Assembly: GCA_016278615.1 (NCBI GenBank)
Contig: JADQBM010000029.1
Location: forward strand, 22,668 to 86,667
From: Clostridia bacterium
GTDB lineage: Bacteria > Bacillota > Clostridia > Peptostreptococcales > JAAYPU01
DNA length: 64,000 nucleotides
Direction: 5' to 3'
Positions within the stretch are counted from its first letter, which is position 1; every line of letters begins with the position of its first letter. Both the position numbers and the translations under genes were made by a program. The notes beneath the pieces are model-generated. The model did no database searches. It was not told the DNA's origin and saw nothing but the letters and a program-made list of their open reading frames with translations. This document shows positions 1-64,000 of the stretch, in pieces.

Positions 1-461
1 TCCATGACTTTGGCGTGTGAATGGACTTCTTTTTCATTTTTCTTCATTTCTTCCCATGTATGCAATGCCTCATTTAAATCATTTGCCTGGAGATTACCAA
101 AAACATGAGGATGCCTGTCAATCATCTTCTTTGATACATTTTTTATGACATCATCGAGATTAAACCATCCCTGCTCGTCTGCCAAATTTGCATGAAAGAC
201 GACTTGCAACAATAAATCTCCTAATTCTTCTTTCAAAGATCCTATATTCTTCTTATCAATGGCATCTATCACTTCATATGCCTCTTCTATTAAGCATGGT
301 TTTAAGCTTTCATGTGTCTGCTCTTTATCCCATGGACATCCATTCTCTCCTCTCAATTCCTTTAAAATCTCAACAAATTCTTTCATGAACTGCTCCGTGT
401 TTATATTATTATCATTGTTTCCACGGGATATACATTTTTTGTTATTTGCTTCTTGTTTCAT
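1..461 (-). CDS. mazG: MazG-family nucleoside triphosphate pyrophosphohydrolase, N-terminal part (ORF runs off the left edge)
   Basis: Absent from the ORF track because there is no stop in the window. My minus-strand translation from ATG 461-459 gives [46 protein letters not shown], the MazG signature. SD AAGGAAG lies upstream. Synteny matches Bacillus yabN-yabM-spoVT-mfd. Confidence 0.85.
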
Positions 462-492
462 CTAAACCACTTCCTTGTAATTGTATAATAGT

Positions 493-2103
493 TTATTTGG
501 ATAACAGTCTCAACTTAATGAGGAGCTGCGCTATTTTCTTTCCTTTTGGCAACATTTTGAAGTCTTCATAGGTGATGGCTTTAACAGCAATTAATACGAT
601 GCCATAAACAAATACCCCTATTAATATGGAAAGGGCAGTGGCCATGTTGGAGCTGGTAACGCTAGCAAATATATTATAGCTTCCAATCACTGCTATGGTC
701 ATGAACATTACAGAAATCAATGGACGTATAACTGTAAGATTAAAATTAAGTTTGGCACCTGTATATTTTTTAACGGCATATAAATTGAGAGCTGTTGCGG
801 TTATGTAAGCAATTAAAGTGCCTGTTGCCGCCCCTTTAATATTTATAGAAGGTATCCCTGTTAAGATGTAGGTTGTTGTAATCTTTAAAATCCCACCAAT
901 TAATAAATTAATAACTGGAATAGCTGGTTTTCCTAATCCCTGTAAAATCCCTGTCAGTGTTTGTACCAGCGTAAGAAATATCACCCCAAATGCTAAAATT
1001 GAAAGACTGGAAGCCGCACTAATAGCACTGGCCTTTTGCATAGGATATAAGAGCAACATAATTTGCTCAGACAATACCATGATTCCAAATGCACTGGGCA
1101 GTCCTATGAGCATAGATATTCTGACACCAGATTCCACATTATATCTTAAAAATTTGTGATCTTTTCTTTCAAACGCATCGGATATTACTGGCACCAAACT
1201 CATGGCAATCCCCATGGAAAGAACTTGAGGAAAATTAATAATGGGACCTGCCATTCCTGTAAGTTGCCCATACAAACTATTTGCAGTTTCCGCCGAAAAC
1301 CCTACAGATTGCAATCTTCTCATTACAATAGCGACATCTATCATATTCATAATTGGCATAATGGCGGCACCTATGGTAATGGGAATCGCTATTATAAAAA
1401 CACGCTTCAATATTTTTCCCGCACTTTCTATGCTATGGGTGGTCGCAGAATGAGCGATCTCAAGACTTATGGATTTTCTTTTTCTTAAGTAAATCCATAT
1501 GAGAAGAGCGGATCCGCCAACTGCCCCTGCAGCAGCACCAAAAGATGCACCTGCAGCTGCTTGCTCCAATCCTTTAGATGCCAATAAAAACGCCAAGGTA
1601 AAGCCTGTGGCAACTCTTACAAATTGCTCCGCTATTTGAGATACAGCCGTTGGTTTCATATCTTGAAGTCCTTGAAAGTATCCCCTGTAAGCAGCCATTA
1701 TGGGTGTGAAAAGGAGTGCCGGTGCAATGGCTACCATGGAATAATAAGCACCAGGATTCCCTAATATGTCAACGATATACCCAGCACCAAAGAATAAAAT
1801 AGATGAGGTAGTAATACCAATGGCGAACATCAAAATAAAAGAAATCTTAAATACTCGATGGGCACCATATCTATTTCCTATTGCATTTTTCTCTGATACA
1901 ATTTTCGATATCGCTGTTGGAAACCCTGCTGTTGATAATACTAAAAGAAATACATATATTGGATAAGCTGTTTGATAGTACCCCATTCCCTCATCGCCTA
2001 TCATGTTGGCTAAAGGAATTCTAAAAAACGCACCTAATATTTTTACAACGATGCCGGCAGCACCTAGAATAATTGCACCTTGCACGAATGACTTTCTACT
2101 CAT
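493..2103 (-). CDS. SpoVB/MurJ-type MOP-superfamily flippase (polysaccharide biosynthesis protein, YabM-like)
   Basis: 536 aa polytopic membrane protein. N-terminus MSRKSFVQGAIILGAAGIVVKILGAFFRIPLANMIG is typical of SpoVB/MurJ. It sits next to spoVT as in Bacillus. Confidence 0.8.
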   Translation of the reverse strand: MSRKSFVQGAIILGAAGIVVKILGAFFRIPLANMIGDEGMGYYQTAYPIYVFLLVLSTAGFPTAISKIVSEKNAIGNRYGAHRVFKISFILMFAIGITTSSILFFGAGYIVDILGNPGAYYSMVAIAPALLFTPIMAAYRGYFQGLQDMKPTAVSQIAEQFVRVATGFTLAFLLASKGLEQAAAGASFGAAAGAVGGSALLIWIYLRKRKSISLEIAHSATTHSIESAGKILKRVFIIAIPITIGAAIMPIMNMIDVAIVMRRLQSVGFSAETANSLYGQLTGMAGPIINFPQVLSMGIAMSLVPVISDAFERKDHKFLRYNVESGVRISMLIGLPSAFGIMVLSEQIMLLLYPMQKASAISAASSLSILAFGVIFLTLVQTLTGILQGLGKPAIPVINLLIGGILKITTTYILTGIPSINIKGAATGTLIAYITATALNLYAVKKYTGAKLNFNLTVIRPLISVMFMTIAVIGSYNIFASVTSSNMATALSILIGVFVYGIVLIAVKAITYEDFKMLPKGKKIAQLLIKLRLLSK

Positions 2104-2195
2104 GATTGCCCTCCATTTATTTTTAACGGATATTTAATTATATCAAATCAATAACCCTATTATATCAAAAAAAAATAACCACATCATGAATAGTT

Positions 2196-2227
2196 AAAAA
2201 ATCTTTAGGGAGACCTAAAGATTTTTT
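2196..2227 (-). terminator. Bidirectional intrinsic terminator after spoVT
   Basis: AAAAAATCTTTAGG-gaga-CCTAAAGATTTTTT perfect palindrome with A and T tracts on both sides. Confidence 0.75.
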
Positions 2228-2253
2228 ATAAAAAGAGTTTTATGAAACTTTTA

Positions 2254-2805
2254 TTATTGTTCCATCTGCTTTGCCAAGAAACTTGCACCCGTTTCTACTA
2301 CTTTTAATTGAACATCTCCGAGTGTCTTTCCTTGTTCTTTGGATAGAAAAATAATTGAGCCAATTGAATCACCTTGTGAGATAATAGGTACGATAATCTG
2401 AGATTCAAATATTAATTCATCTGAACTTTCAGAAATAACCGGCAGGATTTTTTCTTTATCATTAATAACTTGAACTGTCTTTGATAAGATGTTTTTTTCT
2501 ATTTCCTTACTGATACGCTTATCAATAAGGATTTTTTTTGCTCCACCGGCTACTGCTATTACCTGATCTGTATCCGTAACAATCGTAATATTGCCTAAAA
2601 TATCATAAACAGATTCCGCATATTCATTAGCAAACTCATTTAACTCGCTAATTGGTGAATATTTTTTCAAAATAACCTCCCCGTCTCTATCTGTAAATAT
2701 TTCAAGAGGATCTCCTTCACGGATTCTGAGTGTTCTTCTTATTTCTTTTGGAATAACGACTCTTCCCAAATCATCAATACGTCTCACAATACCTGTTGCT
2801 TTCAT
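2254..2805 (-). CDS. spoVT: Stage V sporulation transcription regulator SpoVT (AbrB-type N-domain plus GAF-like C-domain)
   Basis: MKATGIVRRIDDLGRVVIPKEIRRTLRIREGDPLEIF swapped-hairpin AbrB motif; 183 aa length. Confidence 0.9.
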   Translation of the reverse strand: MKATGIVRRIDDLGRVVIPKEIRRTLRIREGDPLEIFTDRDGEVILKKYSPISELNEFANEYAESVYDILGNITIVTDTDQVIAVAGGAKKILIDKRISKEIEKNILSKTVQVINDKEKILPVISESSDELIFESQIIVPIISQGDSIGSIIFLSKEQGKTLGDVQLKVVETGASFLAKQMEQ

Positions 2806-2925
2806 TTCAAACCTCCTCCGGGAAACTTTCTTTCTCTTTTTAATTTTCCTTAAATATATTATTTTACCAAAGGTCTTTTTTTATGCAGAAGGTTTAAAAT
2901 ATATCTATTAATATGATTTTCTCTT

Positions 2926-3621
2926 TTACCTATTATATTGCTCATAGTTTTTTTCTCTTGATATTATGCTACGTGAATAAGATGTCTCGTATGTATGATG
3001 CTTTTCATAATATTTTTTTAAATTATAAGGCCCGCGATTATATTCTGATAAAATTCTGTTTATATTTTCTTCTCCATATGCCTCTTTTAGTAAATAAATA
3101 TAGGCTGCTCCCAATCCAATATTGTAATCAGGATCAAATATTTTATCGGGATTATATTCAATATTGAGTTCTTCTCCGAAAACACTTACCAACCATTCTT
3201 CTGTAGGAGGAATAATTTGAAGATATCCCCTATCTTGATGTATTCCAACACAATACTGTTCAAAATTGCTCTCCAATTCAATCATTGCGAGAAGTAATGA
3301 AGGCCTAATGTCAAATTTTCGTGCATAAGCAACAAGTACATATGCTGTATCAAAATCAAGGGATGTGTGCGCTTCAATATCTGAAATAAGTTGTATATCT
3401 TCTTGGTAATCCAATTCTACGTATTTTTGAAGTACCAGTTCGGGATTTATATCCTTAACACTTTCATTTATTATTTGTGCTTTCATTTCAGACTCAGATA
3501 TAGCTTCAACTGTCGCAGGCTCACAAGATGACATACTTGTTTCTATTAACAATATGATTAATGAAACAAACATTAGAATGAAAAGTATTTTATAATATTT
3601 GTTTCTTTTTATTATTTCCAA
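2926..3621 (-). CDS. Lytic transglycosylase (SLT) domain protein, membrane anchored
   Basis: N-terminal TM segment; SLT catalytic region LLLAMIELESNF; 231 aa. Confidence 0.7.
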   Translation of the reverse strand: MEIIKRNKYYKILFILMFVSLIILLIETSMSSCEPATVEAISESEMKAQIINESVKDINPELVLQKYVELDYQEDIQLISDIEAHTSLDFDTAYVLVAYARKFDIRPSLLLAMIELESNFEQYCVGIHQDRGYLQIIPPTEEWLVSVFGEELNIEYNPDKIFDPDYNIGLGAAYIYLLKEAYGEENINRILSEYNRGPYNLKKYYEKHHTYETSYSRSIISREKNYEQYNR

Positions 3622-3774
3622 TTGTATCCTTCCTTTCTAAAAAAAAATATAATAGGCACGTCATATGCCTATTATTTCCAACTTACAAGATTCTAACACA
3701 TTTTTCCATAATGTCAACAAAAAAATGATAAGACTAAAAATTCGGAAAATTAAGAATTGTTGACAAAATAAGAT

Positions 3775-3834
3775 AAAAACAGACAAAAAGAGGACGGTTT
3801 TTTTGCTTCAGTTTGAAACAAATGAACCGTCCCC
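3775..3834 (-). terminator. Intrinsic terminator after prsA
   Basis: Minus strand GGGGACGGTT..AACCGTCCTC stem with a large loop, followed by TTTTTGTCTGTTTTT. Confidence 0.6.
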
Positions 3835-3863
3835 TTGTTTTTTTGGGTTCTATGTTATGGTGT

Positions 3864-4769
3864 TTAGCTTAACTTTTCAGGGTATTTTTCTATGGTCATG
3901 GTGGTCATAATATCATCAATATTTTTTTGAATGACATCATTATACATGGCGTTAAGTACTTGGTCATATATTTTTTCCAATGGTTGAAGGCCTTCCATTT
4001 TATCTGTTAATTTGATAATATGAAATCCAAATTCACTTTCAACAATGTCACTGACTTCATTAACTTCTAAAGCAAATGCCGCCTCTTCAAAAGGTTGCAC
4101 CATTTTGCCTCTTGAGAAATAGTCTAAGTCTCCTCCAACCTGAGCGGAACCATCAATGGAATACTGTTGCGCCAATTCAGCAAAATCTTCTCCTGCTTGT
4201 ATCTTTTTTTGAATATCTTCGGCCTCTTCCTTAGTTTTTACAAGAATATGGCTGGCCCTTACTTGGTTAAGGACAAACTCATCTTCGTGGCTTTCATAGT
4301 ACTCTTGGACTGCAGCCTCTGTATCTTCAATGTCTTCAATGACCTTTTCGTTAAATTTTTCTGCATAGAATTGGTCCATCATAACGCGTTTTAAAAACTC
4401 ATTGGTAATATTGTTGTCTGAAAAAAACTTTTGTGTTTCAGTATTTTCTTTTAATGACTCAACATAATCATTATACTGTTTCTCTATCACACTTTCATCC
4501 ACTGGAATATTGTTCTGAACCATATATTCTTTCATAACTTCTAACTGCACAATATTATCAAGAATTACTGCTTTCGCTTCTTTATTAGATGTTTCAGAAT
4601 CAGGATGAGTACCGGTTATAAGAAAATAATATTGGGAAAATTGGTCATTGGTTATAGTTCTATCATTTATTTTGGCTACCACCTCTTCATCCGATGATCC
4701 ACAAGCTGTAACAAATAAGGTTAAAAAACAAATCAATATTAGTTTTATAAATATTCTCTTTTTTATCAT
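3864..4769 (-). CDS. prsA: PrsA-like lipoprotein peptidyl-prolyl isomerase (parvulin)
   Basis: Lipobox LFVTAC-GSS. Parvulin core ASHILVKT..GGDLDYFSRGKMVQPFEEAAF..FGFHIIK. Confidence 0.8.
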   Translation of the reverse strand: MIKKRIFIKLILICFLTLFVTACGSSDEEVVAKINDRTITNDQFSQYYFLITGTHPDSETSNKEAKAVILDNIVQLEVMKEYMVQNNIPVDESVIEKQYNDYVESLKENTETQKFFSDNNITNEFLKRVMMDQFYAEKFNEKVIEDIEDTEAAVQEYYESHEDEFVLNQVRASHILVKTKEEAEDIQKKIQAGEDFAELAQQYSIDGSAQVGGDLDYFSRGKMVQPFEEAAFALEVNEVSDIVESEFGFHIIKLTDKMEGLQPLEKIYDQVLNAMYNDVIQKNIDDIMTTMTIEKYPEKLS

Positions 4770-4843
4770 AAGTAAACTCCTCCAAGCTCTCTTTCGCTTA
4801 ATACTTTTTTATTATATTACAATTTTTATAAATGATAAACCTA

Positions 4844-7800
4844 TTATCTGTCCTTAAGTATTTTTTCTAAAAACAAAATTAATTCATTTAACCGATTATC
4901 AAATTGCCTATAGGTCAGTTTGATAAATGGCTTTTTCCCTGCATTAATATGCATTCTTGTGGCATATTCAAAGGCTAAACTATTAATAATATAAGGTTTA
5001 AGTACATTATTTTCATAAAACTCAAAAATAATGCGTCCCTTTTCTTCTCTTATACATGAAATGCCCGCTTTCTCTGCTAAAGATTTGATGTAAGAGATCT
5101 TCATTAAGTTGTACATTTCCAATGGAAGATCCCCGAATCTATCAACCAACTCATCTTCAACTTCAGCCATTTCTTCCTTACATTGAATAGAGGCAATTCT
5201 CTTATATACTTCTACTTTGATGATTTCATCCTGTATGTAATCCTTTGAAATATAGGCATTTATTTCTATTTCTATGGAGACTTCTTTGTGTTTTATATAG
5301 GCTTCGCCTTTGATTTCTTTTACAGTTTGATCCAATAATTTACAGTACAATTCATATCCAATTATCATTAGATGCCCATGCTGTTCAACACCTAACAAGT
5401 TTCCAGCGCCCCTTATCTCTAAATCTCGCATGGCAATCTTAAATCCAGACCCAAACTCAGTAAACTCTTTAATCGCCTTCAATCTTTTTTCAGATTGCTC
5501 TGTTAGCACTTTGTCCTTTTGATAAGCGAAATAAGCATACGCCATACGATTGGATCTTCCCACCCTTCCTCTGAGCTGGTAAAGTTGAGAAAGTCCGAAT
5601 TTATCAGCATCATAAATAATAATGGTATTTGTGTTTTGAATGTCTATTCCTGATTCAATGATGGTGGTACAAACAAGCACATCGTATTTTTTACTCATAA
5701 ATGATATCATAATATTTTCAAGTTCTTTTTCATTCATCTGACCATGTGCAACCGCTACAGAAACATCAGGGACCAATTCTTGTAAATGGGCAGATATTCT
5801 TCGAATCCCCCTTACCCGATTATAAACAAAGAAAACCTGTCCCCCTCTTTCTACTTCTCTTAGAATAGCTTCTTTAATAATTTCTTCTTCATATTCTATA
5901 ACAAAAGTCTGAACCGGAAATCTTTCTTCTGGAGGTTCTTCGATGGTGCTCATATCCCTCAAACCAAGCAGGGACATATGGAGGGTTCTGGGAATTGGTG
6001 TTGCTGACAAGGTCAAAACATCCACATTTTGCTTGAGAAGTTTTATGATTTCTTTGTGTTGAACACCAAATTTTTGCTCTTCATCTATAATCAAAAGCCC
6101 TAAATCTTTAAAAGAAATATCCTTAGATAGGAGACGATGCGTTCCTACTAAAATATCTATGTTGCCATCTTTAACCTTCTTTATGATTTGTGTCTGTTCT
6201 TTTTCTGTTCTAAATCTACTTAACATTTCTATGTTAAAGGGAAACTTACCAAAACGATCTATAAAAGTTGTGTAGTGCTGATTGGCTAATATGGTCGTTG
6301 GCACTAAAACGGCTGCCTGCTTCCCATCTACAGCACATTTAAAAACTGCTCTTGCGGCAACTTCTGTTTTACCATAACCCACATCTCCGCAAAGAAGTCG
6401 ATCCATGGGAATATCGTTTTCCATATCTTCTTTGATTTGTTCAATACACTTCAATTGATCTTCTGTCTCTTCATATGGAAAAGCATCCTCAAACTCTTTT
6501 TGCCAAGACGTGTCTGGGGAAAAAGCATATCCTTTATTGGAATTTCGAATAGCACTCAGTTGGAGAAGCTCTTTTGCCATATCTACAATAGCGCCCTTTA
6601 CCTTTGCCTTTGTTTTTTTCCATTCAACACTGCTTAGTTTATTAATTTTTGGCGTTCCACTATCGGCTCCAATATACTTTTGAACCAAGTCCATTTGCTC
6701 CACGGGAACATATAACATGTCTTCTCCGCCATATTTGATTTTAAAGTAATCTTTTTTAATATTTTGAATTTCCAACTGCTGAATGCCCAAATATTTTCCA
6801 ATGCCATGATTCTCATGAACCACATAGTCCCCTACTCTTAAATCTGTAAAAACCTTTATAGGTTTAGCATCTTTATTGGAAGGTTTATTTTTTTTGATTT
6901 TAGCATTGGCAAAAATATCCGAATCTGTAATGAGTAAAATTTTATCATCAAGATATTCAAAGCCAGTGCTCAAACTGCCTTCTCCTATAACAATCTGGCC
7001 CGGTGATATTGCATAATCTGTAGATGTATACGAAGATGTGTATAGGGTGCAGTTGTGATGATTGCGGTCAAGAAATTCCTTAATATTCGTCATTCTTTCT
7101 GTAGTTGAGCAAGTAATAAATATTTTATACTTTCGCAGGACATATTTTTTTATTTCTTCTTCAAACATATCCATTCTCCCTTGAAATGAAGGTATGGACT
7201 TGGTTGAAGCATTAAGGTTTCCTGATATTTGAAATTGGGAATTGCTTCTTTTAATAAAAGGTGTAAAAAAGAAACACAATTGTTTTTCTAGAATTTGCTG
7301 GTAATCATCCAGTGAGGTCACAATATTAAAATCAAAAGGAATGGCTTCACCCTTTTCTAATAAATATTTAAAATCTTCGTGAATTTCCTTATATGCACTC
7401 TGGATTTTATCTCGTATCCTATCTGGGTCTTCCACAACAACTAAAGCATCTTTTTCCATATAATCCAATAGATATTCAACTTCATCATAAAAATAATGAA
7501 TGTAATTTTCTAATATCTGAAGATTTGTTCGTGTTTGTACAAACTCAAGAAGTTGATCCTTTTTTTGCTGAAGCTTCTCTTTGTTTTCAAGTTTCGAAAG
7601 TTGATCCTCATAGTAAGCCTCTATTTTTAATGCAGCCTTTCTAAATCTTTCTTCATCCGCAACCAATTCTTGTGCCGGGTATACAGATAAAAGCCGAACA
7701 TTCTTAATGGATCGCTGTGTTGAGATATCAAAGGTTCTAATGGAATCAATCTCCGTATCAAACATTTCGATTCGATAAGGTTCCGAAGCGTCTAAAGGGA

Positions 7801-8353
7801 ATATATCCACAATCCCGCCTCTAATACTGTATTGTCCTTTCGCTTCCACTTGATGAGCTCTTTCATAGCCCAATAACATGAGTTTGTTTTGTAGGCTCTC
7901 CTGACTTATTTCCCCTCCTGTTTGTAACTTTAAAGCATTCTTCTCAAAGGCTTCTTGTGGCACCATCTTCTTAAGAAAGCCATCAATTGACGATACGATG
8001 ATGGAAGCTTCTCCCTTTATAATGTTAATAATGGCATTAAGACGCTGCTCTAATAGGTTATGACTTTTAGCATCGTACCTAAAAAAAACCGGATCTTGTC
8101 CCGGTATATAATATACTTTCTTCTCTGTAAAAAAAGCAATATCTTCACTAATCCGTCTCGCAGAACTCTCATTTGCAGTAATAATCAGACATTGTCTATT
8201 ACTACTTTCTGCTAAATAAGCTGCCGCATGTGCAAGGCGACTTTCAGAAAAACCTGCAACATTGATGACGCCACTTTTTTGCATCAAATAAGGTTTAAAT
8301 GATTTTATTGCATGGGTATTATTGGTTTGACTTACAAAAAAACTTCCAATCAT
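4844..8353 (-). CDS. mfd: Transcription-repair coupling factor Mfd
   Basis: 1169 aa. CarD-like GDYVVHENHGIGKY; helicase motifs GDVGYGKTEVA and IIDEEQKFGV; conserved position upstream of pth. Confidence 0.95.
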   Translation of the reverse strand: MIGSFFVSQTNNTHAIKSFKPYLMQKSGVINVAGFSESRLAHAAAYLAESSNRQCLIITANESSARRISEDIAFFTEKKVYYIPGQDPVFFRYDAKSHNLLEQRLNAIINIIKGEASIIVSSIDGFLKKMVPQEAFEKNALKLQTGGEISQESLQNKLMLLGYERAHQVEAKGQYSIRGGIVDIFPLDASEPYRIEMFDTEIDSIRTFDISTQRSIKNVRLLSVYPAQELVADEERFRKAALKIEAYYEDQLSKLENKEKLQQKKDQLLEFVQTRTNLQILENYIHYFYDEVEYLLDYMEKDALVVVEDPDRIRDKIQSAYKEIHEDFKYLLEKGEAIPFDFNIVTSLDDYQQILEKQLCFFFTPFIKRSNSQFQISGNLNASTKSIPSFQGRMDMFEEEIKKYVLRKYKIFITCSTTERMTNIKEFLDRNHHNCTLYTSSYTSTDYAISPGQIVIGEGSLSTGFEYLDDKILLITDSDIFANAKIKKNKPSNKDAKPIKVFTDLRVGDYVVHENHGIGKYLGIQQLEIQNIKKDYFKIKYGGEDMLYVPVEQMDLVQKYIGADSGTPKINKLSSVEWKKTKAKVKGAIVDMAKELLQLSAIRNSNKGYAFSPDTSWQKEFEDAFPYEETEDQLKCIEQIKEDMENDIPMDRLLCGDVGYGKTEVAARAVFKCAVDGKQAAVLVPTTILANQHYTTFIDRFGKFPFNIEMLSRFRTEKEQTQIIKKVKDGNIDILVGTHRLLSKDISFKDLGLLIIDEEQKFGVQHKEIIKLLKQNVDVLTLSATPIPRTLHMSLLGLRDMSTIEEPPEERFPVQTFVIEYEEEIIKEAILREVERGGQVFFVYNRVRGIRRISAHLQELVPDVSVAVAHGQMNEKELENIMISFMSKKYDVLVCTTIIESGIDIQNTNTIIIYDADKFGLSQLYQLRGRVGRSNRMAYAYFAYQKDKVLTEQSEKRLKAIKEFTEFGSGFKIAMRDLEIRGAGNLLGVEQHGHLMIIGYELYCKLLDQTVKEIKGEAYIKHKEVSIEIEINAYISKDYIQDEIIKVEVYKRIASIQCKEEMAEVEDELVDRFGDLPLEMYNLMKISYIKSLAEKAGISCIREEKGRIIFEFYENNVLKPYIINSLAFEYATRMHINAGKKPFIKLTYRQFDNRLNELILFLEKILKDR

Positions 8354-8388
8354 ATGATCACCTTATGAATTTATGTTCCTATTATCAT

Positions 8389-8943
8389 TTAATTATATTC
8401 ATTCATGGCACTGTCTATACTATTAATAATCCATGTCTCTACTGCCGCGGAGGCAGATTTCACCGCATTTTCCATGACTTCTTTTTCTTCTTTGCTAAAA
8501 TTCTGTAGCACATAGTCGCTTAATTGCAAATTTTCATTTCTGCCAATCCCAATACGAATTCTTGGAAAATCATCTGTCATTAAATCATAGATAATGGAAC
8601 GCATGCCGTTATGCGTCCCTGCACTTCCCTTTTTTCTCATTCGAATGGTGCCGGATTCAATATCAATGTCATCATATATCACAATAAGATTTTGATTCTC
8701 TTCTTTATAATATTCCATAATCTCTCTTACACTGTTTCCGCTAAGATTCATAAAAGTTTGAGGTTTCACAATCATTACTTTTTTTCCGCCAATCATGCCC
8801 TCACCTATTAACGCCTTATGCTTAATTTTATTAACTTTTATATTATTTTTACTGGCAAGATAATCCACTGTTATAAAGCCAATGTTATGCCGAGTATTTT
8901 CATACTTTCTTCCCGGATTTCCTAGTCCCACAATTATATACAT
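8389..8943 (-). CDS. pth: Peptidyl-tRNA hydrolase
   Basis: MYIIVGLGNPGRKYENTRHNIGF signature. Start moved to ATG 8943 (GGAG 8 nt upstream) because the track start GTG 8952 abuts the SD. Confidence 0.95.
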   Translation of the reverse strand: MYIIVGLGNPGRKYENTRHNIGFITVDYLASKNNIKVNKIKHKALIGEGMIGGKKVMIVKPQTFMNLSGNSVREIMEYYKEENQNLIVIYDDIDIESGTIRMRKKGSAGTHNGMRSIIYDLMTDDFPRIRIGIGRNENLQLSDYVLQNFSKEEKEVMENAVKSASAAVETWIINSIDSAMNEYN

Positions 8944-8968
8944 TTTCAACACTCCAAACCGTTAACTT

Positions 8969-9164
8969 GAAAGATAATAGATAACAGGTGACAGATAATA
9001 GATGAAAGATAATAGATAATAGTTAAGGTTGGAAATTTGCCATAGCAATTTCCTCATATATTTCTTCAAATTCTTTATAGTATAACTGAAGATTTTGAGT
9101 AACAAAATCATCCACAACTGTTATCTATTATCTGTTATCTATTATCTATCCCTAATCTCTGATC
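8969..9164 (-). repeat. HATH element copy A (heptamer-armed twin-hairpin palindrome), prs|pth spacer
   Basis: Left arm 8969-9028 (AANAGAT heptamers ending AGTTAAGG). Hairpins GGAAATTTGC/AGCAATTTCC (9031-9053) and GATTTTG-agtaa-CAAAATC (9091-9109). Right arm 9113-9164 (TTATCTN heptamers). Strand is orientation relative to copy G. Confidence 0.9.
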
Positions 9165-9174
9165 TTTGTTTTAC

Positions 9175-9199
9175 GGACAACCGCAAGGGTTGTCCCTAC
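9175..9199 (-). repeat. GC-rich TGTAG-hairpin mini-motif embedded in the outer arm of HATH-A
   Basis: The minus strand reads GTAGGGACAACC-cttgc-GGTTGTCC. Arm-like sequence (CTATCTATTGCTATC, carrying the prs stop) resumes on the far side. Confidence 0.7.
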
Positions 9200-9205
9200 G
9201 CATCC

Positions 9206-10162
9206 CTATCTATTGCTATCGAACAATTTGCTCACTGAATCATTGGTATAAATACGGCTTATGGCTTCAGCGAAAATAGGCGCTACAGATAGAACCCTTA
9301 TCTTGTCCATAATCTTACTCTTATTTAGAGGTATTGTATTTAAGACCACCAACTCATCAATAACAGAATCTTGAATTCTACTAATGGCAGGGCCTGAAAG
9401 AACTGGATGGGTGGCACAAGCATATACCTTTTTTGCGCCCAGTTCTTTTAATGACTTGGCACTGTTTGTTATGGTTCCTGCTGTATCAATCATATCATCC
9501 ACTAAGATAACATTCTTATTCTTTATCTCTCCAATAACATTCATGACTTCTGCAACATTTGCTTTTGGCCTTCTTTTATCAACGATCGCTATGGGTGCAT
9601 CAAGGTAATTAGCAAAATTTCTAGCTCTTGTAACACTTCCAATATCTGGGGAAACAACAACAATATCCTCCAACTGAAGATCGCAGAAATATTTGACTAA
9701 AATAGGAACACCCAACAAATGATCTACTGGTATGTCAAAATAGCCTTGGATCTGAGAAGCATGCAAGTCCATGCTTAAGACTCTATTGGCTCCTGAACTT
9801 GTAATAAGATTCGCTACAAGCTTAGAGGTAATGGGATCTCTTGCCTTTGTTTTCCTATCTTGTCTTGCATACCCATAATATGGCATAACTGCTGTAATTC
9901 GTCCGGCTGAAGCCCTTTTCATAGCATCCGTCATGATTAAAAGCTCCATGAGATTATTGTTAACAGGCTCACACGTGGATTGAATGATGTAGACATCTGC
10001 CCCTCTAACGGTCTCATTTATATCAACAGATATCTCTCCATCACTAAAAACGCCAACTGAGGAATTACCCAATTCCTTGCCCATGCATAATGCAATTTCC
10101 TTAGCAAGTTCTTTGTTTGAATTCCCTGTAAATACTTTAATTTCTCGACCAAGATTTCTCAT
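9206..10162 (-). CDS. prs: Ribose-phosphate pyrophosphokinase
   Basis: [11 protein letters not shown] and PRPP loop [13 protein letters not shown]; 318 aa. Confidence 0.95.
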
Positions 10163-10175
10163 TTGTCAATCTCCT

Positions 10176-11549
10176 TCATTCTCTGCTTAGTTTTTTTCTA
10201 TCCACCCAACCCTTAATATGTTTTTGTTTCTCTCTTCCGATACATAATGTGCCTTCTGGCACCTCCACTGTAACGGTGGTTCCAGCAGCCACATACCCTC
10301 TTTTATGAACTTTCAAAGGTGCAACGAGGTTCACATTGCTTCCAATAAAAGCATTGTCCTCGACAATTATTTTTTGCTTCTCTTTTCCATTATAATTGAC
10401 AAAAACAACGCCGCACCCAATATTGACGTTTTTTCCTACTTCAGCATCCCCCACATAGGCCAAATGTGAAGCCTTTGTTCCATCTCCAATAATTGAATTT
10501 TTTATCTCAACAAAATCTCCAATTTTAACATTTTTCCCAATACAACTCCCGGGCCTTAAATAGGCAAAAGGACCTATGGTCGTCCCTTGTTTAACGCTAC
10601 TGTCAATTAGAACTGAATTCTGAATCTGAACATGATCCTCTATGGTTGAGTTTTCTATTCTGCTGTTACTCCCAACCATACAATTCTCTCCGATTACAGT
10701 ATTCCCCTTAATGATCACACCAGGATATATGATTGTATCCATTCCAATGGATACTCCAGAATCTACATATGCATGCTCTGGATTAATAAAAGTTACCCCT
10801 TGATCCATATGCTTTTCCACGATTCGTTTGCGCATAATCCCTTCAGCCTCAGCGAGTTGCCTTCTTGAATTAACCCCTAGTATTTCTTCCGTATTTAAAA
10901 GGCTATAAGTTCCTAATGCATACCCATTCTGAACACCTATTTCAATTAAGTCTGTCAGATAATATTCTCCCTGAACATTATTGGGACAAATTTCTGAAAG
11001 GTGCTTCTTCAATAAATCTCCACGAAAACAATAAACACCTGAATTTATTTCTTTGATTAAGCGTTCTTGATCCTCTGCATCTTTTTCTTCTACAATCTTA
11101 ATAAGCTTCCCATCTGATTCCTTTACAATTCTACCATATCCAAAAGGGTTTTCAACCATTGCCGTAAGAACTGTCATGTCTAAATGGTTGTCTTCATGAA
11201 ATGCCATTAAAGAAATGATGGTTTCCCGTTGAATGAGGGGCATATCACCACACAAAACAATTACATGCCCCTCCTCAGGAATATTTTTTTCTGCCATAAG
11301 TACTGCGTGCCCGGTTCCCATTCGTTTTTCCTGAAAAACAAATTGCAAATTAAAATCCTTCAGACTACTTTCAACTTCTTGTGAACCCTCTCCAATGACT
11401 GCTGTAATATCTTCTACATTTGAAGCTTTTACTTCTTCAAGAACCCGCTCAATCATACTCTTTCCACATATTTTATGCAAAACTTTTGGGAGTCTTGATT
11501 TCATACGGGTACCTGCTCCCGCAGCTAATACAATCGCACTATTTGCCAT
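10176..11549 (-). CDS. glmU: Bifunctional UDP-GlcNAc pyrophosphorylase / GlcN-1-P acetyltransferase
   Basis: N-terminal LAAGAGTRMKS nucleotidyltransferase motif and C-terminal left-handed beta-helix hexapeptide repeats; 457 aa. Confidence 0.95.
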   Translation of the reverse strand: MANSAIVLAAGAGTRMKSRLPKVLHKICGKSMIERVLEEVKASNVEDITAVIGEGSQEVESSLKDFNLQFVFQEKRMGTGHAVLMAEKNIPEEGHVIVLCGDMPLIQRETIISLMAFHEDNHLDMTVLTAMVENPFGYGRIVKESDGKLIKIVEEKDAEDQERLIKEINSGVYCFRGDLLKKHLSEICPNNVQGEYYLTDLIEIGVQNGYALGTYSLLNTEEILGVNSRRQLAEAEGIMRKRIVEKHMDQGVTFINPEHAYVDSGVSIGMDTIIYPGVIIKGNTVIGENCMVGSNSRIENSTIEDHVQIQNSVLIDSSVKQGTTIGPFAYLRPGSCIGKNVKIGDFVEIKNSIIGDGTKASHLAYVGDAEVGKNVNIGCGVVFVNYNGKEKQKIIVEDNAFIGSNVNLVAPLKVHKRGYVAAGTTVTVEVPEGTLCIGREKQKHIKGWVDRKKLSRE

Positions 11550-11711
11550 ATGGATACACTCCTCTTTTTTTCCTGATATTCGGTCGTCCTATATTTAACA
11601 TATTATCCGTTTTTATACTTCAGTATAAGTTTTTCTGAATATTATTTAAAATTAGCAAGGTCTAAATAACAAAAATAGTATATCATTTTTATTTCTCTTC
11701 TAAAAGCGTTT

Positions 11712-11746
11712 AAAAAAGAAACCTCAAATATTTGAGGTTTCTTTTT
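11712..11746 (-). terminator. Bidirectional intrinsic terminator after spoVG
   Basis: AAAAAGAAACCTCAAAtatTTGAGGTTTCTTTTT. Confidence 0.8.
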
Positions 11747-11770
11747 GACAATAATATTATTTCATATGTA

Positions 11771-12073
11771 CTATTCTTCAGCAACTGCTAAAACACTGAT
11801 TTCCGAATCTTCCATCTCTAATCTTGCTTTATCGTATTCACTAAATATCGCTTCTTTTATTTTATTTCTTGTCTCTGAGTTTAAAGGGTGTGCAATATCT
11901 CTATAATCTCCTTCTCCCATCTTCCTACTAGGCATTGCAATAAACAATCCGTTCTGCCCTTCGATTATTTTGATATCATGAACAACAAATTCATCATCGA
12001 ATGTTACAGATACGATTGCTTTCATCTTACCTTCATCGCTAACCTTTCTTACTCTTACGTCAGTTACTTTCAC
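11771..12073 (-). CDS. spoVG: Septation/sporulation regulator SpoVG
   Basis: [40 protein letters not shown] is near-canonical SpoVG. Confidence 0.95.
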
Positions 12074-12190
12074 ACTGACTCACCACCTTTCTTAGCCATC
12101 CTTTAATGTTTTAAAGACTATAAAACAAAAACACGAATTTTTTGTTATATTCTCCATATTTCGTAAATATCCTTCTTTTTTTTTCGAATT

Positions 12191-12997
12191 TTATAGATTA
12201 TTATTAGGATGTGCCCGGATAATCTTGTTTTCCACATCCACTTCTTCTATAAAAATTAAAGAAACATACTCTTCTACGAGCTTCTTCTCTGGCTTTTTGG
12301 TTGAAATCAGTACGCCAATTCCTACAACTTCTATATCAAATTCAGTTAAAATATCAACGATCCCTCTTGCAGTGCCGCCGCCCTTCATAAAATCATCAAT
12401 TATAATGGCTCGACTTCCAGGCTTAATGGCTCTTTTGGATAAAGACATTTTTTGTATCCTATCAGTGGAACCGGATATGTAATTAATGCTAACAGTCGAT
12501 CCTTCGGAAACCTTGCTTTCTCTTCGTGCAACCACAAGGGGTAAATTTAGAGCATCTGCTGTCATAACAGCAAGAGGAATTCCCTTTGTTTCCACCGTTA
12601 CCACATAGTCCGCTTTTTTATCAGAAAACTGAGTCGCAAAAACCTCTCCTGCTCTTTTAATAATAGACGAGGTAAACATAATATCTGAAGTATATAAAAA
12701 ACCACCTGCCAAAACTCTATTTTCATCCCTTAATTTCAAACATAAATGATCCAGCAGAATTTTTGTGTCTTCTTTGGAAATAACGGGCATATACTTCACG
12801 CCTCCGGCAGCTCCTGAAAGTGTCTCTATTTTTCCCAGCTTCATATTTTCCATAATCTTCTTTGCAATTACAATATCTTCGCTGATACTGGATTTAGCAG
12901 AATCAAACTTATTTGTAAAGAAGTTAAGGGTAAATATTTTATTTGGATTTGAACTGAGTATTTTAATAATGGCACCAATTCTTTCGTTCCTTTTCAT
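12191..12997 (-). CDS. purR: Purine operon repressor PurR
   Basis: PurR N-terminal DNA-binding domain plus PRT fold with IIDDFMKGGGT; 268 aa; sits next to spoVG as in Bacillus. Confidence 0.9.
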   Translation of the reverse strand: MKRNERIGAIIKILSSNPNKIFTLNFFTNKFDSAKSSISEDIVIAKKIMENMKLGKIETLSGAAGGVKYMPVISKEDTKILLDHLCLKLRDENRVLAGGFLYTSDIMFTSSIIKRAGEVFATQFSDKKADYVVTVETKGIPLAVMTADALNLPLVVARRESKVSEGSTVSINYISGSTDRIQKMSLSKRAIKPGSRAIIIDDFMKGGGTARGIVDILTEFDIEVVGIGVLISTKKPEKKLVEEYVSLIFIEEVDVENKIIRAHPNNNL

Positions 12998-13097
12998 CTC
13001 AATCCTCCAAAGACTAAATAAATCACTTATTTATCAATCTCGCTCTATGTTTTCATGTGTATATTCTTGGATATATGTGGGAAATATTATTTTAATA

Positions 13098-13127
13098 TTG
13101 ACAATAAATACATATCAATCATACTAT
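13098..13127 (+). promoter_or_regulatory. Candidate murC promoter
   Basis: TTGACA (13098-13103), 18-nt spacer, TACTAT (13122-13127), in the purR/murC divergent region. Confidence 0.3.
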
Positions 13128-13213
13128 ATAATAATGATACCCTATCTACTGTTAATGAACAAGATGAACTTTAGTATAAACAACAGGTTTTCTATACTAG
13201 GAGGTATTCTAAA

Positions 13214-14614
13214 ATGAATTGCGATCAAGAAGCAAAATATTATCACTGTATTGGAATAGGCGGCATCGGGCTTAGTGCAATAGCGGAAATCTTATTAGCC
13301 AAAGGTTATAAAGTATCGGGTTCCGATATAAAAGAATCTGATATCACTCAATCTTTGGAAAACCATGGCGCTACTATTTACATAGGACATGATGAATCCA
13401 ATATTTCAAATTGTGACACTGTCATTTATACCTCAGCAGTATCAGATGACAATCCTGAATTAATATCAGCTAGAAAAAAGAATATTCCTACTTTATCTCG
13501 TGCTGAAATGCTGGGTCAAATTATGAAGGATTATTCTCACAATATCGCTGTTTCTGGAACTCATGGAAAAACAACAACGACTTCTATGGTCTCGCTAATA
13601 TTGGAAGATGGCCATTTTGATCCTACTATTTTAGTAGGTGGAAAATTAGATAAAATTGGGGGAAATGTTAAAATTGGAAAAGGTCCTTTTTTAATAACGG
13701 AAGCCTGTGAATATATGGATAGTTTCTTAGAACTAAATCCAAAAATAGAAATCATCCTAAATATTGATTCAGATCATTTGGATTACTTTAAAGACATTGA
13801 TCACATCGTAAGTTCTTTCCAGAAATTTGCGAATTTAGTCCCTATAGATGGTTTAATTGTGGCTTATAGTGCCAATGCTTTTGTGAAAAGTATCATCCAT
13901 AATGTATCTTGTAAGACCGTTACTTTTGGTTTTGATGATAGCTGTGACTACTACGCAAACCATATAGAATTCAACTCTGAAGGAATGCCTCTATTTGATG
14001 TATATTATTCTGGCGAAAAATTATGTGCCATACAACTGCTGGTTCCTGGAGAACATAATATTAGCAATTCTCTTGCAGCCATTGCATGTTGCCATACTTT
14101 AGGGGTCTCTATAGACGTAATTGTTAAAACCCTTGAAAGCTTTGAAGGGACTAAAAGAAGATTTGATATCATAGGCATTACGCCAGATCTTTTAAAGGTA
14201 GTGGATGATTATGCACATCATCCAGAAGAAATCAAAGCAACGCTGAGCGCCTGTAAAAATGTCCCCCATAAAAAATTATGGTGTGTCTTCCAGCCCCATA
14301 CTTATACAAGAACAAAAGCTCTTTTCGAGGAATTTACAGATGCTTTTGATTTTGCGGATGGTATTATTATTACAGATATTTATGCCGCCAGAGAAAAAAA
14401 TATCTATAAAATAAAAGCATCAGACTTAATCGATGAAATTAAAAAGAAACATCCTAATAAAAAAGATATTTATTATATCTCAGATTTCGAAGATATCGCA
14501 GATTTTATAATAGAAAAAACCAACCCAAAAGATCTTGTCATAACCATGGGTGCTGGGGATGTTTATAAGGTAGCAGAGCGGATTATGGAGAAGACGAAAA
14601 CAACCGAGAACTGA
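13214..14614 (+). CDS. murC: UDP-N-acetylmuramate--L-alanine ligase
   Basis: GIGGIGLSAIAE Rossmann motif and P-loop GTHGKTTTTSM, with Mur ligase middle and C-terminal domains. The last codons and stop lie in the outer heptamers of HATH-B. Confidence 0.95.
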   Translation: MNCDQEAKYYHCIGIGGIGLSAIAEILLAKGYKVSGSDIKESDITQSLENHGATIYIGHDESNISNCDTVIYTSAVSDDNPELISARKKNIPTLSRAEMLGQIMKDYSHNIAVSGTHGKTTTTSMVSLILEDGHFDPTILVGGKLDKIGGNVKIGKGPFLITEACEYMDSFLELNPKIEIILNIDSDHLDYFKDIDHIVSSFQKFANLVPIDGLIVAYSANAFVKSIIHNVSCKTVTFGFDDSCDYYANHIEFNSEGMPLFDVYYSGEKLCAIQLLVPGEHNISNSLAAIACCHTLGVSIDVIVKTLESFEGTKRRFDIIGITPDLLKVVDDYAHHPEEIKATLSACKNVPHKKLWCVFQPHTYTRTKALFEEFTDAFDFADGIIITDIYAAREKNIYKIKASDLIDEIKKKHPNKKDIYYISDFEDIADFIIEKTNPKDLVITMGAGDVYKVAERIMEKTKTTEN

Positions 14615-14786
14615 GAACTGGAAACTTAAAACTGAGAGATAATAGATAAGAGATAATAGATAACAGTTAAGGAAGGCTTTTGCGTAGAATACGCAAAAGC
14701 CCTCTTTTTTATCTGATGAAAGTTTTGTTATACAAAACTATCCTCAACTCTTATCTATTATCTGTTATCTTTTATCTCTCACTTAT
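14606..14786 (-). repeat. HATH element copy B, murC|amidohydrolase convergent spacer
   Basis: Ten in-phase heptamers at 14606-14672, starting inside the murC 3' end. Hairpins GGCTTTTGCGTA-gaa-TACGCAAAAGCC (14675-14701) and AGTTTTG-ttata-CAAAACT (14721-14739). Right arm 14740-14786. Confidence 0.9.
14675..14710 (+). terminator. murC terminator formed by the first mini-hairpin of HATH-B
   Basis: 12-bp perfect stem GGCTTTTGCGTA/TACGCAAAAGCC followed by CTCTTTTTT. Confidence 0.75.
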
Positions 14787-14795
14787 GCCTTTTAT

Positions 14796-15950
14796 TTATA
14801 TCTTTTGACGGTAGACGATCTTCCCATCTATCAGGGTCATTTTAACTCTGCTATCGAGTTCAAAAGGGTGTTTATCCCATATGACGATGTCTGCGTCTTT
14901 GCCTTCTTTGAGGCTTCCTATTTTGTCGTCTACTCCTAATATTTCAGCAGGATAGAGGGTAATTGCTTTTAATGCCTCATCTCTATCTAAACCTGCTTTA
15001 ACGGCAAGTGCCGCGCATAAGGATAAGTATTGAATGGGGATAACACCATGGTCTGTCATAATGGCAATCTTAATCCCTGCTTTATTCAATATTCCCGGCG
15101 TATCAAAGGTCAGATTTCTAAGTTCAACTTTACTTCTTTCAGAAAGGGTGGGACCAATAATGGCAGGATACCCCTCTTCTTTTAAATATTCCACAATAAG
15201 ATGTCCTTCTGTGCAATGATCCAAAGTCATTCTTAAGTCAAACTCTTTTGCAATGCGAATCGCTGTAAAAATATCATCCGCCCTATGCACATGTGCCTTC
15301 ATGGGTATTTCCTTTTTTAACAAAGGAATTAACACTTCATATTGCATGTCGTAGTCTGGATGCTTTTCTTCATCATCCAATTCTTTTTTCCTAAGGTACT
15401 CTTTTGCTTCTAGAAGGGTTTCTCTGAGTATTGCTGCCGTCGCCATCCTTGTTAAAGGTGTTTTATGTTGATCTCCATAGACCCTTTTGGGGTTCTCGCC
15501 AAAAGCACACTTTATTGCTGCAGGCTCCATAACCACCATATCATCTATTCTTTTACCAAAGGTTTTAATAACAGCAAATTGCCCTCCAATAACATTTGCA
15601 CTTCCAGGACCTGTAGCTGTAGCTGTAACACCTGCTTGATATGCTTCTTCAAAAGCTCGGTCCATTGGATTTATAGCATCTATTGCTCTAAGGTGTGGTG
15701 TCACCGGGTCTGTCGATTCGTTACCGTCTGCACCCTCAATATCAATTCCATCTTCCCACATGCCCACGTGACAGTGGGCATCAATGAATCCTGGCATCAC
15801 AATGCACCCTTCTGCATCAATTATCTCTCCTTCATTGACATGTATCTCAGTGGCGATTTCTTTGATTTTTCCATCTTCTATTAAAATACACCCTTTTTCA
15901 AGGTTCTTTCCCTCCATGGGAAATATGGCAGCATTTTTTATAAGAATCAT
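14796..15950 (-). CDS. Metal-dependent amidohydrolase family protein
   Basis: Amidohydrolase HxH motif GFIDAHCHVGM; 384 aa; substrate not assignable. Confidence 0.7.
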   Translation of the reverse strand: MILIKNAAIFPMEGKNLEKGCILIEDGKIKEIATEIHVNEGEIIDAEGCIVMPGFIDAHCHVGMWEDGIDIEGADGNESTDPVTPHLRAIDAINPMDRAFEEAYQAGVTATATGPGSANVIGGQFAVIKTFGKRIDDMVVMEPAAIKCAFGENPKRVYGDQHKTPLTRMATAAILRETLLEAKEYLRKKELDDEEKHPDYDMQYEVLIPLLKKEIPMKAHVHRADDIFTAIRIAKEFDLRMTLDHCTEGHLIVEYLKEEGYPAIIGPTLSERSKVELRNLTFDTPGILNKAGIKIAIMTDHGVIPIQYLSLCAALAVKAGLDRDEALKAITLYPAEILGVDDKIGSLKEGKDADIVIWDKHPFELDSRVKMTLIDGKIVYRQKI

Positions 15951-15970
15951 TTTACCCCTCCTTGGATGGT

Positions 15971-16294
15971 TAAGGATATAAGATAAGAGATAATAGATAA
16001 TAGATAATAATTATGGATGATTTTGTTTCACAAAATCTAGATTGTCTCATAATCTGTCCTGAATTATTACCAAGATTTAATCTTTAGTATCAATAAAAAT
16101 GAAGATTCTGGAACAAAATCCACCTCAACTCTTGAAGCCCTAGCTCAAATCTTCGATTTGATGTGCAGGTGTCATACAAGTGGAACTTTCTAATCTATGA
16201 TTAGTTAAAGTTGCCATTCGCTCTGTGGAAACTCTCCAATCTTTGATTGGTAAGAGTTTTTCAGTTATCTGTTATCTATTATCTATCTCTAACC
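15971..16294 (+). repeat. HATH element copy C (long variant with nested module), HAD|amidohydrolase spacer
   Basis: Left arm 15971-16016. GATTTTG-tttca-CAAAATC (16018-16036). Second degenerate GATTCTG-gaa-CAAAATC (16104-16120). Nested module 16131-16263. Right arm 16264-16294. Confidence 0.85.
16131..16263 (+). repeat. Nested hairpin module (long form) inside HATH-C
   Basis: CTTGAAGCCCTAGCTCAAATCttcGATTTGA..CATACAA, then two related hairpins (AACTTTCTAATCtatGATTAGTTAAAGTT and AAACTCTCCAATCtttGATTGGTAAGAGTTT), ending GTTTTTCAG. It sits between the junction and the right arm. Confidence 0.8.
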
Positions 16295-16305
16295 TCTCCT
16301 CTATT

Positions 16306-16953
16306 CTATCTTTCTAAAATCTTAATAATATCTTCCACCTTCTCTATGACATAATCAGGACTTTCTATCATGTACTCCTCTGCTGAAAGCTCGCTCCATG
16401 CGACAATGGCTGATTGAACGCCAGCATTTTGAGCGCACTTAATATCAAACAAGCTATCGCCTATCATTAAAGTTTGTTCAGGTTTACTCTGTAGCTTTTT
16501 TAGAGCCATGTTTATGGGTTCTGGGTCCGGCTTATGTTTTTTGGTATCATCTGCTGTAATAATACATTGAAAGTATTCCATTAAGTGATACTTTTCCAAA
16601 CCTCTAATAGATGTATTTCTTAGCCTTGATGTTACAACACCCAACTTATAGCCTTTGTTAAATAAGCTGATGACAGCCTCTGCCATACCCGGAAAAATTT
16701 CAATCAGGTTTTCGAAACTCTCGTGATGAAAACTTCTATAAATTTGTATTGCCTCTTCAACGGGAACATTAAATTCTCTTTTCATGGTAAGCGCAAGTGG
16801 CTCACCAAAAGATTTAACGATATATTCCCGATCCTTTTCTATACCTGATACCGTTCTATAAGTATGTTGAAAGGATTGTACAATAAGATTATTGGTATCA
16901 AGAACCGTTCCATCCAAATCAAAAAGTATGGTATCTATCTTCACCTTTGCCAC
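16306..16953 (-). CDS. HAD-IA family phosphatase (PpaX/phosphoglycolate phosphatase-like)
   Basis: Motif I FDLDGTVLDT and motif IV GDSLFD; 215 aa. Confidence 0.75.
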   Translation of the reverse strand: MAKVKIDTILFDLDGTVLDTNNLIVQSFQHTYRTVSGIEKDREYIVKSFGEPLALTMKREFNVPVEEAIQIYRSFHHESFENLIEIFPGMAEAVISLFNKGYKLGVVTSRLRNTSIRGLEKYHLMEYFQCIITADDTKKHKPDPEPINMALKKLQSKPEQTLMIGDSLFDIKCAQNAGVQSAIVAWSELSAEEYMIESPDYVIEKVEDIIKILER

Positions 16954-16954
16954 C

Positions 16955-19243
16955 TCAATTACTTAAATTTATCATACTGAGAGAGACTCTTCCTCTCTCA
17001 TGATCTATATCAATGATTTTAACTGTCACCACATCTCCTACGCCTATTATGTCCGTAGGATGCTTGATATAGTTTTCACTTATTTGGGAAATATGTACCA
17101 AACCATCATTTTTAACACCAATATCTACAAAGGCGCCAAAATCCACAACGTTTCGAACGGTTCCAGTTAACTCCATATCTAATTTCAAATCCTCAAATTT
17201 TAGAACATCACTTCTTAAAACCACTTTTGGCATTTCTTCTCGGGGGTCTCTCCCTGGCTTAATATACTCTTTTACGATATCTTCCAAAGTAGGCAATCCT
17301 ATGGTTAACTCAGAAGCGATTTTTGATAAGTTGTAACGCATTTTTTCTTCTTTTGAAAGGCTCTTTTGTTGTTTTCCTTCCGCCATTTTTAGGTCAGCCA
17401 TTTCCTGAAAGTTCTTTATTCTTTTTTTAGGCTGCTTCAAGGCGGGTTTTTCAGGTTCCTCTTTAGCAAAGGATATTATTTTTTCTTCAATCATTTTATT
17501 GCCACCCTTGCGAAGGGTTGCATGGTCTATTTCTAATAAAGACATCAATTTTTCTGCAGCCTCATAAGATTCCGGATGAACAGCGGTGGCATCTAGAGCA
17601 TTTATGCCATCTGAAATTCTTAAAAACCCAGCACATTGTTCATATGCTTTATTCCCTAACTTAGATACTTTTTTTAGTTCTGTTCTTTTCTTGAACTTTC
17701 CGTTTTCTTCTCTGTATATAATAATATTTTTTGCAATAGAGGCATTGATTCCAGAAATGTATTTAAGTAGAGATGATGATGCTGTATTTAGATCTACGCC
17801 TACTCGGTTTACGCAATCTTCAATAATATGGGTAAGGGACTCGTCTAACATGGATTGGTTCACATCATGTTGATACTGTCCTACTCCAATATGTTTTGGG
17901 TCAATTTTTACAAGTTCCGCTAATGGGTCCTGAAGCCGCCGTCCAATGGATAACGAGCCTCGTGTGGTAACATCTAAATCCGGGTATTCTTCTGTTGCTA
18001 ATTTAGATGCTGAATAAACAGACGCCCCTGCTTCACTTACAATTGTGAAATGTACTTCTCTATCAATTTCTTTAAGGACTTCCGATATGAAGTGCTCTGT
18101 CTCTCGAGATGCCGTGCCATTTCCTATTGCAATAACATCTATATTATATTTATTGATGAGGTTCATTATAACCGTTTTGGATTTTTTCACTTCGTTTTGA
18201 GGAGGATTTGGGTAAACAGTGGTAAATTCCAACAGTTTTCCAGTCTCGTCCAAAACTGTAATCTTACACCCAGTTCGAAAACTGGGATCCACACCCATTA
18301 CCTTTGCCTCTTTGATAGGCGGAGACATAAGAAGCTTCTCTGTATTCTTTGCAAAAACCTTTACAGCTTCTTTCTCTGCTCTTTCTGAAAGTATATTTCG
18401 CACTTCCCTTTCTATAGAGGGTGCTATGAGTCTTTTATAAGCGTCTTCAATGGTTTTTTCTATATAGGGAGTAGACTGGGCATGAGAATTTGTTACCACA
18501 TGTTCATTGAGTTTAAAAAGAATCTGTTGAGCAGGCGCTACTAATTTGACCTTAAGTTTCTTTTCTTTTTCTCCCCTATTAATTGCCAGGATTCTATGGT
18601 TGGGAATTTTAGAAACTGATTCAGTATAATGGTAATACATTTCATAAACTGTTTTCTCTTCTTCATCAACTGCTTCAGATAATATGGACCCTTCCTTCAA
18701 GGTCAGATTGCGGATTTCATCTCTAAACTGAGGGTTATCAGAAATTTGTTCAGCTATGATGTCCATTGCACCACCAATGGCCTCTTCCACTGTATGGACA
18801 CCTTTTTCTTCATCAAGATAGGCTTTGGCAAGATCTTCAATATTATCCGTATTCATTTCTTGAGCTAACAAAAAGCTTGCAAAAGGTTCTAGTCCTTTTT
18901 CCTTTGCCTTAGATGCCCGTGTGCTTTTTTTCTGTTTATAGGGCCGATATAAATCTTCCACTCTTTGGAGCACTTGGGCAGCAGTAATTTCTTGTTTTAA
19001 TTCTTCTGTTAACTTTCCCTGTTCCTCAATAAGCTTTAAGACTTCTTGTTTTCTTTCTGCAAGATTTCTCAGGTATTGAAGACGTTCATGTAAATCTCTC
19101 AAAATGACATCGGACAGGCCGCCTGTCATTTCTTTACGATATCTGGCAATAAAGGGAATGGTATTGCCATCATCTATGAGTTGTATGGTGCTTTCAACTT
19201 GGGACACTTTAATATGAAATTCTTTAGCAAGCTGTTGTATCAT
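16955..19243 (-). CDS. tex: Tex-like RNA-binding transcription accessory protein
   Basis: 762 aa. Tex N-terminal, YqgF-like and HhH regions; C-terminal S1 domain GTVRNVVDFGAFVDIG. Confidence 0.9.
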   Translation of the reverse strand: MIQQLAKEFHIKVSQVESTIQLIDDGNTIPFIARYRKEMTGGLSDVILRDLHERLQYLRNLAERKQEVLKLIEEQGKLTEELKQEITAAQVLQRVEDLYRPYKQKKSTRASKAKEKGLEPFASFLLAQEMNTDNIEDLAKAYLDEEKGVHTVEEAIGGAMDIIAEQISDNPQFRDEIRNLTLKEGSILSEAVDEEEKTVYEMYYHYTESVSKIPNHRILAINRGEKEKKLKVKLVAPAQQILFKLNEHVVTNSHAQSTPYIEKTIEDAYKRLIAPSIEREVRNILSERAEKEAVKVFAKNTEKLLMSPPIKEAKVMGVDPSFRTGCKITVLDETGKLLEFTTVYPNPPQNEVKKSKTVIMNLINKYNIDVIAIGNGTASRETEHFISEVLKEIDREVHFTIVSEAGASVYSASKLATEEYPDLDVTTRGSLSIGRRLQDPLAELVKIDPKHIGVGQYQHDVNQSMLDESLTHIIEDCVNRVGVDLNTASSSLLKYISGINASIAKNIIIYREENGKFKKRTELKKVSKLGNKAYEQCAGFLRISDGINALDATAVHPESYEAAEKLMSLLEIDHATLRKGGNKMIEEKIISFAKEEPEKPALKQPKKRIKNFQEMADLKMAEGKQQKSLSKEEKMRYNLSKIASELTIGLPTLEDIVKEYIKPGRDPREEMPKVVLRSDVLKFEDLKLDMELTGTVRNVVDFGAFVDIGVKNDGLVHISQISENYIKHPTDIIGVGDVVTVKIIDIDHERGRVSLSMINLSN

Positions 19244-19279
19244 CGTTTGTTTCCTCCTAATAGGGGTGAGTCTATAGTA

Positions 19280-20764
19280 TTATTTATTTGAGAGTATTTT
19301 CTCTATCTGCGCCATCATCTGGTCTTTTTGGATTGTGGTATTATGAAGTATTTCCTTTTTATCCAAATCTTTTAATGCTTTGGGGATGGGGCTATGGGTC
19401 ATTTCGTGAAGCTTCTCAACCAATTCAAAATCCGTTCCTTTCATTGAAGGGGCAATGGCATTAATGACACTGTTGGTAAATTTATAGGGGCTCGCCGTAG
19501 AAGCTATCACAGTAGGCGTCTTATCCTGAGTCTCCTGCTTATATTTCATATACACATTGTATCCTACAGCTGTGTGGGTATCCATGAGGTAGGATTCTTC
19601 TCTGTATAAGGATTCTATGGTCTCTAAAGTTTTTTGGTCATCTGCATATCCCCCAACAAATTGGTTCATTTCGTTTTTCATAAAATCAGGCAGCTCATAT
19701 TTTCCTTCCTTTTCAAGATTTTCCATCAGTTCTTTTATGATATCGGACTGACCGCCACTAATGTGAAACAAAAATCTCTCAAGATTACTTGAAATGAGAA
19801 TATCCATTGAAGGAGAATTGGTCACATGAAATTCCCTATTGATGTTGTAAACACCTGTATTTATAAAGTCTGTAAGCACTTTGTTCTTATTGGATGCACA
19901 AATGAATTTATTAACGGGTATTCCCATCTGACTGGCATAGTATGCGGCTAATATGTTGCCAAAATTGCCTGTTGGGACTACAATATTAATTTGATCCCCT
20001 TCTTGTATTTTTCCGTTTTCCAAAAGTTTTACGTAGGCATAGACATAATAGGAAATCTGAGGAATCATTCGTCCAATATTTATGGAATTAGCAGAAGAGA
20101 GTATGAATCCTTCTTTCTGTACTTTTTCATTGAAAAGTCTATCATTAAATATTTTTTTCACACCATTTTGGGCATCATCAAAATTTCCGTCTATTGCTAT
20201 TACATGGGTATTTTGCCCTTGTTGTGTAATCATTTGTCTTTTTTGAATTTCACTGACCCCTTCTGAAGGGTAAAATATAATAATTTCTGTATTCTTTACA
20301 TTGGCAAAACCTTCTAAAGCAGCTTTTCCTGTATCTCCTGAGGTAGCTGTGAGAATGACAATTTTTCTTTTTTCTTCTTCTTTTTCCAAGGCTGTGGTCA
20401 ATAGATGAGGAAGAATTGAAAGGGCTACATCCTTAAAAGCCGCAGTTTTACCATGATAAAGCTCTAAAAAGAATGCGCCTCCTTTTTCATTGAAAGGTAT
20501 GATTTCTTTTGCCTCAAACTTTTCATCATATGCCTTCTCAATAGCATCCTGCAACTCTTCTTTGGAGAAGTCCTCAAAGTATTTTGACATGACTTCATAA
20601 GCGATAGTTGCATAATTCATACCTTTAAACTCAGAGATTTTTTTATCAAAAACAGGAAAATGATCCGGGACAAAAAGCCCTTTATCTTTAGCAATACCCT
20701 GAATAATTCCTTGGGCAGAACTTTTTCCTTCATCGTTTCCCCGAGTGCTCATGTAGTGTATCAT
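19280..20764 (-). CDS. thrC: Threonine synthase (long form)
   Basis: 494 aa; PLP-lysine region GKTAAFKDVAL; typical N-terminal MIHYMSTRG. Confidence 0.9.
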   Translation of the reverse strand: MIHYMSTRGNDEGKSSAQGIIQGIAKDKGLFVPDHFPVFDKKISEFKGMNYATIAYEVMSKYFEDFSKEELQDAIEKAYDEKFEAKEIIPFNEKGGAFFLELYHGKTAAFKDVALSILPHLLTTALEKEEEKRKIVILTATSGDTGKAALEGFANVKNTEIIIFYPSEGVSEIQKRQMITQQGQNTHVIAIDGNFDDAQNGVKKIFNDRLFNEKVQKEGFILSSANSINIGRMIPQISYYVYAYVKLLENGKIQEGDQINIVVPTGNFGNILAAYYASQMGIPVNKFICASNKNKVLTDFINTGVYNINREFHVTNSPSMDILISSNLERFLFHISGGQSDIIKELMENLEKEGKYELPDFMKNEMNQFVGGYADDQKTLETIESLYREESYLMDTHTAVGYNVYMKYKQETQDKTPTVIASTASPYKFTNSVINAIAPSMKGTDFELVEKLHEMTHSPIPKALKDLDKKEILHNTTIQKDQMMAQIEKILSNK

Positions 20765-20826
20765 ATGTTTTCACCTCTGTTCATTTTCATAAATTTTTTA
20801 TATTTCATTTCAGAATAACATGAATT

Positions 20827-22011
20827 CTATCCTAAAAATTCTTTCATTACTTCCCCTAAAATCTGAATGCCCTTAACAATTCTTTCTTCTGACATATTGG
20901 AGTAATTCAACCTAATTTCATTTTCCTTTCCCTTGGTTGTATAAAAGGAACCCCCTGGTACAAATGCCACTTTTTTAAGAAGTGCACGCTCTAAAAGTGT
21001 TCTGGTATTCTTACCTTCAGGAAGTCGAATCCACACAAACAAGCCTCCTTTTGGCAGATCAAATTCTACACACTGGGGAAAACTCGTTTTCATGGTCTCA
21101 ATGGCTAAATCACGCCGCTTCTTATAGAGCTCTATGACTTCATTAATATGATCCTCTAAACTAAACTTTTCCATATAGACATCTATCATTCTTTGATTGA
21201 TGGAAGATGAGCTTAAATCAATGCTTGGTTTTAGGAGCATATATTTCTCAATCATTTGTTTTTTTGCGCATATCCATGCAACTCTGAAGCCAGGGCAAAA
21301 TATTTTAGAAAAGGATCCACAGTTGATAACTTGTCCTTTTACATCCAAGGAAATCAGGGGTGGTCGTTCCATCTCTTCATAAGCAATATCTGAGTATGCC
21401 GAATCTTCTAATATCGCAATGTCATAATCCTGCATAATACTCATAAACTCTTTTCGCCTCTTAGCCGTCCAACACCGACAGGTAGGATTTTGGAAATCAG
21501 GTATGACATAGGCTAATTTAATTCTATTTCTGTACTCTTTGACCCTCTCTTCAAGGGCTTCAGGAATCATTCCCTCTGAATCTGTGGGCACTGCTAAAAA
21601 TTCTGCTCCATATGCTTTGAAGATATTTAACGCACCTAAATAGGAAGGCGTCTCACATAAAATAATATCTCCTTTATCAATAAATAGCATGCCACTCATA
21701 TCCAGCGCCTGCTGGGAGCCGCTGGTAATAATCACTTCTTCTGCAGTCAGCATTGTATTATATTGGTCATTCATTCTTTTAGCAAGCTTTTTTCTCAAAG
21801 GCAAATAGCCACTTGTGGCGCTATAGCTTAAAGCATCACGCCCTTGAGAATCCAAAACTTCTAAAAAGGATTCTCGAATCTCTTTCAATGGATAAGTCTC
21901 TGGTGACGGAAAGCCCCCTGCAAAAGAAATCATATCCGAATCATCGGCCAGTTCCATAAGCCGCAAAAGTTCCTTGTCCTGCATTTTTTCCATTCTTTTA
22001 GAAAGTCTCAT
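20827..22011 (-). CDS. PLP-dependent aminotransferase, class I/II
   Basis: PLP-lysine motif SFSKIFCPGFRVAW; 394 aa. A 4-nt ATGA overlap with the upstream ORF suggests translational coupling. Confidence 0.8.
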   Translation of the reverse strand: MRLSKRMEKMQDKELLRLMELADDSDMISFAGGFPSPETYPLKEIRESFLEVLDSQGRDALSYSATSGYLPLRKKLAKRMNDQYNTMLTAEEVIITSGSQQALDMSGMLFIDKGDIILCETPSYLGALNIFKAYGAEFLAVPTDSEGMIPEALEERVKEYRNRIKLAYVIPDFQNPTCRCWTAKRRKEFMSIMQDYDIAILEDSAYSDIAYEEMERPPLISLDVKGQVINCGSFSKIFCPGFRVAWICAKKQMIEKYMLLKPSIDLSSSSINQRMIDVYMEKFSLEDHINEVIELYKKRRDLAIETMKTSFPQCVEFDLPKGGLFVWIRLPEGKNTRTLLERALLKKVAFVPGGSFYTTKGKENEIRLNYSNMSEERIVKGIQILGEVMKEFLG

Positions 22012-23018
22012 TTATGCATCACCTCATTATTCAAAAGTCCTACGGACTCCGCTTGGATTTGATTTTCTTGTGAATTCCAAATAAAGTTAGTAAGATAAGA
22101 CCGATTTCCTATTATATCTGGATTTACTGGCACGCCTTTCTTAAGGGCTTTTACCGCCTGAGAAAGCATCCTATCACCTTCAAATTTTGCATTATTATAA
22201 ATATCCAGGAAAGATGAATTGTATACCAGGGAAGCATCCAAAGGATGTGTCCAAAAGTTCTTTTCTAAATTTAGGTACTTCATACTTGCCTCAACAGCCC
22301 ATGTATACATAGGCTTCCCTATTTCAAAGTTCTTTCCTCTCAACTGTTTGAGTCCCTTTAGTATCCCTTTTTTAATATTCAGAGGATCAAATAAAAGCTT
22401 CAATGCTCTTACCATGTGGTCATACGAAGCCTCAATTTCTTCTTGGGAAAGCTGTAGCTGATAAACATGTGTGATATTCTTTAGTAAATGGGTTTTTATG
22501 CTAAGGGGTAGGCCCTTTTTTAAAAAAATAAGTTTGTCGACCCGCTCTTTATAGGCGTGCTGATGCTTTTTTTTATGCCAGATATAAACATCAATATGAT
22601 TTTCCATCTTTTTATGTGGGGTGCTATATAATCCTTTTTCTTTTCCCTTTTCAAAGGAATATCCTGAATAACAATAGATAAAAGGATGTGCATTCTTATC
22701 TAAAATATAATGGCATAAGAACCCTATATAATAACTCAATAAATCAAAATAGTCATCATTATTGACTTTGTTAAAAGAAAGGTCATGGAAACACTTTGCA
22801 AGAAATTGTCCTGTTTCTTTTTCATGCATAAAATTCCCAACGCTTCTAACCTTATCTTTTTTATTATATAAGAAATTATGATAAAAAAAGAAGTCCGGAC
22901 CTTGAGCTCCAAACCTGAAAATTTCAATCCTTTCTTGAATTTGCTTTTTCAGCGGGCAATCTTCCATATGCTCTAAAACATCATCTGCAAATGCAATATG
23001 TGTCAATATATCCGGCAT
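22008..23018 (-). CDS. Zinc-dependent phospholipase C-like family protein (tentative)
   Basis: 336 aa with a His-rich N-terminus MPDILTHIAFADD resembling Zn-dependent PLC-family proteins. Assigned from memory of the family only. Confidence 0.45.
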   Translation of the reverse strand: MPDILTHIAFADDVLEHMEDCPLKKQIQERIEIFRFGAQGPDFFFYHNFLYNKKDKVRSVGNFMHEKETGQFLAKCFHDLSFNKVNNDDYFDLLSYYIGFLCHYILDKNAHPFIYCYSGYSFEKGKEKGLYSTPHKKMENHIDVYIWHKKKHQHAYKERVDKLIFLKKGLPLSIKTHLLKNITHVYQLQLSQEEIEASYDHMVRALKLLFDPLNIKKGILKGLKQLRGKNFEIGKPMYTWAVEASMKYLNLEKNFWTHPLDASLVYNSSFLDIYNNAKFEGDRMLSQAVKALKKGVPVNPDIIGNRSYLTNFIWNSQENQIQAESVGLLNNEVMHK

Positions 23019-23119
23019 ATTCTCACCCCTGTCTCTTTTAGCACGATTCTTTTCTCCTTATTATACCCTAAGTTTTCCATTGTTTAAACTTCAATATTCG
23101 GATAATAATTAAGTGAATC

Positions 23120-24403
23120 TTAAATCTTAAATTCTTTGATATATGCCATAGCTTTTTCAATATCAACGGTCTTCAATTCTCGTTTCTCCATAAGAATTTT
23201 ACCATTGACCAAGGTGGTATCCACATCAGAAGCTTGAACAGAATAAACCATAGCGGACAAATGATTTCTGAAAGGTTGAAGATGCGGCTTATTTAAATCC
23301 ACAAGAATTAGATCCGCTTCTTTTCCCTCTTGGATTTCTCCAGTATTATTAAACCCTAAGGCTTTTGCACCATTGACTGTTGCCATGGTCAACACATCTC
23401 CTGCTTTCATAAGCTCCGGATTCATGTGAAGCCCTTTATGAATTAAAGAGGCCATATGCATTTCTTCAAACATGTTGAGATTGTTATTGCTTGCAGCGCC
23501 ATCGGTTCCTAATGCTACAGGAATTTTCTCCTTTTCCATCATTTCAACTATGGGTGCTATTCCACTTCCTAAAATAAGATTGCTGGAAGGGTTATGTACG
23601 GGAATGATATTTTTTTTCTTAATTAACTCTAAATCCCTTCCTTCCAAATGAATACAATGGGCTGCAGTAACTGGCACGTCCAAAATTCCATATTCAAGAC
23701 AAGCTTCCAAGGGACTCATTTTATGCATTTCCATACTCATTTTTCTTTCTCCTACACCTTCCAGAATATGAATATGAATACTGGTATTAAATGCCTTTGC
23801 AACATTTGCCGCTTCTATTAGAGACGCTTTATCATACAAAAATACAGAATGAATTTCTGTATTAACTTTTATTCTATTGTCGAAGTTGTGCCATTGGTCA
23901 TAAAATTGTTTAAATCCTTCTTTATCTATGACTACTTGGTTGTTTCTCACTTGAGACTTAATTACGTCTTTTGACAAACATGCTTTAATGCCTGTTTCAG
24001 AAACAGCCTCAGCAACTCTTTCCATATGCAAATACATATCTAAGAAAGCAGTGGTACCTGATTGTATCATCTCCGCAATGGCTAATGTTGTGCCCCAATA
24101 GATATCTTCAGAAGACAATCGGTTTTCTGCTGGAATAATATAATCAAAAAGCCATTTATTAATGGGATAATCGTTAGAGAAGTTCCTCAGAAGTACCATG
24201 GCGCTATGGGTATGGGCATTGACCAACCCAGGTGCAGCCATCATGTTTTTTTTATCCATGATATTCTTATACGCCGCCTTCAGAATTTCTTCTTTCTGTT
24301 CTCCTACATAATCAAAGACCCCATTGTCAACGACGATACACCCGTTTTCTATTATCCCTTTTGGGGTAATAATATCTACATTTTTAATTAAAATATCTTT
24401 CAT
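23120..24403 (-). CDS. mtaD: 5-methylthioadenosine/S-adenosylhomocysteine deaminase
   Basis: Amidohydrolase with LVNAHTHSAM and the typical MtaD layout. Start moved to ATG 24403 (AGGAG 6 nt upstream). Confidence 0.85.
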   Translation of the reverse strand: MKDILIKNVDIITPKGIIENGCIVVDNGVFDYVGEQKEEILKAAYKNIMDKKNMMAAPGLVNAHTHSAMVLLRNFSNDYPINKWLFDYIIPAENRLSSEDIYWGTTLAIAEMIQSGTTAFLDMYLHMERVAEAVSETGIKACLSKDVIKSQVRNNQVVIDKEGFKQFYDQWHNFDNRIKVNTEIHSVFLYDKASLIEAANVAKAFNTSIHIHILEGVGERKMSMEMHKMSPLEACLEYGILDVPVTAAHCIHLEGRDLELIKKKNIIPVHNPSSNLILGSGIAPIVEMMEKEKIPVALGTDGAASNNNLNMFEEMHMASLIHKGLHMNPELMKAGDVLTMATVNGAKALGFNNTGEIQEGKEADLILVDLNKPHLQPFRNHLSAMVYSVQASDVDTTLVNGKILMEKRELKTVDIEKAMAYIKEFKI

Positions 24404-24445
24404 AGCGCACTCCTGCATCAAATAATGGATTTATTATTTTATATG

Positions 24446-24466
24446 GCGGGAGACCCGCCCCTACAA
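24446..24466 (-). repeat. GC-rich TGTAG-hairpin mini-motif next to HATH-D
   Basis: The minus strand reads TGTAGGGGCGGG-tct-CCCGCC. Confidence 0.7.
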
Positions 24467-24490
24467 ATACTTTTCAGATGACATAATGAG

Positions 24491-24632
24491 AATTTTGTGT
24501 AACAAAATATCCTTAATTATTGAAGACCTAACTCAAATCTATGATTTGAAATGTAGGTCTCATACAGAAACTCTTCAATCTTTGATTGGCTAAGAGTTTT
24601 TCAGTTAATTGTTAATTCTTAATTCTTCATTG
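24491..24632 (-). repeat. HATH element copy D (partial: one hairpin, nested module, TTAATTN arm; no left arm), ahcY|mtaD spacer
   Basis: ATTTTG-tgtaa-CAAAAT (24492-24508). Junction CCTTAATTA. Module 24520-24603. Four TTAATTN heptamers at 24605-24632, ending 8 nt from the ahcY stop. Confidence 0.75.
24520..24603 (+). repeat. Nested hairpin module (short form) inside HATH-D
   Basis: TTGAAGACCTAACTCAAATCtatGATTTGAAATGTAGGTCTCATACAG, then AAACTCTTCAATCtttGATTGGCTAAGAGTTTTTCAG. The ends are colinear with the C module, and one hairpin unit is missing. Confidence 0.8.
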
Positions 24633-24639
24633 ATATTTA

Positions 24640-25887
24640 CTATACGTTCCAGCTTGCTAAATACTCTATCTGATGGGGTGTTAATGAATCGATTTCCATT
24701 CCCCAACTTTCTAATTTCATTTTTGCTACTCTTAGGTCGATCTCTTTGGGCACACCTAGAACATTGTTTCCTAATTTTCCTTTGTTTTTAACAAGATATT
24801 CAGCTCCCAACGCTTGTAGTGCAAAACTCATGTCCATGATTTCTGCTGGGTGCCCATCTCCTGATGCTAAATTAACTAAGCGCCCTTCAGCCAATACATT
24901 CAACCATCTTCCATCCTGCATTTTATATCCCATTATATTCTTTCTGCGTTCTTTCATCTCCACCGCTAGGGCTTCAATCCCCATCATATCAATTTCTGCA
25001 TCGAAGTGCCCTGCATTACAAAGAATGGCGCCATCCTTCATTTTTTCCATATGCTCTTTTGTAATAATCCTATCACATCCTGTTACGGTAATAAAAATAT
25101 CGCCTACTTTAGCCGCGTTTTCCATTTTCATAACTTCGTAACCATCCATTACAGCTTCTACCGCTTTGATTGAATCGATTTCTGTAACAATAACTTTTGC
25201 CCCTAGTCCTTTGGCTCGCATTGCGATACCTCTACCACACCAACCATAGCCTGCTATAACGACATTCTTGCCAGCTGTAATCAAATTGGTAGTTCTATTG
25301 ATTCCATCCCAGACAGACTGTCCTGTTCCATATCGATTGTCAAACATATGCTTACAATAAGCATCATTTACAGCAACCATAGGATTTTCCAAAACGCCTT
25401 CTGCTTCCATAGCTCGTAGCCGAATAATTCCCGTAGTGGTTTCTTCACATCCTCCTATGAGGTTTTCCATTAAGTCACGACGTTTATTATAAAGGAGGTT
25501 GATAAGATCCCCCCCATCATCAATAATAATATGTGGCTTGTTCTCTAAGGCCATTTCTATATGCTTAAAGTATTCATCCTTTGAAGCATTGTATTTAGCG
25601 TAAACTTTCATTCCTTCAGATGCCAAAGCGGCTGCAACATCGTCTTGAGTAGAAAGGACGTTGCTTCCGGTTACAGACATATCTGCGCCACCTGAAGCTA
25701 AAACTTTACACAAATATGCCGTTTTGGCTTCTAAGTGAACTGACAGTGATACTTTAATATTGTTAAAAGGTTTTGATTCAGCAAATTCATCTTCTAACCT
25801 TCTCAACAATGGCATGTAGCTTTTTACCCAATCTATTTTCTGTTTTCCTGAAACAGCTAAAGTAATATCCGCAACATCATATTTCAT
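24640..25887 (-). CDS. ahcY: Adenosylhomocysteinase
   Basis: 415 aa; NAD-binding AGYGWCGRGIA; conserved HFD/EID motifs. Confidence 0.95.
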   Translation of the reverse strand: MKYDVADITLAVSGKQKIDWVKSYMPLLRRLEDEFAESKPFNNIKVSLSVHLEAKTAYLCKVLASGGADMSVTGSNVLSTQDDVAAALASEGMKVYAKYNASKDEYFKHIEMALENKPHIIIDDGGDLINLLYNKRRDLMENLIGGCEETTTGIIRLRAMEAEGVLENPMVAVNDAYCKHMFDNRYGTGQSVWDGINRTTNLITAGKNVVIAGYGWCGRGIAMRAKGLGAKVIVTEIDSIKAVEAVMDGYEVMKMENAAKVGDIFITVTGCDRIITKEHMEKMKDGAILCNAGHFDAEIDMMGIEALAVEMKERRKNIMGYKMQDGRWLNVLAEGRLVNLASGDGHPAEIMDMSFALQALGAEYLVKNKGKLGNNVLGVPKEIDLRVAKMKLESWGMEIDSLTPHQIEYLASWNV

Positions 25888-26120
25888 TTTGATACCTCCA
25901 TGTTTTCTTTTAATAAATATAACACAATCATTTATTGTAATAAAGACATTGAAAAGAATCTGTTTAACTTTTCCATTTTTTCTGATAAACTAAAATAATC
26001 TAAGATTCATAGGAACGGAGCTTTGACTCCCTTTGCGCAATAGTTTATAATTCTTAACTCTTGGGCAAAATAGTCACAAAGAACAATAGAGTCTAAATAT
26101 CATCGTGTAAGGAGGAACTA

Positions 26121-27344
26121 ATGCTAAATTTAAAAAATCTGTTATTTGATAAGCAATATATTAAACTATGTGCTTATCTTGTTGTAACTGCTTTGGTCTT
26201 CTATATTCTTTACTCTGTTCTTTCTAATATAAATTCCATTTTTGCATTTATGGGCACTCTTATTATGGAAATCCTCAGTGCTCTGGCACCCCTTATTTAT
26301 GGACTCATTATTGCCTACTTTTTCAGCCCTTTGGTGAATCTCATAGATTACCGATTATTGAATCATTCTCACAAAAAACCATCTTTTAAAGGTTATACCC
26401 TTGCAAAACAAATTGAGAAAAAAAGAAGAACATTGAGCATTGCCATGGCTTTTATCATTGTTATTATCATTTTTTCTTTGTTGTCTTATACACTTTACAG
26501 TATGATTATTGGAAAAGTTACTGTTGAGAAAATTGATACCATGAGCGAAAATATTATAAGCTATTTTTCTAAATACCAAGAACTCTTCAATACCATCAAT
26601 GATAAGTTGGCTTCAAGTGGCCTTGCAGATAAAATCAAAAACCCTTTAGAAATATTTTTTGATTGGCTTTCCTCAGGTTTTTTTATGAATGAGGGCAATA
26701 TCACTGGATGGCTTTCCAGTATTGGAAGTAACTTATTAAATGTTTTATTAGGGCTGGTCATTGCTTTTTATCTCCTTAAAGATCAGGAGTTCTTTCTAAG
26801 GCTTTGGCGAAAAATTTTATCAAGTATCTTGCCAAATCAAGCAAAAGAATCTTTTTTAGGCATTCTTAAAGATATCCACGCCGTCATTTCTAAGTTTTTC
26901 AGAGGACAGCTTTTGGACGGCCTTATTGTAGGAATTCTTTCTTCTATCGGTCTTTTTATTGTGGGTATTGACTTTGCAATATTTATTGGGATGTTTGCAG
27001 GTATTGCAAATGTTATTCCTTATTTTGGTCCTATTATCGGTACCATACCTGCAGTCTCAATGGCTTTATTAGATGGCAGTATTTCCAAAGCACTTTTATC
27101 TGTTATTGTACTCCTTGGTATCCAGCAAGTGGATGGCGCCGTGATCGCCCCCAGGGTTGTGGGCAAAAGTGTTGGCCTTCACCCGGTTTTTGTTCTTCTT
27201 GCCGTTATTATTGGAGGAAAATATTTTGGAATTATTGGAATGCTCGCTGCCGTACCCACCGCTGCTATTTTAAAGTTATTTATAATAAGATTTTATGAAT
27301 CGAATCATGAGATAGATGAGATGGATTTAGATAAAAGAGAATAA
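26121..27344 (+). CDS. AI-2E (PerM) family transporter
   Basis: 407 aa polytopic membrane protein with the conserved NVIPYFGPIIG region. Confidence 0.85.
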   Translation: MLNLKNLLFDKQYIKLCAYLVVTALVFYILYSVLSNINSIFAFMGTLIMEILSALAPLIYGLIIAYFFSPLVNLIDYRLLNHSHKKPSFKGYTLAKQIEKKRRTLSIAMAFIIVIIIFSLLSYTLYSMIIGKVTVEKIDTMSENIISYFSKYQELFNTINDKLASSGLADKIKNPLEIFFDWLSSGFFMNEGNITGWLSSIGSNLLNVLLGLVIAFYLLKDQEFFLRLWRKILSSILPNQAKESFLGILKDIHAVISKFFRGQLLDGLIVGILSSIGLFIVGIDFAIFIGMFAGIANVIPYFGPIIGTIPAVSMALLDGSISKALLSVIVLLGIQQVDGAVIAPRVVGKSVGLHPVFVLLAVIIGGKYFGIIGMLAAVPTAAILKLFIIRFYESNHEIDEMDLDKRE

Positions 27345-27487
27345 TGAAGTCATTATTCTGAAAGGCATTCTAATAAACACTGTTCAATAACTTCTCTTGT
27401 GAGCGTACCATTGTTTACAGTCAAGTCATTTAAATCTATAATAATCATTTTATCACCCCTAAATAATATATAATAATTAGTATATTA

Positions 27488-27523
27488 AAATTCCTGAAAA
27501 CATTTCCGTTTCCAGGAATTTTT
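27488..27523. terminator. Bidirectional terminator between the convergent AI-2E transporter and DUF1836 genes
   Basis: AATTCCTGAAAAC-atttcc-GTTTCCAGGAATT followed by TTTTTT, with an A-tract upstream. Confidence 0.7.
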
Positions 27524-28195
27524 TTATTCTTCTGTTTCCTTTCTTTCTTTCGGTTCCTCTGGTTTTTTCTTTTTCTCTTTCTTTTTCTCTTTTTTCCCCG
27601 TATCTTCTTTTCTTATAAAATATTCATCTATAAGTTTTTCCGCAAAATGCTTATTAATATTTGCCCGAACAGTTAACATCACAACAAGGGTAAATATTTC
27701 TAATATATCATCATCTTGAAGATTTATTTCTTTAAGATATTCTTTAACACTATCTGTATCTTCCTTCATCTTAACATCCAATTTTTCACGCTCATCCTTT
27801 TGGATTTCTTGCAAGATAGAATAAATATCTTCCATGTTGATTTTTTCTTCTAACTCAGAATTATAGTTTTCAAGAATTGGCGCCATCAAATGTTGCATAT
27901 CCTTAATAGAAATACTACCTTTCATGTGGTAGATTAAAATAAGAATAATCAGATGATCCCGCGAGTATTTTTTATTGATGGGTTTTGGTATAATATTATG
28001 TTTTGTATAATTATTGATCATAGTTTTGGTCAATATTTTATCTTTTTCATCTCTTTTATAAATAGATAATTTTTCATCCATAAATGTCGTTATCTGATCC
28101 ATATAAAGATCCAAATCTGGCATATCCAATAGTCTAATTTGACCATTTTTTGTTATCTCATCCACTATTTTTTTTGCGTAACCCTCATATCTCAT
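27524..28195 (-). CDS. DUF1836 domain protein with Lys/Glu-rich tail
   Basis: LDLYMDQITTFMD..TKTMINNYTKHNIIPKP..KKYSRDHL matches my memory of DUF1836; function unknown. Confidence 0.6.
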   Translation of the reverse strand: MRYEGYAKKIVDEITKNGQIRLLDMPDLDLYMDQITTFMDEKLSIYKRDEKDKILTKTMINNYTKHNIIPKPINKKYSRDHLIILILIYHMKGSISIKDMQHLMAPILENYNSELEEKINMEDIYSILQEIQKDEREKLDVKMKEDTDSVKEYLKEINLQDDDILEIFTLVVMLTVRANINKHFAEKLIDEYFIRKEDTGKKEKKKEKKKKPEEPKERKETEE

Positions 28196-28283
28196 ATTTC
28201 TTTCCTTTCTTGTTGTAAATAATAATTAATCTCACTGTTAATAACTATATTATATGGTTTTGACTTCTATGTGTCAACATCAG

Positions 28284-28790
28284 GGAAATCGAAATTTAAG
28301 TTTAAGCTTGAGTTAAGTAGCTTTATGTTTATTTTAATCATTTTTTTCTGTTTCATTGATTATTTTTTGAAAAATATATAAACTAAGTGATGTGATAAAA
28401 AATGGAAATTGAAGTTTAAGTGTAAGTTTAAGTAAAAATGTGGAAGCTTAAGTGTAAGTTCAAGTGAAAAGTGGAAGTATAAGTGTAAGTCATGTAGGGG
28501 CTGGTCCTGTGCCTGCCCGAAGTAAGTAGGAGTGAAAGTGAAAGTTTAAGTTTAAGTATAAGCGAAAAGTTTGTAGGGGCTGGTTCCTGTGCCTGCCCGA
28601 AGTAAGTAGGAATGGTGGAAGTGTAAGTGTAAGTAAAAGTGGAAGTTTGAGTTTGTAGGGGGCTGGTCCTGTGCCTGCCCGACAAAGAGAAGCTGGAGTC
28701 TAAGTTTATGTGGAAATATAAGTATAAGCGGATTTACACTTAACACTACAACTCTAAGTGTTGTTCAACTATACTTATACTTCATAATAT
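28284..28790. repeat. AAGTNN-hexamer repeat region with three ~80-nt tandem units and a terminal mini-palindrome (HATH-related variant J)
   Basis: Two tracts both start GGAAAT(C/T)GAA(A/G)TTTAAGT (28284, 28404). Three units of hexamer tract plus a 38-39-nt GC motif start at 28493, 28572 and 28654. Terminal inverted arms GAAATATAAGTATAAG (28713-28728) and CTATACTTATACTTC (28769-28783) surround the hairpin ACACTTA/TAAGTGT. Confidence 0.85.
28493..28682 (+). repeat. Three copies of the GC-rich TGTAG-hairpin motif in region J
   Basis: TGTAGGGGCTGGTCCTGTGCCTGCCCGAAGTAAGTAGG at 28493-28530 and 28572-28610 (one extra T); truncated copy at 28654-28682. Stem GGGC(T)GG/CC(T)GCCC. Confidence 0.85.
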
Positions 28791-28805
28791 GGAAGGATGA
28801 TAAAT

Positions 28806-29954
28806 ATGCCAAAATTAGAACTCATAGCCACCACAACCTTTGGCTTGGAAGCAGTGGTGAAACGAGAAATTGAAAAATTAAATTATCAAGTCTCACAAGT
28901 TGATAACGGTAGAATCACCTATATAGGGGATGAATCTGCTATCATTAAATCCAACCTATGGCTCAGATGTGCAGACCGGGTGCTATTGAAGATGGGGGCT
29001 TTTCCCGTTTACTCCTTTGAGGAACTTTACCAACAGACAAAAGCATTACCTTGGGAAGAATGGATTCCCATTGATGGCAAGTTTACGGTGACAGGTTCAT
29101 CTGTAAGATCAAAATTATTCAGTGTTCCGGATTGTCAATCTATTGTTAAAAAAGCCATTGTTGATCGCTTAAGAGAGTTTTATCAATGTGAATGGTTTGA
29201 TGAAACAGGTGCAGATTTTACCACTAAAGTCTCAATATTGAAAGACATAGCTACTTTAACCATTGATACCAGTGGCACAGGGCTTCATAAAAGAGGATAC
29301 CGGGTCAGAGATGTTGCTGCACCCATAAAAGAAACTCTGGCATCTGCCATGGTTCAATTAAGTTTTTGGAAATCTGGGCGTATTTTAGTAGATCCTTTTT
29401 GTGGGTCGGGAACCATTCCCATCGAAGCAGCCATGTTGGCCAAAAATATAGCACCTGGACTAAATAGAAAATTTGCCTCAGAAGAGTGGCCTGCTGTACC
29501 CTCGCATTTATGGAAGGACCATCGCAAAGAAGCTTATACTGCTATGAATTACGATCTGCCTTTGGATATTTATGCATCAGACATAAATCCCGAAGCTATT
29601 GAAGCAGCAAAAGAAAATGCTGTTGAGGCAGGCGTGGATGACTGTATCCAATTTAAAGTGATGCCTGCATCAAAGCTTACGCTTATGGATAAGCACGGTA
29701 TCATCATCACTAACCCTCCTTATGGGGAGCGCATTGGAGAAAAAGAAAATCTTATTGCAATTTATAAGGATTTAAGAAAACTTCTTATAGAGGATAAAAC
29801 TTGGTCTTTATATCTTCTCACTTCCGATGAAAGATTTGAAAATCTTTTTTCTGAAAAACCTGCTCATAAAAGACGGAAACTATATAATGGTAGAATTGAA
29901 GTAACTTATTATCAATACTATGGTGAAAAGCCAAAACGCGAGGAGAGGATATAG
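28806..29954 (+). CDS. THUMP-domain class I SAM-dependent RNA methyltransferase (RlmL N-terminal/YpsC-like)
   Basis: THUMP region followed by DPFCGSGTIPIEAA and NPPYGER motifs. ATG 28806 is preferred over the track start 28797, which lies inside the SD GGAAGGA. Confidence 0.85.
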   Translation: MPKLELIATTTFGLEAVVKREIEKLNYQVSQVDNGRITYIGDESAIIKSNLWLRCADRVLLKMGAFPVYSFEELYQQTKALPWEEWIPIDGKFTVTGSSVRSKLFSVPDCQSIVKKAIVDRLREFYQCEWFDETGADFTTKVSILKDIATLTIDTSGTGLHKRGYRVRDVAAPIKETLASAMVQLSFWKSGRILVDPFCGSGTIPIEAAMLAKNIAPGLNRKFASEEWPAVPSHLWKDHRKEAYTAMNYDLPLDIYASDINPEAIEAAKENAVEAGVDDCIQFKVMPASKLTLMDKHGIIITNPPYGERIGEKENLIAIYKDLRKLLIEDKTWSLYLLTSDERFENLFSEKPAHKRRKLYNGRIEVTYYQYYGEKPKREERI

Positions 29955-30787
29955 TGTATAAATTAATTGTATCAGATATGGACGGGTCCTTATTAAATAG
30001 TCAAAACACAATATCTCAATACAGTAAAAACACCATTGAAAAAGCCATAAAAAAAGGTGTTATCTTTGTATTGGCTACAGGAAGGATGTATGGATCTGCA
30101 AGGGTTTATGCAAAACAGCTGAGTTTAAATACCCCTATTATGGCTTGTAATGGGGGTATTATTCGTAATTCCATTGATGGTAAAGTACTTTTTGATGTTC
30201 CCATAGAAGAAAAAGCCTGTCAGCAGGTCTTTGACTTTTTAAAGGAGACAGATACTTATTTTCATTTTTATGGTCCTGATACTTTTTATACTGAAAAGCT
30301 CGAAAATGAATCCTATGAATATGCTGTTTGGAACAATTCACTCTCTGAAGAAGATAGGATCATCATTAAAGAAGTCGAAAATGCTTCCCATATATTGACC
30401 CATGATAAAATATATAAAATATTGCTACACTGTAAAAAAGATATCAAACGAAGCTTTTATTCTAATGAATTAAACAAGATTTCTAATATTACCCTTACTA
30501 GCTCATGGCATGATAATTTTGAAATTTGCGGAAAAAATGTTACCAAGGGAAATGCCGTTAAAAGATTTGCCCAAGAAATGAATATTGTCCCTGATGAGAT
30601 CATCTGTATCGGCGATAACATCAACGACATTAGCATGATCGAATATGCAGGAATGGGTGTTGCTATGGGTAATGGCGAAGAAGCCGTTAAAAAAGCCTCC
30701 AAATATACTGCCCCTTCCAATGATGAAGATGGGGTTGCAGAGGTTATAGAAAAATTCGTATTAAATTCTAATACTTCATTCAAATAG
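29954..30787 (+). CDS. Cof-type HAD-IIB hydrolase
   Basis: VSDMDGSLLN motif I and GDNINDISM motif IV. The GTG start overlaps the upstream stop. Confidence 0.85.
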   Translation: MYKLIVSDMDGSLLNSQNTISQYSKNTIEKAIKKGVIFVLATGRMYGSARVYAKQLSLNTPIMACNGGIIRNSIDGKVLFDVPIEEKACQQVFDFLKETDTYFHFYGPDTFYTEKLENESYEYAVWNNSLSEEDRIIIKEVENASHILTHDKIYKILLHCKKDIKRSFYSNELNKISNITLTSSWHDNFEICGKNVTKGNAVKRFAQEMNIVPDEIICIGDNINDISMIEYAGMGVAMGNGEEAVKKASKYTAPSNDEDGVAEVIEKFVLNSNTSFK

Positions 30788-31474
30788 ATCAATACCCAGC
30801 TTCTTGTAAAAGTCCATATCAACATTGTGACTAGCATGCATTCCATGACTTTTTCTGAATTTTAACACCCATATCTTCATGCCTTCTCCATAAATTCCAT
30901 CTACTCTCAATGGATAAAACTCTTGTTCCTTCATAATTCTTTGCACTTCAAAAACATCAGAACCTCTGTCCCCAGGTTTTAATGTTCTTAGTCCACTACC
31001 GAAAGGTCCAAAGGGCCCTCCATTAATGATTACTTTTGTTCCAATGGCAACCAATTGGTATAGCTCATCAATGTCTTTATTATTCATTCGTATGCATCCG
31101 TGAGAGGAAGCCCAACCAATGGAGTTGGGCTTATCTGTACCATGTATGCCATATTTCCCCCAGGGCACGTTAATCCCCATAAAATGAGTCCCGAACCCTT
31201 CTCCCCATTTTGCTTTAAAGGTTATTTTAAAAGACCCAATGGGAGAGGGGGAGTCATGTTTTCCTCCAGCTACTTTATATTTTTTTATGACTTGATTGCT
31301 ACTTAAATCAATTAATTCCAAGGTTTGGTCCACAAGATCTACATAAATGACTTGTTTTTCTGATAAGGAGTTCGTGGGTTCAATATCATTGGGTTCAATA
31401 TCGTAAAAATTCCCATAAATTAGAATACAAGCCAATACGATTCCCGCCACCAAAATAGTCCATACTTTTTTCAA
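30776..31474 (-). CDS. L,D-transpeptidase (YkuD) with C-terminal peptidoglycan-binding domain
   Basis: YGIHGTD..SHGCIRM catalytic motif plus a PG_binding_1-like tail. TTG 31474 is preferred (GGGGGAAG SD, product starts MKKVWTILVAG). The 3' end overlaps the convergent Cof gene by 12 nt. Confidence 0.8.
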   Translation of the reverse strand: MKKVWTILVAGIVLACILIYGNFYDIEPNDIEPTNSLSEKQVIYVDLVDQTLELIDLSSNQVIKKYKVAGGKHDSPSPIGSFKITFKAKWGEGFGTHFMGINVPWGKYGIHGTDKPNSIGWASSHGCIRMNNKDIDELYQLVAIGTKVIINGGPFGPFGSGLRTLKPGDRGSDVFEVQRIMKEQEFYPLRVDGIYGEGMKIWVLKFRKSHGMHASHNVDMDFYKKLGIDLFE

Positions 31475-31778
31475 GGCATCTTCCCCCTGACAGCTTCTCA
31501 TAATACTATATGCAGGGAATTAAAAAAAATAGAACTTTATTATCAATTGAGAATAATGGATAAGCGGATTTTATAGAGAAGTATCTTAAAATTCCTAGTT
31601 ATGGAATAAATATATTAGTAATTCGCCTTGTTTATTATCAACGTTTATGTTAAGATTAAAAAGCTAATCATTGTTTTTGATTGGTGGATTAATTTATTTT
31701 TGACCAAACTCTCTTTGATTTATTAGAGCGAGTCTCAGGAATTTTGAAATCCCAATAAATCATGGAGGTACACTATAT

Positions 31779-31961
31779 ATGGCAGACAAATCAATAACTT
31801 GCAAAGATTGTGGATCAGAATTCATTTTTAATGAAAGTGAACAAGCTTTCTACAAAGAAAAAGGTTTTGAAAACGAACCTCAAAGATGTCCTGATTGCAG
31901 AGCAGCAAGAAAACAACAAAGAGGAAACAGAAACTACAACAGTGGTGGAAATAGGTATTAA
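31779..31961 (+). CDS. Small zinc-ribbon protein (CxxC..CxxC, zf-trcl-like)
   Basis: ITCKDCGSEFIF..EQAFYKEKGF..PQRCPDCRAARK; SD GGAGG upstream. Confidence 0.75.
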   Translation: MADKSITCKDCGSEFIFNESEQAFYKEKGFENEPQRCPDCRAARKQQRGNRNYNSGGNRY

Positions 31962-32014
31962 TTAAAACCTATCGACAGTCATAGCGTAGTCAGAATTGTT
32001 GTGTATTAAAACAT

Positions 32015-32049
32015 AAAAGTGGATTTTGTAATCCGCTTTTATATTTTAT
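32015..32049 (+). terminator. Terminator after the zinc-ribbon gene
   Basis: AAAAGTGGATT-ttgt-AATCCGCTTTT followed by ATATTTTAT. Confidence 0.65.
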
Positions 32050-32106
32050 AATTTTTAGAAATAAGTTTATATTAGATATTAAGTAGTAATATAGGAGGTG
32101 CTTTTT

Positions 32107-32625
32107 ATTAGAACGAATAAATTGCAAAAAAACGAAGAAATTACAGATAAAGAAATTCGCGTCATTGGTGCTGACGGTTCCATGTTGGGTATTTTACCAA
32201 CAAAAGAAGCTCAGGAATTAGCTGATTCAAAAGACCTTGATCTTATAAAAATTGTTCCCAATGCCGTTCCACCGGTATGTAAAATCGTAGATTATCAAAA
32301 GGATATATATGAACGCGCTAAGAAAGATAAGGAAGCTAAAAAGAATCAAAAAGTTGTATCTCTTAAAGAAATCAGATTATCTGTCAAAATCGATACCCAT
32401 GATTTTGAATTTAAAATAAAAAATGCAAACAAATTTTTAAAAGAAGGCAACAAAGTTAAAGCGACCATAAGGTTCAGAGGTCGAGAGCAAAAATCTACAC
32501 TTATGGGAAAAGAAGTACTTGACAAATTTGCAGAAGCACTAAAAGAAATTGGAGAAGTTGAAAAACAAGCCTATCTTGAAGGCAGAAGTATGACCATGAT
32601 TATATCTCCTATAAAGCAAATATAA
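32107..32625 (+). CDS. infC: Translation initiation factor IF-3
   Basis: IF-3 N- and C-domains (ITDKEIRVIGADG..). In-frame ATT at 32107 lies 8 nt after AGGAGG. The track GTG at 32098 lies inside the SD. Confidence 0.9.
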   Translation: MRTNKLQKNEEITDKEIRVIGADGSMLGILPTKEAQELADSKDLDLIKIVPNAVPPVCKIVDYQKDIYERAKKDKEAKKNQKVVSLKEIRLSVKIDTHDFEFKIKNANKFLKEGNKVKATIRFRGREQKSTLMGKEVLDKFAEALKEIGEVEKQAYLEGRSMTMIISPIKQI

Positions 32626-32641
32626 CTAGGAAGGAATTGCT

Positions 32642-32845
32642 ATGACAAATCCGTCTATTAATGAATTGTTAGAAAAAGTTGATAACCGATTTATGCTCTG
32701 CATCATTGCAGGCAAAAGAGCGAGACAACTACTAGGAGGCGCACATCAACAAACTGGTGTCACCTCTTATAATACCATAACCACTGCCGCAAACGAAATA
32801 AACGAAAACAAAATCACTTATAAAGAAGTACAAGTTAAAACCTAA
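32642..32845 (+). CDS. rpoZ: DNA-directed RNA polymerase subunit omega
   Basis: MTNPSINELLEKVDNRFMLCIIAGKRARQL matches the omega/YloH N-terminal helix pattern; 67 aa; SD AGGAAGGA. Confidence 0.75.
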   Translation: MTNPSINELLEKVDNRFMLCIIAGKRARQLLGGAHQQTGVTSYNTITTAANEINENKITYKEVQVKT

Positions 32846-32850
32846 ACATA

Positions 32851-32885
32851 AAGATTCTTCGTGTCCGAAGAATCTTCTCTAAGTT
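32851..32885 (+). terminator. Terminator after rpoZ (shared with convergent pgm)
   Basis: AAGATTCTTCG-tgtc-CGAAGAATCTT followed by CTCTAAGTTTTT. Confidence 0.7.
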
Positions 32886-32906
32886 TTTAAATATTTTAGT
32901 TGGGTA

Positions 32907-34571
32907 TTATATTTTCAACAATTTTGTTATTTCTTGTTTCATCCTTTCACATTTTTCTTTAGCCTCTTTCTCTGATTTGGCAACACTTGAAAAGTATAGC
33001 TTCAACTTTGGCTCTGTCCCAGATGGCCTAATGGCTACCCATGAATCACTTTTCATCTTGTATTTCAATACATTTTCTTCAGGAAGTCCTGTCTCATCCT
33101 TTAAATAGTCCGTAATACTAACTATTTCTCCATCAATCTCTGATAAAGGATTTTCTCTCAATTTTGTCAATATCTTTCTCATTTTTTCCATGCCATTAAC
33201 CGTATCAAAGCGGACATTATGTAAAATCTCATAATAAAAACCAAATTGCTCATATAATTCAGCGAGTCGATCATAGATGGTTTTTCCTTGTAACTTATAG
33301 CACGCTGCCATTTCTGCTAAGAGCAAGCATGCGTTGACAGCATCTTTATCTCGTGCATGGGTGCCCGATAAATATCCATAACTTTCTTCATACCCAAAGA
33401 TGTAAGCGTTAGATTGCTGTTTTTCAAATTGTGTTATCTTTTCACCGATGTATTTAAAGCCTGTCAAAACCTCCATAACTTCAATGCCAGCACTTTCAGC
33501 AATTCTTTTACCCAGATTACTGGTAACCACTGTTTGAATCATAACTGCTTTTTCCGGAATATGGGCGCTATATTGAATCAAATAGTCTAAAAGAAGCGCT
33601 CCTATTTGGTTGCCATTTAGCAAAAGATAGTTTCTCTTCTGATCTCTTACAGCAATACCCACTCGATCACAATCTGGATCTGTTGCCATGACCAAATCTG
33701 CATCAATTTTCTTTGCTAAGATCAAGGACATATCAAGGGCTTCTTTATTCTCCGGATTGGGGGCCTTTACAGTAGAAAAATTGCTGTCCCGATTATTTTG
33801 CTCTTCTACAATGTTCAGATTGTTTAAACCACTTCTCCTAAGTATTTCAGGCACACAGGTTATTCCTGTACCATGAAGAGGTGAATACACAATTTTAACT
33901 TCTTTATCTACCCGAGTTCCCGTTCTGAGTTTTAAAACCTCTTTATAGTATGCTTCATCTATTTCGTCTCCCACCTCACTATAAAGTGAATGTGTCTTCA
34001 AATTTCCTTTATATATTTTAATTTTATTGAAGCTATCAATGTCAGAAAAAGCTTTGATTATAGGCCTCATATCTTCTGGAACCAATTGACCTCCATAGTC
34101 ACTGTACAATTTATATCCGTTATCAGTCTTGGGATTATGACTGGCTGTTATGACAATGCCTCCCGCCGTTTTTAAATATCTCACTGCAAAAGAAAGTTCG
34201 GGGACGGGCCGAACATCTTTAAACAAATAAACACTTATATTATTTCCTAAAAACACTTTAGCAGCTGTTTCAGCAAACTCTCTCGACTTGTGCCTTGTGT
34301 CATAAGCAATAACAATACCTGCGTCCCCTACACCAGACGCATTTAAATGAGCAGAAAAAGCTTGGGTCGCTTTTGCAACTTGATATTTATTAATTCTATT
34401 GGTTCCAATGCCTATTTTACCACGCATACCCGCCGTTCCAAAAGATAAGTCCTGATAAAAAAGCTCTTCTATAAGCGTTTTATTTTCTTTTATGGACTGT
34501 AAGGTTTTTTTATCCTCTTCATCAATAAATGGATCTTTAATCCATTGATCATAAGTCTCTTCATATCCCAT
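32907..34571 (-). CDS. Phosphoglucomutase/phosphomannomutase family protein
   Basis: Active-site loop ITASHNPKTDNGYK and Mg loop ATDPDCDR; 554 aa. Confidence 0.9.
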   Translation of the reverse strand: MGYEETYDQWIKDPFIDEEDKKTLQSIKENKTLIEELFYQDLSFGTAGMRGKIGIGTNRINKYQVAKATQAFSAHLNASGVGDAGIVIAYDTRHKSREFAETAAKVFLGNNISVYLFKDVRPVPELSFAVRYLKTAGGIVITASHNPKTDNGYKLYSDYGGQLVPEDMRPIIKAFSDIDSFNKIKIYKGNLKTHSLYSEVGDEIDEAYYKEVLKLRTGTRVDKEVKIVYSPLHGTGITCVPEILRRSGLNNLNIVEEQNNRDSNFSTVKAPNPENKEALDMSLILAKKIDADLVMATDPDCDRVGIAVRDQKRNYLLLNGNQIGALLLDYLIQYSAHIPEKAVMIQTVVTSNLGKRIAESAGIEVMEVLTGFKYIGEKITQFEKQQSNAYIFGYEESYGYLSGTHARDKDAVNACLLLAEMAACYKLQGKTIYDRLAELYEQFGFYYEILHNVRFDTVNGMEKMRKILTKLRENPLSEIDGEIVSITDYLKDETGLPEENVLKYKMKSDSWVAIRPSGTEPKLKLYFSSVAKSEKEAKEKCERMKQEITKLLKI

Positions 34572-34600
34572 GCATTTCTCCCCTTCAACTAAGCTATTTT

Positions 34601-34738
34601 TAGATAACAGATAATAGATAACAGTTAAGGTGAGTTTTGCTATGCAAAACTTAATCTTAATTTATAATAGATGAAATTTTGCTCATGCAAAATATTCCTA
34701 AACTATTATCTGTTATCTGTTATCTATTATCTTTATGG
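34601..34738 (-). repeat. HATH element copy E, fabZ|pgm spacer
   Basis: Left arm 34601-34630. AGTTTTGC-tat-GCAAAACT (34633-34651). ATTTTGC-tcat-GCAAAAT (34676-34693). Right arm 34705-34738, ending 3 nt from the fabZ stop. Confidence 0.9.
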
Positions 34739-34740
34739 GC

Positions 34741-35172
34741 CTATTCTGCCTCTACCATAGCAAAGGACAGTTCGGCTTCACAAACCAAGTTCTCCCCAAC
34801 ATATGTAAAAGCTTTTGCTTTTCCAATGGTTTTTCTGATACGTGTAATTTCTACCTCTATCCTTAGGGTGTCTCCTGGGACGACCATCTTTCTGATTTTG
34901 CAATTATCTATTCCCGTAAATACCCCTAACTTATCTTGCAATTCACTTTGATATTTAATGGTAATGGCACAAACCTGAGCCATGGCCTCAAGAATCAGCA
35001 CCCCTGGCATAATAGGCATCCCAGGGAAATGCCCTTGAAAAAATGGTTCATTGATGGTGACATTTTTAATGCCTATAGCTCTTTTTTGAGACTCTATTTC
35101 CGTTATCTTATCCACTAGCAAGAATGGATAGCGATGAGGAAGTAGTTTTAATATATCCTTAGTATCTAACAC
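34741..35172 (-). CDS. fabZ: 3-hydroxyacyl-ACP dehydratase FabZ
   Basis: LLPHRYPFLLVD..FFQGHFPGMPIMPGVL hotdog signature; 143 aa. Confidence 0.95.
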   Translation of the reverse strand: MLDTKDILKLLPHRYPFLLVDKITEIESQKRAIGIKNVTINEPFFQGHFPGMPIMPGVLILEAMAQVCAITIKYQSELQDKLGVFTGIDNCKIRKMVVPGDTLRIEVEITRIRKTIGKAKAFTYVGENLVCEAELSFAMVEAE

Positions 35173-35189
35173 TATTTTTCCACCCTTCG

Positions 35190-36212
35190 TTAATACATAT
35201 TCCTTTTTCTATTGATTGTATTTTTTTCTATGAGTTCAATAGCATTAAGGGATTTCCCAGTTCCGATTGCGACACAAGAACAAGCATCTTCTGCAACAAT
35301 GGCTTTTATACCGGTCCTCTCTTCTATGCGCTTATCGATGCCTGTTAGCAAGGACCCACCCCCAGTCATAACAATTCCTTTATTGCTAATATCTGAAGCC
35401 AGTTCAGGAGGTGTGTTTTCTAATACAGAATGAACTGCCTCACAAATCGCTTCAAGAGGTTCATCTAGTGCTTCAAGCATTTCTTTTGATGAGATTTCAA
35501 TGGTCTTGGGAAGTCCTGTTACCAGATCACGTCCTCTACATTCCTTAGTGATGACTTCTTCTCTTGGGTATGCAGTTCCTATGGTGACTTTCAATTCTTC
35601 GGCAGTTCTTTCTCCAATATATAGTTTATGCTCTTTTCTCATGTATTTTATGATGGCATCATCAAATTTATCACCTGCAATTTTCACAGAAGCACTTACA
35701 ACAACCCCTCCTAATGAGATGACCGCTACGTCTGTAGTTCCTCCTCCAATGTCAATGACCATAATACCATCTGGTTGAGAAATATCTAATCCTGCCCCAA
35801 TCGCCGCCGCTATAGGTTCTTCTATTAAGTATGCTACTTTTCCTCCGGCCATGGTCGCTGCTTCCCTAACAGCTCTTTTTTCAACTTCCGTTACACCACT
35901 CGGTACGCAAACAACAATTTTAGGTCTAAAAAATCGATTTGATCCACAGGTCTTTTTTATAAAATACTTTAACATTCTTTCTGTGATATCGTAGTCAGAA
36001 ATAACGCCATCTCTCAAAGGACGAATTGCAATAATATTACTTGGCGTTCTTCCTAACATTTTTCTGGCTTCATCGCCTACTGCTAATATCTCATTTGTAT
36101 CTTTATTGATGGCAACAACAGAAGGTTCATTTAACACAATTCCTTTTCCCTTAACATAGACCAGTACATTAGCCGTTCCTAAATCAATGCCTACTTCAGT
36201 CGACAGTCCCAT
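35190..36212 (-). CDS. mbl: MreB-family rod-shape protein (Mbl-like)
   Basis: Actin-fold motifs IDLGTANVLVY and DIGGGTTDVAV. Adjacent to spoIIID as in Bacillus and Clostridium. Confidence 0.9.
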   Translation of the reverse strand: MGLSTEVGIDLGTANVLVYVKGKGIVLNEPSVVAINKDTNEILAVGDEARKMLGRTPSNIIAIRPLRDGVISDYDITERMLKYFIKKTCGSNRFFRPKIVVCVPSGVTEVEKRAVREAATMAGGKVAYLIEEPIAAAIGAGLDISQPDGIMVIDIGGGTTDVAVISLGGVVVSASVKIAGDKFDDAIIKYMRKEHKLYIGERTAEELKVTIGTAYPREEVITKECRGRDLVTGLPKTIEISSKEMLEALDEPLEAICEAVHSVLENTPPELASDISNKGIVMTGGGSLLTGIDKRIEERTGIKAIVAEDACSCVAIGTGKSLNAIELIEKNTINRKRNMY

Positions 36213-36433
36213 ATCTCATTCACATCCCCTATTCTAAGTTCTATTTTTTACAAAATTTTTGTTTTCACTTTACATTCTATATAAAAAAAAAGCATCCTTC
36301 AATTAATTTGTAGTTTTTTATCATGAAAACATTCATTTTTTATATTTTAACAAAGAATAAGCATCTGTTTTATTGTTCTACTTATATTTTGCCCTGCATA
36401 TTATTTTACAAAAGAGAGTATTGGAGGAGGCAG

Positions 36434-36712
36434 ATGGTGAAGGATTATATAGAAGAAAGAACCTTGGATGCTGCAAATTATATAATAACTAAAGAGGCCA
36501 CCGTTCGACAGACTGCAAAAGTTTTTGGTGTAAGCAAAAGTACCATACATAAAGATGTTACAGAAAGGCTACCCAAAATCAATCCCTCGGCAGCTAAAGA
36601 AGTTAAGATGATTTTGGATAAAAACAAAGCCGAAAGGCATATTAGAGGTGGTCAGGCTACAAAGTTAAAATACGAGACTGAACATAGAAGTGAATCAGAT
36701 GAAATGAATTAA
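36434..36712 (+). CDS. spoIIID: Sporulation transcription regulator SpoIIID
   Basis: MVKDYIEERTLDAANYII..FGVSKSTIHKDVTERL..HIRGGQATKLKY is near-canonical. ATG 36434 with GGAGGAGG SD. The longer track ORF start is rejected. Confidence 0.9.
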   Translation: MVKDYIEERTLDAANYIITKEATVRQTAKVFGVSKSTIHKDVTERLPKINPSAAKEVKMILDKNKAERHIRGGQATKLKYETEHRSESDEMN

Positions 36713-36743
36713 TGCAGGCTGTATAGTCTGCATTTAATCTTTT

Positions 36744-37544
36744 TTAAAAATTTATAAAGTTTTGAGGATCCTCATGACGTTGGTTTCTCATGACTTCAAA
36801 ATGCAAATGTGGCACTTCCAGTATTTCAAAAAGAGCTGTGTCTCCGACGCCACTAATGACATCCCCTTTTTTAACCTGATCCCCTTCACGGACCATATTT
36901 GCGGTACTAAGGTTTGAGTAAATTGTAACAAAATCATTTTTATGGGATATCCATATGGTGATTCCCATTTTCTTGTCTTCCTCTATCTTAGAGATAACGC
37001 CATCTGCTGCTGCGCATACAGGCTCATTTAAAGGCGCTTCTAAATCGATTCCTTTATGAATGATGTATTGATCTAATGTTTTGGAATAAACCAAGGTGTC
37101 CCCTGAATAGTCCAAACAAATATTCCCTTGAACGGGTACTGAGAAAACAGGCATATTGCTGACGACATCTTCCTGATCCACCACTTCATTAATTTCACTG
37201 TTTTCTACCTCATTGGTTGTGCTGACATCTTCTTGCTCCTCTAAATCAGGGGCATTGCTTTCTTCTTTATCTTCCTTTGAAACAGGTTGTGCATCATTAT
37301 CTTCAGCTACTTGAAAATCATCCATCATATTTTCATTAACAAACTCAATGTTCTCACGTTCATTCATATTCTGTATTCTTTCAACGTTTGCCTTAACTGT
37401 CCAGACAGCCGCAGCCGAGACAATACAAAAACAAATAAACAGGACTAAATAGAACCCCTCATTATTAATTGTTTTTATTATCTTTGTTATAATGGCATTA
37501 TTCCTAATATTAGGATTCTCTGAATCTTTTTTATTAAATCTCAT
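36744..37544 (-). CDS. Membrane-anchored M23/LytM peptidase, SpoIIQ-like by context
   Basis: N-terminal TM, acidic linker, LytM core HKGIDL..PHLHFEV. The position next to spoIIID resembles clostridial spoIIQ. Confidence 0.6.
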   Translation of the reverse strand: MRFNKKDSENPNIRNNAIITKIIKTINNEGFYLVLFICFCIVSAAAVWTVKANVERIQNMNERENIEFVNENMMDDFQVAEDNDAQPVSKEDKEESNAPDLEEQEDVSTTNEVENSEINEVVDQEDVVSNMPVFSVPVQGNICLDYSGDTLVYSKTLDQYIIHKGIDLEAPLNEPVCAAADGVISKIEEDKKMGITIWISHKNDFVTIYSNLSTANMVREGDQVKKGDVISGVGDTALFEILEVPHLHFEVMRNQRHEDPQNFINF

Positions 37545-37639
37545 TATTCTACACCTCCAGATAATATTATTTCCATATAATAGGATTTAATACGCTTTTA
37601 TGCCCTTGATAATGTTTTAGAATTTTTAGATAATTTGTC

Positions 37640-37669
37640 TTGACATATTGTAATAATTACTGTTAACAT
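37640..37669 (+). promoter_or_regulatory. Candidate sigma-A promoter of the riboswitch-controlled transcript
   Basis: TTGACA (37640-37645), 18-nt spacer containing an extended -10 TG (37661-37662), then TAACAT (37664-37669). Confidence 0.45.
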
Positions 37670-37695
37670 AATACTTAGTTTAATAGTCCATTGGA

Positions 37696-37866
37696 AAACA
37701 ACGCGAGATTATACATGATTAGGTATAAGCCGAAGCGGAAATCATAAGGAAGGTCATGTCCTTGTGAGAAACTGACAGGCAAAAGAAACGTTGTTTGATG
37801 GAACTCTGGAGATACTGTATATAAACAGAGCCAACGAGGAAATAACCAACAGGCAAAAAGACAGAG
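37696..37866 (+). promoter_or_regulatory. Tandem glycine riboswitch (two aptamers)
   Basis: Aptamer 1: P1 AAACAACG (37696-37703) pairs with CGTTGTTT (37789-37796); internal GCCGAAGCGGAAA; a 9-bp P3b hairpin; CTGACAGGCAAAAGAAA. Aptamer 2: ACTCTGGAGA..GCCAACGAGGAAA..CAACAGGCAAAAAGACAGAG, with P1 CTCTG/CAGAG (37804-37808/37862-37866). These match the glycine-aptamer signatures CUCUGGAGAG, CACCGAAGGGGCAA and CUCAGGCAAAAGGACAG. Confidence 0.8.
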
Positions 37867-37909
37867 GAGTATAATGACGCTTTTATTAGCGTTGCTATAT
37901 TCTTTTTTT
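37866..37909 (+). terminator. Expression-platform intrinsic terminator of the glycine riboswitch
   Basis: GGAGTATA-atg-ACGC [ttttatta] GCGT-tgc-TATATTCT followed by TTTTTT. Its 5' strand starts at the last base of aptamer-2 P1. Confidence 0.6.
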
Positions 37910-37992
37910 ATTTGTTTAAAACTTAATGGTGAAAACCCATTAAATTTTAATAACATTTTGATTTTTAAAAAAAATAAATCGGAGGTATTTGT

Positions 37993-39330
37993 ATGAAAAT
38001 GTTATTAGTTGGAGCTGGTGGTGTTGGTGAATCTATACTTAAAATATTAAAGGTTCGAGATCCAAATGGCTCATGGCTGAAAAAAGTTATTGTTTCAGAC
38101 TATGATTTAAAACGTGCAGAAGAAGTTGTCAATCACTTAGGAGAAGATTCCAGATTCATTGCAGAAAAAGTCAATGCAAAAGATATTAATGCAATCATTG
38201 ATCTCATAAAAAAACATGAATGTGACTTCGTTATGGATGCAGCTGCACCTTTCGTTTCCAATAATATCTTTGATGCTGCTTTTTTAGGAAATGCGAATTA
38301 TGCTAATATGGGAACTTGGTCGGTCCCTTTAGAAAAGCCAAAGTACGGTTATGGTCTTGAAAACAACTTTAGTGAATCTATGGCAGCATATAATTTCGAC
38401 CAGCATGAAGAGTGGCAAAAAAAAGGTATTATGGCTTGTATTTGCTTAGGCATTGATCCCGGAGTCGTGGATGTATTTGGAAGATTTGCGGCAGAGTATC
38501 TTTTTGATGAAATCCACGAAATCCATGTAAAGGACGGCGGAAATCTTCGAATTCCAGGAACTGGTGATTATGATATTGCCTTTGGTTTTAATGTTTGGAC
38601 CGTTTTAGATGAGGTTTTAAATCCTAATGTGGAATGGAGTAAAGATAAAGGCTTCTTCATAGAACCTGCTTTCGCAGGACAAGAAACGTTCCAACTACCT
38701 GTAAGTGTTGGTTCAAATACAATGGTAAAGGTTGAACATGAAGAAACTGTTCTTATGCCTCGGTTCTTACAAAAATATGGTCTGAAGAAATGTAGCTTTA
38801 AAATTAGTCTAGATGATAGCTTGGTTAATGCACTTAAAGTCATTGATGGTTTAGGACTCCGAAGTCTTGAAGATGTAGATGTGGGGGGTGTAAAAGTTAG
38901 ACCAAGAGATGTTGTTGCTGCAGTTGCACCACAACCTAAGGATCTGGGCAGTGAAATGATAGGGAAAATGGTAGTAGGCATACATTGTATTGGAATTAAA
39001 AATGGCATGAAGCGTGAAATCTTTATGTATCAGCCTTTTGATAATCAAGAATCCATGGAAAAGTGGGGCATGCAAGCAGTGGTTGCTCAAACTGGTTTTG
39101 GTGCTGCCATTGGAATCGAAATGATTGGAAGAGACTTCTGGAAAGATGCGGGTGTATACAGTCCCGAGTACTTCAATCCCATCCCCTACCTTGAAATTAT
39201 GGATGAGTCCGATTTTGAATACGGCATCGTTGAAATGGATTCAGAATATAAAGCAAAACAAGATAAAGAAACAATGGCAGAAATATTTGAGAAAGCAAAA
39301 ATGAAAAACGTAATGAACAATGAAAAATGA
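37993..39330 (+). CDS. Saccharopine dehydrogenase-family NAD(P)-binding oxidoreductase
   Basis: N-terminal Rossmann motif MLLVGAGGVGESI; 445 aa with family-typical length and layout. Preceded by a glycine riboswitch. The last codons lie in the HATH-F arm. Confidence 0.75.
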   Translation: MKMLLVGAGGVGESILKILKVRDPNGSWLKKVIVSDYDLKRAEEVVNHLGEDSRFIAEKVNAKDINAIIDLIKKHECDFVMDAAAPFVSNNIFDAAFLGNANYANMGTWSVPLEKPKYGYGLENNFSESMAAYNFDQHEEWQKKGIMACICLGIDPGVVDVFGRFAAEYLFDEIHEIHVKDGGNLRIPGTGDYDIAFGFNVWTVLDEVLNPNVEWSKDKGFFIEPAFAGQETFQLPVSVGSNTMVKVEHEETVLMPRFLQKYGLKKCSFKISLDDSLVNALKVIDGLGLRSLEDVDVGGVKVRPRDVVAAVAPQPKDLGSEMIGKMVVGIHCIGIKNGMKREIFMYQPFDNQESMEKWGMQAVVAQTGFGAAIGIEMIGRDFWKDAGVYSPEYFNPIPYLEIMDESDFEYGIVEMDSEYKAKQDKETMAEIFEKAKMKNVMNNEK

Positions 39331-39507
39331 ATAATGAACAGTGAGTAATGAATAATGAACAATGAATAATGAATAATGGAGGTTGGTTTTGCTTTTAGCA
39401 AAACCTTCTTTTATAAATGCAAGCTTTTGGAACAAAAGCCTCCATAATTATTCATTATTCATTATTCATTATTCATTGTTCATTGTTAATTGTTCATTGT
39501 TAATATT
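39310..39507 (-). repeat. HATH element copy F (ANAATGA/TCATTNT arm flavour), saccharopine-DH|lrgB convergent spacer
   Basis: Ten in-phase ANAATGA heptamers at 39310-39379, including the CDS stop TGA at 39328-39330. GGTTTTGC-tttta-GCAAAACC (39385-39405). GCTTTTG-gaa-CAAAAGC (39423-39439). Nine in-phase TCATTNT-type heptamers at 39445-39507. Confidence 0.9.
39385..39414 (+). terminator. Terminator of the saccharopine-DH-family gene formed by a HATH-F mini-hairpin
   Basis: GGTTTTGC-tttta-GCAAAACC followed by TTCTTTTAT. Confidence 0.6.
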
Positions 39508-39531
39508 TTTTACAGAAAAATATTAACAATG
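39495..39531. repeat. Perfect 16-bp inverted repeat centred on the lrgB stop codon
   Basis: CATTGTTAATATTTTT-tacag-AAAAATATTAACAATG. The left half is the last arm heptamers of HATH-F. The right half encodes the last lrgB codons (FIVNIFL-stop on the minus strand). Confidence 0.9.
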
Positions 39532-40208
39532 AACGGTGCCGCAAGTGCCGTAAAGATCCCTGCAATCCCCATGGCAAGAGAACTCATAGCCCCTTCGATT
39601 TCTCCTTCTTTAAAGGCTCTTGCTGTTCCTACAGCATGACACATACTGCCTAATGCAATTCCTTTTGCAATTTTGTTTTTTATCCCAAGGAACTTGATGA
39701 CTTCTGGGCCAAAACTTCCTCCAAATATTCCGGTAAATACAACCAATGCAATTGTAAGCTCTGGTATACCTCCAATAATTTGGGAGACTTCAATGGCAAT
39801 GGGATTTGTTACACCTTTAGGTACCATGGAAACTATGATTTCCTTATTAGTTCCTAAAATTTTTCCAAAAATAATACAACTTCCCATGGTCACAATACTT
39901 CCACAAACAATTCCCATAACAACTGGCACTACATTTTTCTTGAGAATGTGTATATTTTTATAAAGGGGTACAGCAAGTACAACAGCTGCCGGAGCCAGCA
40001 TAAAATTCAAAAAAGCATTTTGCGCTTTATAGACTTCATAATCAATATTTCCGATTTTTAAAACAACTATAATCAGTATGGTAGCGGTCAAAATCGGCTG
40101 AAGAAAAGAAAATTTGAATTTATTGTATATGAGAATGCCTACCCAAAACCCACTTAAAGTAAGCAACACTCCGAAAACGGGTATGTTCACCAATATATCA
40201 ATCATCAT
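39510..40208 (-). CDS. lrgB: LrgB-family (CidB/LrgB) membrane protein
   Basis: 232 aa polytopic protein that overlaps the upstream lrgA-like ORF by 11 nt. Confidence 0.85.
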   Translation of the reverse strand: MMIDILVNIPVFGVLLTLSGFWVGILIYNKFKFSFLQPILTATILIIVVLKIGNIDYEVYKAQNAFLNFMLAPAAVVLAVPLYKNIHILKKNVVPVVMGIVCGSIVTMGSCIIFGKILGTNKEIIVSMVPKGVTNPIAIEVSQIIGGIPELTIALVVFTGIFGGSFGPEVIKFLGIKNKIAKGIALGSMCHAVGTARAFKEGEIEGAMSSLAMGIAGIFTALAAPFIVNIFL

Positions 40209-40554
40209 GATTCCCCCTACCCATAAGTAATTCTGTGACCTTTCCTGCTACCAGTAACCCCAGGATAATGCTAATAAATACGGGGATGATAATCTTAATA
40301 AATTCATTCTTTAATAAATCAAGATAAAGAATAATGCCTACAGAAGGCACCAAATAAAATACAGCTAAATATTGTATAACGAAATTTGAAGCGTCTTCAA
40401 CTTTTTCTAATTTAACTACTTTGGTAATGAGAGCTAAAAATAAAAAAACCATTCCAATAACATTCGCCGGAACAGGAATATTAAAAATTCTTTCTGTGAG
40501 ATATCCAAAATATAAGAATAAAAGGATGATTGCAAATTGTTTTACTATTTTCAT
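40198..40554 (-). CDS. lrgA: LrgA/CidA holin-like protein
   Basis: 118 aa with four hydrophobic segments, paired with lrgB. Confidence 0.8.
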   Translation of the reverse strand: MKIVKQFAIILLFLYFGYLTERIFNIPVPANVIGMVFLFLALITKVVKLEKVEDASNFVIQYLAVFYLVPSVGIILYLDLLKNEFIKIIIPVFISIILGLLVAGKVTELLMGRGNHDD

Positions 40555-40698
40555 TTTCTAAGCTCCTTGACATTCATTACGAGTGCTTCTTGAAATATAT
40601 TATCATATTTTCTTCAATTATATATTGAAATTTGTGTAAATTATAAGATATATTATAATAATAGTTTATAAAACTATATAGAGAAGGAGGAATTTATC

Positions 40699-41943
40699 TT
40701 GAATCAATACTTGATGGCTGCACCAGGAACTCGCCAAATTAGCGGTGATGATAAAATATTTGGTATTAATAAATCTGCTCATGATATGTCAAAAATAATA
40801 GGGCCTGAGAATGTGGTTAATGCTACCATCGGTGCACTATTAGATGACGAAGGAAAACTAATGGTATTGCCAAGCATTGTTGAAGCATATAAAAGCTTAT
40901 CTCCATCTGAAATAGCTGAATATGCACCTATCGCAGGCGTTCCCTCCTTTTTAACAAATGTCAAAACCGCTGTCTTTGGACAATATATTCCTAATGGATA
41001 TATTGAAGCAATTGCAACCCCTGGTGGCACCGGGGCCATTCATAATACCATCCAGAATTATTCATTATCAAAAGATACGATATTGACGACTGATTGGTTC
41101 TGGGGGCCTTATAAGACCATCTCCGATGAATTAGGGAGAAACCTGCAAACTTTTACCATGTTTGATGAAAACAAAAAGTTGAATATATCTGCTTTTGAGA
41201 CAGAAACAAAAGCGTTATTGAAAAAGCAGTCCCATTTGGTTATTTTATTTAATGCACCTGCTCATAATCCAACAGGGTTTACCCCCGATGACAAAGAATG
41301 GGATGTATTGATGGATGTTTTGAAAAAAGAGGCAAAAAATACTGAGAAAAAAATTACATTATTTGTAGATGCAGCCTATATTGACTTCGCTGGAGATCCA
41401 GATACCAGTAGAAAGTTCTTTACAAAATTTTCGAATCTCCCAGAAAATATCTTAGTGATTGTTGCTTTTAGTATGTCTAAGGGCTATACCTTGTACGGTA
41501 TGAGAAGTGGTGCCATGGTTTGCATTACACCAAACAAAGCCATTGCAGAAGAATTTAAAACGATTAATATGTACTCAAATAGGGCCACCTGGTCCAATGG
41601 TACGCGTCCTGCTATGAGTATATTAAGTAGAATATTTGAAAATACTGACCTGTATAAAAAGGTTGCACAAGAAAGAGCTGATTTTAAAAGTGTTTTAGAC
41701 AAACGTGCTCAAGCCTTTCTAGAGAGTTCAAAGAAATGCGGATTGGAACTATGTCCTTATGAATCCGGCTTCTTTATTACCATTCCATGTGAAAATGCCG
41801 AAGCAATTGGTCAAGAATTACAAAAAGAAGCTATCTTTATTGTTCCCATTGGGAAGGGACTTCGATTTGCTGTTTCCGCTGTATCACAAGACAAATGCAA
41901 AATCGTACCAGAAAAAATTGCATCCCTTATAAAAAATTTATAA
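40699..41943 (+). CDS. Aspartate/aromatic aminotransferase (AspC/TyrB type)
   Basis: GGTGAIH, HNPTG and PLP-lysine SMSKGYTLYGMRSGA motifs. TTG start 7 nt after GGAGGA. Confidence 0.85.
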   Translation: MNQYLMAAPGTRQISGDDKIFGINKSAHDMSKIIGPENVVNATIGALLDDEGKLMVLPSIVEAYKSLSPSEIAEYAPIAGVPSFLTNVKTAVFGQYIPNGYIEAIATPGGTGAIHNTIQNYSLSKDTILTTDWFWGPYKTISDELGRNLQTFTMFDENKKLNISAFETETKALLKKQSHLVILFNAPAHNPTGFTPDDKEWDVLMDVLKKEAKNTEKKITLFVDAAYIDFAGDPDTSRKFFTKFSNLPENILVIVAFSMSKGYTLYGMRSGAMVCITPNKAIAEEFKTINMYSNRATWSNGTRPAMSILSRIFENTDLYKKVAQERADFKSVLDKRAQAFLESSKKCGLELCPYESGFFITIPCENAEAIGQELQKEAIFIVPIGKGLRFAVSAVSQDKCKIVPEKIASLIKNL

Positions 41944-41957
41944 TCTTTAGAAATAGT

Positions 41958-42010
41958 AAAAGCACTAAAAGAGTTTTTCGAAAACGAAATCCTTTTAGTG
42001 CTTTTTAATT
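41958..42010 (+). terminator. Terminator after the aspartate aminotransferase gene
   Basis: AAAAGCACTAAAAG..CTTTTAGTGCTTTT 14-bp stem with an inner GTTTTCGAAAAC palindrome, followed by TAATTTT. Confidence 0.75.
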
Positions 42011-42173
42011 TTGAAGCTTCAAGAATATTGGTGTCTGTTTAACAAATTGTAATAAGCAATTTTTATTTGTAAAAAATCTTTTCTTTTCCTTCTTTAAGTT
42101 TGTCTTTTTTTGAATCCACAATCATAGAATTTACAATGAAATAAAAACAAGGGAAAAAATAGAAAGGAAAAAT

Positions 42174-42202
42174 TTGCAATTTATTAGAAAGGGATGTATA
42201 AT
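42174..42202 (+). promoter_or_regulatory. Candidate sigma-A promoter P1 far upstream of the hydrogenase operon
   Basis: TTGCAA (42174-42179), 17-nt spacer, TATAAT (42197-42202). It lies about 460 nt before the hydC start. Confidence 0.4.
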
Positions 42203-42395
42203 GATAATTAATTAACAATGACATTTAAGTGCACTTCTAAAAAATTAATTTCGTTCTAAATTTTCTAACAATCTACTTGTTAAAGTAAAATTTTTACCAT
42301 TGAATATTCTTTTCTATAACAATTTTCTTTCTAAATGAATTACTATTTAATTCTCTCTCAACTAAGTTTAGTTATCCGGCATAGCTGACAATTTT

Positions 42396-42404
42396 TGTTA
42401 TAAT
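42396..42404 (+). promoter_or_regulatory. Candidate extended -10 promoter P2 upstream of the hydrogenase operon
   Basis: TGtTATAAT (42396-42404). The -35 is poor (CCGGCA). Confidence 0.3.
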
Positions 42405-42666
42405 TTTATAAAGTTTTCAGCTATTGGAATAAACAGAGTTCTTTGCTTAAAGTGACATTTTTATCAGCACTTGAAGCTTAGAAATCGTTATCCAGGGGCT
42501 TTTCAATTCTTTCTTCAATGCTTACTTCAATGCTTTGAAGCATTAGAATTGTTAGCCATCGGGTAAGTGTTTCTTTGGATTCAACAATCATTTCTTATGA
42601 ACCCAAAGAAACGATAACAGTACCTTTTATTCTTAAAGTACTTTTAAAAAGAGAGGTGATTTAATC

Positions 42667-43179
42667 ATGAAAGAATCATCACAATGCTGCTGTGATGAAG
42701 GTCTCGAAGAAAAGTTGAAGCATGTAGAAAGAATCGTAGATGATTTCGTAAAACAAGAAGCAAACTTGATTCAAATTTTACACACGGTACAAAATGTTCA
42801 CGGAGCTCTTCCTTTAGAAATCCAGCAAACGATTTCACAAAAAACTGGAATTGCTTTATCCGAAATTTCTGGTGTCATAAGCTTCTATTCTTTCTTTTCT
42901 ACAAAGCCCAAAGGAAAACATATTGTTAAAGTATGTATGGGCACTGCCTGTTATGTAAGAGGTGGCAAAAAAATTGTGGACAGACTTCAAGAACTCTTGG
43001 ATGTAGAAATTGGCGAAACGACTGGTGATGGATTGTTCACTTTAGAAGTCGTAAGGTGTATGGGTGCATGTGGTTTGGCTCCGGCAGTTTCCATCGATGA
43101 AAAAGTTTTCAAGCAGGTAAATCCGGATAAGCTTCATACCCTCTTGAGTAAATACTATCCAAAGGAGGGACAACAATGA
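42667..43179 (+). CDS. hydC: [FeFe]-hydrogenase NuoE-like [2Fe-2S] subunit
   Basis: Thioredoxin-like 2Fe-2S cysteines CMGTACYVRG..CMGACGLAP. The 4-nt overlap with the next gene suggests translational coupling. Confidence 0.85.
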   Translation: MKESSQCCCDEGLEEKLKHVERIVDDFVKQEANLIQILHTVQNVHGALPLEIQQTISQKTGIALSEISGVISFYSFFSTKPKGKHIVKVCMGTACYVRGGKKIVDRLQELLDVEIGETTGDGLFTLEVVRCMGACGLAPAVSIDEKVFKQVNPDKLHTLLSKYYPKEGQQ

Positions 43180-46100
43180 AAAAAATCAATTCCTTAGAAG
43201 CTTTAAAACATATTGCAGAGAACATTAAAAAGAAAGAAGCCCAATACGAATATATTCTCCATGTTTGCTTCGGAGCTGGCTGTGTTTCTTCTGGCAGTGA
43301 AGAGATTACGGATGCTCTGGAAGAAGCTCTTGCTCACAATGGTATTCGAAACAAGGTACTGGTTCGAAAAACCGGATGCATTGGTGCTTGTGATAAAGGA
43401 CCTTCCCTTTATATCACCCCGGATAATACTTACTATACAAATCTGGAACCTGAAGATATGGAGCGAATCGTGTCCCAGCACCTCATTTCTAAAAATGTTG
43501 TTGAGGATAAATGTTATTTTGATTTAATCAGTAAACAACATATTAAAGATATTAATAAAATTCCTTTCTTTAGCAGACAAAGTAAAGTTGTATTAAACAA
43601 CTGCGGCATTATTGACTATTCATCCATCGAAGAATATATCGCAAGGGATGGCTACAAAGGTCTTGCCAAGGCTCTATTCAAAATGACCTCAGATGAGGTC
43701 GTTAATGAAATAAAGGAATCCGGTCTTAGAGGAAGAGGTGGCGGTGGTTTTCCCACTGGAACCAAATTAGAATTAGCCTCAAAGGAAAAAGACCCCCATA
43801 AATATATGGTCTGTAATGCTGACGAAGGCGACCCGGGTGCTTTTATGGATCGTGCACTTTTAGAAGGCGATCCCCATTCTGTTTTGGAAGGTATGCTCTT
43901 ATCTGGCTATGCCATTGGGGCCTCTAAAGGTTATATTTATGTGCGTGCGGAATACCCCCTTGCCATAGAAAGAATTGAATTAGCTATTCAGCAAGCACGA
44001 GAGAATGGTATTTTAGGAACTAAAATAATGGATAGCGGTTTTTCTTTTGATATAGAAATCAGAATAGGCGCAGGCGCCTTTGTCTGTGGAGAAGAAACTG
44101 CTCTAATTCACTCTATAGAGGGAAAACGTGGCGAACCTCGTCAAAAACCTCCTTTTCCGAGTACCAGTGGTATTTATGGAAAGCCTACGGTTATTGACAA
44201 CGTAGAAACATTAGCCAATATTTCAAAAATATTAATCAATGATGCAAAATGGTTTCATCAGTATGGAACCAAGAATAATAGGGGCACAAAAATATTTGCA
44301 TTAGCAGGCGCTGTACAAAACACAGGGATAATCGAAGTTCCCATGGGCACTACTTTAGGAGAAGTTCTTTTTGATATTGGCGGAGGCACTAAAAATAATA
44401 AGAAATTTAAAGCTTCTCAGACCGGTGGTCCTTCTGGTGGATGTTTAACCTCGGAGCATCTTAATACTGAAATCGATTATGACTCCTTGAAATCATTGGG
44501 AACCATAATGGGATCCGGTGGATTGATCAGTATGGATGAAGATAACTGCATGGTCGATGTGGCCCGATATTTTATGGAATTTGTTAAAGAAGAATCATGT
44601 GGAAAATGTCTGCCTTGTCGTGTTGGTACCACAAGGATGCTTGAAATTTTGGAAAGAATTACAAGGGGAGAAGGCGAAGAAGGGGACATCGAAAAGCTCA
44701 TAGAATTAGGAGAAAATATTAAAGAGTCCGCTCTATGTGGTCTTGGACAAACAGCTCCAAATCCTGTTCTTAGCACCATTCGATGGTTCCGTGAAGAATA
44801 TGAAGAGCATATTAAGCTTAAATATTGCAAAGCGGGCATATGTCAGGATCTCATGATTTCACCTTGCGAGAATTCTTGTCCTGCCGGTGTCAATGTTCCT
44901 GGTTATATTGCTCTTGTGGCAGCAAATCGAGTCAGAGATGCTTATAACCTTATACGCCAGGATAATCCTTTCCCAGCCGTTTGTGGCAGAGTTTGTACCC
45001 ACCCCTGTGAATCAAAGTGCAGGAGAGGCCAAGTGGATGATCCTATCGCCATCTCAGCTTTAAAGCGATATGCTGCAGATATTGTATTGAGCTTAGATGA
45101 ACCATTCCAAGAAGAAAAAATCCCATTAAAGGACAAAAGCGTTGGTATCATCGGGGGAGGTCCTTCAGGTCTTTCAGCAGCCTATCATCTTGCAAGATTA
45201 GGGTATGACGTTACTGTATACGAAGCTGCTGCTCATGCAGGCGGCTGCTTAACATTAACCATTCCTGAATACAGGCTCCCAAGGGATATTCTTCATAAAG
45301 AAATAAAAGCCATTGAGCAAGTGGGGGTTAAGGTTCTCAGAAATATGCGTGTGGGAAAAGATATTGCTTTTGACGAAGTCAAGAGAAGACATAATGCCAT
45401 TTACATCGCTACAGGAACTCATATTGCACGAAAAATGGGTATCGAAGGCGAAGGTTTGGCAGGCGTGTATCCCGGCTTTGAAATATTGCAGATGCCTAAG
45501 GAACAAATTAAATCAATCGTACAAGATAAAAAAATTGCAATTATCGGGGGCGGTAATACAGCGATTGATGTGGCACGTGTGGCCATAAGATTAGGTGCAA
45601 AAAGTGTTGAGATTATCTATAGGAGAACCATTGATAATATGCCGGCTGACGAAATGGAAATTGAAGAAGCGCAACGAGAAGGTGTTGTGATTCATACAAT
45701 GGTAACGCCTATATCCATCGTTGGTAAACGGAATGTTGAAAAACTAAAGCTTATTCGGCTTGAGCCCGGAAAGTTTGATTACACTTCTAGAAAAGTGAGC
45801 GTTCCTATACCCGGATCAGAATTTGAAATAGAAGAAGATATTGTCATACCTACTATTCGTCAAAATGAAGACTTATCCTTTATGGGTCTTGGCAATGGTG
45901 AAACCCTTAACTTGAAAAATGTAAGGAAAAGTGTCAGCAACTCTATGACTGAAATAGAAGGTGTTTTTGCTGGTGGGGATGTTCTTCAGAGATCTAATAC
46001 CGTTATTCACGCAATCGCTGACGGAAAGAAGGCCGCAACGGATATTGACATTTATTTAGGTGGCAAAGGTATTCTGAATAAAGGAAAGGAAATCGAGATT

Positions 46101-46265
46101 CCAAAGCCAGATGAAGAGGAAGATCTCGCAGAACATAAGAGATTCACTTTCAAAAGCTTACCTTTAGAAGAGCGTCAGAATAATTTTAATGAAGTCTTCA
46201 GTAGATATGATAAGCTGAGTGCAATTGCAGAAGCTATGCGTTGTCTCAGATGCAACAGGCGATAG
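43176..46265 (+). CDS. hydB: NuoF-like flavoprotein subunit fused to a GltD/NfnB-like FAD/NAD(P)H oxidoreductase module
   Basis: 1029 aa. N-terminal 2Fe-2S domain. NuoF core GLRGRGGGGFPTG and ESCGKCLPCRVG. Then GltD-type Cys region CPAGVNVPGY..GRVCTHPCESKC and two dinucleotide folds VGIIGGGPSGLSAA and IAIIGGGNTAIDVA. Confidence 0.85.
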   Translation: MKKINSLEALKHIAENIKKKEAQYEYILHVCFGAGCVSSGSEEITDALEEALAHNGIRNKVLVRKTGCIGACDKGPSLYITPDNTYYTNLEPEDMERIVSQHLISKNVVEDKCYFDLISKQHIKDINKIPFFSRQSKVVLNNCGIIDYSSIEEYIARDGYKGLAKALFKMTSDEVVNEIKESGLRGRGGGGFPTGTKLELASKEKDPHKYMVCNADEGDPGAFMDRALLEGDPHSVLEGMLLSGYAIGASKGYIYVRAEYPLAIERIELAIQQARENGILGTKIMDSGFSFDIEIRIGAGAFVCGEETALIHSIEGKRGEPRQKPPFPSTSGIYGKPTVIDNVETLANISKILINDAKWFHQYGTKNNRGTKIFALAGAVQNTGIIEVPMGTTLGEVLFDIGGGTKNNKKFKASQTGGPSGGCLTSEHLNTEIDYDSLKSLGTIMGSGGLISMDEDNCMVDVARYFMEFVKEESCGKCLPCRVGTTRMLEILERITRGEGEEGDIEKLIELGENIKESALCGLGQTAPNPVLSTIRWFREEYEEHIKLKYCKAGICQDLMISPCENSCPAGVNVPGYIALVAANRVRDAYNLIRQDNPFPAVCGRVCTHPCESKCRRGQVDDPIAISALKRYAADIVLSLDEPFQEEKIPLKDKSVGIIGGGPSGLSAAYHLARLGYDVTVYEAAAHAGGCLTLTIPEYRLPRDILHKEIKAIEQVGVKVLRNMRVGKDIAFDEVKRRHNAIYIATGTHIARKMGIEGEGLAGVYPGFEILQMPKEQIKSIVQDKKIAIIGGGNTAIDVARVAIRLGAKSVEIIYRRTIDNMPADEMEIEEAQREGVVIHTMVTPISIVGKRNVEKLKLIRLEPGKFDYTSRKVSVPIPGSEFEIEEDIVIPTIRQNEDLSFMGLGNGETLNLKNVRKSVSNSMTEIEGVFAGGDVLQRSNTVIHAIADGKKAATDIDIYLGGKGILNKGKEIEIPKPDEEEDLAEHKRFTFKSLPLEERQNNFNEVFSRYDKLSAIAEAMRCLRCNRR

Positions 46266-46276
46266 GAGGTGATACA

Positions 46277-48055
46277 GTGAAAAGCGTTAATATTAATATC
46301 AATGGTTTGCCTTTTCAGGCAGATAAAAACGATACCATCTTAGAAGCTGCTAAAAAAAATGGTATCATCATTCCAAGTTTATGCCATCTTGAAGGTGTAC
46401 ACGACGGAGGGTATTGCAGAATCTGTGTCGTTGAAGTTGAAGGAGAAAGGAATCTCAGAACTTCATGCAATACAAAAGTTAAAGAAGGCATGATTCTTCG
46501 AACAAACACACCTAAGGTTAAGCAAGTCAGAAAGATAGTTTATGAACTGATGCTGTCCAATCATCCTAAGGATTGCTTGAGCTGTACAAGGAACCAGCAC
46601 TGTGAGTTTCAAAGCTTAGGCGAGTTGATTCAAACAGAAGAAGATCGATTTACAGGGACCCTTTCCAATGTCTACGTAGATACCTGTAACCCTTCTATAG
46701 AACGAGATATATCTAAATGTATTTTATGTAGAAGGTGTATAACCATCTGTAACGAAATACAAGGCGTTGGTGCCATTAACATGCAAAACAGAGGTTTTGA
46801 TTCTTTTGTAGGGCCTCCTGAGACATTGAACTTAAATGACGTTAATTGTGTTTTATGCGGTCAGTGTACAACTGTTTGTCCAGTTAATGCTTTGAAAGAA
46901 AAAGATTCCATTGAAGACGTGAAGAAAGCATTAAATGATCCTACAAAAAGAGTCCTGGTTCAAACCGCTCCTGCAATACGTGCAGCATTGGGGGAAGAAT
47001 TTGGATATGAACCCGGAACATTGGTAACAGGAAAAATGGTTACAGCGCTTCGACTTATGGGGTTTGATGATGTCTTTGATACCAATTTTGCTGCAGATTT
47101 GACTATTTTAGAAGAGGGAACGGAATTCTTGGGTAGAGTGAAAAAGACTTTGTCAAAAGATCCCGTAACACTTCCCATGATAACCAGTTGCAGTCCTGGT
47201 TGGATCAAATATATTGAGCATACTTATCCTGATTTGCTTCCCCATCTTTCCACTTGTAAGTCGCCCCATATGATGCTGGGTGCCCTTGCAAAGAGCTATT
47301 ACGCGGATATAATCAACGAAAAACCTGAGAATATCTATGTGGTTTCTATTATGCCGTGTACCGCAAAGAAATATGAATGCACCCGAGAAGAAATGATTCA
47401 AGATGTAGATGCTGTGCTCACTACCCGGGAATTAGCAAGGATGATAAAAGATTATGGTATCGACTTTGTTAATCTGAAGGAAGAAAAATTCGATGACCTA
47501 TTAGGATTTTCTTCGGGAGCAGCTGATATATTTGCAAATACAGGTGGTGTTATGGAAGCAGCCGTACGAACAGTATATGAAATAATAACTGGAAGAGAAA
47601 TTCCTTTCGAAGACCTTCATATTCAACCTATTATGGGACTTGAATCTATAAAAGAAGGCTCTCTTACCATTGAAGATCCTGGTGAAGACTGGAAAGCTCT
47701 TGAAGGCTTTGAGGTCAAGATTGCTGTTGCCAGCGGGCTTAAGTCTGCTAAAAAATTACTTCAACAAATTGAAGACGGAACTTCTCCTTATCATTTCATT
47801 GAGATTATGGCATGCCCCGGCGGATGCATCAGTGGTGGAGGCCAACCAAGGCTCACAACAGATGAAATACGCCAAAAGAGATTAGAGGCCATATATCGAG
47901 AAGATGAGGGAAAATCTATCAGAAAATCTCACCTGAATCCAGAAGTCAACAAACTATACGAAGCTTACTTAGGCAAGCCCAATGGGGAGCTCTCTCACAA
48001 ATTGCTCCATACACATTATGTTGCCAGAGGCACTTATAACGAGCAGGTTAAGTAA
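46277..48055 (+). CDS. hydA: [FeFe]-hydrogenase catalytic subunit (multi-cluster, CpI-like)
   Basis: H-cluster motifs TSCSPGW, MPCTAKKYE and ACPGGCISGGGQP, plus N-terminal 2Fe-2S and 4Fe-4S cysteine motifs. GTG 46277 lies 5 nt after AGGAGGTGA and is preferred over the track start 46241. Confidence 0.9.
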   Translation: MKSVNININGLPFQADKNDTILEAAKKNGIIIPSLCHLEGVHDGGYCRICVVEVEGERNLRTSCNTKVKEGMILRTNTPKVKQVRKIVYELMLSNHPKDCLSCTRNQHCEFQSLGELIQTEEDRFTGTLSNVYVDTCNPSIERDISKCILCRRCITICNEIQGVGAINMQNRGFDSFVGPPETLNLNDVNCVLCGQCTTVCPVNALKEKDSIEDVKKALNDPTKRVLVQTAPAIRAALGEEFGYEPGTLVTGKMVTALRLMGFDDVFDTNFAADLTILEEGTEFLGRVKKTLSKDPVTLPMITSCSPGWIKYIEHTYPDLLPHLSTCKSPHMMLGALAKSYYADIINEKPENIYVVSIMPCTAKKYECTREEMIQDVDAVLTTRELARMIKDYGIDFVNLKEEKFDDLLGFSSGAADIFANTGGVMEAAVRTVYEIITGREIPFEDLHIQPIMGLESIKEGSLTIEDPGEDWKALEGFEVKIAVASGLKSAKKLLQQIEDGTSPYHFIEIMACPGGCISGGGQPRLTTDEIRQKRLEAIYREDEGKSIRKSHLNPEVNKLYEAYLGKPNGELSHKLLHTHYVARGTYNEQVK

Positions 48056-48070
48056 GTTCAAAATTAAAAA

Positions 48071-48107
48071 GCAGCTTGTGGGTAATATCCGCAAGCTGCT
48101 TCTTTGT
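48071..48107 (+). terminator. Terminator of the hydrogenase operon
   Basis: GCAGCTTGTGG-gtaatat-CCGCAAGCTGC followed by TTCTTTGT. Confidence 0.8.
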
Positions 48108-48300
48108 CAGATAAAAGATAATGAAAAGAAAAAAGAGATAAGAGATAACAGATAATAGATAACAGTTATGGAGGATTTTGATTCTCAAAATCTTCATTTT
48201 ATTTTAATAGAATTGCTAGTTTTGCCTAAGCAAAACTTACCTTAACTATTATCTGTTATCTGTTATCTCTTATCTTTCTTTAACCTATTATCTCTTATCT
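48108..48300 (+). repeat. HATH element copy G (reference orientation), hydA|trmB convergent spacer
   Basis: Left arm 48108-48171. GATTTTG-attct-CAAAATC (48174-48192). AGTTTTGC-ctaa-GCAAAACT (48218-48237). ACCTTAACT junction. Right arm to 48300, containing the trmB stop codon. Confidence 0.9.
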
Positions 48301-48939
48301 TTCGTATTCAAGCGTTGCTTTGCAATAGTTTATTTTCATTCCCCTACGCGAAAATTTTTGTTCGTATTCTGTCATTACATTATCCATAAGTATGCTATGA
48401 AGGTCATTGGTAACGTCTTGCACTGTAAAACCGCAGAGTTCGAATTCTTTTAAAGAAAAATCAAACAAATCCTTGTTATCTGTCTTAAATTCAATAATTC
48501 CTTCAGGCTTTAGTATCCGTTTATAGGATTCAAGAAAGTTCTTATGTGTCAAGCGTCGCTTAGCATGTCGTATTTTGGGCCACGGGTCACTAAAATTGAG
48601 GTAAATCTTATTGATTTCATTTTCCCCAATATATTCGCATATTACATCTGCAAATCTCCATGCACACTTTACATTATTAAGCTCACTTTTCTCAATTTTT
48701 TCAAGTGCTCTCAACAAGACAGTACCAATTGGCTCAATGGCAATATAGTTGGTGTCTGGGTTCATCTCTGCCAAAGACGTGATAAATCTCCCTTTTCCGC
48801 ATCCTATCTCTATATGGATTTCATTTTCATTCTTAAAAAATTGATTCCATTTCCCTTTATGATCTTCTGGTTTTATTGCAAGAATTTGTGAGTAACTCAT
48901 TACTTTTTCTTTTTCATTTTTAACACGTCTCTGTCGCAT
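48295..48939 (-). CDS. trmB: tRNA (guanine-N7)-methyltransferase
   Basis: EIGCGKGRF SAM motif and DPWPK motif. ATG 48939 is preferred (the track TTG lies inside the GGAGGA SD). The stop codon lies inside the HATH-G arm. Confidence 0.9.
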   Translation of the reverse strand: MRQRRVKNEKEKVMSYSQILAIKPEDHKGKWNQFFKNENEIHIEIGCGKGRFITSLAEMNPDTNYIAIEPIGTVLLRALEKIEKSELNNVKCAWRFADVICEYIGENEINKIYLNFSDPWPKIRHAKRRLTHKNFLESYKRILKPEGIIEFKTDNKDLFDFSLKEFELCGFTVQDVTNDLHSILMDNVMTEYEQKFSRRGMKINYCKATLEYER

Positions 48940-48950
48940 TGTATCCTCCA

Positions 48951-49126
48951 AGAATTAGAGATGTGAGATAATAGATGAAAGATAATAGTTAATAGTTAAG
49001 GTGAGTTTTGCTTAGGCAAAACTACAATTTGAATAAAATATAATGGAGATTTTGAGTATCAAAATCATCCTAAACTATTATCTGTTATCTCTTATCTGTT
49101 ATCTGTTATCCATTTATCTTACTAAG
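48951..49126 (-). repeat. HATH element copy H, nrdG|trmB spacer; close inverted copy of G
   Basis: Left arm 48951-49001. AGTTTTGC-ttag-GCAAAACT (49004-49023). GATTTTG-agtat-CAAAATC (49048-49066). Right arm 49077-49126. The reverse complement aligns with G through arms and core. Confidence 0.9.
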
Positions 49127-49156
49127 TTAAACAAAGAGCAGTCTCCACTGCTCTTT
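49127..49156 (-). terminator. Terminator after nrdG
   Basis: AAAGAGCAG-tctcca-CTGCTCTTT overlapping the stop codon. The minus strand continues TGTTTAAC. Confidence 0.7.
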
Positions 49157-49838
49157 ACCGTACAATTACTTCCTGAACATAGCTTGCCAAACTTTGCTTC
49201 ATTTTATTTAGCTCATTTTGAGCAAATGGGGTATAAGCTTTATTGTCATCTAAAAGTACGCCACTTCTTTTAAAATTTTGAATGCAAAACCGCTTGGCAT
49301 TTAAAATTGATTGAGCAATATCAACCAAATCCTCTTCTTTTATTATTTCTTTATGGACCGTGGTCCGAAACTCATAAGAAATATGAGAATGCTTTATTAT
49401 ATCAATACTTTCTTCAATCTTTCGTATGTCTACACTTGCACCCACTACCTTCTGATATTGTGATAAAGGTGCCTTCACATCCATTGCAATATAATCTATT
49501 ATATCTTCGTCTAATAGTTTTTTAAATAATATAGGGTTCGTCCCATTTGAATCTAATTTTACAAGAAACCCCATGCTCTTTATTTCTGCTATAAAATCAG
49601 CAAGATCCCCGTTTAAGGTGGGTTCTCCTCCAGAAATACAAACACCATCTAGATATTTTTTTCTCTTATTCAGATGCTTGAAAATTTCATCTGGGTCCAT
49701 GACGTTCTTTGTTTTATTTACCAAATCAGGATTGTGGCAATACCCGCAACGAAAATTACACCCTCCAGTAAAAAGCACTGTGCATATTTTTCCCGGATAA
49801 TCAATAAATGAAGTCTTAACTTGTCCTAAAATCTCCAT
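49155..49838 (-). CDS. nrdG: Anaerobic ribonucleotide reductase activating protein (radical SAM)
   Basis: CNFRCGYCHN radical-SAM cluster motif; directly downstream of nrdD. Confidence 0.9.
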   Translation of the reverse strand: MEILGQVKTSFIDYPGKICTVLFTGGCNFRCGYCHNPDLVNKTKNVMDPDEIFKHLNKRKKYLDGVCISGGEPTLNGDLADFIAEIKSMGFLVKLDSNGTNPILFKKLLDEDIIDYIAMDVKAPLSQYQKVVGASVDIRKIEESIDIIKHSHISYEFRTTVHKEIIKEEDLVDIAQSILNAKRFCIQNFKRSGVLLDDNKAYTPFAQNELNKMKQSLASYVQEVIVR

Positions 49839-49840
49839 GT

Positions 49841-51970
49841 TTACCCTACTTGAGTGATGGTTTTAATTTTCTGGTTATTTTTTAAGCTATTTTCCACAGA
49901 AAATTCAATTCTATCTTTGAATTCCTCCTGTTTTCCTCTGTTCCAAGACTGTACTGGGCGATGAAATCCTACAACTCTGGACCAGACTTCCGCTTCTTTA
50001 CCGCAAGTAGGACATTCAAAATGTTCTCCTGCAATATAGCCATGCTCCAAACAAATTGAAAAAGTTGGTGTCACCGTAATATAAGGAATGGCTGTATTTT
50101 CCATTACTTTCTTAATAAATGATTTGCAAGTCTCAATGTCCTCAATTTGTTCACCTAAGAAGCCATGGAGAACAGTTCCTCCCGTATAAAGAGTTTGAAG
50201 TTTTTCCTGCCTTTCGACCGCTTCGAATATATCATCCGTACTATTCACTGGAAGCTGCGTTGAGTTTGTATAGTATGGCTCATCTTTACCTTGTGTGAAA
50301 ATATTTGGGTAAACCCTTTTATCCAGCCTTGCAAATCTATAGGATGCTCCTTCTGCTGGAGCCGCCTCCAGATTCCATAGGCTTCCCGTTTCTTCCTGAT
50401 ATATCTGTATCACTTTATTCATGAATTCCATAATTTCAACTGCAAATTCATTGCCTTCATCTGTATTTAGATCTACACCTAAAAGATTTAGACAGGCTTC
50501 ATTCATTCCATTAAGTCCAATAGTGGAGAAGTGATTTTTAAAGAATTCGCCCGTTGCATTTTTGATATCTTGTAGGTAATACTGTGAATAAGGATACAAT
50601 CCTAATCCCATGTACTGTTCCAAAATGATCCGCTTACTTTCACATATTTCCTTAGCATATCCCATGAGCTGATGCACCTTTTGTTTGAATTCTTCTTTTG
50701 TCTTGGAAACATGCCCAATTCGTGCCATATTAAGGGTAACCACGTTAATGGACCCTGTTAATGGATTCGCCCCAAAAAGTCCGCCTCCGCGTTTACGAAG
50801 CTCTCTGTTATCTAACCTAAGCCGACAGCACATGGAACGAATGTCTTCTGGAGATAAATCTGAATTTAAGAAATTAGCAAAATAAGGGGTTCCAAACTTT
50901 CTTGTCATTTCCATAATTTTATTAACGGAATCCGATTCCCATGGAAAATCTTCGGTAATGTTCACGGTTGGGATAGGAAAACTAAAAGCCCTTCCTGCAC
51001 CATCCCCCTCCATCATTACTTCACTATAAGCGATGTTAAACATATCCATTTCTTTTTGGAATTCCCCATAGGTTTTATCTAACAACTCCCCGCCAATCAT
51101 AACCGCCTGATTTTTCAAAATAGCATGGGGGGTAATATCAAGGGTTATGTTTGTAAAGGGTGTTTGAAACCCTACTCGCGTGGGGACATTTAAATTGTAT
51201 ATAAATCGTTGCACCGCTTTTTTAACTTGCTTATAATCAAGCTGATCATAGTGGATAAATGGAGCAAGGTAAGTATCTACACTTGAAATCGCCTGAGCAC
51301 CAGCAGATTCTCCTTGCAATGTATATAACAGATTGGCGATTTGCATTAGGGCTGATTCAAAATGTTTGGGTGGCTTAGACTCAATTTTGCCCTTTGCACC
51401 TCTAAACCCATTTCTTAAAAAGGCCTCTAAATCCCAACCACAGCAATAAGGTGCCAGAAGTCCTAAATCATGTATATGTAAGTCACCTTTGATATGAGCA
51501 TCTCTTAATTCTTTTCTATATATTTTATGAAGCCAATACTTCTTGGTAATGCTTTCAACAATATGATTGTTAAGCCCTTGAAGGGAAAATCCCATATTGG
51601 CATTTTCGTTGACGCGCCAATCTTCAAGAGATACGTATTCTTCAATCATTTTTTCCGCATCCATAAATAGATTTTTAACTTCACGAATTTCCTCATGTTT
51701 CTTTCTGTAGATGATATAAGCTTTAGATGTCTTTGCATGGCCTTCTTCTATAAGGACCTTTTCAACAATGTCCTGTACATCTTCCACAGACGGTATACTG
51801 GCATTATAAGTTTCATTAAGGATTTCTTCCACAATATTGGAAAGCCTCTGTGCCTGCATCTCATCTTGGCCACCAACAGCATGTGCTGCTGAAAAAATGG
51901 CATTTTTTATTTTGATTAAGTCAAAATCAACAATTTCCCCTGTTCTTTTCTGAATCTTTGTTACTGCCAT
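49841..51970 (-). CDS. nrdD: Anaerobic ribonucleoside-triphosphate reductase
   Basis: ATP-cone N-terminus, class III core, C-terminal CPTCG zinc ribbon and glycyl-radical loop. ATG 51970 (AAGGGAG 7 nt upstream) is preferred over the track TTG at 51991. Confidence 0.95.
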   Translation of the reverse strand: MAVTKIQKRTGEIVDFDLIKIKNAIFSAAHAVGGQDEMQAQRLSNIVEEILNETYNASIPSVEDVQDIVEKVLIEEGHAKTSKAYIIYRKKHEEIREVKNLFMDAEKMIEEYVSLEDWRVNENANMGFSLQGLNNHIVESITKKYWLHKIYRKELRDAHIKGDLHIHDLGLLAPYCCGWDLEAFLRNGFRGAKGKIESKPPKHFESALMQIANLLYTLQGESAGAQAISSVDTYLAPFIHYDQLDYKQVKKAVQRFIYNLNVPTRVGFQTPFTNITLDITPHAILKNQAVMIGGELLDKTYGEFQKEMDMFNIAYSEVMMEGDGAGRAFSFPIPTVNITEDFPWESDSVNKIMEMTRKFGTPYFANFLNSDLSPEDIRSMCCRLRLDNRELRKRGGGLFGANPLTGSINVVTLNMARIGHVSKTKEEFKQKVHQLMGYAKEICESKRIILEQYMGLGLYPYSQYYLQDIKNATGEFFKNHFSTIGLNGMNEACLNLLGVDLNTDEGNEFAVEIMEFMNKVIQIYQEETGSLWNLEAAPAEGASYRFARLDKRVYPNIFTQGKDEPYYTNSTQLPVNSTDDIFEAVERQEKLQTLYTGGTVLHGFLGEQIEDIETCKSFIKKVMENTAIPYITVTPTFSICLEHGYIAGEHFECPTCGKEAEVWSRVVGFHRPVQSWNRGKQEEFKDRIEFSVENSLKNNQKIKTITQVG

Positions 51971-52004
51971 ATCCACACTCCCTTGTGACAAACTTTTTGA
52001 AATA

Positions 52005-52020
52005 GTACAATATATAGTAT
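52005..52020 (-). promoter_or_regulatory. Candidate NrdR box upstream of nrdD
   Basis: GTACAATATATAGTAT matches acaCwAtATaTwGtgt at 13 of 16 positions, including all strongly conserved ones. It overlaps a TATACT -10-like hexamer on the minus strand. No second box was found. Confidence 0.35.
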
Positions 52021-52140
52021 AACACTGCCTATCCTATTTAAACAACAATTAATTATGATAGTTTCTGAGTAATTCTAGGAGGTTTTTCTTCATTTTTCTT
52101 CTGTTTTCTTTAATATTCATCAAGTTTTGCATTCCAAATA

Positions 52141-52170
52141 TAAAAACTGCTGATTCTTCTCTCAGCAGTT
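52141..52170 (-). terminator. Terminator after the small L,D-transpeptidase gene
   Basis: Minus strand AACTGCTGA-gagaagaa-TCAGCAGTT followed by TTTTATATTT. Confidence 0.75.
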
Positions 52171-52254
52171 CAAAATTCAACAAATAATTATTAAATATTT
52201 CCGAAATATTTTTTATGTATAACACAGATATTAGGTCCATGGTTTGAATGCCTT

Positions 52255-52743
52255 CTATTCATATATGAATACAGGAGTACCCAATTCAACTCGATCCCAT
52301 AAATCTTTTATATCTTCATCATCCAGGGAAATACATCCTGCAGTCCAGTCAAATACACTGCTTTTACCATGAATTCCTAGTTTTCCTCCCAATTGCGTTG
52401 ACCAATCCGGTCTTTTTTTATCTTCTATTGCCTTTTTGATTTTATCATATTCATCTTCATTAATGAGGCCATCTTTTAAGCCTCTTTCTGCATCTTTTAG
52501 ATTAGGATAACTTAGCCCTAAAAATAAGGTGAATCGGCTCATTTGATTTTTAGTGCAGATATAATATTCACCTTCAGGGGTTCTTCCATCCCCTTCTCTT
52601 ATCTTGTTTCCATTGGGTGAAAACCCTAATCCAATCTGAAAATGTCGGGTACATCCACCTTTCTCCCACAATTCCAGTTTCCGATCTGATTTATATATTT
52701 TTATGATTCCTTGGGAATTATTCGTTTCCATGGTTTCTTCCAA
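52255..52743 (-). CDS. Small L,D-transpeptidase-fold protein (YafK-like)
   Basis: LGIHGKS..TAGCISLDDEDI resembles the YkuD/YafK catalytic His and Cys region; 162 aa. Confidence 0.7.
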   Translation of the reverse strand: MEETMETNNSQGIIKIYKSDRKLELWEKGGCTRHFQIGLGFSPNGNKIREGDGRTPEGEYYICTKNQMSRFTLFLGLSYPNLKDAERGLKDGLINEDEYDKIKKAIEDKKRPDWSTQLGGKLGIHGKSSVFDWTAGCISLDDEDIKDLWDRVELGTPVFIYE

Positions 52744-52772
52744 CTCTTCCCCCTCCTTTACTTTCTACTTGG

Positions 52773-52901
52773 TTAGATAATAGATAAATAGATAATAGTT
52801 GTGGTAGGATTTTGTTGCACAAAATCTTCATTATAAGATGAAAGTTTTGCGTGCAAAACTATCCGTAACTGTTATCTCTTATCTATTATCTCTTATCTTT
52901 G
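52773..52901 (+). repeat. HATH element copy I, DUF4015-like|L,D-transpeptidase spacer
   Basis: Left arm 52773-52804. GATTTTG-ttgca-CAAAATC (52808-52826). AGTTTTGC-gt-GCAAAACT (52843-52860). Right arm 52871-52901. Confidence 0.9.
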
Positions 52902-52930
52902 AAGGGCAATTAACAATTGCCCTTTTAAGC
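52902..52930. terminator. 10-bp perfect hairpin between the DUF4015-like gene stop and HATH-I
   Basis: AAGGGCAATT-aac-AATTGCCCTT. The T-tract (TTTAAGC) is on the plus side only, so function for the minus-strand gene is uncertain. Confidence 0.4.
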
Positions 52931-54376
52931 TTATTTCAACGCATCTGTATGATACTTATTATGGGGATTCCAAATCATATATTCATGGACTCCCAAATCT
53001 TCTAATGCCTGAATTTGAGCTTTTAATTCTTTTGCTTCATATCGAATATATCCTTTAACCCAAGTTGCAGTAAAGTCCTGAATCCAAGGTCTAATTTTAG
53101 CTGGTGTGCTGATATTCTCATTACGTTCTAAAGCATCTTTTGTACCTTGGTAAATGGTTTCATAAGGATACGCATCTGGAACACTGAGCCCATAGACACC
53201 ATTTCCATAATGACTGGGGTACATCATGGGTGCAATGTAATCCACTTCATTGCTTACTGCCTCCCAATGTTGACCAATACCCATATCATCCGCTACAGAC
53301 CCTACCTGTCCATAAATATCTGCAGCAACATAAACTTCCTTCGCAGATAATTCATCATAGGCATAATTTAAAAAACTTTGAATGGTTTCAGCTTCTGTTT
53401 CTTCTTCGGTATTTCTAAAGTCCAATTGAGCATCCTTCGCTGGCGGTAAGGCAGGGAAACGGACGTAGTCAAACTGAATTTCATTAAAGCCATGATCCGC
53501 AGCTTCTTTCGCTATCGCCACATCGTACTCCCATAGCTTTCTGTCATGGGGGCTCGCCCAGTACATATTATCTGTGCTTTTATAAGGTTTTGCACCATTT
53601 TTATATACAATAATTCTCTCAGGATATTGATTCACATATAACGTGTCTTTAAAGGTTACGATTCTTGCTATTGCATAGATATCATTGTCCTTAAGCTTTT
53701 TCATAAATGCATCCATATCTTTTATGAATGCTTTGGAATTGGCATCTGGACAGAACTCTTCTGCTGCTTTTGAATTAAAAAGGACATATCCATAGTCATT
53801 TTTAACATCTATGACAAATGAATTAATTTCAGTTTCCTTTGCCAGTTCAATAAAGCGGTCGATGTTGGATATGGCACTGTGCAACGAAACATAAATTGCT
53901 TTCGCTTCAACCTTAGGATTGTTTTCATAATTTTCAACTTTATATTTTGGTTTGAAATTAAGATGTGTGAAGGCTTCTCTGAAATTCTCTCCAATATTTT
54001 TCAAAAGAGTTTCAGAGGGCACCCACCCTTCAATAAAATGGTCTATAATGACATATTTTATTTTACTCCAGGATTCGCCATTATCCAAAGTTATTTCATC
54101 TGAAAGCTCAACTGCTGAAAATTTAACGACATTTCCTTGAGCTTCCGATTGTATAGAAGTGTCACTGTATAGTATGACATCTGAGTTGGTATATCGTATG
54201 GCATCGGGGTTGTATTCTCCCAATGCAGCACGTGCCGCCTCTTGCTCTGTTATACTGTCAACTACCTGACCTTCAGTAGGTACTGCTGCCTCATTCGAAC
54301 ATGCTGTAAATGTAATGATAGCAGTCATCATGCTGATTGCTACCACATGCCATACTTTTTTCTGCAAGACAATCAC
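52931..54376 (-). CDS. Putative glycoside hydrolase-like TIM-barrel protein (DUF4015-like), secreted/lipoprotein
   Basis: Signal/lipobox ITFTAC-SN. Central INSFVIDVKNDYGY..FNEIQFDYVRFP resembles DUF4015 proteins, from memory. Confidence 0.6.
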   Translation of the reverse strand: MIVLQKKVWHVVAISMMTAIITFTACSNEAAVPTEGQVVDSITEQEAARAALGEYNPDAIRYTNSDVILYSDTSIQSEAQGNVVKFSAVELSDEITLDNGESWSKIKYVIIDHFIEGWVPSETLLKNIGENFREAFTHLNFKPKYKVENYENNPKVEAKAIYVSLHSAISNIDRFIELAKETEINSFVIDVKNDYGYVLFNSKAAEEFCPDANSKAFIKDMDAFMKKLKDNDIYAIARIVTFKDTLYVNQYPERIIVYKNGAKPYKSTDNMYWASPHDRKLWEYDVAIAKEAADHGFNEIQFDYVRFPALPPAKDAQLDFRNTEEETEAETIQSFLNYAYDELSAKEVYVAADIYGQVGSVADDMGIGQHWEAVSNEVDYIAPMMYPSHYGNGVYGLSVPDAYPYETIYQGTKDALERNENISTPAKIRPWIQDFTATWVKGYIRYEAKELKAQIQALEDLGVHEYMIWNPHNKYHTDALK

Positions 54377-54489
54377 TCTCCATCGTCAATTTTTTATGAT
54401 ATGAAACAATTATATCATCTTTAAGTAAAATTACTAAGCATAATTTTTTGTTTTCATTACATTTTTTCCTATTCTACGACAATAACTTC

Positions 54490-55761
54490 CTATTCTATAA
54501 CAATAACAATGGTTTTTCCAATTTCTACCCAATCATATAGGAATTTGGCATGAGAGGTATAATTTCTGACACATCTATGAGATAAAGGTGTAGTTCCAAT
54601 GGTACTGGTGTACTCAATATGCCCAGGGTCGATTCTTTTTTTTCCTGTTATCTTATAGTTTACGGGAATACCATGTATATAAGTTCCTCCTGTAAATCTC
54701 ACTGCATAGGGCGCATATCCTGCTATGACTTTTGTTACATCATTTAAATAGATAAATTTTTCTCTTTTTTCTATTACATAATAATACCCAAGGGGTGTTT
54801 CTATTTTGTACTTTGCATTTGCTCCTGTAGTAGCAAGGGTATAGGATACCAATACCCACTTTTGATTCGTTTTTTCAAAGACACCTTCGTTTTGATTATT
54901 TCTATCTATTATAACAATTTTTTTTAATTCATTAAGGCTTTGTGATTTCAAATAGACCTTCGGCACCCAGCATTGCAACCCATTATTTTCTACAAGCACC
55001 TTATAATAGCCGTTAACATCGTCAAGCACTCTTAACAAAGAACCGTCTTCAATATAAATGAAGTTCTCTTTATTTGATAAGGAGAAGTATCCCGGCGCAC
55101 TTTGTGCCCTTCTATTTCCATAATCATCGTATACTCTCCCTTTATTCCTTGGTGGATATCCAGCTCTATTTTTATAATTGTTCACATAAGTAATCCTTCC
55201 CAATTGGGCCTCAGCCTCCATTTTTTCAATTTCTGAGTACATCTTGTCAAATTGAAACTTTCTCATTTCTACTACAGAAGACAAAATAAATCCAAATTGC
55301 TGTTCCTCATTTTGCCACCAATAGACATGGTACCATACATCACTCCCATATTTTTCGATATACTCGCCTTTAACCGTTTCATATAAATTCAGTTTCTCAT
55401 ACATGCTTGCAGTTCTTATAACATTTCCTGAAAGTGCGGGTGATTCTCGAATATTGACTTCTCCCTTATTGGCTACTATGTAATCATAGTTTATAAAATA
55501 TTTATCATATTTCAAACTTACTTCTATCTCTTCTGGAATCAAAGTCCCACTGTCTTCCAGCATAATGCTCTCTTGTAATAAATCTTTCTCCTCTGTTTCT
55601 TCCTGGGCTGTTTCTTCCTTTATTATTTCTTCCTCGGTTATTTCTTCGTCCGTTACAACAGTTACAACCACCTCTAAGTCATGAGATTTATCTTTGCTCT
55701 CTAATGCAAAGCAACTTGAAAAAGAAAAAATACACATTATTACTAAAAAAATTTTTTTCAT
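54490..55761 (-). CDS. L,D-transpeptidase with N-terminal SH3-like domains
   Basis: Signal peptide. C-terminal YkuD-like YIHGIP..TPLSHRCVRN. SH3b-like segment GEVNIRESPALSGNVI. Confidence 0.7.
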   Translation of the reverse strand: MKKIFLVIMCIFSFSSCFALESKDKSHDLEVVVTVVTDEEITEEEIIKEETAQEETEEKDLLQESIMLEDSGTLIPEEIEVSLKYDKYFINYDYIVANKGEVNIRESPALSGNVIRTASMYEKLNLYETVKGEYIEKYGSDVWYHVYWWQNEEQQFGFILSSVVEMRKFQFDKMYSEIEKMEAEAQLGRITYVNNYKNRAGYPPRNKGRVYDDYGNRRAQSAPGYFSLSNKENFIYIEDGSLLRVLDDVNGYYKVLVENNGLQCWVPKVYLKSQSLNELKKIVIIDRNNQNEGVFEKTNQKWVLVSYTLATTGANAKYKIETPLGYYYVIEKREKFIYLNDVTKVIAGYAPYAVRFTGGTYIHGIPVNYKITGKKRIDPGHIEYTSTIGTTPLSHRCVRNYTSHAKFLYDWVEIGKTIVIVIE

Positions 55762-55929
55762 TTACTCACCTGCACAATCTATACTTATCGTTAATTAATA
55801 TGAAAAAAAAGCTGTCTTAATAACCGTCTAACACGATTATTCTGAAATTTAACAGATTCTATGAGGTCAATTCGAATGATTCTTGCAAGAATGCAGTATG
55901 TAACAATTACAGTGTTTCCATCTTTTTAA

Positions 55930-56826
55930 TGTAATTCTTTAGCAATAGGTGCTATGGTGGCTTTTGCTGAAGCCATTAATGAAAGCGGCTATGAACCTGA
56001 TAGAACGATTGTCTTTTGCGCTTTTGACTCTGAAGAATTTGGTGCAATGGATGTAGGTACAGATTGGTTGGTTGGATCTTGGAATCTATTAAAAGAGAAG
56101 AGTGATGATTGAGCGGCATACGGATCCTGAAGTAACTGAAACCTTCTATCATTCTCAGTTTGATACCGAAGAAAGAGCTTCTATTGATAAATATAAAGAG
56201 TGTTTATCAACTTATGGAAGCTTGTTGATTAAAATCGTCTGATTACTAAGCTATTGGACGAGGCCCTTTCTTCAGGCAAGGATCTCAGCACTGTAGAGAG
56301 CTTAATTGCTGATTATAATCAAGGTCAAAGGGATGCTGCAAAAACAATCATTATGGGTACTCAATACTTAGACGTTGAATCAGTTGCTTATCAAGCACAT
56401 TACTATGCAAACCTTCCTCAAATGTTTGATACAGCCATAAGCGCATTAAATGATGGCGACGCAGCAGCAGCCATTTCTGCATTAAAGCTTAGTGGCAAAT
56501 ATTATTCAGAGTTTCTTGATAAAGAAACTTGGTACAAAACCTATCAAGACAGTATTGTTTTAGATGCTCCAGATAGAGAAATTCTCTGGGCAAAAGGCAG
56601 AAAGTTAAAAGCTTATGATCATTATGATTTATTTGAAAGCTTAAGAGCAAAAGCTGAAAATGGAAGAACTGACTTTGCTGATGAAATAGAGACACTTCAA
56701 ACCTTTAAAGTAGATGCTTTACAAAGAGTCGCATCAAGTTATGCATCGGATAAAGCTGTTTTTGAGAAAGCATCAAAAGAGCTTCCTTTAACCCTCGCCG
56801 ATGAATTGATTGAAGCCCTTAAATAA
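55930..56826 (+). pseudogene. Decayed M28B (PA/transferrin-receptor-like) peptidase gene: 5'-truncated, two frame breaks, internal deletion
   Basis: Three fragments in three frames. 55942-56112: AIGAMVAFAEAINESGYEPDRTIVFCAFDSEEFGAMDVGTDW, the M28 metal-ligand region. 56114-56242: ETFYHSQFDTEE, matching the YHS..ET motif of GCPII-type enzymes. 56254-56826: a helical TFR-dimer-like tail. No N-terminal half is present. Confidence 0.65.
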
Positions 56827-56827
56827 A
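56785..56827 (+). repeat. 43-nt direct repeat, left copy (3' end of the M28B pseudogene)
   Basis: CCTTTAACCCTCGCCGATGAATTGATTGAAGCCCTTAAATAAA. It matches the right copy at 63049-63091 at 41 of 43 positions. Confidence 0.9.
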
Positions 56828-56850
56828 TAACTAGAAAATAATATTTTACC

Positions 56851-56886
56851 AAAAAAGTCCTGAAAATTTTTTCAGGACTTTTTTAG
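56851..56886 (+). terminator. Terminator after the M28B pseudogene
   Basis: AAAAAAGTCCTGAAAA/TTTTCAGGACTTTTTT. Confidence 0.7.
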
Positions 56887-57118
56887 CTTAACAACGTCCC
56901 CTCGTATAATGTATTGACTGCTCCTAGTTGGCCTTGTCTTTCTCCTTCTTATTTTAGCCAAGACATATGCATTGCATACTTATTCTTGTTTAACATCGAA
57001 CCCTTATCAAAGGATTAAGTTTCTTGTTTTAATAGTATAATCACCCGAATGGGTGATAGTTTTTAAAGCTGATATTGATTAGAATTAGAGAAGATATAAG
57101 ATATCGAAAGGAGAATAA

Positions 57119-60100
57119 ATGATGTGCATGAATTGGAAATATTCTAAATCGATAAGCATGACTCTAATTTTCATGATGGTTTTTTCATTATTAATTACTA
57201 TCAGCTATGGTGAGGACTTAAATCAATCTGTAGATTTAGCCCAAAATGATGGACCACAAAACATCGAAGAAGTAAATATGAGCGATATTAGTAACCATTG
57301 GGGATATGAAGCAATATCCAAATGGGTGGATAAAAATCTGATTTCAGGATATCCTGACGGGACATTTAAACCAGACGGCAAAATTACAAGAGCAGAGTTG
57401 TTAACTTTAATAAATAGACTATATGGGTTTTATGAAACATCAGATAAAAACTATAGTGATGTAGCTGAGGATGATTGGTACTATGATGAAGTAAGCATTG
57501 CGAAGAAAAATATGTATTTAGATTGGTACAAAGAAAAAGCGTTTTATCCCAATAAAAAAATCACTAGACAAGAAGCATGTGCAATCTTATCAGCTATAAA
57601 CAACTTGGATTTATTGCAGGAATCAGCATCTATGCAGGCTTATTCAGATTATGCTAGCATTCCGGAGTGGAGCAGAGAATATATAGATGCAGTTGTTAGT
57701 AAAGGATACATAAAAGGCTATGAAGATAAAACTTTAAGACCAGAAGGAGAGATCACCAGAGCAGAGGCGGTCACAATGCTGGATAGGGTTATAGGAAAAT
57801 TGATCAATAAAGAAGGAACGTATGGTCCTGAAGAAGGACAACAAATTATTGAGAGTAATCTTACAATAAACAGTAAAGATGTTATATTACAAAACACTAT
57901 CGTAAAAGGAGATTTAATACTTGCTGCTGGAGTCAAAGAAGGAAATGTTGATTTGCAAAATGTCATTGTTGAAGGTAAAACTATTATAAATGGTGGCGGA
58001 GAAAATTCAATTACATTTGACAGCAGTGTTCTAGGAGAAATCATTGTCTTTAAAGTCAATGGAATGATTCGAGTGGTATCAAAAGATAGTGAAATAGGTA
58101 GATCAATACTAAAGTCCGGAGGGAAGTTGGAAGGACAATTTAATGATTCTAAAATTGAGATACTAGGTGATGGGCAAAAAATAGAATTGGATGGAGATTT
58201 TGATGAGATAAAGGTTGAAGCGGAAATAACAATAGAAGTTACAAATGATACAACAGTGAATGTTCTAGAAATCGCAAAAAATGGTAATGGGACACAAATT
58301 GATATTGAGAAGAATGCACAAGTTAGGGAGATTATATTTAATGAATCTGCAATAGTAACAGGTAAAGGAAATGTAATTATTGCTAAGATAAATGCAGATG
58401 AAGTTACTATGGAACAACAAGTTGAACAGAAAATAGTACAAAGTGGAGTTGACGGCAGCGGCGTAAAGGAAAAAACAAAAAGTACTGGTTCTTTTGGTGG
58501 CACTTCTAGGGATAATACCGCACCAACGCCAGGAAATAACGGAAACATTGATATAGAGTGTAGAACACAATCAGCTATACTAAGTTGGGTAGAAGCAACA
58601 GATAATAAAACGGATCAGAATGAATTAGAATATTTAGTTTATTATTCTGAAAATGACAATATAGATACAGTATCCGACATAGAATTAAACGGAGATGCTA
58701 TTGGAACTTATGAGGCTGATATAAGAACAAAATCAGCTATAGGGCTCACTTCTGATACAACATACTATTTCAATGTCATAGTAAAAGACGAATCAGGAAA
58801 TAAAAGCTCATATGAAAGCATTTATGCAAAGACGGATGCACTGGAAGATATGACTACACCAACTGTTAACACATATTTTCCGGTAGCTGATGCAAATGAC
58901 ATAGCAGCAGACAGCGATTTAGCACTAGAATTTAATGAAACTGTAGTAAAAGGAATCGGAAATATTACAGTCAAAAAATCAGATAATACTACAGTAGAAA
59001 CGATCAATGTCACATCAAGTGCTGTGACAATCAATTCTGATGAAGTAACCATTAATCTATCTAGCAATTTAGAATATGGAACAGGGTATTATATCTATAT
59101 TGATGCAGGTGCGTTTTTAGATTTGTCAGGAAATCAATATGCAGGTATAGATGATGCGACAGTCTGGAACTTTACTATAGAAACTGCGCCAGATACAGGT
59201 CCACCAACTGTGAACACATATTTCCCAGCTGATAATGCAAATGACATAGCAACAGACAGCGATTTAGTAGTAGAATTTAATGAAACTGTAGTAAAAGGAA
59301 TCGGAAATATTACAGTCAAAAAATCAGATAATACTACAGTAGAAACGATCAATGTCACATCAAGTGCTGTGACAATCAATTCTGATGAAGTAACCATTAA
59401 TCTATCTAGCAATTTAGAATATGGAACAGGATACTATATCCTTTTAAATGCAGGCGCATTTTTAGATTTATCAGGGAATACGTATGCAGGTATAGACGAT
59501 AGTGTAACATGGAATTTTACAGTTGTATCTTCAAAAGAAATGACAGGGGAAGGAACAAGTGATAATCCGTTTATTATTAACAGCATTGAAGATTTGGTAC
59601 TTGTAGGTAGTGGTGTGAATAGCGATGGCAATGATTATAGCTTTTCAGCATACTATGAATTAGGACGTGACCTAGACTTTGAAGCAACTGGAAGTTATGA
59701 ATCAGAAACTGTAAATACTTCCCTTACTAAAGCAGGTGGTGGCTCAGGCTTCACGCCTATAGGAAGTAATAGTGACGCATTCAATGGTTCTTTTGACGGC
59801 AAAGGTTATGTAATTTCCAACCTATATATGAATACATATAAATCAGGAGAAGTAAACTATGCTGCCTTATTTGGATATGTTATTAATGGGCAAATAAAGA
59901 ACTTGGGAATCGTAGATGCTGATATAACTGCAAGCGCATACAATCATAATCCTATATCAAGTATATTAGCTGGAGCTAATATTGGAGGGACTATCACAAA
60001 TTGCTATGTAACTGGTAATTCTAACGCTGTACGAACAGGTACAAGTGGAAGTAGCTATGCTAGTGGATTGATCGGTTCAAATGATGGTAGCATTACAAAC

Positions 60101-61258
60101 TGTTATGCGGAGGTAGATGTTGAATCTTCAGCTGGAACATATACTGCGTATGCAGGTGGATTGGTGGCTGCTTCTGGGGGCGGTAGCGTTATTAGTGATT
60201 GTTATTCTATGGGCGATGTGACAGTATCAGGTGGAAGCGTTGATGGTGGAGGTATTGCAGCATATAATCACGGTACAATAACACGCTGCTATTCCACTTG
60301 TGATATATCTGCCACAGGAACAGGCGGATTAAGAGTTGGAGGAATAGTTGGATACAATGGCAGTAACAGCATAACAAGTTCTATTGCATATAATAACACA
60401 TTAACAACTTCTACTACTGGAACCAGTTATATTGGCAGAGTTGTTGGAAATAATACAGCGACACTTTCCAATAACTATGCTAAAGAGAATATGATAGGTG
60501 GAGGCGGAACGGCTACCCATGACGACACTGGTGGTGCGGATATCTCGATGACACAATTAAATGAGATTAGTAGTTATGATAATACGGGTACTGCCCCAGA
60601 TCTTAACTGGGATTTTGATACCATATGGCAAATGGGTTTAGACAGACCAATAATTCGAGGTGTGGGAGACGATAATGGCGGATTACCTTTCAATTATTTA
60701 ATCAATGATGATTTTGAGGATGATACAGCAGGTTCTGCCCCTTCTGATTGGACTATAAAATATACACCGGTAACAGTATCTAATACAATTAGTAAAAATG
60801 GTAGTCATTCCCTAAGCCTTGATGGTGTAAATGGGTCAGCAGCAGCTTGCTATAAGCCAATTGATATTTCAGGATTAAACACCCTTATTTTTGAAGCTTT
60901 TCTATACCCGACTTCCGAACAAGAAAATGGGACTATGGAGTTTTCAAATAATTACGAAAACAGGAAATTAAGAGTGACGGTTTTAAATGGAAAAATACAA
61001 TACAGCACAAGCGCCCATGATAATAACAATTTAGTTGAGCTAGCAGATTATACCGTCAATACTTGGTATCATGTAAAAATAGTAACGGACTTAGTAGCAA
61101 AAACTTTTGATGTTTATACTGATGGTATAAAGCGAAATAATGATCCAATATCGCTAATTAATATGTTAACGCCACTAAATGCAGCAGGAATGTCTTCGGG
61201 TAACTCTGGTGGTAGTAACCTAATATACTTCGATGATGTCAAGGTATACGGTTATTAA
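57119..61258 (+). CDS. Giant cell-surface protein: signal peptide, 3 SLH domains, beta-helix region, FN3, 2 tandem Ig-like domains, GLUG-motif repeats, LamG-like C-terminus
   Basis: 1379 aa. SLH motifs (..ISGYPDGTFKPDGKITRAEL.., ..IKGYEDKTLRPEGEITRAEA..). Repeated GLUG-type segments (GGLVAASGGGSVISDCYSMGDV and others). C-terminal concanavalin-like domain. Confidence 0.9.
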   Translation: MMCMNWKYSKSISMTLIFMMVFSLLITISYGEDLNQSVDLAQNDGPQNIEEVNMSDISNHWGYEAISKWVDKNLISGYPDGTFKPDGKITRAELLTLINRLYGFYETSDKNYSDVAEDDWYYDEVSIAKKNMYLDWYKEKAFYPNKKITRQEACAILSAINNLDLLQESASMQAYSDYASIPEWSREYIDAVVSKGYIKGYEDKTLRPEGEITRAEAVTMLDRVIGKLINKEGTYGPEEGQQIIESNLTINSKDVILQNTIVKGDLILAAGVKEGNVDLQNVIVEGKTIINGGGENSITFDSSVLGEIIVFKVNGMIRVVSKDSEIGRSILKSGGKLEGQFNDSKIEILGDGQKIELDGDFDEIKVEAEITIEVTNDTTVNVLEIAKNGNGTQIDIEKNAQVREIIFNESAIVTGKGNVIIAKINADEVTMEQQVEQKIVQSGVDGSGVKEKTKSTGSFGGTSRDNTAPTPGNNGNIDIECRTQSAILSWVEATDNKTDQNELEYLVYYSENDNIDTVSDIELNGDAIGTYEADIRTKSAIGLTSDTTYYFNVIVKDESGNKSSYESIYAKTDALEDMTTPTVNTYFPVADANDIAADSDLALEFNETVVKGIGNITVKKSDNTTVETINVTSSAVTINSDEVTINLSSNLEYGTGYYIYIDAGAFLDLSGNQYAGIDDATVWNFTIETAPDTGPPTVNTYFPADNANDIATDSDLVVEFNETVVKGIGNITVKKSDNTTVETINVTSSAVTINSDEVTINLSSNLEYGTGYYILLNAGAFLDLSGNTYAGIDDSVTWNFTVVSSKEMTGEGTSDNPFIINSIEDLVLVGSGVNSDGNDYSFSAYYELGRDLDFEATGSYESETVNTSLTKAGGGSGFTPIGSNSDAFNGSFDGKGYVISNLYMNTYKSGEVNYAALFGYVINGQIKNLGIVDADITASAYNHNPISSILAGANIGGTITNCYVTGNSNAVRTGTSGSSYASGLIGSNDGSITNCYAEVDVESSAGTYTAYAGGLVAASGGGSVISDCYSMGDVTVSGGSVDGGGIAAYNHGTITRCYSTCDISATGTGGLRVGGIVGYNGSNSITSSIAYNNTLTTSTTGTSYIGRVVGNNTATLSNNYAKENMIGGGGTATHDDTGGADISMTQLNEISSYDNTGTAPDLNWDFDTIWQMGLDRPIIRGVGDDNGGLPFNYLINDDFEDDTAGSAPSDWTIKYTPVTVSNTISKNGSHSLSLDGVNGSAAACYKPIDISGLNTLIFEAFLYPTSEQENGTMEFSNNYENRKLRVTVLNGKIQYSTSAHDNNNLVELADYTVNTWYHVKIVTDLVAKTFDVYTDGIKRNNDPISLINMLTPLNAAGMSSGNSGGSNLIYFDDVKVYGY
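58857..59525 (+). repeat. In-frame 345-nt tandem duplication inside the SLH surface-protein gene (two Ig-like domains)
   Basis: Copy 1 is 58857-59180 and copy 2 is 59202-59525. 58926-59085 is identical base-for-base to 59271-59430 (160 nt). Confidence 0.95.
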
Positions 61259-61409
61259 AACCATGTATAGGTAAACCATAGTTTGATTGACTTTTGAAAA
61301 CTTCGGAGTTCAAGGCACGGCGAGAGTGAGTAGCGGAGCTTACTTCAGGTAAGTGAGCATTCTCACTTGAAGGCAGTAACGCAGGAATTCGGAGTTTTTC
61401 AACAGTCTG

Positions 61410-61440
61410 AAGTCCCAAGAATATTTCTTGGGACTTTATC
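61410..61440 (+). terminator. Hairpin after the SLH surface-protein gene
   Basis: AAGTCCCAAGAA-tat-TTCTTGGGACTT 12-bp perfect stem with a weak T-tract (TATCATT). Confidence 0.5.
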
Positions 61441-61469
61441 ATTGATTGATAAATATATAAGGAAGATTT

Positions 61470-62909
61470 TCAATTGGGGTATGCTTCCGTTTGGCTGTCT
61501 GTGCCAAATAATTGAATAAGCTGATATTTAGAGTTTATTTCTAATTTTCGATAGATATTTTTTATATGTGTTTTTACAGTGTTTTCACTAATAAATAATT
61601 CTGTAGATATTTGCTTATATGTACAACCTTTAAGAACGAAGGTTACAATTTCTTTTTCTCGTTCTGATAATTCAGATGTTAATGTATATGACTCAAAAAC
61701 ACTGTCTTGTTTGGGCATGCTTAGAGAGGAGAAAAATCTAAAGAAGGCATGATTGCTCAAGAGCTTAGACATTTGATGATTGAGTATGGGGAGTAAGAGT
61801 AATACCACAAAAAGAATACCAATTGAAAAAGCAGATACAAGAAGATGGTCCCCTTGAGATTTATGCATAATTGTCTGTCCAATTAACCCGCCACACCATA
61901 CACCAAATACATTTGTGCCTAATCCTAAGCCAAGGACTTTTGAAGGATTACGGGTATATTCGAAAAGATCACCCATTATGCGCCACCAGAAAAAATCAAA
62001 GACACCATAAGCGAAAAGTAAAGGCGTCATTATTAGAAAGAAACTTATTACTGTCTTGGGCAATAGAAAAAATCCAATATATGAAATGCCTAAAAAAAAC
62101 ATGCCCATATAAAGTGTATAAGCTTTATTTTCTCTAGTTGTAAACAATCTCATTATCAATAGTCCTAGCATGTAAGGTATATTTGTATAAACGCTTGAAA
62201 GCGTTTCGAATTCTCCAAAATAAGGATACACTACGGAGAACATGGTTCCAGAGGTTAAGGTAATGAGAAAAATAAAAAAATAAAATACAAGCATAGGATG
62301 GTATAAAGATCTTTGTAAAGATATACTTGTTCTCACAGAAGTGGATGAATCCATGCTAGCCTTAGGACCCGTTTCAAGTCTTAAAGTAAAATAGAAAGAA
62401 AGGAGTAACATAGATAGTATGAAAAAGAAGCCCCAATAACCAGACACCTTCATTGATAGGAAAGCGGCTATGGTGAGTACGATATTTGCGAGAATCAGTA
62501 CATCCGCAGATACTTTGCCTCGATCTTTTGGAATAGAGCAAAGTTTATAAAAAAATGCCCAGCTGGTAACGTAAGTGCCGGCAATAAAGGAAATTGGAAC
62601 GATAAGTAAATGCCAAATATTAGGACTGGCAAAGATTAATGCAAAGCTTCCTATAAAGCATGTTAGACTTGAATACAACATAATCTGCTTAGCCATAACA
62701 GAATTCTTTACAAAAAAAGCAGCCAGAAGAATCCCCGAAAAGTGAGCTGCAACTGTTGCATTATTCATCATAGTACCGTTAAAACCTAATTGATCTGCTA
62801 AACCATACAATACAGGACCCTCGTAGGGTAGTGACATAATCCATCCTAGAAAAAGTGCAAAGCTAATACGCATTATAATACTTTGCGTTAATTTCATATC
62901 TTTTTTCAC
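61470..62909 (-). CDS. Polytopic membrane protein with C-terminal LuxR-type HTH (one-component membrane regulator)
   Basis: About 400 aa of hydrophobic helices, then LSEREKEIVTFVLKGCTYKQISTELFISENTVKTHIKNIYRKL. Confidence 0.8.
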   Translation of the reverse strand: MKKDMKLTQSIIMRISFALFLGWIMSLPYEGPVLYGLADQLGFNGTMMNNATVAAHFSGILLAAFFVKNSVMAKQIMLYSSLTCFIGSFALIFASPNIWHLLIVPISFIAGTYVTSWAFFYKLCSIPKDRGKVSADVLILANIVLTIAAFLSMKVSGYWGFFFILSMLLLSFYFTLRLETGPKASMDSSTSVRTSISLQRSLYHPMLVFYFFIFLITLTSGTMFSVVYPYFGEFETLSSVYTNIPYMLGLLIMRLFTTRENKAYTLYMGMFFLGISYIGFFLLPKTVISFFLIMTPLLFAYGVFDFFWWRIMGDLFEYTRNPSKVLGLGLGTNVFGVWCGGLIGQTIMHKSQGDHLLVSAFSIGILFVVLLLLPILNHQMSKLLSNHAFFRFFSSLSMPKQDSVFESYTLTSELSEREKEIVTFVLKGCTYKQISTELFISENTVKTHIKNIYRKLEINSKYQLIQLFGTDSQTEAYPN

Positions 62910-63048
62910 CCAACCTTATCTATATCTCGTAATAATATCATTCTTTATTTACTTGAAATTTCCTCTAATTACTTTTAACTATTATAACAAGATTGTAGAT
63001 TTACGTAAAGCGAAAGTGATAGCAAAATAAATTTGATCAGAAAAACTA

Positions 63049-63091
63049 CCTTTGACCCTAGCCGATGAATTGATTGAAGCCCTTAAATAAA
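63049..63091 (+). repeat. 43-nt direct repeat, right copy (orphan gene 3' end)
   Basis: CCTTTGACCCTAGCCGATGAATTGATTGAAGCCCTTAAATAAA, followed by a 15-bp GC-rich terminator. Confidence 0.9.
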
Positions 63092-63110
63092 ACTTTTTAA
63101 GAAAGCCAAG

Positions 63111-63144
63111 AAGGCCAAGGGGACGTAAACGTCCCCTTGGCCTT
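63111..63144. terminator. GC-rich bidirectional terminator between the orphan repeat copy and the alcohol dehydrogenase gene
   Basis: AAGGCCAAGGGGACG-taaa-CGTCCCCTTGGCCTT 15-bp perfect stem followed by TATTATTT. Confidence 0.75.
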
Positions 63145-63150
63145 TATTAT

Positions 63151-64000
63151 TTATTCCGCTAGCTTATAGATATTGACAATATCTTCTTTATAGAGTTTTT
63201 TGAAGCCTCCCCCTACATATCCCAATCCATTATCGATTGCTCTTTCTGCCATCTTTTCAAACCCGTCCGTAGGAAGATTTGCATTTTTAAAGGTTGTTGG
63301 GATTCCCAGCTCATGAATAAAGCTTTCCATTCTTTTTATACCTTCCAATGCGGTTTTTTCAGGATTATCGGAATCGTATGTTACATCCCACACATTAACA
63401 GCAAACCGGCAAAATCTATTGATGTCTTCTTTATAGACATGCTTTGCCCAAGCGCACATAGTGATTCCCAATGACCCACCATGAGATAAATCATATTCGG
63501 CACTGATTTCATGACCGGTTCTGTGTGACCCGAAATCTCCCATTATTCCTAAAATATCATTATGGGCAATGGAACTGGCCCACATAATCTCGCCAGTTGA
63601 TTTATAGCCTCTCTCATAAACCGCTGACGGGCCTTCCGTAATCAGCGTTTTAAATACACCTTCACATAATCTGTCCAAAAGCTCAGAATGCTCTGATTTT
63701 ATAAAATAACGCTCCCAAACATGAGCGAAGATATCTACAACACTGGCAGCCATATAGTATTTAGGAAGTGAATAGGTGAGCTCTGGGTTCAAGATTGCAA
63801 AAACCGGCTTCAAAACGTCACTCTTTAATCCTCTTTTATACATGCCTGTTTCGTTGGTCAGTACCGCACAACCATTAGTTTCGCTTGCTGTTGCGGGAAC
63901 TGTTAAAACGGCCCCAACGGGTATTGTTTTTTCAATTTTTGCTTTCCCTGAATAAAAATCCCAGACATCTCCTTCATAAGGAACCCCTATGGCAATTGTC
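63151..64000 (-). CDS. Iron-containing alcohol dehydrogenase (butanol dehydrogenase/YqhD-like), C-terminal part; ORF continues past the right edge
   Basis: Fe-ADH motifs HVWERYF and GSHRTGHEISAEYDLSHG. The reading frame stays open upstream of the track Met at 63843 to position 64000 (..TIAIGVPYEGDVWDFYSGKAKI..). Confidence 0.85.
   Translation of the reverse strand, partial: TIAIGVPYEGDVWDFYSGKAKIEKTIPVGAVLTVPATASETNGCAVLTNETGMYKRGLKSDVLKPVFAILNPELTYSLPKYYMAASVVDIFAHVWERYFIKSEHSELLDRLCEGVFKTLITEGPSAVYERGYKSTGEIMWASSIAHNDILGIMGDFGSHRTGHEISAEYDLSHGGSLGITMCAWAKHVYKEDINRFCRFAVNVWDVTYDSDNPEKTALEGIKRMESFIHELGIPTTFKNANLPTDGFEKMAERAIDNGLGYVGGGFKKLYKEDIVNIYKLAE

Follow-up and report, generated by a model that had tools for sequence, protein, structure and literature searches.

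A family of paired hairpin repeats with heptamer arms, probably old and non-autonomous, in intergenic spacers of Anaerovoracaceae-like Clostridia

We find a structured repeat at nine intergenic sites of a 64,000-nucleotide stretch of Clostridia DNA (the window), where the sequences match the description in the original prediction. On balance, and with moderate confidence, we regard these elements as an old, non-autonomous intergenic repeat of the REPIN/BIME/MITE class, belonging to Anaerovoracaceae-like Clostridia and carrying slippage-prone heptamer arms. Copies entered spacers containing the 3′ end of one or more genes, and some were kept across species at the same site with their core conserved. 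The picture of a dense, structured, palindromic intergenic family, possibly MITE-like, is borne out. The repeat family itself matched no described family in the databases and papers searched; heptamer arrays as such have been reported before from other phyla.

Six copies (A, B, E, G, H, and I) follow the full plan, which reads (AGATAAY)n, AGTTAAGG, hairpin AGTTTTGC..GCAAAACT, AT-rich spacer, hairpin GATTTTG..CAAAATC, CCNNAACT, (RTTATCT)n (Table 1). The single architecture proposed for all nine spacers stands for these six and does not extend to the variants F, C, and D; the orientations assigned earlier (C, G, and I forward; A, B, D, E, F, and H reverse) are correct. The conserved unit is a half-unit of ~54 nt: a 7–8 bp TTTTG/CAAAA hairpin, the CCNNAACT junction, and a run of RTTATCT heptamers. 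A full element consists of two such half-units inverted around the AT-rich spacer, so that either strand can fold into a long stem with two hairpin caps. A covariance model of the half-unit detects 13 strong matches of 38–82 bits in the window, namely both halves of A, B, E, G, H, and I and one half of C; 12 of them score 51–82 bits, and the variant half of A scores 38 bits. Weak matches fall in F, in D, and at the right end of C. The model finds no further copies elsewhere in the 64 kb, and the list of nine is therefore complete.

Table 1. Elements and neighboring arrays in the window, with matches to the half-unit covariance model
Feature	Position	Strand	Half-unit matches	Context and composition
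Copy A, full twin-hairpin element	8972..9147	no strand	9087-9140 (+, 81.6 bits); 9000-9057 (-, 38.2 bits)	between prs (9206-10162, -) and pth (8389-8952, -); arms 7 and 4 heptamers long; variant second hairpin, GGAAATTGC..GCAATTTCC
Outer RAACTGA-like heptamer array	14602..14636	+		abuts left side of copy B, overlaps murC end; Tandem Repeats Finder (TRF) period 7, 14602-14637
Copy B, full element	14637..14777	no strand	14717-14770 (+, 75.8 bits); 14644-14705 (-, 51.7 bits)	fills convergent spacer between murC and an amidohydrolase gene; GC-richer hairpin and T-run at 14675-14701, + strand
Copy C, composite	15974..16287	no strand	15988-16041 (-, 75.5 bits); 16226-16284 (+, 28.4 bits)	left arm and GATTTTG hairpin half 15988-16041; AT-rich stretch; degenerate hairpin half; module X 16133-16262; right arm 16261-16287; placed by the model and by alignment with D
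Copy D, partial element	24491..24632	no strand	24491-24521 (23.9 bits)	hairpin and junction 24491-24521; module X 24525-24605; TTAATTN arm 24603-24632; also placed by alignment with C and period-7 array
Region J, separate family	28411-28685			hexamer arrays and GTAG-type GC-rich hairpin
Copy E, full element	34602..34732	no strand	34602-34655 (-, 72.9 bits); 34671-34725 (+, 55 bits)	fills entire fabZ-pgm spacer
Copy F, subfamily	39311..39504	no strand	39419-39467 (27.4 bits); 39357-39409 (22.6 bits)	convergent spacer; full plan but with AATGAAY/RTTCATT arms; TRF period 7/21; junction AATGGAGG; hairpins GGTTTTGC..GCAAAACC and GCTTTTGG..CAAAAGC
Copy G, full element	48109..48300	no strand	48143-48196 (-, 80.3 bits); 48214-48268 (+, 60 bits)	convergent spacer after a hydrogenase gene and trmB; last heptamers overlap trmB stop codon
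Copy H, full element	48959..49111	no strand	49044-49097 (+, 76.1 bits); 48973-49027 (-, 51.7 bits)	between nrdG terminator and trmB ribosome-binding site
Copy I, shortest full element	52775..52898	no strand	52839-52891 (+, 72.8 bits); 52775-52830 (-, 61 bits)	16-nt spacer; flanked by a terminator-like hairpin and a YkuD-gene ribosome-binding site

The grammar of the half-unit is constant: a hairpin of the form RRTTTTG(C)..(G)CAAAAYY, 3–4 nt, the conserved 3′ flank CCNNAACT, and in-phase heptamers, GTAG being absent. The copies share the order of the AGTTAAGG and CCNNAACT junctions, two distinct hairpin sequences, and a conserved TGAAG motif, and the core is conserved in sequence throughout, in the stems and beyond them. 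In an alignment of 50 distinct half-units, itself fitted to the model, the hairpin is 98.8% paired, with changes on both sides in 5/7 pairs. Tandem Repeats Finder detects period 7 or 14 at all sites, as paired arrays of AGATAAN on the left and NTTATCT on the right; a period-7 scan counts 22 arrays in the window versus 0–2 in shuffled sequence. The arm-plus-junction pattern AGATAANAGATAANAGTTNNGG has 12 matches at ≤1 mismatch and none in 100 dinucleotide-preserving shuffles. The proposal that the whole unit folds as a long stem with small hairpin caps agrees with predictions for E, H, and I (RNA on both strands, DNA on the + strand), which yield a T/Y-shaped fold with two to three caps and z-scores of −7 to −12; those for the RNA fold of copy E are −9.4 and −12.5. 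Arms and junctions are inverted complements, though the arms are repeat arrays rather than unique terminal repeats. Within the heptamer, a 6-nt core is conserved and the seventh base is free and uncoordinated between the arms (7/20 Watson–Crick pairs versus 32% expected). That the arms remain roughly complementary is probably due only to the shared 6-nt core that both repeat.

The elements also show mosaic behavior, as half-units are found paired with other hairpin/heptamer modules. Copies C and D combine one hairpin half with a second module of ~80–130 nt, module X, which is nested in both and in C lies between the junction and the right arm; copy D has neither a left arm nor a second hairpin. 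Region J, counted earlier as a variant, proves to be a different family. GTAG-type hairpins, a separate family, coexist with the elements in the source genome (9165-9206 and 28490-28685).

The family is not confined to the window; confinement is the outcome that the original prediction had named as fatal to it. The covariance model returns 54 half-unit matches in six other Clostridia genomes: 31 in Anaerocaecibacter muris, eight each in Clostridiales AS22ysBPME_288 and an Anaerovorax odorimutans MAG, three each in Eubacteriales SRP241341_co1_263 and Tissierellales SM3-B4.1, and one in Clostridiales Hm464_bin68. The matched loci span 26–53% GC and many contigs; 53 of the 54 lie outside long ORFs, and alignment with the window is confined to the elements. 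Half-units are also present in two metagenomic relatives, and the copy E sequence recurs in a separate Logan contig, L087. Plasmids and viral contigs gave no match, and phages only a chance match of 41 nt. No Rfam family matched the elements, by gathering threshold or by E-value, and membership of an Rfam RNA family was rejected; the E-value search over G and H gave nothing beyond chance matches, for the most part to miRNA precursors and other eukaryotic hairpin RNAs. The only Rfam family above its gathering threshold in the window is a glycine riboswitch. A full-text literature search found no description of the repeat family.

Comparison of empty and occupied orthologous spacers, which had been proposed as a check, revealed empty sites for H, E, B, and C. 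The empty H site of relative L089 has the same terminator and, leaving the element out of account, the same 25-nt distance to the ribosome-binding site. L096 has an empty E site with a 27-nt spacer, and in L095 that site is reduced to an arm plus AGTTAAGG; the B and C sites are both empty in L049. Insertion polymorphism between relatives, as expected of a MITE, is thus observed. Conversely, G, H, and E are retained at the same sites in a relative of 82–88% nucleotide identity, and L088 carries orthologous copies of G and H, with 91% identity in the H core. Retained cores are 83–91% identical versus 78% for the adjacent trmB, and orthologous cores, spacer included, outscore the neighboring gene in conservation. 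Arm lengths of orthologues differ by ~22 and 37 nt, roughly whole heptamers, and other heptamer arrays occupy the same spacers in related lineages. Core identity between any two window copies is at most 87%, so nothing points to recent movement. No flanking direct repeat is consistent among the six canonical copies, whose ends cannot be fixed to the base within repeat arrays; at the H site in L088, a TA duplication is possible.

Among spacers of at least 100 nt, elements occupy 6/17 tandem, 3/6 convergent, and 0/8 divergent ones, and in all nine cases the occupied spacer contains at least one gene's 3′ end. In the tandem spacers of the window they end about 10–25 nt upstream of the next ribosome-binding site. 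This placement is what one would expect if the elements were primarily host cis-acting RNA or terminator modules, with copying between sites secondary. Read from its own side, each AU-rich hairpin leads into a U-rich half of the spacer; the two hairpins together would make a compact bidirectional terminator or 3′-end stabilizer, and the long arm stem would act as an RNase III or exonuclease barrier punctuating operons. Such a symmetric structure would suit the orientation independence of the copies, and the better conservation of orthologous cores than of the neighboring gene agrees with it, as does the B site, where a relative has a plain bidirectional terminator and the window has the element only. 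The GC-richer hairpin of B and the GATTTTG hairpin of G do score as terminator-like. However, these two, the second hairpin of B and the first of G, both on the + strand, are the only ones of 12 reading directions to pass a simple terminator scan; most hairpins have just 1–3 GC pairs, weak U-tracts, and mixed tails. Furthermore, a separate hairpin adjoins A, G, H, and I (a recognizable terminator at G and H, terminator-like at I, GTAG-type without a U-tract at A), so termination at these sites does not clearly call for the element. Relatives have spacers of 27–57 nt at the E and H sites, with no terminator at E, and the presence of the same 54-nt sequence in distant orders argues for copying over local evolution. 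We consider a primary terminator role unlikely.

By analogy, the half-unit might instead be the DNA site of a dedicated protein, the heptamers serving as iterons and the hairpin plus CCNNAACT as a site recognized or nicked by virtue of its structure. Such an organization is known from HUH Rep origins and the AAV inverted terminal repeat, with a hairpin or T-shaped double hairpin beside initiator-binding tandem repeats and a conserved site adjoining. The analogy is functional only, as the window family is chromosomal and multi-copy and has no Rep gene nearby. A domesticated nuclease or a nucleoid protein could fill this role, and the 7-nt arrays could themselves be a product of its action. This would be in keeping with a grammar that is invariant across genomes of 26% to 53% GC, with the conservation of six heptamer positions and freedom of the seventh, with the preservation of the whole core in sequence and not of its stems alone, and with the different heptamer families that follow the same hairpin type in related genomes. 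The arms, however, are wholly different between subfamilies (AGATAAY, AATGAAY, TTAATTN, GGTCTCA, GAGTAAC), which would demand many specificities, or none. No candidate protein was found in the window or in the retrieved loci, and heptamer arrays are generally ascribed to polymerase slippage (PMC4692102, PMC4679880). We judge a dedicated binding site to be distinctly improbable.

That no true element exists, and that terminator hairpins independently gained heptamer repeats by slippage and came to look alike by compositional convergence in an AT-rich genome, is scarcely credible and largely refuted by the half-unit scores, the matches in other genomes, and the absence of shuffle matches: heptamer repeats are over-represented in many bacteria (PMC4692102, PMC4679880), arm copy number varies among orthologues, and related lineages carry other heptamer arrays in the same spacers, but specific junctions, two hairpin sequences, and the TGAAG motif recur in the same order, presence and absence have clean boundaries, and the half-unit lies within unrelated composite repeats of a 50% GC genome.

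The gene content weighs against the preferred reading, a non-autonomous intergenic repeat, as do the lack of a consistent target-site duplication and of any sign of recent movement. As anticipated, Pfam scans and synteny place no transposase or integrase in the window; 46 of its 47 ORFs have housekeeping or ordinary annotation, and the ORF at 56254-56826 has no match in the Pfam scan. Transposase, integrase, HUH, and RAYT (Y1 transposase) genes were found neither in the window nor in the retrieved loci of relatives, and no IS element was seen in any retrieved sequence. MITE-type repeats, such as the Correia elements of Neisseria, enterobacterial ERIC, pneumococcal BOX/RUP, and bcr1 of Bacillus cereus, are likewise intergenic, co-transcribed, and bounded by inverted ends. 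The window elements resemble them in their size of 100–330 nt, strong predicted folding, and presence/absence polymorphism, and their arms and junctions form terminal inverted repeats; their ends are repeat arrays, however, not unique sequences. We know of no sequence similarity between the window elements and these named families. Integron attC sites (5′-RYYYAAC ... GTTRRRY-3′) were considered and rejected: here the order is 5′-AGTTAAGG ... CCNNAACT-3′, GTT standing 5′ and AAC 3′; the last base of GTTAAGG is G rather than Y; and the copies lie dispersed among housekeeping genes in a window that has no integrase gene.

REPINs are REP doublets, inverted hairpin-bearing units that fold into one long hairpin (PMC3116915). 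Six window copies have this form, as inverted half-unit pairs with a predicted single long stem. Like REP/BIME/REPIN elements, those of the window form mosaics with other motifs, lie at gene 3′ ends, avoid divergent promoter regions, and are old, diverged copies with no encoded enzyme. In contrast, a REP is a 20–40 nt GC-rich imperfect palindrome headed by a conserved GTAG, whereas the half-unit is an AU-rich TTTTG/CAAAA hairpin with a 3′ CCNNAACT; REPs have no flanking tandem heptamer arrays; and REP systems come from Proteobacteria and are mobilized by RAYT Y1 transposases, the hosts here being Clostridia.

The arms recall heptameric simple sequence repeats, being intergenic tandem 7-nt repeats whose length varies between relatives. 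In cyanobacteria, the STRR sequences were reportedly described by Mazel et al. in 1990 as intergenic tandem 7-nt repeats. The GGGAATC repeats of Xanthomonas and the GGGGAYT repeats of Nostoc form intergenic arrays, found in the same gene context between species and varying in length; in Xanthomonas, 70–75 cases are convergent opposite-strand pairs able to form stem-loops (PMC4692102). It was as quadruplex formers that these G-rich arrays were studied, and no conserved hairpin-junction core between paired arrays was described (PMC4692102); the window arrays are AT-rich and always joined to a defined junction and hairpin. TAACTGA repeats of Beggiatoaceae, Cyanobacteria, and Bacteroidetes are intergenic, often end just upstream of start codons, and have a patchy distribution suggestive of horizontal spread by no known mechanism; they are direct repeats of 2–6 units without inverted partners or hairpins and are not reported in Firmicutes (PMC4679880). 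The window junction contains TAACTR, copy B has its outer RAACTGA-like array, and a related MAG has CAGTTNT arrays. From this sequence likeness, a relationship between the two families is only a lead.

In the model that we favor, replication slippage would lengthen and shorten the heptamer arms. Copies would spread through a trans-acting factor whose gene lies elsewhere in the genome, the most plausible being an enzyme that recognizes the hairpin and 3′ junction on single-stranded DNA, or through recombination between copies. Resident elements would be co-transcribed with their neighbors as orientation-independent stem-loops and might sometimes replace terminators; selection for a host function would account for the strongly conserved orthologous cores no less well than a selfish origin would. 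The window repeats parallel the heptamer arrays of cyanobacteria, Xanthomonas, and Beggiatoaceae. A bolder and very doubtful possibility is that the hairpin, CCNNAACT, and in-phase heptamers are together the substrate of a trans-acting enzyme that copies half-units to new sites and lays down 7-nt arrays, such as a nuclease or polymerase activity of the HUH/Y1 type or otherwise specific for hairpins. If so, heptamer arrays would be an enzymatic product rather than the outcome of passive slippage, and the family would offer a workable way into the unexplained heptamer repeats of cyanobacteria (STRR), Xanthomonas, and Beggiatoaceae (TAACTGA).

The nine intergenic repeats of the window (copies A to I) were re-read and display the twin-hairpin layout of the original prediction. 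In the orientation of copy A, an array of AGATAAN heptamers is followed by the junction AGTTAAGG, the hairpin AGTTTTGC-loop-GCAAAACT, an AT-rich spacer of 16-37 nt, the hairpin GATTTTG-N5-CAAAATC, the junction nTCCnnAACT, and an array of NTTATCT heptamers. Tandem Repeats Finder detects paired arrays of period 7 or 14 at every site; a period-7 scan counts 22 arrays in the window versus 0-2 in shuffled sequence, and the arm-plus-junction pattern AGATAANAGATAANAGTTNNGG matches 12 times in the window versus 0 in 100 shuffles. Copies E, H, and I are predicted to fold into a long stem whose cap consists of two or three small hairpins (z-scores of -7 to -12, for RNA of both strands and for DNA of the plus strand). 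In alignments, each half of the element follows the order hairpin, junction, heptamers, the second half being an inversion of the first. R1, a 54-position covariance model of this half-unit, was run on the window with filters off and retrieves 13 strong half-units (38-82 bits), namely the two halves of A, B, E, G, H, and I plus a single half of C, together with weak matches at F (27 and 23 bits), the right end of C, and the hairpin of D. No further half-unit was found anywhere else in the 64-kb window, so the list of nine copies initially proposed is complete.

The proposal that nine spacers share one architecture holds for A, B, E, G, H, and I, which are canonical, and fails for C, D, and F, which are variants. 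Copy F represents a subfamily with AATGAAY arms and the junction AATGGAGG. Copies C and D carry an extra segment of 80-130 nt, module X, between the junction and the right arm; it comprises two or three hairpins (TTGAAGnCCTAnCTCAAATCT..GATTTGA.., CCAATCTTTGATTGG, and AACTCTT..AAGAGTT), and no occurrence of it was found outside the window. Copy D, in addition, lacks the left arm and the second hairpin. Region J, originally regarded as a variant, belongs to a separate family, with hexamer arrays around three GTAGGGGCTGGTCCTGTGCCTGCCC copies. In this second family, a GTAG-headed GC-rich hairpin lies within hexamer (AAGTKN) arrays, and the family resembles classical REP sequences more than the main heptamer-armed one does.

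Coordinates of repeats, structured segments, and related features (window positions, or positions in contigs retrieved from other genomes and metagenomes, prefixed L)
Feature	Location	Remarks
Module X, copy C	16133-16262	
Module X, copy D	24525-24605	
GTAG-headed family	9165-9206	GTAGGGACAACCCTTGCGGTTGTCCG; adjoins copy A
Region J	28411-28685	
GTAG-headed family	28490-28685	GTAGGGGCTGGTCCTGTGCCTGCCCG, three times, region J
GTAG-headed family	L089:10620-10810	other spacer, related genome
GTAG-headed family	L098:1230-1612	other spacer, related genome
Glycine-GGAnGA riboswitch	37688-37868 (+)	Rfam RF03166, 144 bits; upstream of the next feature
Saccharopine-dehydrogenase-like gene	37993-39330	copy F lies 3′ of it
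Long spacer	41944-42666	723 nt; no element, Rfam gathering-threshold match, or long ORF
Long spacer	31502-32097	596 nt, upstream of infC; no element, Rfam gathering-threshold match, or long ORF
SLH/Big_5 surface-protein gene	57119-61258	1379 aa
Tandem repeat	58857-59500	345 bp, 1.9 copies, 91% match; within the SLH/Big_5 gene
Palindromic non-coding segment	61285-61410	115 nt; between the SLH/Big_5 gene and a LuxR-type regulator gene; fold z = -3.7; no Rfam match
Match to the 61285-61410 segment	L019:7343-7456	86% identical; Anaerovorax odorimutans MAG
AAGAATT array, 209-nt difference	L047:1800-1930, L050:150-500	upstream of an amidohydrolase gene
GAAAGTR arrays	L057:11150-11520, L058:5455-5900	also in L059 and L080; up to ~250 nt
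Contig L001	9122-11742	short-read contig

The genome, of ~35% GC, belongs to a sporulating member of the Clostridia, and the window covers a housekeeping region of it, with genes including mfd, pth, prs, glmU, spoVG, purR, murC, tex, mreB, fabZ, spoIIID, nrdDG, and trmB, and the best named homologues are from Anaerovoracaceae such as Anaerovorax, Aminipila, and Ihubacter. The absence of a transposase or integrase gene is confirmed among its annotated genes. The copies sit at gene 3′ ends: the family covers ~3% of the region, and many of the longer spacers with a gene's 3′ end are filled by it. Counting only spacers of 100 nt or longer, 6 of 17 tandem and 3 of 6 convergent spacers contain an element, against none of 8 divergent ones; the hypergeometric probability that all eight divergent spacers escape is ~0.04. 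In tandem spacers, the stop codon is usually followed by a separate terminator-like hairpin and then by the element, which 10-25 nt separate from the ribosome-binding site. With respect to the genes on either side, the asymmetric core occurs in both orientations; the GATTTTG hairpin of the tandem-spacer copies is on the upstream side in four and on the downstream side in two. The palindromic segment beside the surface-protein gene could represent an sRNA or a further small repeat.

Syntenic DNA of relatives was fetched by protein-guided retrieval. Organism 1 (contigs L088 and L098, ENA ERZ27249388, 82-88% identical to the window) apparently also includes L094 and L099 (JGI 3300027640), L098 and L099 being identical over the prs-pth spacer. 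Organism 2 is an Anaerovorax MAG (L089, L095, L100; ~77% identical), organism 3, which is 81-85% identical to organism 2, is Eubacteriales SRP241341 (L101; L044 has matching spacers), and L096 and L049 are from more distant relatives. Presence and absence of the element are insertion-like, with clean boundaries. At site H, organism 1 keeps the element in the same place and orientation, and organism 2 is empty, with the same terminator and, after subtraction of the element, the same 25-nt gap to the ribosome-binding site. Site G is occupied in organism 1 (core 83-88% identical) and carries a GTAG-type hairpin instead in organism 2. At site E, organism 2 has a remnant of two heptamers and AGTTAAGG only, and L096 a clean 27-nt spacer. 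The twin-hairpin element of site B is replaced by a single-hairpin version in organisms 2 and 3 and by nothing but a plain bidirectional terminator in L049; the composite of site C, by other heptamer arrays in organisms 2 and 3 and by a 49-nt spacer in L049. Site A holds a different 363-nt mosaic without half-unit in organism 1, an F-type single-hairpin element in organism 2, and 48 nt in organism 3, and site I holds a hexamer-armed palindrome in organism 2. Between the window and L088, identity reaches 85% for the H element as a whole, 91% for its core, and ~88% for the aligned G core, as compared with 78% for trmB and ~40% for the short stretch outside the element that surrounds the ribosome-binding site; the arms differ by ~22 and ~37 nt, roughly whole heptamers. 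Within the window, the closest cores, G and H, are 87% identical and the others 65-82%. Exact-protein look-ups for strain variants of the window's own copies returned the same sample only, or nothing.

An exact-pattern scan over 185,579 species genomes matched at least 42 loci, and R1 was applied to those listed to sort real from chance matches (E < 0.01). Among the matches listed, at least 54 half-units lie outside the window, all in Clostridia: at least 31 in Anaerocaecibacter muris CLA-AA-M11 (Pumilibacteraceae; loci of ~50% GC), 8 each in Clostridiales bacterium AS22ysBPME_288 and Anaerovorax odorimutans MAG BM5_bin.11, 3 each in Eubacteriales SRP241341_co1_263 and Tissierellales SM3-B4.1 (26-28% GC), and 1 in Clostridiales Hm464_bin68, each count being a minimum. 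Among these matches, 53 of 54 are outside long open frames. Pattern matches in Pirellulaceae, Kaistella, Chitinophaga, and others look like chance, having neither a heptamer-armed half-site nor an R1 match. The half-unit is common to distant Clostridia with non-aligning flanks: alignment of the window with other-genome loci is limited to the elements. Its hairpin is 98.8% paired across 50 distinct half-units, with both-side changes in 5 of 7 pairs, figures biased toward structure because the aligned half-units had been fitted to the model. Half-units both combine with other modules and are nested with them; elsewhere they are often solo and fused to a GGGCAACC..GGTTGTCC hairpin (Anaerovorax and Eubacteriales MAGs), to outer GGTCTCA or GAGTAAC arms (AS22 and Tissierellales genomes), or to a ~400-nt composite repeat (A. 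muris).

The arm heptamer is AGATAAY, the seventh base being a pyrimidine on that strand. No coordination of T versus C at this base was found between partner arms (7 of 20 Watson-Crick pairs versus 32% expected), indicating that the arms are complementary through shared arrays of a 6-nt core and not through pair-by-pair upkeep. Analogous elements with other heptamers (GAAAGTR, CAGATRT, TAATAGT) are present in related metagenomic lineages. Two contigs, L047 and L050, are 99% identical over 3.2 kb and differ by a 209-nt insertion/deletion inside a heptamer array, and this extra DNA carries heptamer arms of its own (AGAGATT/AATCTCT), a direct case of strain-level polymorphism of an analogous element. 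Together with the other-heptamer elements, the case indicates that fast turnover of heptamer-armed spacers is general in the group. In more distant relatives, the same gene for an amidohydrolase is immediately followed by GAAAGTR arrays, which pair with YACTTTC arms to enclose another hairpin core; CTGAYAA (TAACTGA-type) arrays are found near them.

No relevant Rfam family was found at the gathering threshold or by E-value, and plasmid, phage, and viral collections gave no real match: three of four viral pattern matches have no R1 match and one is marginal (22 bits), and the single phage match is a 41-nt chance match within a gene. Literature searches, exact heptamer strings included, returned only ClosTron primer sequences and general heptamer-SSR papers, with no description of small intergenic repeats of anaerobic Clostridia. 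What we describe is a real, well-defined, multi-copy repeat family with a fixed grammar, without prior description in the literature searched. It behaves like REP doublets and BIMEs (PMC3116915), but has neither the GTAG head nor the GC-rich palindrome of the REP definition. A second likeness is to Xanthomonas, where heptamer arrays are paired convergently into inverted repeats, keep their gene context, and differ in length from one species to another (PMC4692102). The excess of heptamers, with slippage as its hypothesised cause, is established background (Mrazek et al. 2007, as cited in PMC4692102 and PMC4679880). Another parallel comes from Beggiatoaceae and cyanobacteria, with their TAACTGA arrays (PMC4679880). 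The junction contains TAACTR, a RAACTGA-like array lies beside copy B, and CAGTTNT arrays occur in a related MAG; possible kinship to the TAACTGA arrays is a lead from these motifs. By analogy, the hairpin-plus-iteron layout may recall HUH Rep origins and the AAV terminal repeat.

These data fit an old, non-autonomous, REPIN/BIME-like mosaic repeat, in which the arms would change by slippage, spread would have required a trans-acting factor or recombination, and resident elements would be transcribed as symmetric stem-loops. The conservation of the orthologous cores suggests either that the host constrains them, for example as terminators, stabilisers, or protein sites, or that copies homogenise one another. 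Several findings speak against a purely selfish element: neither the window nor the retrieved loci contain an enzyme gene, the window holds no near-identical copies, no target-site duplication was consistent across copies when the flanks of the arms were inspected, and orthologous cores are at least as conserved as trmB, the sole adjacent gene measured in full. A tblastn search of the retrieved loci with approximate IS200 TnpA and E. coli RAYT queries gave chance matches only, the best being in contig L010, in a region whose long ORFs resemble, by eye, an ABC-type permease and ATPase; ORF clustering across loci found no recurrent neighbouring gene. As for RNA, 2 of 12 hairpin-plus-tail combinations pass a simple terminator scan and promoter-like counts in the elements equal shuffle expectation, so no RNA function can be assigned. 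An internal promoter is not supported: the conserved box resembling TATAAT ahead of the GATTTTG hairpin faces antisense to the adjacent gene in 7 of 9 copies. The remaining readings are dismissed: integron attC by motif order and context, a small ORF from the ATG in ATGAAGATTTTG by the lack of a ribosome-binding site and of the ATG itself in A and C, and Fur, DnaA, or CtsR boxes by a period of 7 (not 6 or 7-1-7) and the unrelated heptamers of other subfamilies.

Proteobacteria, Neisseria, streptococci, and cyanobacteria have well-described small intergenic repeats. This mosaic family matters chiefly in two ways: it is a hazard for the annotation and assembly of Anaerovoracaceae-like genomes, and it offers a clean system in which to address the heptamer-repeat question. 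Two independent short-read contigs end in arms, L001 inside that of copy A and L094 27 nt after fabZ, within that of the copy E orthologue, indicating that the elements break short-read assemblies; together with the filling of spacers, this will affect the prediction of operons, the calling of terminators and promoters, and the contiguity of MAGs in such genomes. Because a defined hairpin and junction are coupled to heptamer arrays, the family is a clean comparative system for a long-standing question: what causes the excess of 7-nt repeats in bacterial intergenic DNA, and do they arise passively or through a dedicated activity? A. muris CLA-AA-M11, one of the carriers, is listed as an isolate strain, which should make experiments feasible.

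Follow-up and report, generated by a model that had tools for sequence, protein, structure and literature searches.

Gene ends and a heptamer-armed repeat at the murC locus

The stretch of DNA analysed here, called the window, comprises 64 kb from an uncultured Clostridia lineage. At its murC locus, two convergent genes are separated by a palindromic repeat, which we call element B, and homology of the window genes confirmed the gene names given in the earlier note. The features of the locus are as follows.

13214-14614, plus strand: murC, an open reading frame with Mur ligase domains whose homologues are UDP-N-acetylmuramate-L-alanine ligases
14600-14636, plus strand: element B, outer left arm made of degenerate heptamers of AACTGAG type, which bear the murC stop (TRF)
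14637-14664, plus strand: inner left arm, four AGATAAN heptamers (TRF, arm scan)
14665-14672, plus strand: junction motif AGTTAAGG, for which the family consensus is AGTTNNGG (half-element alignment)
14675-14713, plus strand: hairpin 1, the beta half, GGCTTTTGCGTA-GAA-TACGCAAAAGCC and then CTCTTTTTTATC (terminator scan, MFE fold)
14721-14739, plus strand: hairpin 2, the alpha half, AGTTTTGT-TAT-ACAAAACT, AT-rich, with a covariance-model match
14742-14787, plus strand: junction CCTCAACT and right arm (sequence, TRF, arm scan)
14796-15950, minus strand: amidohydrolase-family gene, convergent with murC (open reading frame and homology)

From 14606 onward the sequence reads GAGAACT GAGAACT GGAAACT TAAAACT GAGAGAT AATAGAT AAGAGAT AATAGAT AACAGTT AAGG, so that about 9.5 in-phase heptamers make up 14606-14672. 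TRF called period-7 arrays at 14602-14637 (consensus AACTGAG), 14637-14663 and 14751-14777. The final codons of murC, GAG AAC TGA, lie inside the outer array, and the TGA (14612-14614) spans its units 1 and 2. On the other side of the two hairpins, the right arm begins with four NTTATCT units and continues in degenerate units, the last of them no more than 9 nt from where the amidohydrolase gene stops (14796-14798). The two arms pair as an inverted repeat of 51 nt with 84% complementarity, and hairpin 2 is covered by a covariance-model match on the minus strand (14716-14749, 44.3 bits). The stretch flagged by the earlier note is thus the left arm of element B (about 14600-14787), one copy of a dispersed repeat.

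Nine copies of a polar two-hairpin element in the window

Covariance-model matches identified 17 half-elements in the window, which make up nine elements of 127-322 bp. All are intergenic, none lies in coding sequence, and together they account for about 20% of the intergenic DNA of the window. Besides element B, the copies (given without strand) are the following.

8968-9165: element A, prs-to-pth spacer
15974-16295: element C, HAD-to-amidohydrolase spacer
24480-24635: element D, a lone half-element whose arm is TTAATTN (covariance model)
34601-34737: element E, spacer between fabZ and a phosphoglucomutase-family gene
39300-39504: element F, AATGAAN and NTTCATT arms, with the stop of a saccharopine-DH-family (SDH-family) gene in the left arm
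48108-48302: element G, downstream of the hydrogenase terminator at 48069-48100, with the trmB stop in the outer right arm
48960-49116: element H, between the terminator of a radical-SAM (nrdG-like) gene at 49120-49143 and the trmB ribosome-binding site
52774-52900: element I, DUF4015-to-YkuD spacer

The general layout is [AGATAAN]n-AGTTNNGG-hairpin-spacer-hairpin-CCNNAACT-[NTTATCT]n, and each element consists of two inverted half-units. The alpha mini-hairpin, GATTTTG-loop-CAAAATC and often then TTCAT, sits 3' of AGTTNNGG. The beta mini-hairpin, AGTTTTGC-loop-GCAAAACT, follows a T/A-rich spacer and precedes CCNNAACT and the [NTTATCT]n arm. The element occurs in both genomic orientations, and in either one the cores are colinear from alpha to beta with a mean column identity of 66%. 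Unrelated loci have in common a polar core of 85-110 nt (AGTTNNGG, alpha hairpin, spacer, beta hairpin). In an alignment of 34 half-elements, both G residues of AGTTNNGG and the T at position 3 of the motif were invariant. The whole element folded with energies of -69.5 and -76.9 kcal/mol (z about -10). Element C has additional sequence inside it, part of which is a second small repeat nested beside its right arm; the same second repeat breaks the arm of element D.

The copies lie in spacers into which the 3' end of a gene falls, frequently just past a native terminator, and six of the nine separate genes on the same strand; within the window alone, enrichment in 3'-end-containing spacers was not significant (p = 0.07-0.32). 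[quoted passage not shown] No target-site duplication was seen at the elements, whose arms fade into the flanks, and the genome with an empty site is too diverged to define junctions. The window genes scanned included no transposase, and searches of plasmid and phage collections returned no similarity. At the gathering threshold, Rfam reported only a glycine riboswitch elsewhere in the window. The window also contains classical GTAG-tagged GC-rich hairpins, distinct in sequence from the element.

Distribution and variation among relatives

When 185,579 species genomes were scanned for the pattern, real matches were confined to three Clostridia MAG species, and eight singleton matches failed the covariance model; the element was found only in a few Anaerovoracaceae-like MAGs. 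At site H, the window and the relative L025 are filled, whereas the relative L024 is empty and has there the native terminator, 24 nt and the ribosome-binding site. At site G, L024 has different sequence in place of the element. Orthologous sites are thus both filled and empty, a further property of MITEs. Over the same syntenic 42 kb, the window holds 13 half-elements against 1-2 in L024, a difference of about 6-fold. These comparisons show that copies of the element have multiplied in this lineage and are present or absent among orthologous sites.

Filled sites vary as well. Orthologous copies differ in heptamer number, and at site F both arms differ together, being AATGAAN/NTTCATT in the window and AATTAAG/CTTAATT (seven units) in the relative L026. 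Heptamer arrays, though of different units, are present in the pth-prs, murC-amidohydrolase and amidohydrolase-HAD spacers of the window and of a relative whose MurC is 81% identical; these shared arrays mostly come with a hairpin. Their retention at three orthologous spacers could reflect long-term selection rather than selfish spread. Across 206 kb of clade DNA we counted 74 period-7 arrays, whereas the remaining periods between 4 and 12 gave 0-18 apiece; the pattern is therefore no random match. Of 76 position-scored period-7 arrays, 75 were intergenic. Their units include AGATAAN, AATGAAN, AATTAAG, AACTGAG, GATCTAT, GGTCTCN and others, and exact AACTGAN arrays are present in the relative L008. 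The assemblies of two relatives (L003 and L004) stop inside the element.

Stop codons in the arms

The earlier note had claimed that the period-7 arms close all three reading frames towards the flanking genes, and every arm bears this out: read from the outside inward, 17 of 17 contain at least one stop in every frame. Outward reading met 0-4 stops in total, with none in 10 of the 17 arms. Three units suffice to close all frames because 7 is not a multiple of 3, and a stop in the unit is near-unavoidable because the gene-facing strand of an arm is rich in A and purines with one or two T. For the letters of AGATAAT, AATGAAT and AATTAAG, every ordering holds a stop (P = 1.00), and across units the probability of a stop given the heptamer letters was 0.6-1.0. 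Shuffled arms still closed all frames in 17-94% of trials, and the arms held about 1.4 times as many stops as dinucleotide shuffles. Composition thus largely yields what the earlier note had named as a refutation of its cassette hypothesis, and we infer that the stops are a built-in by-product.

Over about 12 heptamer types in the clade, 33 arrays were counted that lie no more than 60 nt from the 3' end of a gene. In 28 of them the sense strand was closed in all frames, and in none was the antisense strand alone closed. This rule exceeds what the geometry of a single family predicts, so some selection is possible; it may act on purine- or stop-rich sense strands, or on an A-tract/hairpin/T-tract geometry. 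Selection for exact pairing of the arms was rejected: the variable seventh bases match from arm to arm no better within an element than between elements (left-right identity 0.71 within and 0.68 between). We also rejected small peptides read outward from the conserved ATG (the complement of CAT), as no Shine-Dalgarno sequence precedes them and both frame and length shift with arm copy number.

Array-encoded gene ends and C-terminal tails

As the earlier note had stated, the SDH-family gene and trmB, like murC, end on arm-encoded stops. The TGA of the SDH-family gene (39328-39330) lies inside the AATGAAN array of element F, and the trmB TAA, the complement of 48295-48297, lies within a CTTATCT unit of element G. 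The stops of fabZ, lrgB and ahcY were likewise found close to an arm, at a distance of 4-13 nt. Those of prs, the hydrogenase gene, the radical-SAM (nrdG-like) gene and the DUF4015 gene lie 30-57 nt away, with another hairpin in between.

Comparison with orthologues showed that TrmB, the SDH-family protein and MurC each depart from close relatives in their final 3-9 residues, which are array-encoded. MurC ends in ...EKTKTTEN* here and in ...EKTNKEMKE* in its closest relatives, both stops falling within arrays. The trmB gene ends in CTT GAA TAA in L025 and in CTT GAA TAC GAA AGA TAA in the window, whereas the SDH-family protein ends in KAKEKV* in L026 and in KAKMKNVMNNEK* in the window. In relatives, gene stops lie just outside the arrays or at their edge. 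Judged from these alignments, the arm stop of trmB took over by stop loss (TAA to TAC), the next stop being that of AGA TAA, and the arm stops of the SDH-family gene and murC became working stops through changes in the C-terminal tail. The proposal that the element had replaced native C-terminal codons thus holds in that the tails are array-encoded and differ between relatives, whereas the replacement itself is more aptly seen as the loss of a stop, or drift of the tail, after which reading continued to the next arm stop. Homologues of MurC, TrmB and the SDH-family protein belong to Anaerovoracaceae/Clostridia, on which ground a cyanobacterial (STRR-like) origin was rejected.

Conservation of the hairpins and their likeness to terminators

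Pairing in the mini-hairpins is preserved through compensatory changes: 85.8% of alignment cells in the stems are paired and 40 cells have changed on both sides, which 0 of 500 shuffles matched. G-U pairs (13) are not favoured over A-C pairs (11), and a hairpin acting specifically as an RNA strand was rejected for this reason.

The mini-hairpins had been suggested to resemble intrinsic terminators. This applies to the hairpin at 14675-14701 with CTCTTTTTTA, which the terminator scan called (12 pairs, six of them GC, and a T-rich tail); T-rich runs also follow the left hairpins of elements F and G when inspected by eye. Most of the others are AT-rich and lack a T-tract, hairpin 2 of element B having none on either strand, and the scan of 8000-17000 (elements A to C) called no mini-hairpin besides 14675-14701. 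By these predictions, only the left hairpin of element B, which faces murC, is clearly terminator-like. At sites G and H the upstream genes have retained their native terminators, with the element lying past these, and a hairpin is retained beside element I. As the native terminators persist at G and H, the element is not needed there as a terminator. Candidate outward promoters at elements A and C, with a -35 box in the hairpin and TATTAT in the arm, were discarded, since such matches were not above shuffles (40 against 34.3 +/- 7.0).

Relation to known repeats

Heptamer repeats have been described elsewhere. Intergenic direct repeats of TAACTGA and mixed heptamers occur in Beggiatoaceae, Cyanobacteria and Bacteroidetes (MacGregor 2015, PMC4679880), a paper noting that stops in every frame limit the overlap of TAACTGA repeats with gene ends to 18 nt; its account attributes heptanucleotide 'long simple sequence repeats' to Mrazek et al. 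2007. Like the arms studied here, TAACTGA repeats are tandem 7-nt units, nearly all intergenic and assembled from mixed heptamers, show indels between relatives, break assemblies inside arrays, and close one strand in all frames while leaving the reverse open, which limits their overlap with gene ends. The unit of the outer arm at murC is AACTGAG-type, matching the published TAACTGA at six of seven positions, and the AACTGAN arrays of L008 are the TAACTGA unit itself. In contrast, the main arms here are AGATAAN, they are inverted around a conserved two-hairpin core that is itself dispersed, they mostly face gene 3' ends rather than lying just upstream of start codons, and their host is a Clostridia lineage, with no report for such repeats.

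REP/BIME/REPIN elements (Bertels and Rainey 2011, PMC3116915; GTAG/CGTC-tagged REPs, PMC3733652) share with the present family short extragenic hairpins in which compensatory change maintains the pairing, inverted doublets folding into a larger hairpin, many copies and positions at gene ends. They differ in their GTAG/CGTC tag, in place of which the conserved 5' foot here is AGTTNNGG; moreover, the stems here are AT-rich and the arms are long heptamer arrays, and no RAYT was identified in the 64-kb window and scattered loci. SPRITE (PMC3049150), a dispersed repeat that resembles terminators and lies at gene 3' ends in Firmicutes, is similar to the element in form, with no demonstrated sequence relation: both are AT-rich, under 200 bp, dispersed and strongly folded, lie near gene 3' ends, have A-rich and T-rich ends flanking a hairpin, are confined to a narrow clade and have possibly been co-opted as terminators. 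Whereas SPRITE forms one long duplex with fixed terminal repeats, two hairpins are found here and the ends are heptamer microsatellites of variable length.

Origin and role of the element

Overall, the family is probably a lineage-restricted, non-coding, MITE- or REPIN-like dispersed repeat at gene ends, in which the all-frame stops are a by-product of composition. Spread could have proceeded through a transposase acting in trans or through recombination and conversion. An array of this kind could abut or slightly overlap a gene end without adding a long stretch of junk to the product, and loss of a native stop would be rescued passively, a few codons on, by the first arm stop encountered. That the element is tolerated next to genes owing to its stops is plausible, and such passive stops probably explain its tolerance so close to them. 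Some hairpins, such as the left one of element B, may in addition terminate transcription or stabilise 3' ends.

A cassette selected for symmetric function, an any-frame ribosome stop followed by an RNA polymerase stop that serves both sides, would explain why every arm closes all frames inward and why near-3' arrays keep their stops on the sense strand across heptamer types. The canonical terminator shape of the left hairpin of B, the T-rich runs at the left hairpins of F and G, the stretched bidirectional terminator geometry of A-rich arm, hairpin and T-rich arm, and the persistence of arrays with hairpins at the same spacers in diverged relatives would all fit it too. We nonetheless consider this cassette unlikely: composition forces the stops, the genes have stops of their own (in relatives just outside or at the edge of the arrays), native terminators are kept beside G and H and a hairpin beside I, and most mini-hairpins are AT-rich, lack a T-tract and went uncalled by the terminator scan. 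At the six of nine elements between same-strand genes, moreover, a strong terminator would cut off the downstream gene, and the same sites are empty or different in a relative. A second alternative is growth in place, by which native bidirectional terminators would have acquired heptamer arrays through slippage, with likeness due to convergence or gene conversion and no mobility involved. The intergenic DNA of the clade is full of period-7 arrays of many unrelated units, orthologous spacers hold arrays of different units, and heptamer excess by slippage is a known lineage-specific phenomenon (Mrazek 2007, as presented in PMC4679880). However, a specific 85-110-nt polar core recurs at unrelated loci in both orientations, the element adjoins native terminators rather than replacing them, some genomes have a filled site where another has an empty one, and relatives differ about 6-fold in copy density across the shared 42 kb, making growth in place quite improbable.

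The strict 7-nt phasing could instead mark putative cooperative binding sites for an oligomeric protein, either a ribbon-helix-helix protein like plasmid omega or a HutP-like ring, the arrays then being regulatory or boundary modules. The plasmid omega ribbon-helix-helix repressor binds WATCACW heptads, a consensus that the AATCACT arrays of relatives match. For the second type, AATAGAT units yield UAG-N4-UAG, a HutP-like RNA-binding ring reads UAG every 7 nt, and a HutP-family gene lies in a relative's contig (L024, 19505-19909). Yet units vary so widely between elements that no single sequence-specific protein fits. HutP-type UAG-N4 sites were rejected because three consecutive UAG are rare, the seventh base being variable; omega-type heptads occur only in those AATCACT arrays, possibly by coincidence, a match having a chance expectation of roughly 8% given about 25 unit types (a rough estimate). 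We regard binding by such a protein as very unlikely.

In a further reading, the half-unit, which has AGTTNNGG as its 5' tag, then a hairpin, and CAT at a fixed distance on the 3' side, would be the substrate of a dedicated single-stranded-DNA enzyme (a RAYT/IS200-like HUH transposase or similar); copying might lay 7-nt units on both arms, and the host would exploit the resulting modules. The half-unit hairpin is conserved in structure, not in sequence, and an enzyme laying units symmetrically would explain the joint switch of units in both arms at an orthologous copy. We regard this reading as very unlikely. If true, the host would use such modules as frame-independent translation stops, 3'-end protectors and transcription boundaries, and a self-extending boundary element would connect a mobile hairpin core with the heptamer repeats known from cyanobacteria, Beggiatoaceae and Bacteroidetes.

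The family provides a sequence-defined case that ties heptanucleotide microsatellites, noted and unexplained in several phyla, to a dispersed hairpin element. Such arrays shape protein ends, since the loss of a stop is rescued by the next stop of the arm, and for annotation they account for the variable C-terminal tails and contig breaks in these MAGs. The family also offers a tractable system in which to ask why a unit of 7 nt is favoured and whether small gene-end repeats persist as selfish passengers or have been co-opted to serve as terminators and stop buffers.

A family of polar, heptamer-armed palindromic repeats

The host genome is a MAG of a spore-forming member of the Clostridia (35.7% G+C) whose proteins are nearest to Anaerovoracaceae. 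The flagged repeat, element B, overlaps the end of murC. On the plus strand from 14606, it reads GAGAACT GAGAACT GGAAACT TAAAACT GAGAGAT AATAGAT AAGAGAT AATAGAT AACAGTT AAGG, which is ∼9.5 heptamers in a single phase. TRF reports period-7 arrays at 14602-14637 (AACTGAG), 14637-14663 (AGATAAT) and, inverted, 14751-14777 (TTATCTA). The two sides form an inverted repeat of 51 nt (84% complementary), and RNA from either strand folds into a Y shape (−69.5 or −76.9 kcal/mol, z ∼ −10). Element B is one of nine copies in the window:

13214-14614, murC ORF; its stop, TGA 14612-14614, lies within the first two heptamer units of element B
14675-14701, element B mini-hairpin 1, GGCTTTTGCGTA-GAA-TACGCAAAAGCC, then CTCTTTTTTATC
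14721-14739, element B mini-hairpin 2, AGTTTTGT-TAT-ACAAAACT
14796, end of the amidohydrolase-family gene, convergent with murC
8968-9165, core minus, element A
about 14600-14787, core minus, element B
15974-16295, element C
24480-24635, element D, a half element
34601-34737, core minus, element E
39300-39504, core plus, element F
48108-48302, core plus, element G
48960-49116, core minus, element H
52774-52900, core plus, element I

Each half-unit follows the same plan: n purine-rich heptamers lead into AGTTNNGG and a mini-hairpin whose core is TTTTG...CAAAA. From 34 half-units we built a covariance model, which matched 17 half-units in the window; all fall within the nine elements, outside coding sequence. 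Together, the elements make up ∼20% of the window's intergenic DNA. When oriented, whole cores are colinear (66% column identity on average), running from an alpha hairpin (GATTTTG-loop-CAAAATC-TTCAT) through a spacer to a beta hairpin (AGTTTTGC-loop-GCAAAACT). As such colinear cores occur in both genomic orientations, the dispersed unit is the whole polar element and not arrays paired by chance.

Pairing covers 85.8% of cells in the mini-hairpin alignment, three pairs alternate among GC, AU and CG types, and 40 cells are changed on both sides, a number matched by none of 500 shuffles. Thus, pairing is kept by compensatory change. Mismatches are balanced between G-U (13) and A-C (11), indicating that neither RNA strand of the hairpin is favoured. 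At a constant distance 3' of the mini-hairpin, ∼19 of the 34 aligned half-units carry a CAT triplet (last columns of the alignment; for example, 14716-14718, 48195-48197 and 52829-52831). Its complement, ATG, leads into the stop-free arm strand and is probably non-coding, because it has no ribosome-binding site; the triplet may instead extend the stem or serve as a recognition or cleavage motif.

Distribution and presence or absence at orthologous sites

The pattern GATAANAGTTNNGG-N4-5-TTTTG-N4-8-CAAAA was run against 185,579 species, one genome each. Multiple matches occurred in only three Clostridia MAG species (JAENZQ01, JAAYPU01 and CAZKKX01); eight single matches in other species were unrelated sequence that failed the covariance model. 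Nothing similar was present in plasmid and phage collections, and no Rfam family matched.

Orthologous loci were found through homologues of MurC, TrmB and the saccharopine-dehydrogenase-family (SDH-family) protein. At site H, the native terminator in the relative L024 is followed by just 24 nt and the trmB ribosome-binding site, whereas the window and L025, a closer relative, have an element of ∼150 nt inserted there. At site G, the element lies 3' of a kept hydrogenase terminator in the window and L025, and L024 has other filler. Across 42 kb of shared synteny, the window has 13 half-units versus 1-2 in that relative. Arm length varies between orthologous copies, and at site F both arms differ together in unit type (AATGAAN/NTTCATT in the window versus AATTAAG/CTTAATT ×7 in the relative L026). 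Heptamer arrays also occupy the pth-prs, murC-amidohydrolase and amidohydrolase-HAD spacers of the window and of a more distant relative; most are accompanied by a hairpin, but the units differ. Overall, the element is a MITE/REPIN-like palindromic repeat with heptanucleotide-microsatellite arms, confined to a small Clostridia clade: a known kind of repeat in a new variant.

Heptamer arrays are common in the clade

In a census of 206 kb of clade DNA (arrays of at least 3 units), we counted 74 period-7 arrays, compared with 18, 18, 9, 0, 2, 0, 4 and 1 for periods 4, 5, 6, 8, 9, 10, 11 and 12. Among the position-scored arrays, 75 of 76 were intergenic. Units were varied (AGATAAN, AATGAAN, AATTAAG, AACTGAN, GATCTAT, GGTCTCN in 13 copies, AGTGATT, CTCTAAC and others). 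In relatives, AATCACT arrays fit WATCACW, the heptad to which plasmid omega repressors bind, although this fit may be coincidental. Spacers of a JAAYPU01 contig (L008; 1156-1612, 2381-2657, 3980-4260 and 7400-7700) contain modular heptamer trains whose order recurs: GGTCTCN (as many as 13 copies), AGTGATT, a AACTATTGTTYAAC block of 14-nt period, a GGAGAAATTTTGC hairpin and TTTCAGT, which is complementary to AACTGAN (the published TAACTGA unit).

Intergenic mixed heptamer repeats, including TAACTGA (equivalent to AACTGAT), are known from Beggiatoaceae, Microcystis and some Bacteroidetes, with 7-nt indels and contigs that break within repeats (PMC4679880). The clade arrays agree in being intergenic and of mixed units, and two independent Logan assemblies with identical murC (L003, 3059 nt; L004, 1506 nt) end in the right arm or outer left arm of element B, indicating that such repeats fragment short-read assemblies.

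Other repeats and neighbouring features

GC-rich hairpins opening with GTAG on one strand (for example, GTAGGGACAACCCTTGCGGTTGTCC, GTAGGGGCGGGTCTCCCGCC and GTAGGGGCTGGTCCTGTGCCTGCCC) occur at 9173-9200, 24445-24464 and in three copies within 28493-28682, as well as at L024 site G and in the further loci L010/L015. They resemble the GTAG-tagged REP sequences of the classical type and make up a second, separate family; some lie within or adjoin heptamer-armed elements. The divergent spacer 28196-28796 has period-6 TAAGTG/TAAGTT arrays interspersed with three 83-nt units, each containing a GTAG-tagged hairpin (28411-28682); a related palindrome with hexamer or 12-mer arms is present at site I in L024. 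Elements C (∼16131-16261) and D (∼24526-24603) share yet another small repeat, the third (…CCTARCTCAAATCT…GAAACTCTYCAATCTTTGATTGG(C)TAAGAGTTTTTCAG), which sits in the heptamer arm directly after TTGAAG in both copies, the arm continuing beyond; the relatives' loci yielded no copy.

A glycine-GGAnGA riboswitch (37688-37868, plus strand, 144 bits) precedes the SDH-family gene at 37993; since it occupies this region, a 93-aa opposite-strand ORF (37675-37956) is probably spurious. In L024, a HutP-family gene (19505-19909; PF09021) adjoins an IclR regulator. HutP reads UAG triplets at 7-nt spacing, making this protein a candidate reader of AATAGAT arrays. A 345-nt tandem repeat (58857-59500; 1.9 copies, 91% identical) inside a 1379-aa ORF (57119-61258) is presumably a duplicated protein domain.

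Stop codons in the arms and possible terminator hairpins

The earlier note had proposed that the arms close all frames towards the adjacent genes as part of a stop-plus-terminator cassette. Closure was confirmed: read inward, every frame meets a stop in each of the 17 arms, whereas read outward 10 of 17 are stop-free and the remaining seven have 1-4 stops in total each. Where the unit contains a stop, a period of 7 necessarily brings three units through all three frames. Every possible ordering of the letters of AGATAAT, AATGAAT and AATTAAG holds a stop triplet; for the remaining units the probability given their letters is 0.6-0.93, except for pyrimidine-rich AGGTCTC (0.27), which is actually stop-free. 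Dinucleotide shuffles still closed all frames in 17-94% of trials, although the arms have ∼1.4 times as many stops. All-frame closure is therefore a built-in outcome of composition and period. MacGregor made the same argument for TAACTGA repeats and concluded that their overlap with a gene end is limited to 18 nt (PMC4679880).

A strand bias is a further, non-trivial signal. Arrays lying no more than 60 nt from the 3' end of a gene close every frame of its sense strand in 28 of 33 cases and never close the antisense strand alone; arrays farther away show no such bias. The rule covers ∼12 unit types, with a sense strand of 63-83% purine in 28 of 33 arrays (range 0.50-0.83). Bidirectional-terminator geometry (A-rich arm, hairpin, T-rich arm) and selection against translatable extensions would account for it equally well.

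The left hairpin of B fits the standard terminator pattern (12 pairs, 6 GC, T-rich tail), and in F and G the left hairpin is likewise followed by T-rich runs. Most other mini-hairpins are AT-rich and lack a T-tract, and none was called as a terminator in the region scanned (8000-17000, elements A-C). Strong ordinary terminators are present elsewhere in the window and are retained next to G and H. Six of nine elements lie between same-strand genes. Every one of the nine touches a spacer with a gene 3' end, and the eight divergent spacers contain no element, which is not significant in the window (P = 0.07-0.32). Among functional precedents in Firmicutes, the nearest is the dispersed repeat SPRITE, which resembles a terminator and is enriched at 3' ends; its authors likewise left tolerance versus co-option undecided (PMC3049150).

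Arms supply gene stops and C-termini

The murC, SDH-family and trmB stops are supplied by arms, as the earlier note had read them. At trmB, L025 ends in CTT GAA TAA (ATLE*) versus CTT GAA TAC GAA AGA TAA (ATLEYER*) in the window, a comparison that identifies loss of the stop and rescue three codons on by the first arm unit. The SDH-family protein ends in KAKEKV* in L026 versus KAKMKNVMNNEK* in the window, the added codons being degenerate AATGAAN units. MurC ends in EKTKTTEN* in the window versus EKTNKEMKE* in relatives, with the stop inside an array in both; its tail is variable in all orthologues. These tails are array-encoded, but the proposed replacement of native C-termini is better read as passive: translation runs on to an arm stop after a stop is lost, as in trmB, or a tail drifts. 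Of the other gene stops, those of fabZ, lrgB, ahcY, HAD and the amidohydrolase lie 4-20 nt from recognisable units, whereas those of prs, hydrogenase, radical-SAM (nrdG-like) and DUF4015 are 30-57 nt off, with another hairpin intervening.

Together, the observation behind the cassette stands and its interpretation is supported in part: the arms furnish gene stops and C-termini passively. Their stops buffer gene ends, which probably explains why the element is tolerated beside genes.

Follow-up and report, generated by a model that had tools for sequence, protein, structure and literature searches.

Heptamer-armed palindromic repeats in intergenic spacers of a Clostridia genome, a REPIN-like family with copies at probable operon junctions

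The 169-nt stretch at 34572-34740 is the entire spacer between fabZ (34741-35172, minus strand) and the downstream gene pgm (32907-34571, minus strand), the product of which is a phospho-sugar mutase according to the NCBIfam and Pfam domain check. It belongs to the window, i.e., the whole 64-kb stretch of DNA that was analysed. The spacer holds a palindrome, named element E, in which (AGATAAN)3-4 and AGTTNNGG lead into a small hairpin, an AT-rich spacer separates this hairpin from another one, and CCNNAACT and (NTTATCT)4 close the element. The parts of element E and the adjoining gene start are as follows:

34569-34585, minus strand: start region of pgm, with the Shine-Dalgarno sequence AAGGGGAG at 34585-34578 and the ATG at 34571-34569.
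34602-34630: arm 1, which reads AGATAAC AGATAAT AGATAAC plus the tag AGTTAAGG on the plus strand; it is the 3′ arm of the sense RNA and stops 16 nt short of the pgm Shine-Dalgarno sequence.
34631-34653: small hairpin 1, TGAGTTTTGC-tat-GCAAAACTTA, terminator-like on the plus strand only, which is antisense to the operon.
34654-34675: AT-rich centre, containing the -10-like TATTAT (34669-34664, minus strand) of a weak candidate promoter.
34691-34686, minus strand: -35 hexamer of that weak candidate promoter, TTTGCA-16-TATTAT.
34676-34693: small hairpin 2, ATTTTGC-tcat-GCAAAAT.
34697-34732: inverted tag CCTAAACT and arm 2, (NTTATCT)x4; it is the 5′ arm of the sense RNA, (AGATAAN)4, and starts 8 nt past the fabZ stop codon.

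Along the sense (minus) strand, the fabZ stop codon is followed by 8 nt, (AGATAAN)4, AGTTTAGG, two hairpins (the first of 7 bp, the second of 8-10 bp) with 22 nt of AT-rich spacer between them, CCTTAACT, (NTTATCT)3, and 16 nt, after which come the Shine-Dalgarno sequence and the ATG of pgm. TRF reports period-7 arrays in both arms. The RNA of either strand is predicted to fold into a single long imperfect hairpin, with -51.3 kcal/mol (z = -10.0) for the minus strand and -50.0 kcal/mol (z = -7.8) for the plus strand, and the predicted duplex comprises 14+11+3 bp with single mismatches in between. The flanks of the element, GCCCATAA ... AAAAATAG, contain no direct repeat. An open reading frame at 34679-34951 (plus strand) lies antisense over fabZ and was discarded as spurious.

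Repeat finding combined with inspection of the 64-kb window revealed nine elements or variants, element E included, which we named A to I:

Element A, 8972-9150: prs to pth, co-directional; a GTAG-tagged GC hairpin precedes it at 9168-9200.
Element B, 14637-14777: murC / amidohydrolase, convergent; its plus-strand hairpin (14675-14701) would serve murC well as an intrinsic terminator.
Element C, 15981-16286: HAD to amidohydrolase, co-directional; AGATAAN arms surround extra "type-2" hairpin modules, which also occur in D.
Element D, 24443-24632: ahcY to mtaD, co-directional; a degenerate mosaic.
Element E, 34602-34732: fabZ to pgm, co-directional.
Element F, 39311-39504: convergent; built on the same plan, with AATGAAY as the heptamer and AATGGAGG as the tag.
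Element G, 48109-48300: Fe-hydrogenase / trmB, convergent; an orthologous copy exists in contig L091 of a relative.
Element H, 48959-49110: nrdG to trmB, co-directional; an orthologous copy exists in L091 and an empty site (57 nt) in the relative BM5_bin.11.
Element I, 52774-52898: DUF4015 to YkuD, co-directional; it contains the best internal promoter-like match, TTTGCA-16-TATAAT, from 52857 to 52830 on the minus strand.

The gene identities were assigned with NCBIfam and Pfam (pth, prs, a PpaX-like HAD, amidohydrolase, an MtaD-like deaminase, ahcY, phospho-sugar mutase, fabZ, trmB, nrdG, YkuD, and DUF4015) and, together with the strands, they confirm the six minus-strand, co-directional pairs that an earlier sequence-only reading of this DNA had described as the setting of the elements. 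Two starts were reset: pth to the ATG at 8943, giving 184 aa, a length equal to that of the 100%-identical database protein P0241, and trmB to the ATG at 48939, which matches P0121 (214 aa, 100% identity and coverage). The start of mtaD is probably the ATG at about 24403. The elements occupy 6 of the 30 co-directional, 3 of the 8 convergent, and none of the 8 divergent spacers of the window, so that the copies sit in non-promoter spacers, at the 3′ ends of genes and at intra-operon junctions.

The sequence GATAACAGATAA, with at most one mismatch, occurs 40 times in the window against an expectation of 0.7, and TRF finds period-7 arrays at every arm; pairwise likeness between the copies is only 60-85%. 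All 13 type-1 modules in the 64 kb are intergenic. A coding role for the elements was considered and rejected, as an ATG lies inside the tag only in G and C. The mosaic of element D combines AAGAATT heptamers with a type-2 module, a single AATTAAGG-hairpin module, and a hairpin tagged GTAG. The GTAG motif is confined to separate GC-rich hairpins in the same genome and is absent from the AGATAAN modules. At 14602-14637, the units GAACTGA and AAACTGA resemble TAACTGA.

The unit of the family is a module, in which a purine-rich heptamer array (AGATAAN), with AGTTNNGG as its last unit and tag, is joined to a 7-12 bp hairpin. The 13 half-elements share one plan: (AGATAAN)n, A[G/A]TTNNGG, 0-3 nt, a hairpin that usually has the form xTTTTG-loop-CAAAAx, and a UUCAU-like tail. 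Two such modules in inverted orientation make a full element of 130-200 nt. We examined 93 tagged arrays from all retrieved loci and found a hairpin starting within 7 nt in 67 of them (72%); in random sequence of matched composition, the share is 25.5%. Every stem position in this set shows more than one kind of Watson-Crick pair, with several types represented.

For full elements, folding predicts a long imperfect hairpin, at z-scores from -5.4 to -13.2 (-5.6 to -13.2 for the inverted doublets A, B, E, G, H, and I), and the degenerate D reaches about -2.6. The predicted stems span approximately 28-35 bp with single mismatches, and those of the other elements are comparable to or longer than that of E. 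Measured against a yardstick of approximately 20 bp of near-continuous RNA duplex, the predicted length would suffice for RNase III, and a substrate role is plausible by precedent. The AGATAA core is nearly invariant, and partner arms agree at 139 of 144 positions. The seventh base varies freely: complementarity across the arms is found in 8 of 24 cases, where shuffling predicts 8.0, and a mismatch or wobble falls at about two-thirds of the seventh positions of the long stem. Since the seventh base shows no covariation, the arms are not copies that are kept complementary. Both strands fold about equally, and the sense RNA is less stable than the antisense RNA in five of the six operon copies; because the sense strand is not the better folder, nothing points to optimisation at the RNA level. 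The folding symmetry and the free seventh base together suggest symmetry at the DNA level or sequence-specific reading of AGATAA, rather than selection for an RNA duplex. No Rfam family reached the gathering threshold for the elements in a scan of the whole window, in which a glycine riboswitch was found elsewhere; in E-value scans, E and G/H gave sub-threshold matches to plant miRNA hairpin models only, and region C gave nothing.

The host is an uncultured spore-forming member of the Clostridia near Anaerovoracaceae and encodes SpoIIID, SpoVG, and SpoVT. Among sequenced organisms, its nearest relatives comprise the one behind contigs L091 and L094 of an ENA metagenome (Pth 89% and TrmB 76% identical), the "Anaerovorax odorimutans" MAG BM5_bin.11 (GCA_016841185.1; Pgm 73%) and the MAG CAZKKX (GCA_964553505.1; Pth 80%). 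Across relatives, the fabZ-pgm spacer forms a graded series that runs from 21-33 nt through 65 nt, where a solo arm is present, to the 169 nt that hold a full element. In three more distant relatives, the spacer measures 21, 25, and 33 nt, the mreB-fabZ-pgm order is kept, and the spacer is the Shine-Dalgarno sequence and nothing else. In the 65-nt spacer of BM5_bin.11, the stop codon is followed by AGATAAC AGATAAT AGTTAAGG and then by the shared tail proximal to the Shine-Dalgarno sequence, which amounts to a solo arm without hairpins. This tail is the sole part of the spacer that is common to the relatives, and the series provides a concrete case for the birth of an element.

Relatives also have shorter spacers at three other junctions: nrdG-trmB measures 215 nt in the window and 57 nt in BM5_bin.11, where only the conserved hairpin after the stop codon is left; prs-pth measures 262 nt against 48 nt in CAZKKX; and HAD-amidohydrolase measures 355 nt against 82 nt in CAZKKX. 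For ahcY-mtaD and DUF4015-YkuD, the sole relative compared also bears an element, a singlet in one case and a palindrome with AAGTRN hexamer arms in the other. Because the spacers of relatives measure 21-82 nt at four of the six co-directional junctions, these junctions were in all likelihood tight before the elements arose. On the strength of these spacer lengths, we infer with considerable confidence that the elements entered the operon junctions secondarily, by insertion or expansion. The conserved hairpin after nrdG is followed by TTGTTT; it was not flagged by the terminator scan and could attenuate or partially terminate transcription.

The sequence-only reading had placed the outer ends of the elements very close to the Shine-Dalgarno sequences of the downstream genes. 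Remeasured from the last clean heptamer to the Shine-Dalgarno sequence, the gaps are 16 nt for prs-pth (earlier value 13), 17 nt for HAD-amidohydrolase (9), 16 nt for fabZ-pgm (15-17), 16 nt for nrdG-trmB, or 9 nt with one degenerate heptamer (1), and 17 nt for DUF4015-YkuD (16), and for ahcY-mtaD the gap is about 30 nt from the GC hairpin (31). The earlier gaps were thus about right overall, but the 1 nt of nrdG-trmB and the 9 nt of HAD-amidohydrolase are reached only if degenerate heptamers are counted. Such closeness arises because an insertion into a spacer of 21-50 nt must end beside the Shine-Dalgarno sequence; it is mostly a geometric consequence and no special property of the elements.

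The same reading had proposed that the elements are transcribed inside operons. The tight orthologous spacers support this placement, and the terminator scan flagged no sense-strand hairpin in any of the six operon copies; from these comparisons of sequence, we infer that the elements would be co-transcribed and would fold within the polycistronic RNA. We consider it probable, if by no means certain, that the family is a co-transcribed palindromic intergenic repeat of the REPIN/BIME type with heptamer arms, inserted in operon junctions and composed of modules under constraint.

An alternative that has some appeal but that we think unlikely is that each element brings its own outward promoter, which would make the downstream genes independent units and rewire the operon, much as some Correia elements do in Neisseria. 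The -35 hexamer would lie in the first small hairpin, and the -10 hexamer either in an ATTATCT unit of the arm or in the AT-rich centre. Sense-strand sigma-70-like matches of 9-10/12 are indeed present inside five of the six operon elements, and those of E (TTTGCA-16-TATTAT), I (TTTGCA-16-TATAAT, 10/12), and H (TTGATA-16-TATTTT) lie at equivalent positions; the matches of A and C use the arm sequence TATTAT. Six of the seven promoter-like matches in the operon elements are on the sense strand, and the central spacer of H is conserved in L091. However, the invariant T of the H -10 candidate is lost in this orthologue (TATTTT to TATTTC), D has no sense match, the extended TG motif is absent from the matches, and G, which has no downstream gene, holds a comparable match. 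The density of matches is 3.3 per kb per strand in the elements versus 2.1 in the whole window, and the counts stay within the shuffle expectation in every region. At such near-background density, the sigma-70-like matches neither prove nor exclude internal promoters, and promoter scanning was dropped as the deciding test; the comparison of orthologous spacers answers the operon question better than promoter hunting. The earlier reading had found no convincing outward-facing promoters in the arms; weak matches do occur in five of the six elements.

Conservation bears on a second alternative, which we regard as rather unlikely, namely that the elements are selfish or neutral DNA palindromes, either REPIN-like replicators or products of slippage by hairpins, that are tolerated where harmless and play no role in RNA. 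Several observations suit such palindromes: the equal folding of both strands, the avoidance of divergent promoter spacers, the co-occurrence of GTAG-tagged REP-like hairpins, and the presence, absence, and turnover of differing mosaics in orthologous spacers. The prs-pth spacer of L094 (363 nt), from the closest relative, holds a quite different mosaic, so turnover is also real; singlets or solo arms occupy orthologous sites in BM5_bin.11 and CAZKKX. The number of heptamers also differs between orthologues, the left arm of H having 5-6 in the window and 3 in L091.

Both H and G are nevertheless present at orthologous sites in L091, and their cores are far more conserved than synonymous sites. 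The core of H (tag to tag, 85 nt) matches L091 at 77 of 83 aligned positions (91%) and that of G (84 nt) at 70 of 83 (83%), whereas identity at third codon positions is 63% in the adjacent trmB and Fe-hydrogenase genes. The loops, the heptamer number, and, in G, the central spacer account for the changes; the stems are preserved, and one change creates an additional stem pair. The inner module of D can likewise still be recognised in BM5_bin.11. As the cores of H and G change far less than synonymous sites, the hairpin modules seem to be constrained and are probably more than junk, a reading that draws on H and G in a single genome pair. No transposase domain was detected among the about 40 window ORFs scanned by profile, and tblastn of an IS200 TnpA sequence against the retrieved loci gave spurious matches only, one of them a weak match in an ABC-transporter gene; this absence from the window ORFs and retrieved loci also stands against a selfish origin, and it counts against the main, REPIN/BIME-type reading as well.

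The exact pattern GATAANAGATAANAGTTNNGG was found in at least 82 DNA stretches among species-representative genomes, where the taxon counts are a sample and some single matches, chiefly those inside ORFs, are due to chance. Among the matches listed, Anaerocaecibacter muris, a goat Ruminococcus MAG, and Clostridiales AS22 contain the same module with wholly different hairpin sequences. That orthologous sites are conserved well beyond the synonymous level, and that distant genomes repeat the module plan, speaks for a function or for a long-lived replicator. A bolder reading, which we hold to be doubtful, takes the heptamer array, the GG-ending tag, and the hairpin as an unrecognised, phylogenetically wide functional class that would be selected at operon junctions and 3′ ends and would have a dedicated partner. 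The class would be carried by Clostridia and, in a simpler form, by genomes labelled Bacteroidales, Elusimicrobia, and Patescibacteria; its partner would be either a period-7, NAG-reading RNA-binding protein that gates the hairpin or the ribosome-binding site, or, for a REPIN-type replicator, its own transposase. In the replicator variant, cleavage by the transposase and subsequent repair would generate the heptamer arrays.

It is very unlikely, in our estimate, that the heptamer arrays are sites for a sequence-specific protein and that the elements form a regulon instead of a mobile repeat. The protein could be an RNA-binding ring protein similar to HutP, which reads (NAG-N4)n with a period of 7, and could control the adjacent hairpin (termination or antitermination) or the ribosome-binding site; alternatively, it could bind DNA. 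The nearly invariant AGATAA core, with a seventh base that is free and without covariation, fits such sites, as does the position of the arrays, always 5′ of the hairpin. The orthologous HAD-amidohydrolase spacers contain other heptamer arrays right up to the Shine-Dalgarno sequence, and in the Bacteroidales matches listed the AGATAAN arrays abut the ATG, which recalls the TAACTGA repeats of Beggiatoaceae (PMC4679880). On the other hand, related genomes have differing heptamers at the same orthologous position, both array orientations occur on one transcript, the flanking genes share no function, and domain scans of the window returned no candidate binding protein.

Equally improbable is that the small hairpins are intrinsic terminators and the elements merely part transcription units: the scan flagged hairpins on the plus strand only, namely the antisense one of E and those of B (14675-14701) and G (48171-48195), which have U-rich tails and face plus-strand genes in convergent spacers, but no sense hairpin of the six operon copies passes, their stems having 2-3 G-C pairs and their tails reading UUCAUC, and the ancestral junctions of 21-57 nt are too small for a terminator plus a promoter. 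The amidohydrolase-murC singlet of BM5_bin.11 and CAZKKX looks like a bidirectional terminator and suits this alternative.

Returning to the co-transcribed palindromic repeat, RNA polymerase would most likely read through the elements, because the sense hairpins are devoid of U-tracts and pth, pgm, and trmB are among the genes downstream. In that case, the polycistronic RNA would contain an imperfect, AU-rich duplex of approximately 30 bp, capped by the two small hairpins, which would end 9-17 nt ahead of the next Shine-Dalgarno sequence. The hmw 5′-UTR of Haemophilus influenzae is the best precedent for such a structure, and further analogues are the Correia elements of Neisseria and the REPs in operons of E. 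coli, which have roles in mRNA stabilisation and attenuation. By such precedent, the duplex might speculatively serve as a determinant of processing or stability. It could be a target of RNase III or another endonuclease, a barrier that protects the upstream cistron from 3′ exonucleases, or the source of a new 5′ end beside the ribosome-protected Shine-Dalgarno sequence of the downstream cistron; any of these options would lead to differing levels for the two halves of the operon. The earlier idea of RNase III processing and uncoupling of the transcript halves is thus speculative and drawn by analogy. If the elements are co-transcribed, a length-variable duplex would lie beside the ribosome-binding sites of the housekeeping genes pth, pgm, and trmB, and, as the arms are prone to slippage, it could act as a tunable post-transcriptional control.

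Palindromic repeats in operons are a classical route to unequal output of co-transcribed genes, and they are hardly described in Clostridia. We found no description in the literature of an intra-operon palindrome with stems of simple-sequence repeats, and searching the literature by arm sequence returned nothing relevant; a heptamer-armed REP/REPIN-like repeat is apparently undescribed before. There are differences between the present elements and each of the systems that they resemble. Correia elements (NEMIS) of Neisseria and ERIC/IRU of enterobacteria are palindromes of 100-150 nt which lie between co-transcribed genes and form long mRNA hairpins; RNase III cleaves the hairpins of Correia, some copies of which provide promoters, so that they show the two possibilities, promoter or read-through duplex, that the sequence-only reading had set against each other. 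Those families possess true terminal inverted repeats and target-site duplications (TA for Correia), lack tandem heptamer arms, and show much higher identity from copy to copy. The ends of our elements are fuzzy heptamer arrays of variable copy number, unlike those of MITEs, and the comparisons of filled and empty sites are too diverged to define a target-site duplication; with neither defined ends nor a definable target duplication, the family does not look like a clean MITE.

In Clostridia ABC-transporter operons, intercistronic terminators or hairpins set the ratio of upstream to downstream product (PMC9045158). These are likewise stem-loops between co-directional Clostridia genes, but they are locus-specific, whereas the present elements are a dispersed family with repeat arms. 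In the 5′-UTR of Haemophilus influenzae hmw1A, a transcribed (ATCTTTC)n array is one arm of a hairpin that is cleaved by RNase III and sets expression (PMC12721329). In both systems, a heptamer array of varying repeat number supplies an arm of a long RNA hairpin that lies immediately 5′ of a gene; hmw1A, however, is a single locus with an upstream promoter and phase-variable expression, neither dispersed nor intra-operon, and its partner arm is a G-rich region instead of an inverted heptamer array. The TAACTGA direct repeats of Beggiatoaceae, Cyanobacteria, and Bacteroidetes, for which MacGregor proposed protein binding (PMC4679880), are also short heptamer arrays (2-6 copies) that are intergenic, lie a few nucleotides from the translation start, and have a patchy phylogeny. 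The TAACTGA unit is one base from the rotated unit of our elements (TAACAGA or TAATAGA). No hairpin or inverted partner arm is reported for those repeats (PMC4679880), and they overlap the ribosome-binding site, whereas the arrays described here stop 9-17 nt before a canonical Shine-Dalgarno sequence.

The closest match in architecture and working principle is REP/REPIN/BIME. Like these, the elements are extragenic and multi-copy, with tagged short hairpins, inverted doublets, and decayed singlets (PMC3116915, PMC3337134, PMC3733652, bioRxiv 10.1101/2021.07.10.451892); the two also share a mosaic make-up, a location at gene 3′ ends and in operon interiors instead of promoter regions, and persistence at orthologous sites. 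REPs are tagged with GTAG or CGTC and belong to Proteobacteria, whereas the tag here is AGTTNNGG (replaced in F), the stems are AU-rich, the host is a member of the Clostridia, and no RAYT or other Y1 transposase was seen in the window ORFs or the retrieved loci; without a GTAG or CGTC tag and a RAYT in the DNA searched, we do not file the family as REP. The 3-6 tandem heptamers that precede each hairpin and form most of the long stem are a further difference. A position inside operons is ordinary for a REP-like class, and what is worth following is the heptamer-arm design, the recurrence of the module across taxa, and its conservation.

In two relatives, the orthologues of the HAD-amidohydrolase spacer of the window (15951-16305, element C) lie at positions 927-1146 of contig L093 and 1186-1267 of contig L095, and they consist mostly of (ATCATAG)n-type heptamers that reach the Shine-Dalgarno site, whereas the window carries (NTTATCT)n there; therefore, the repeat units differ at one orthologous position. 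In the MAG BM5_bin.11, the DUF4015-YkuD spacer (contig L084 628-732), orthologous to window 52744-52930, contains a palindrome in which arms of an AAGTRN hexamer or 12-mer repeat replace the AGATAAN heptamers.

Element F, situated in the convergent spacer at window 39311-39504, is laid out like the AGATAAN elements, with a tag and a pair of hairpins enclosed between two arms. It is built from a different heptamer, AATGAAY, with approximately 10 units per arm and the tag AATGGAGG, and its fold of -81.5 kcal/mol is the most stable in the window. An AATGAAN singlet is present in the prs-pth spacer of BM5_bin.11. Elements C and D (the latter between ahcY and mtaD) share a second repeat module, "type-2", at window 16100-16260 and 24520-24600, which comprises CTGAAAAACTCTTA(C/G)CCAATCAAAGATTGGAGAGTTTC and a TCAAATC...GATTTGA hairpin. 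The type-2 module had no match in Rfam; a fragment of it was also found in L094, a contig of the closest relative.

Hairpins of another kind and three further features were located in the window as follows:

9168-9200; 24443-24466; 28493-28682: GC-rich, REP-like hairpins with a 5' GTAG tag
37688-37868, plus strand: glycine-GGAnGA riboswitch (Rfam RF03166, 144 bits)
56772-56827 and 63036-63091: 56-nt direct repeat, 89% identical, terminating in TAAATAAA
58857-59500: 345-nt tandem duplication, 1.9 copies, 91% identical

The divergent spacer 28196-28796 holds three direct copies of the GTAG-tagged hairpin, GTAGGGGCTGG-tcctgtg-CCTGCCC, with a period of 83, and an AAGTNN hexamer array stands ahead of each copy. 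The same GTAG-tagged REP occurs in the prs-pth spacer of the closest relative (L094), and similar hairpins, also bearing the GTAG tag, lie in BM5_bin.11 at ~6674-6700 of contig L090 and at 11703-11771 and 12543-12666 of L084. The riboswitch is upstream of a saccharopine-dehydrogenase-like gene (37993-39330), and the tandem duplication falls within the gene of a 1379-aa SLH/Big_5 surface protein (57119-61258). The first copy of the direct repeat forms the 3' end of an ORF (56254-56826) and the second is located in an unannotated spacer; the repeat may mark two paralogous small genes.

A related heptamer-armed element fills the co-directional pth-mfd spacer of a distant genome, Ruminococcus sp. 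RGIG2355 (contig L012 4684-4894). It combines AGATAAC and AGAGAAN units with GC-rich hairpins and stops ~10 nt ahead of the mfd ATG; a Shine-Dalgarno site is not obvious there. Beside element B, in the convergent murC/amidohydrolase spacer, there is an array of GAACTGA/AAACTGA heptamers (window 14602-14637), the units of which are close to the TAACTGA repeat of Beggiatoaceae, Cyanobacteria, and Bacteroidetes.
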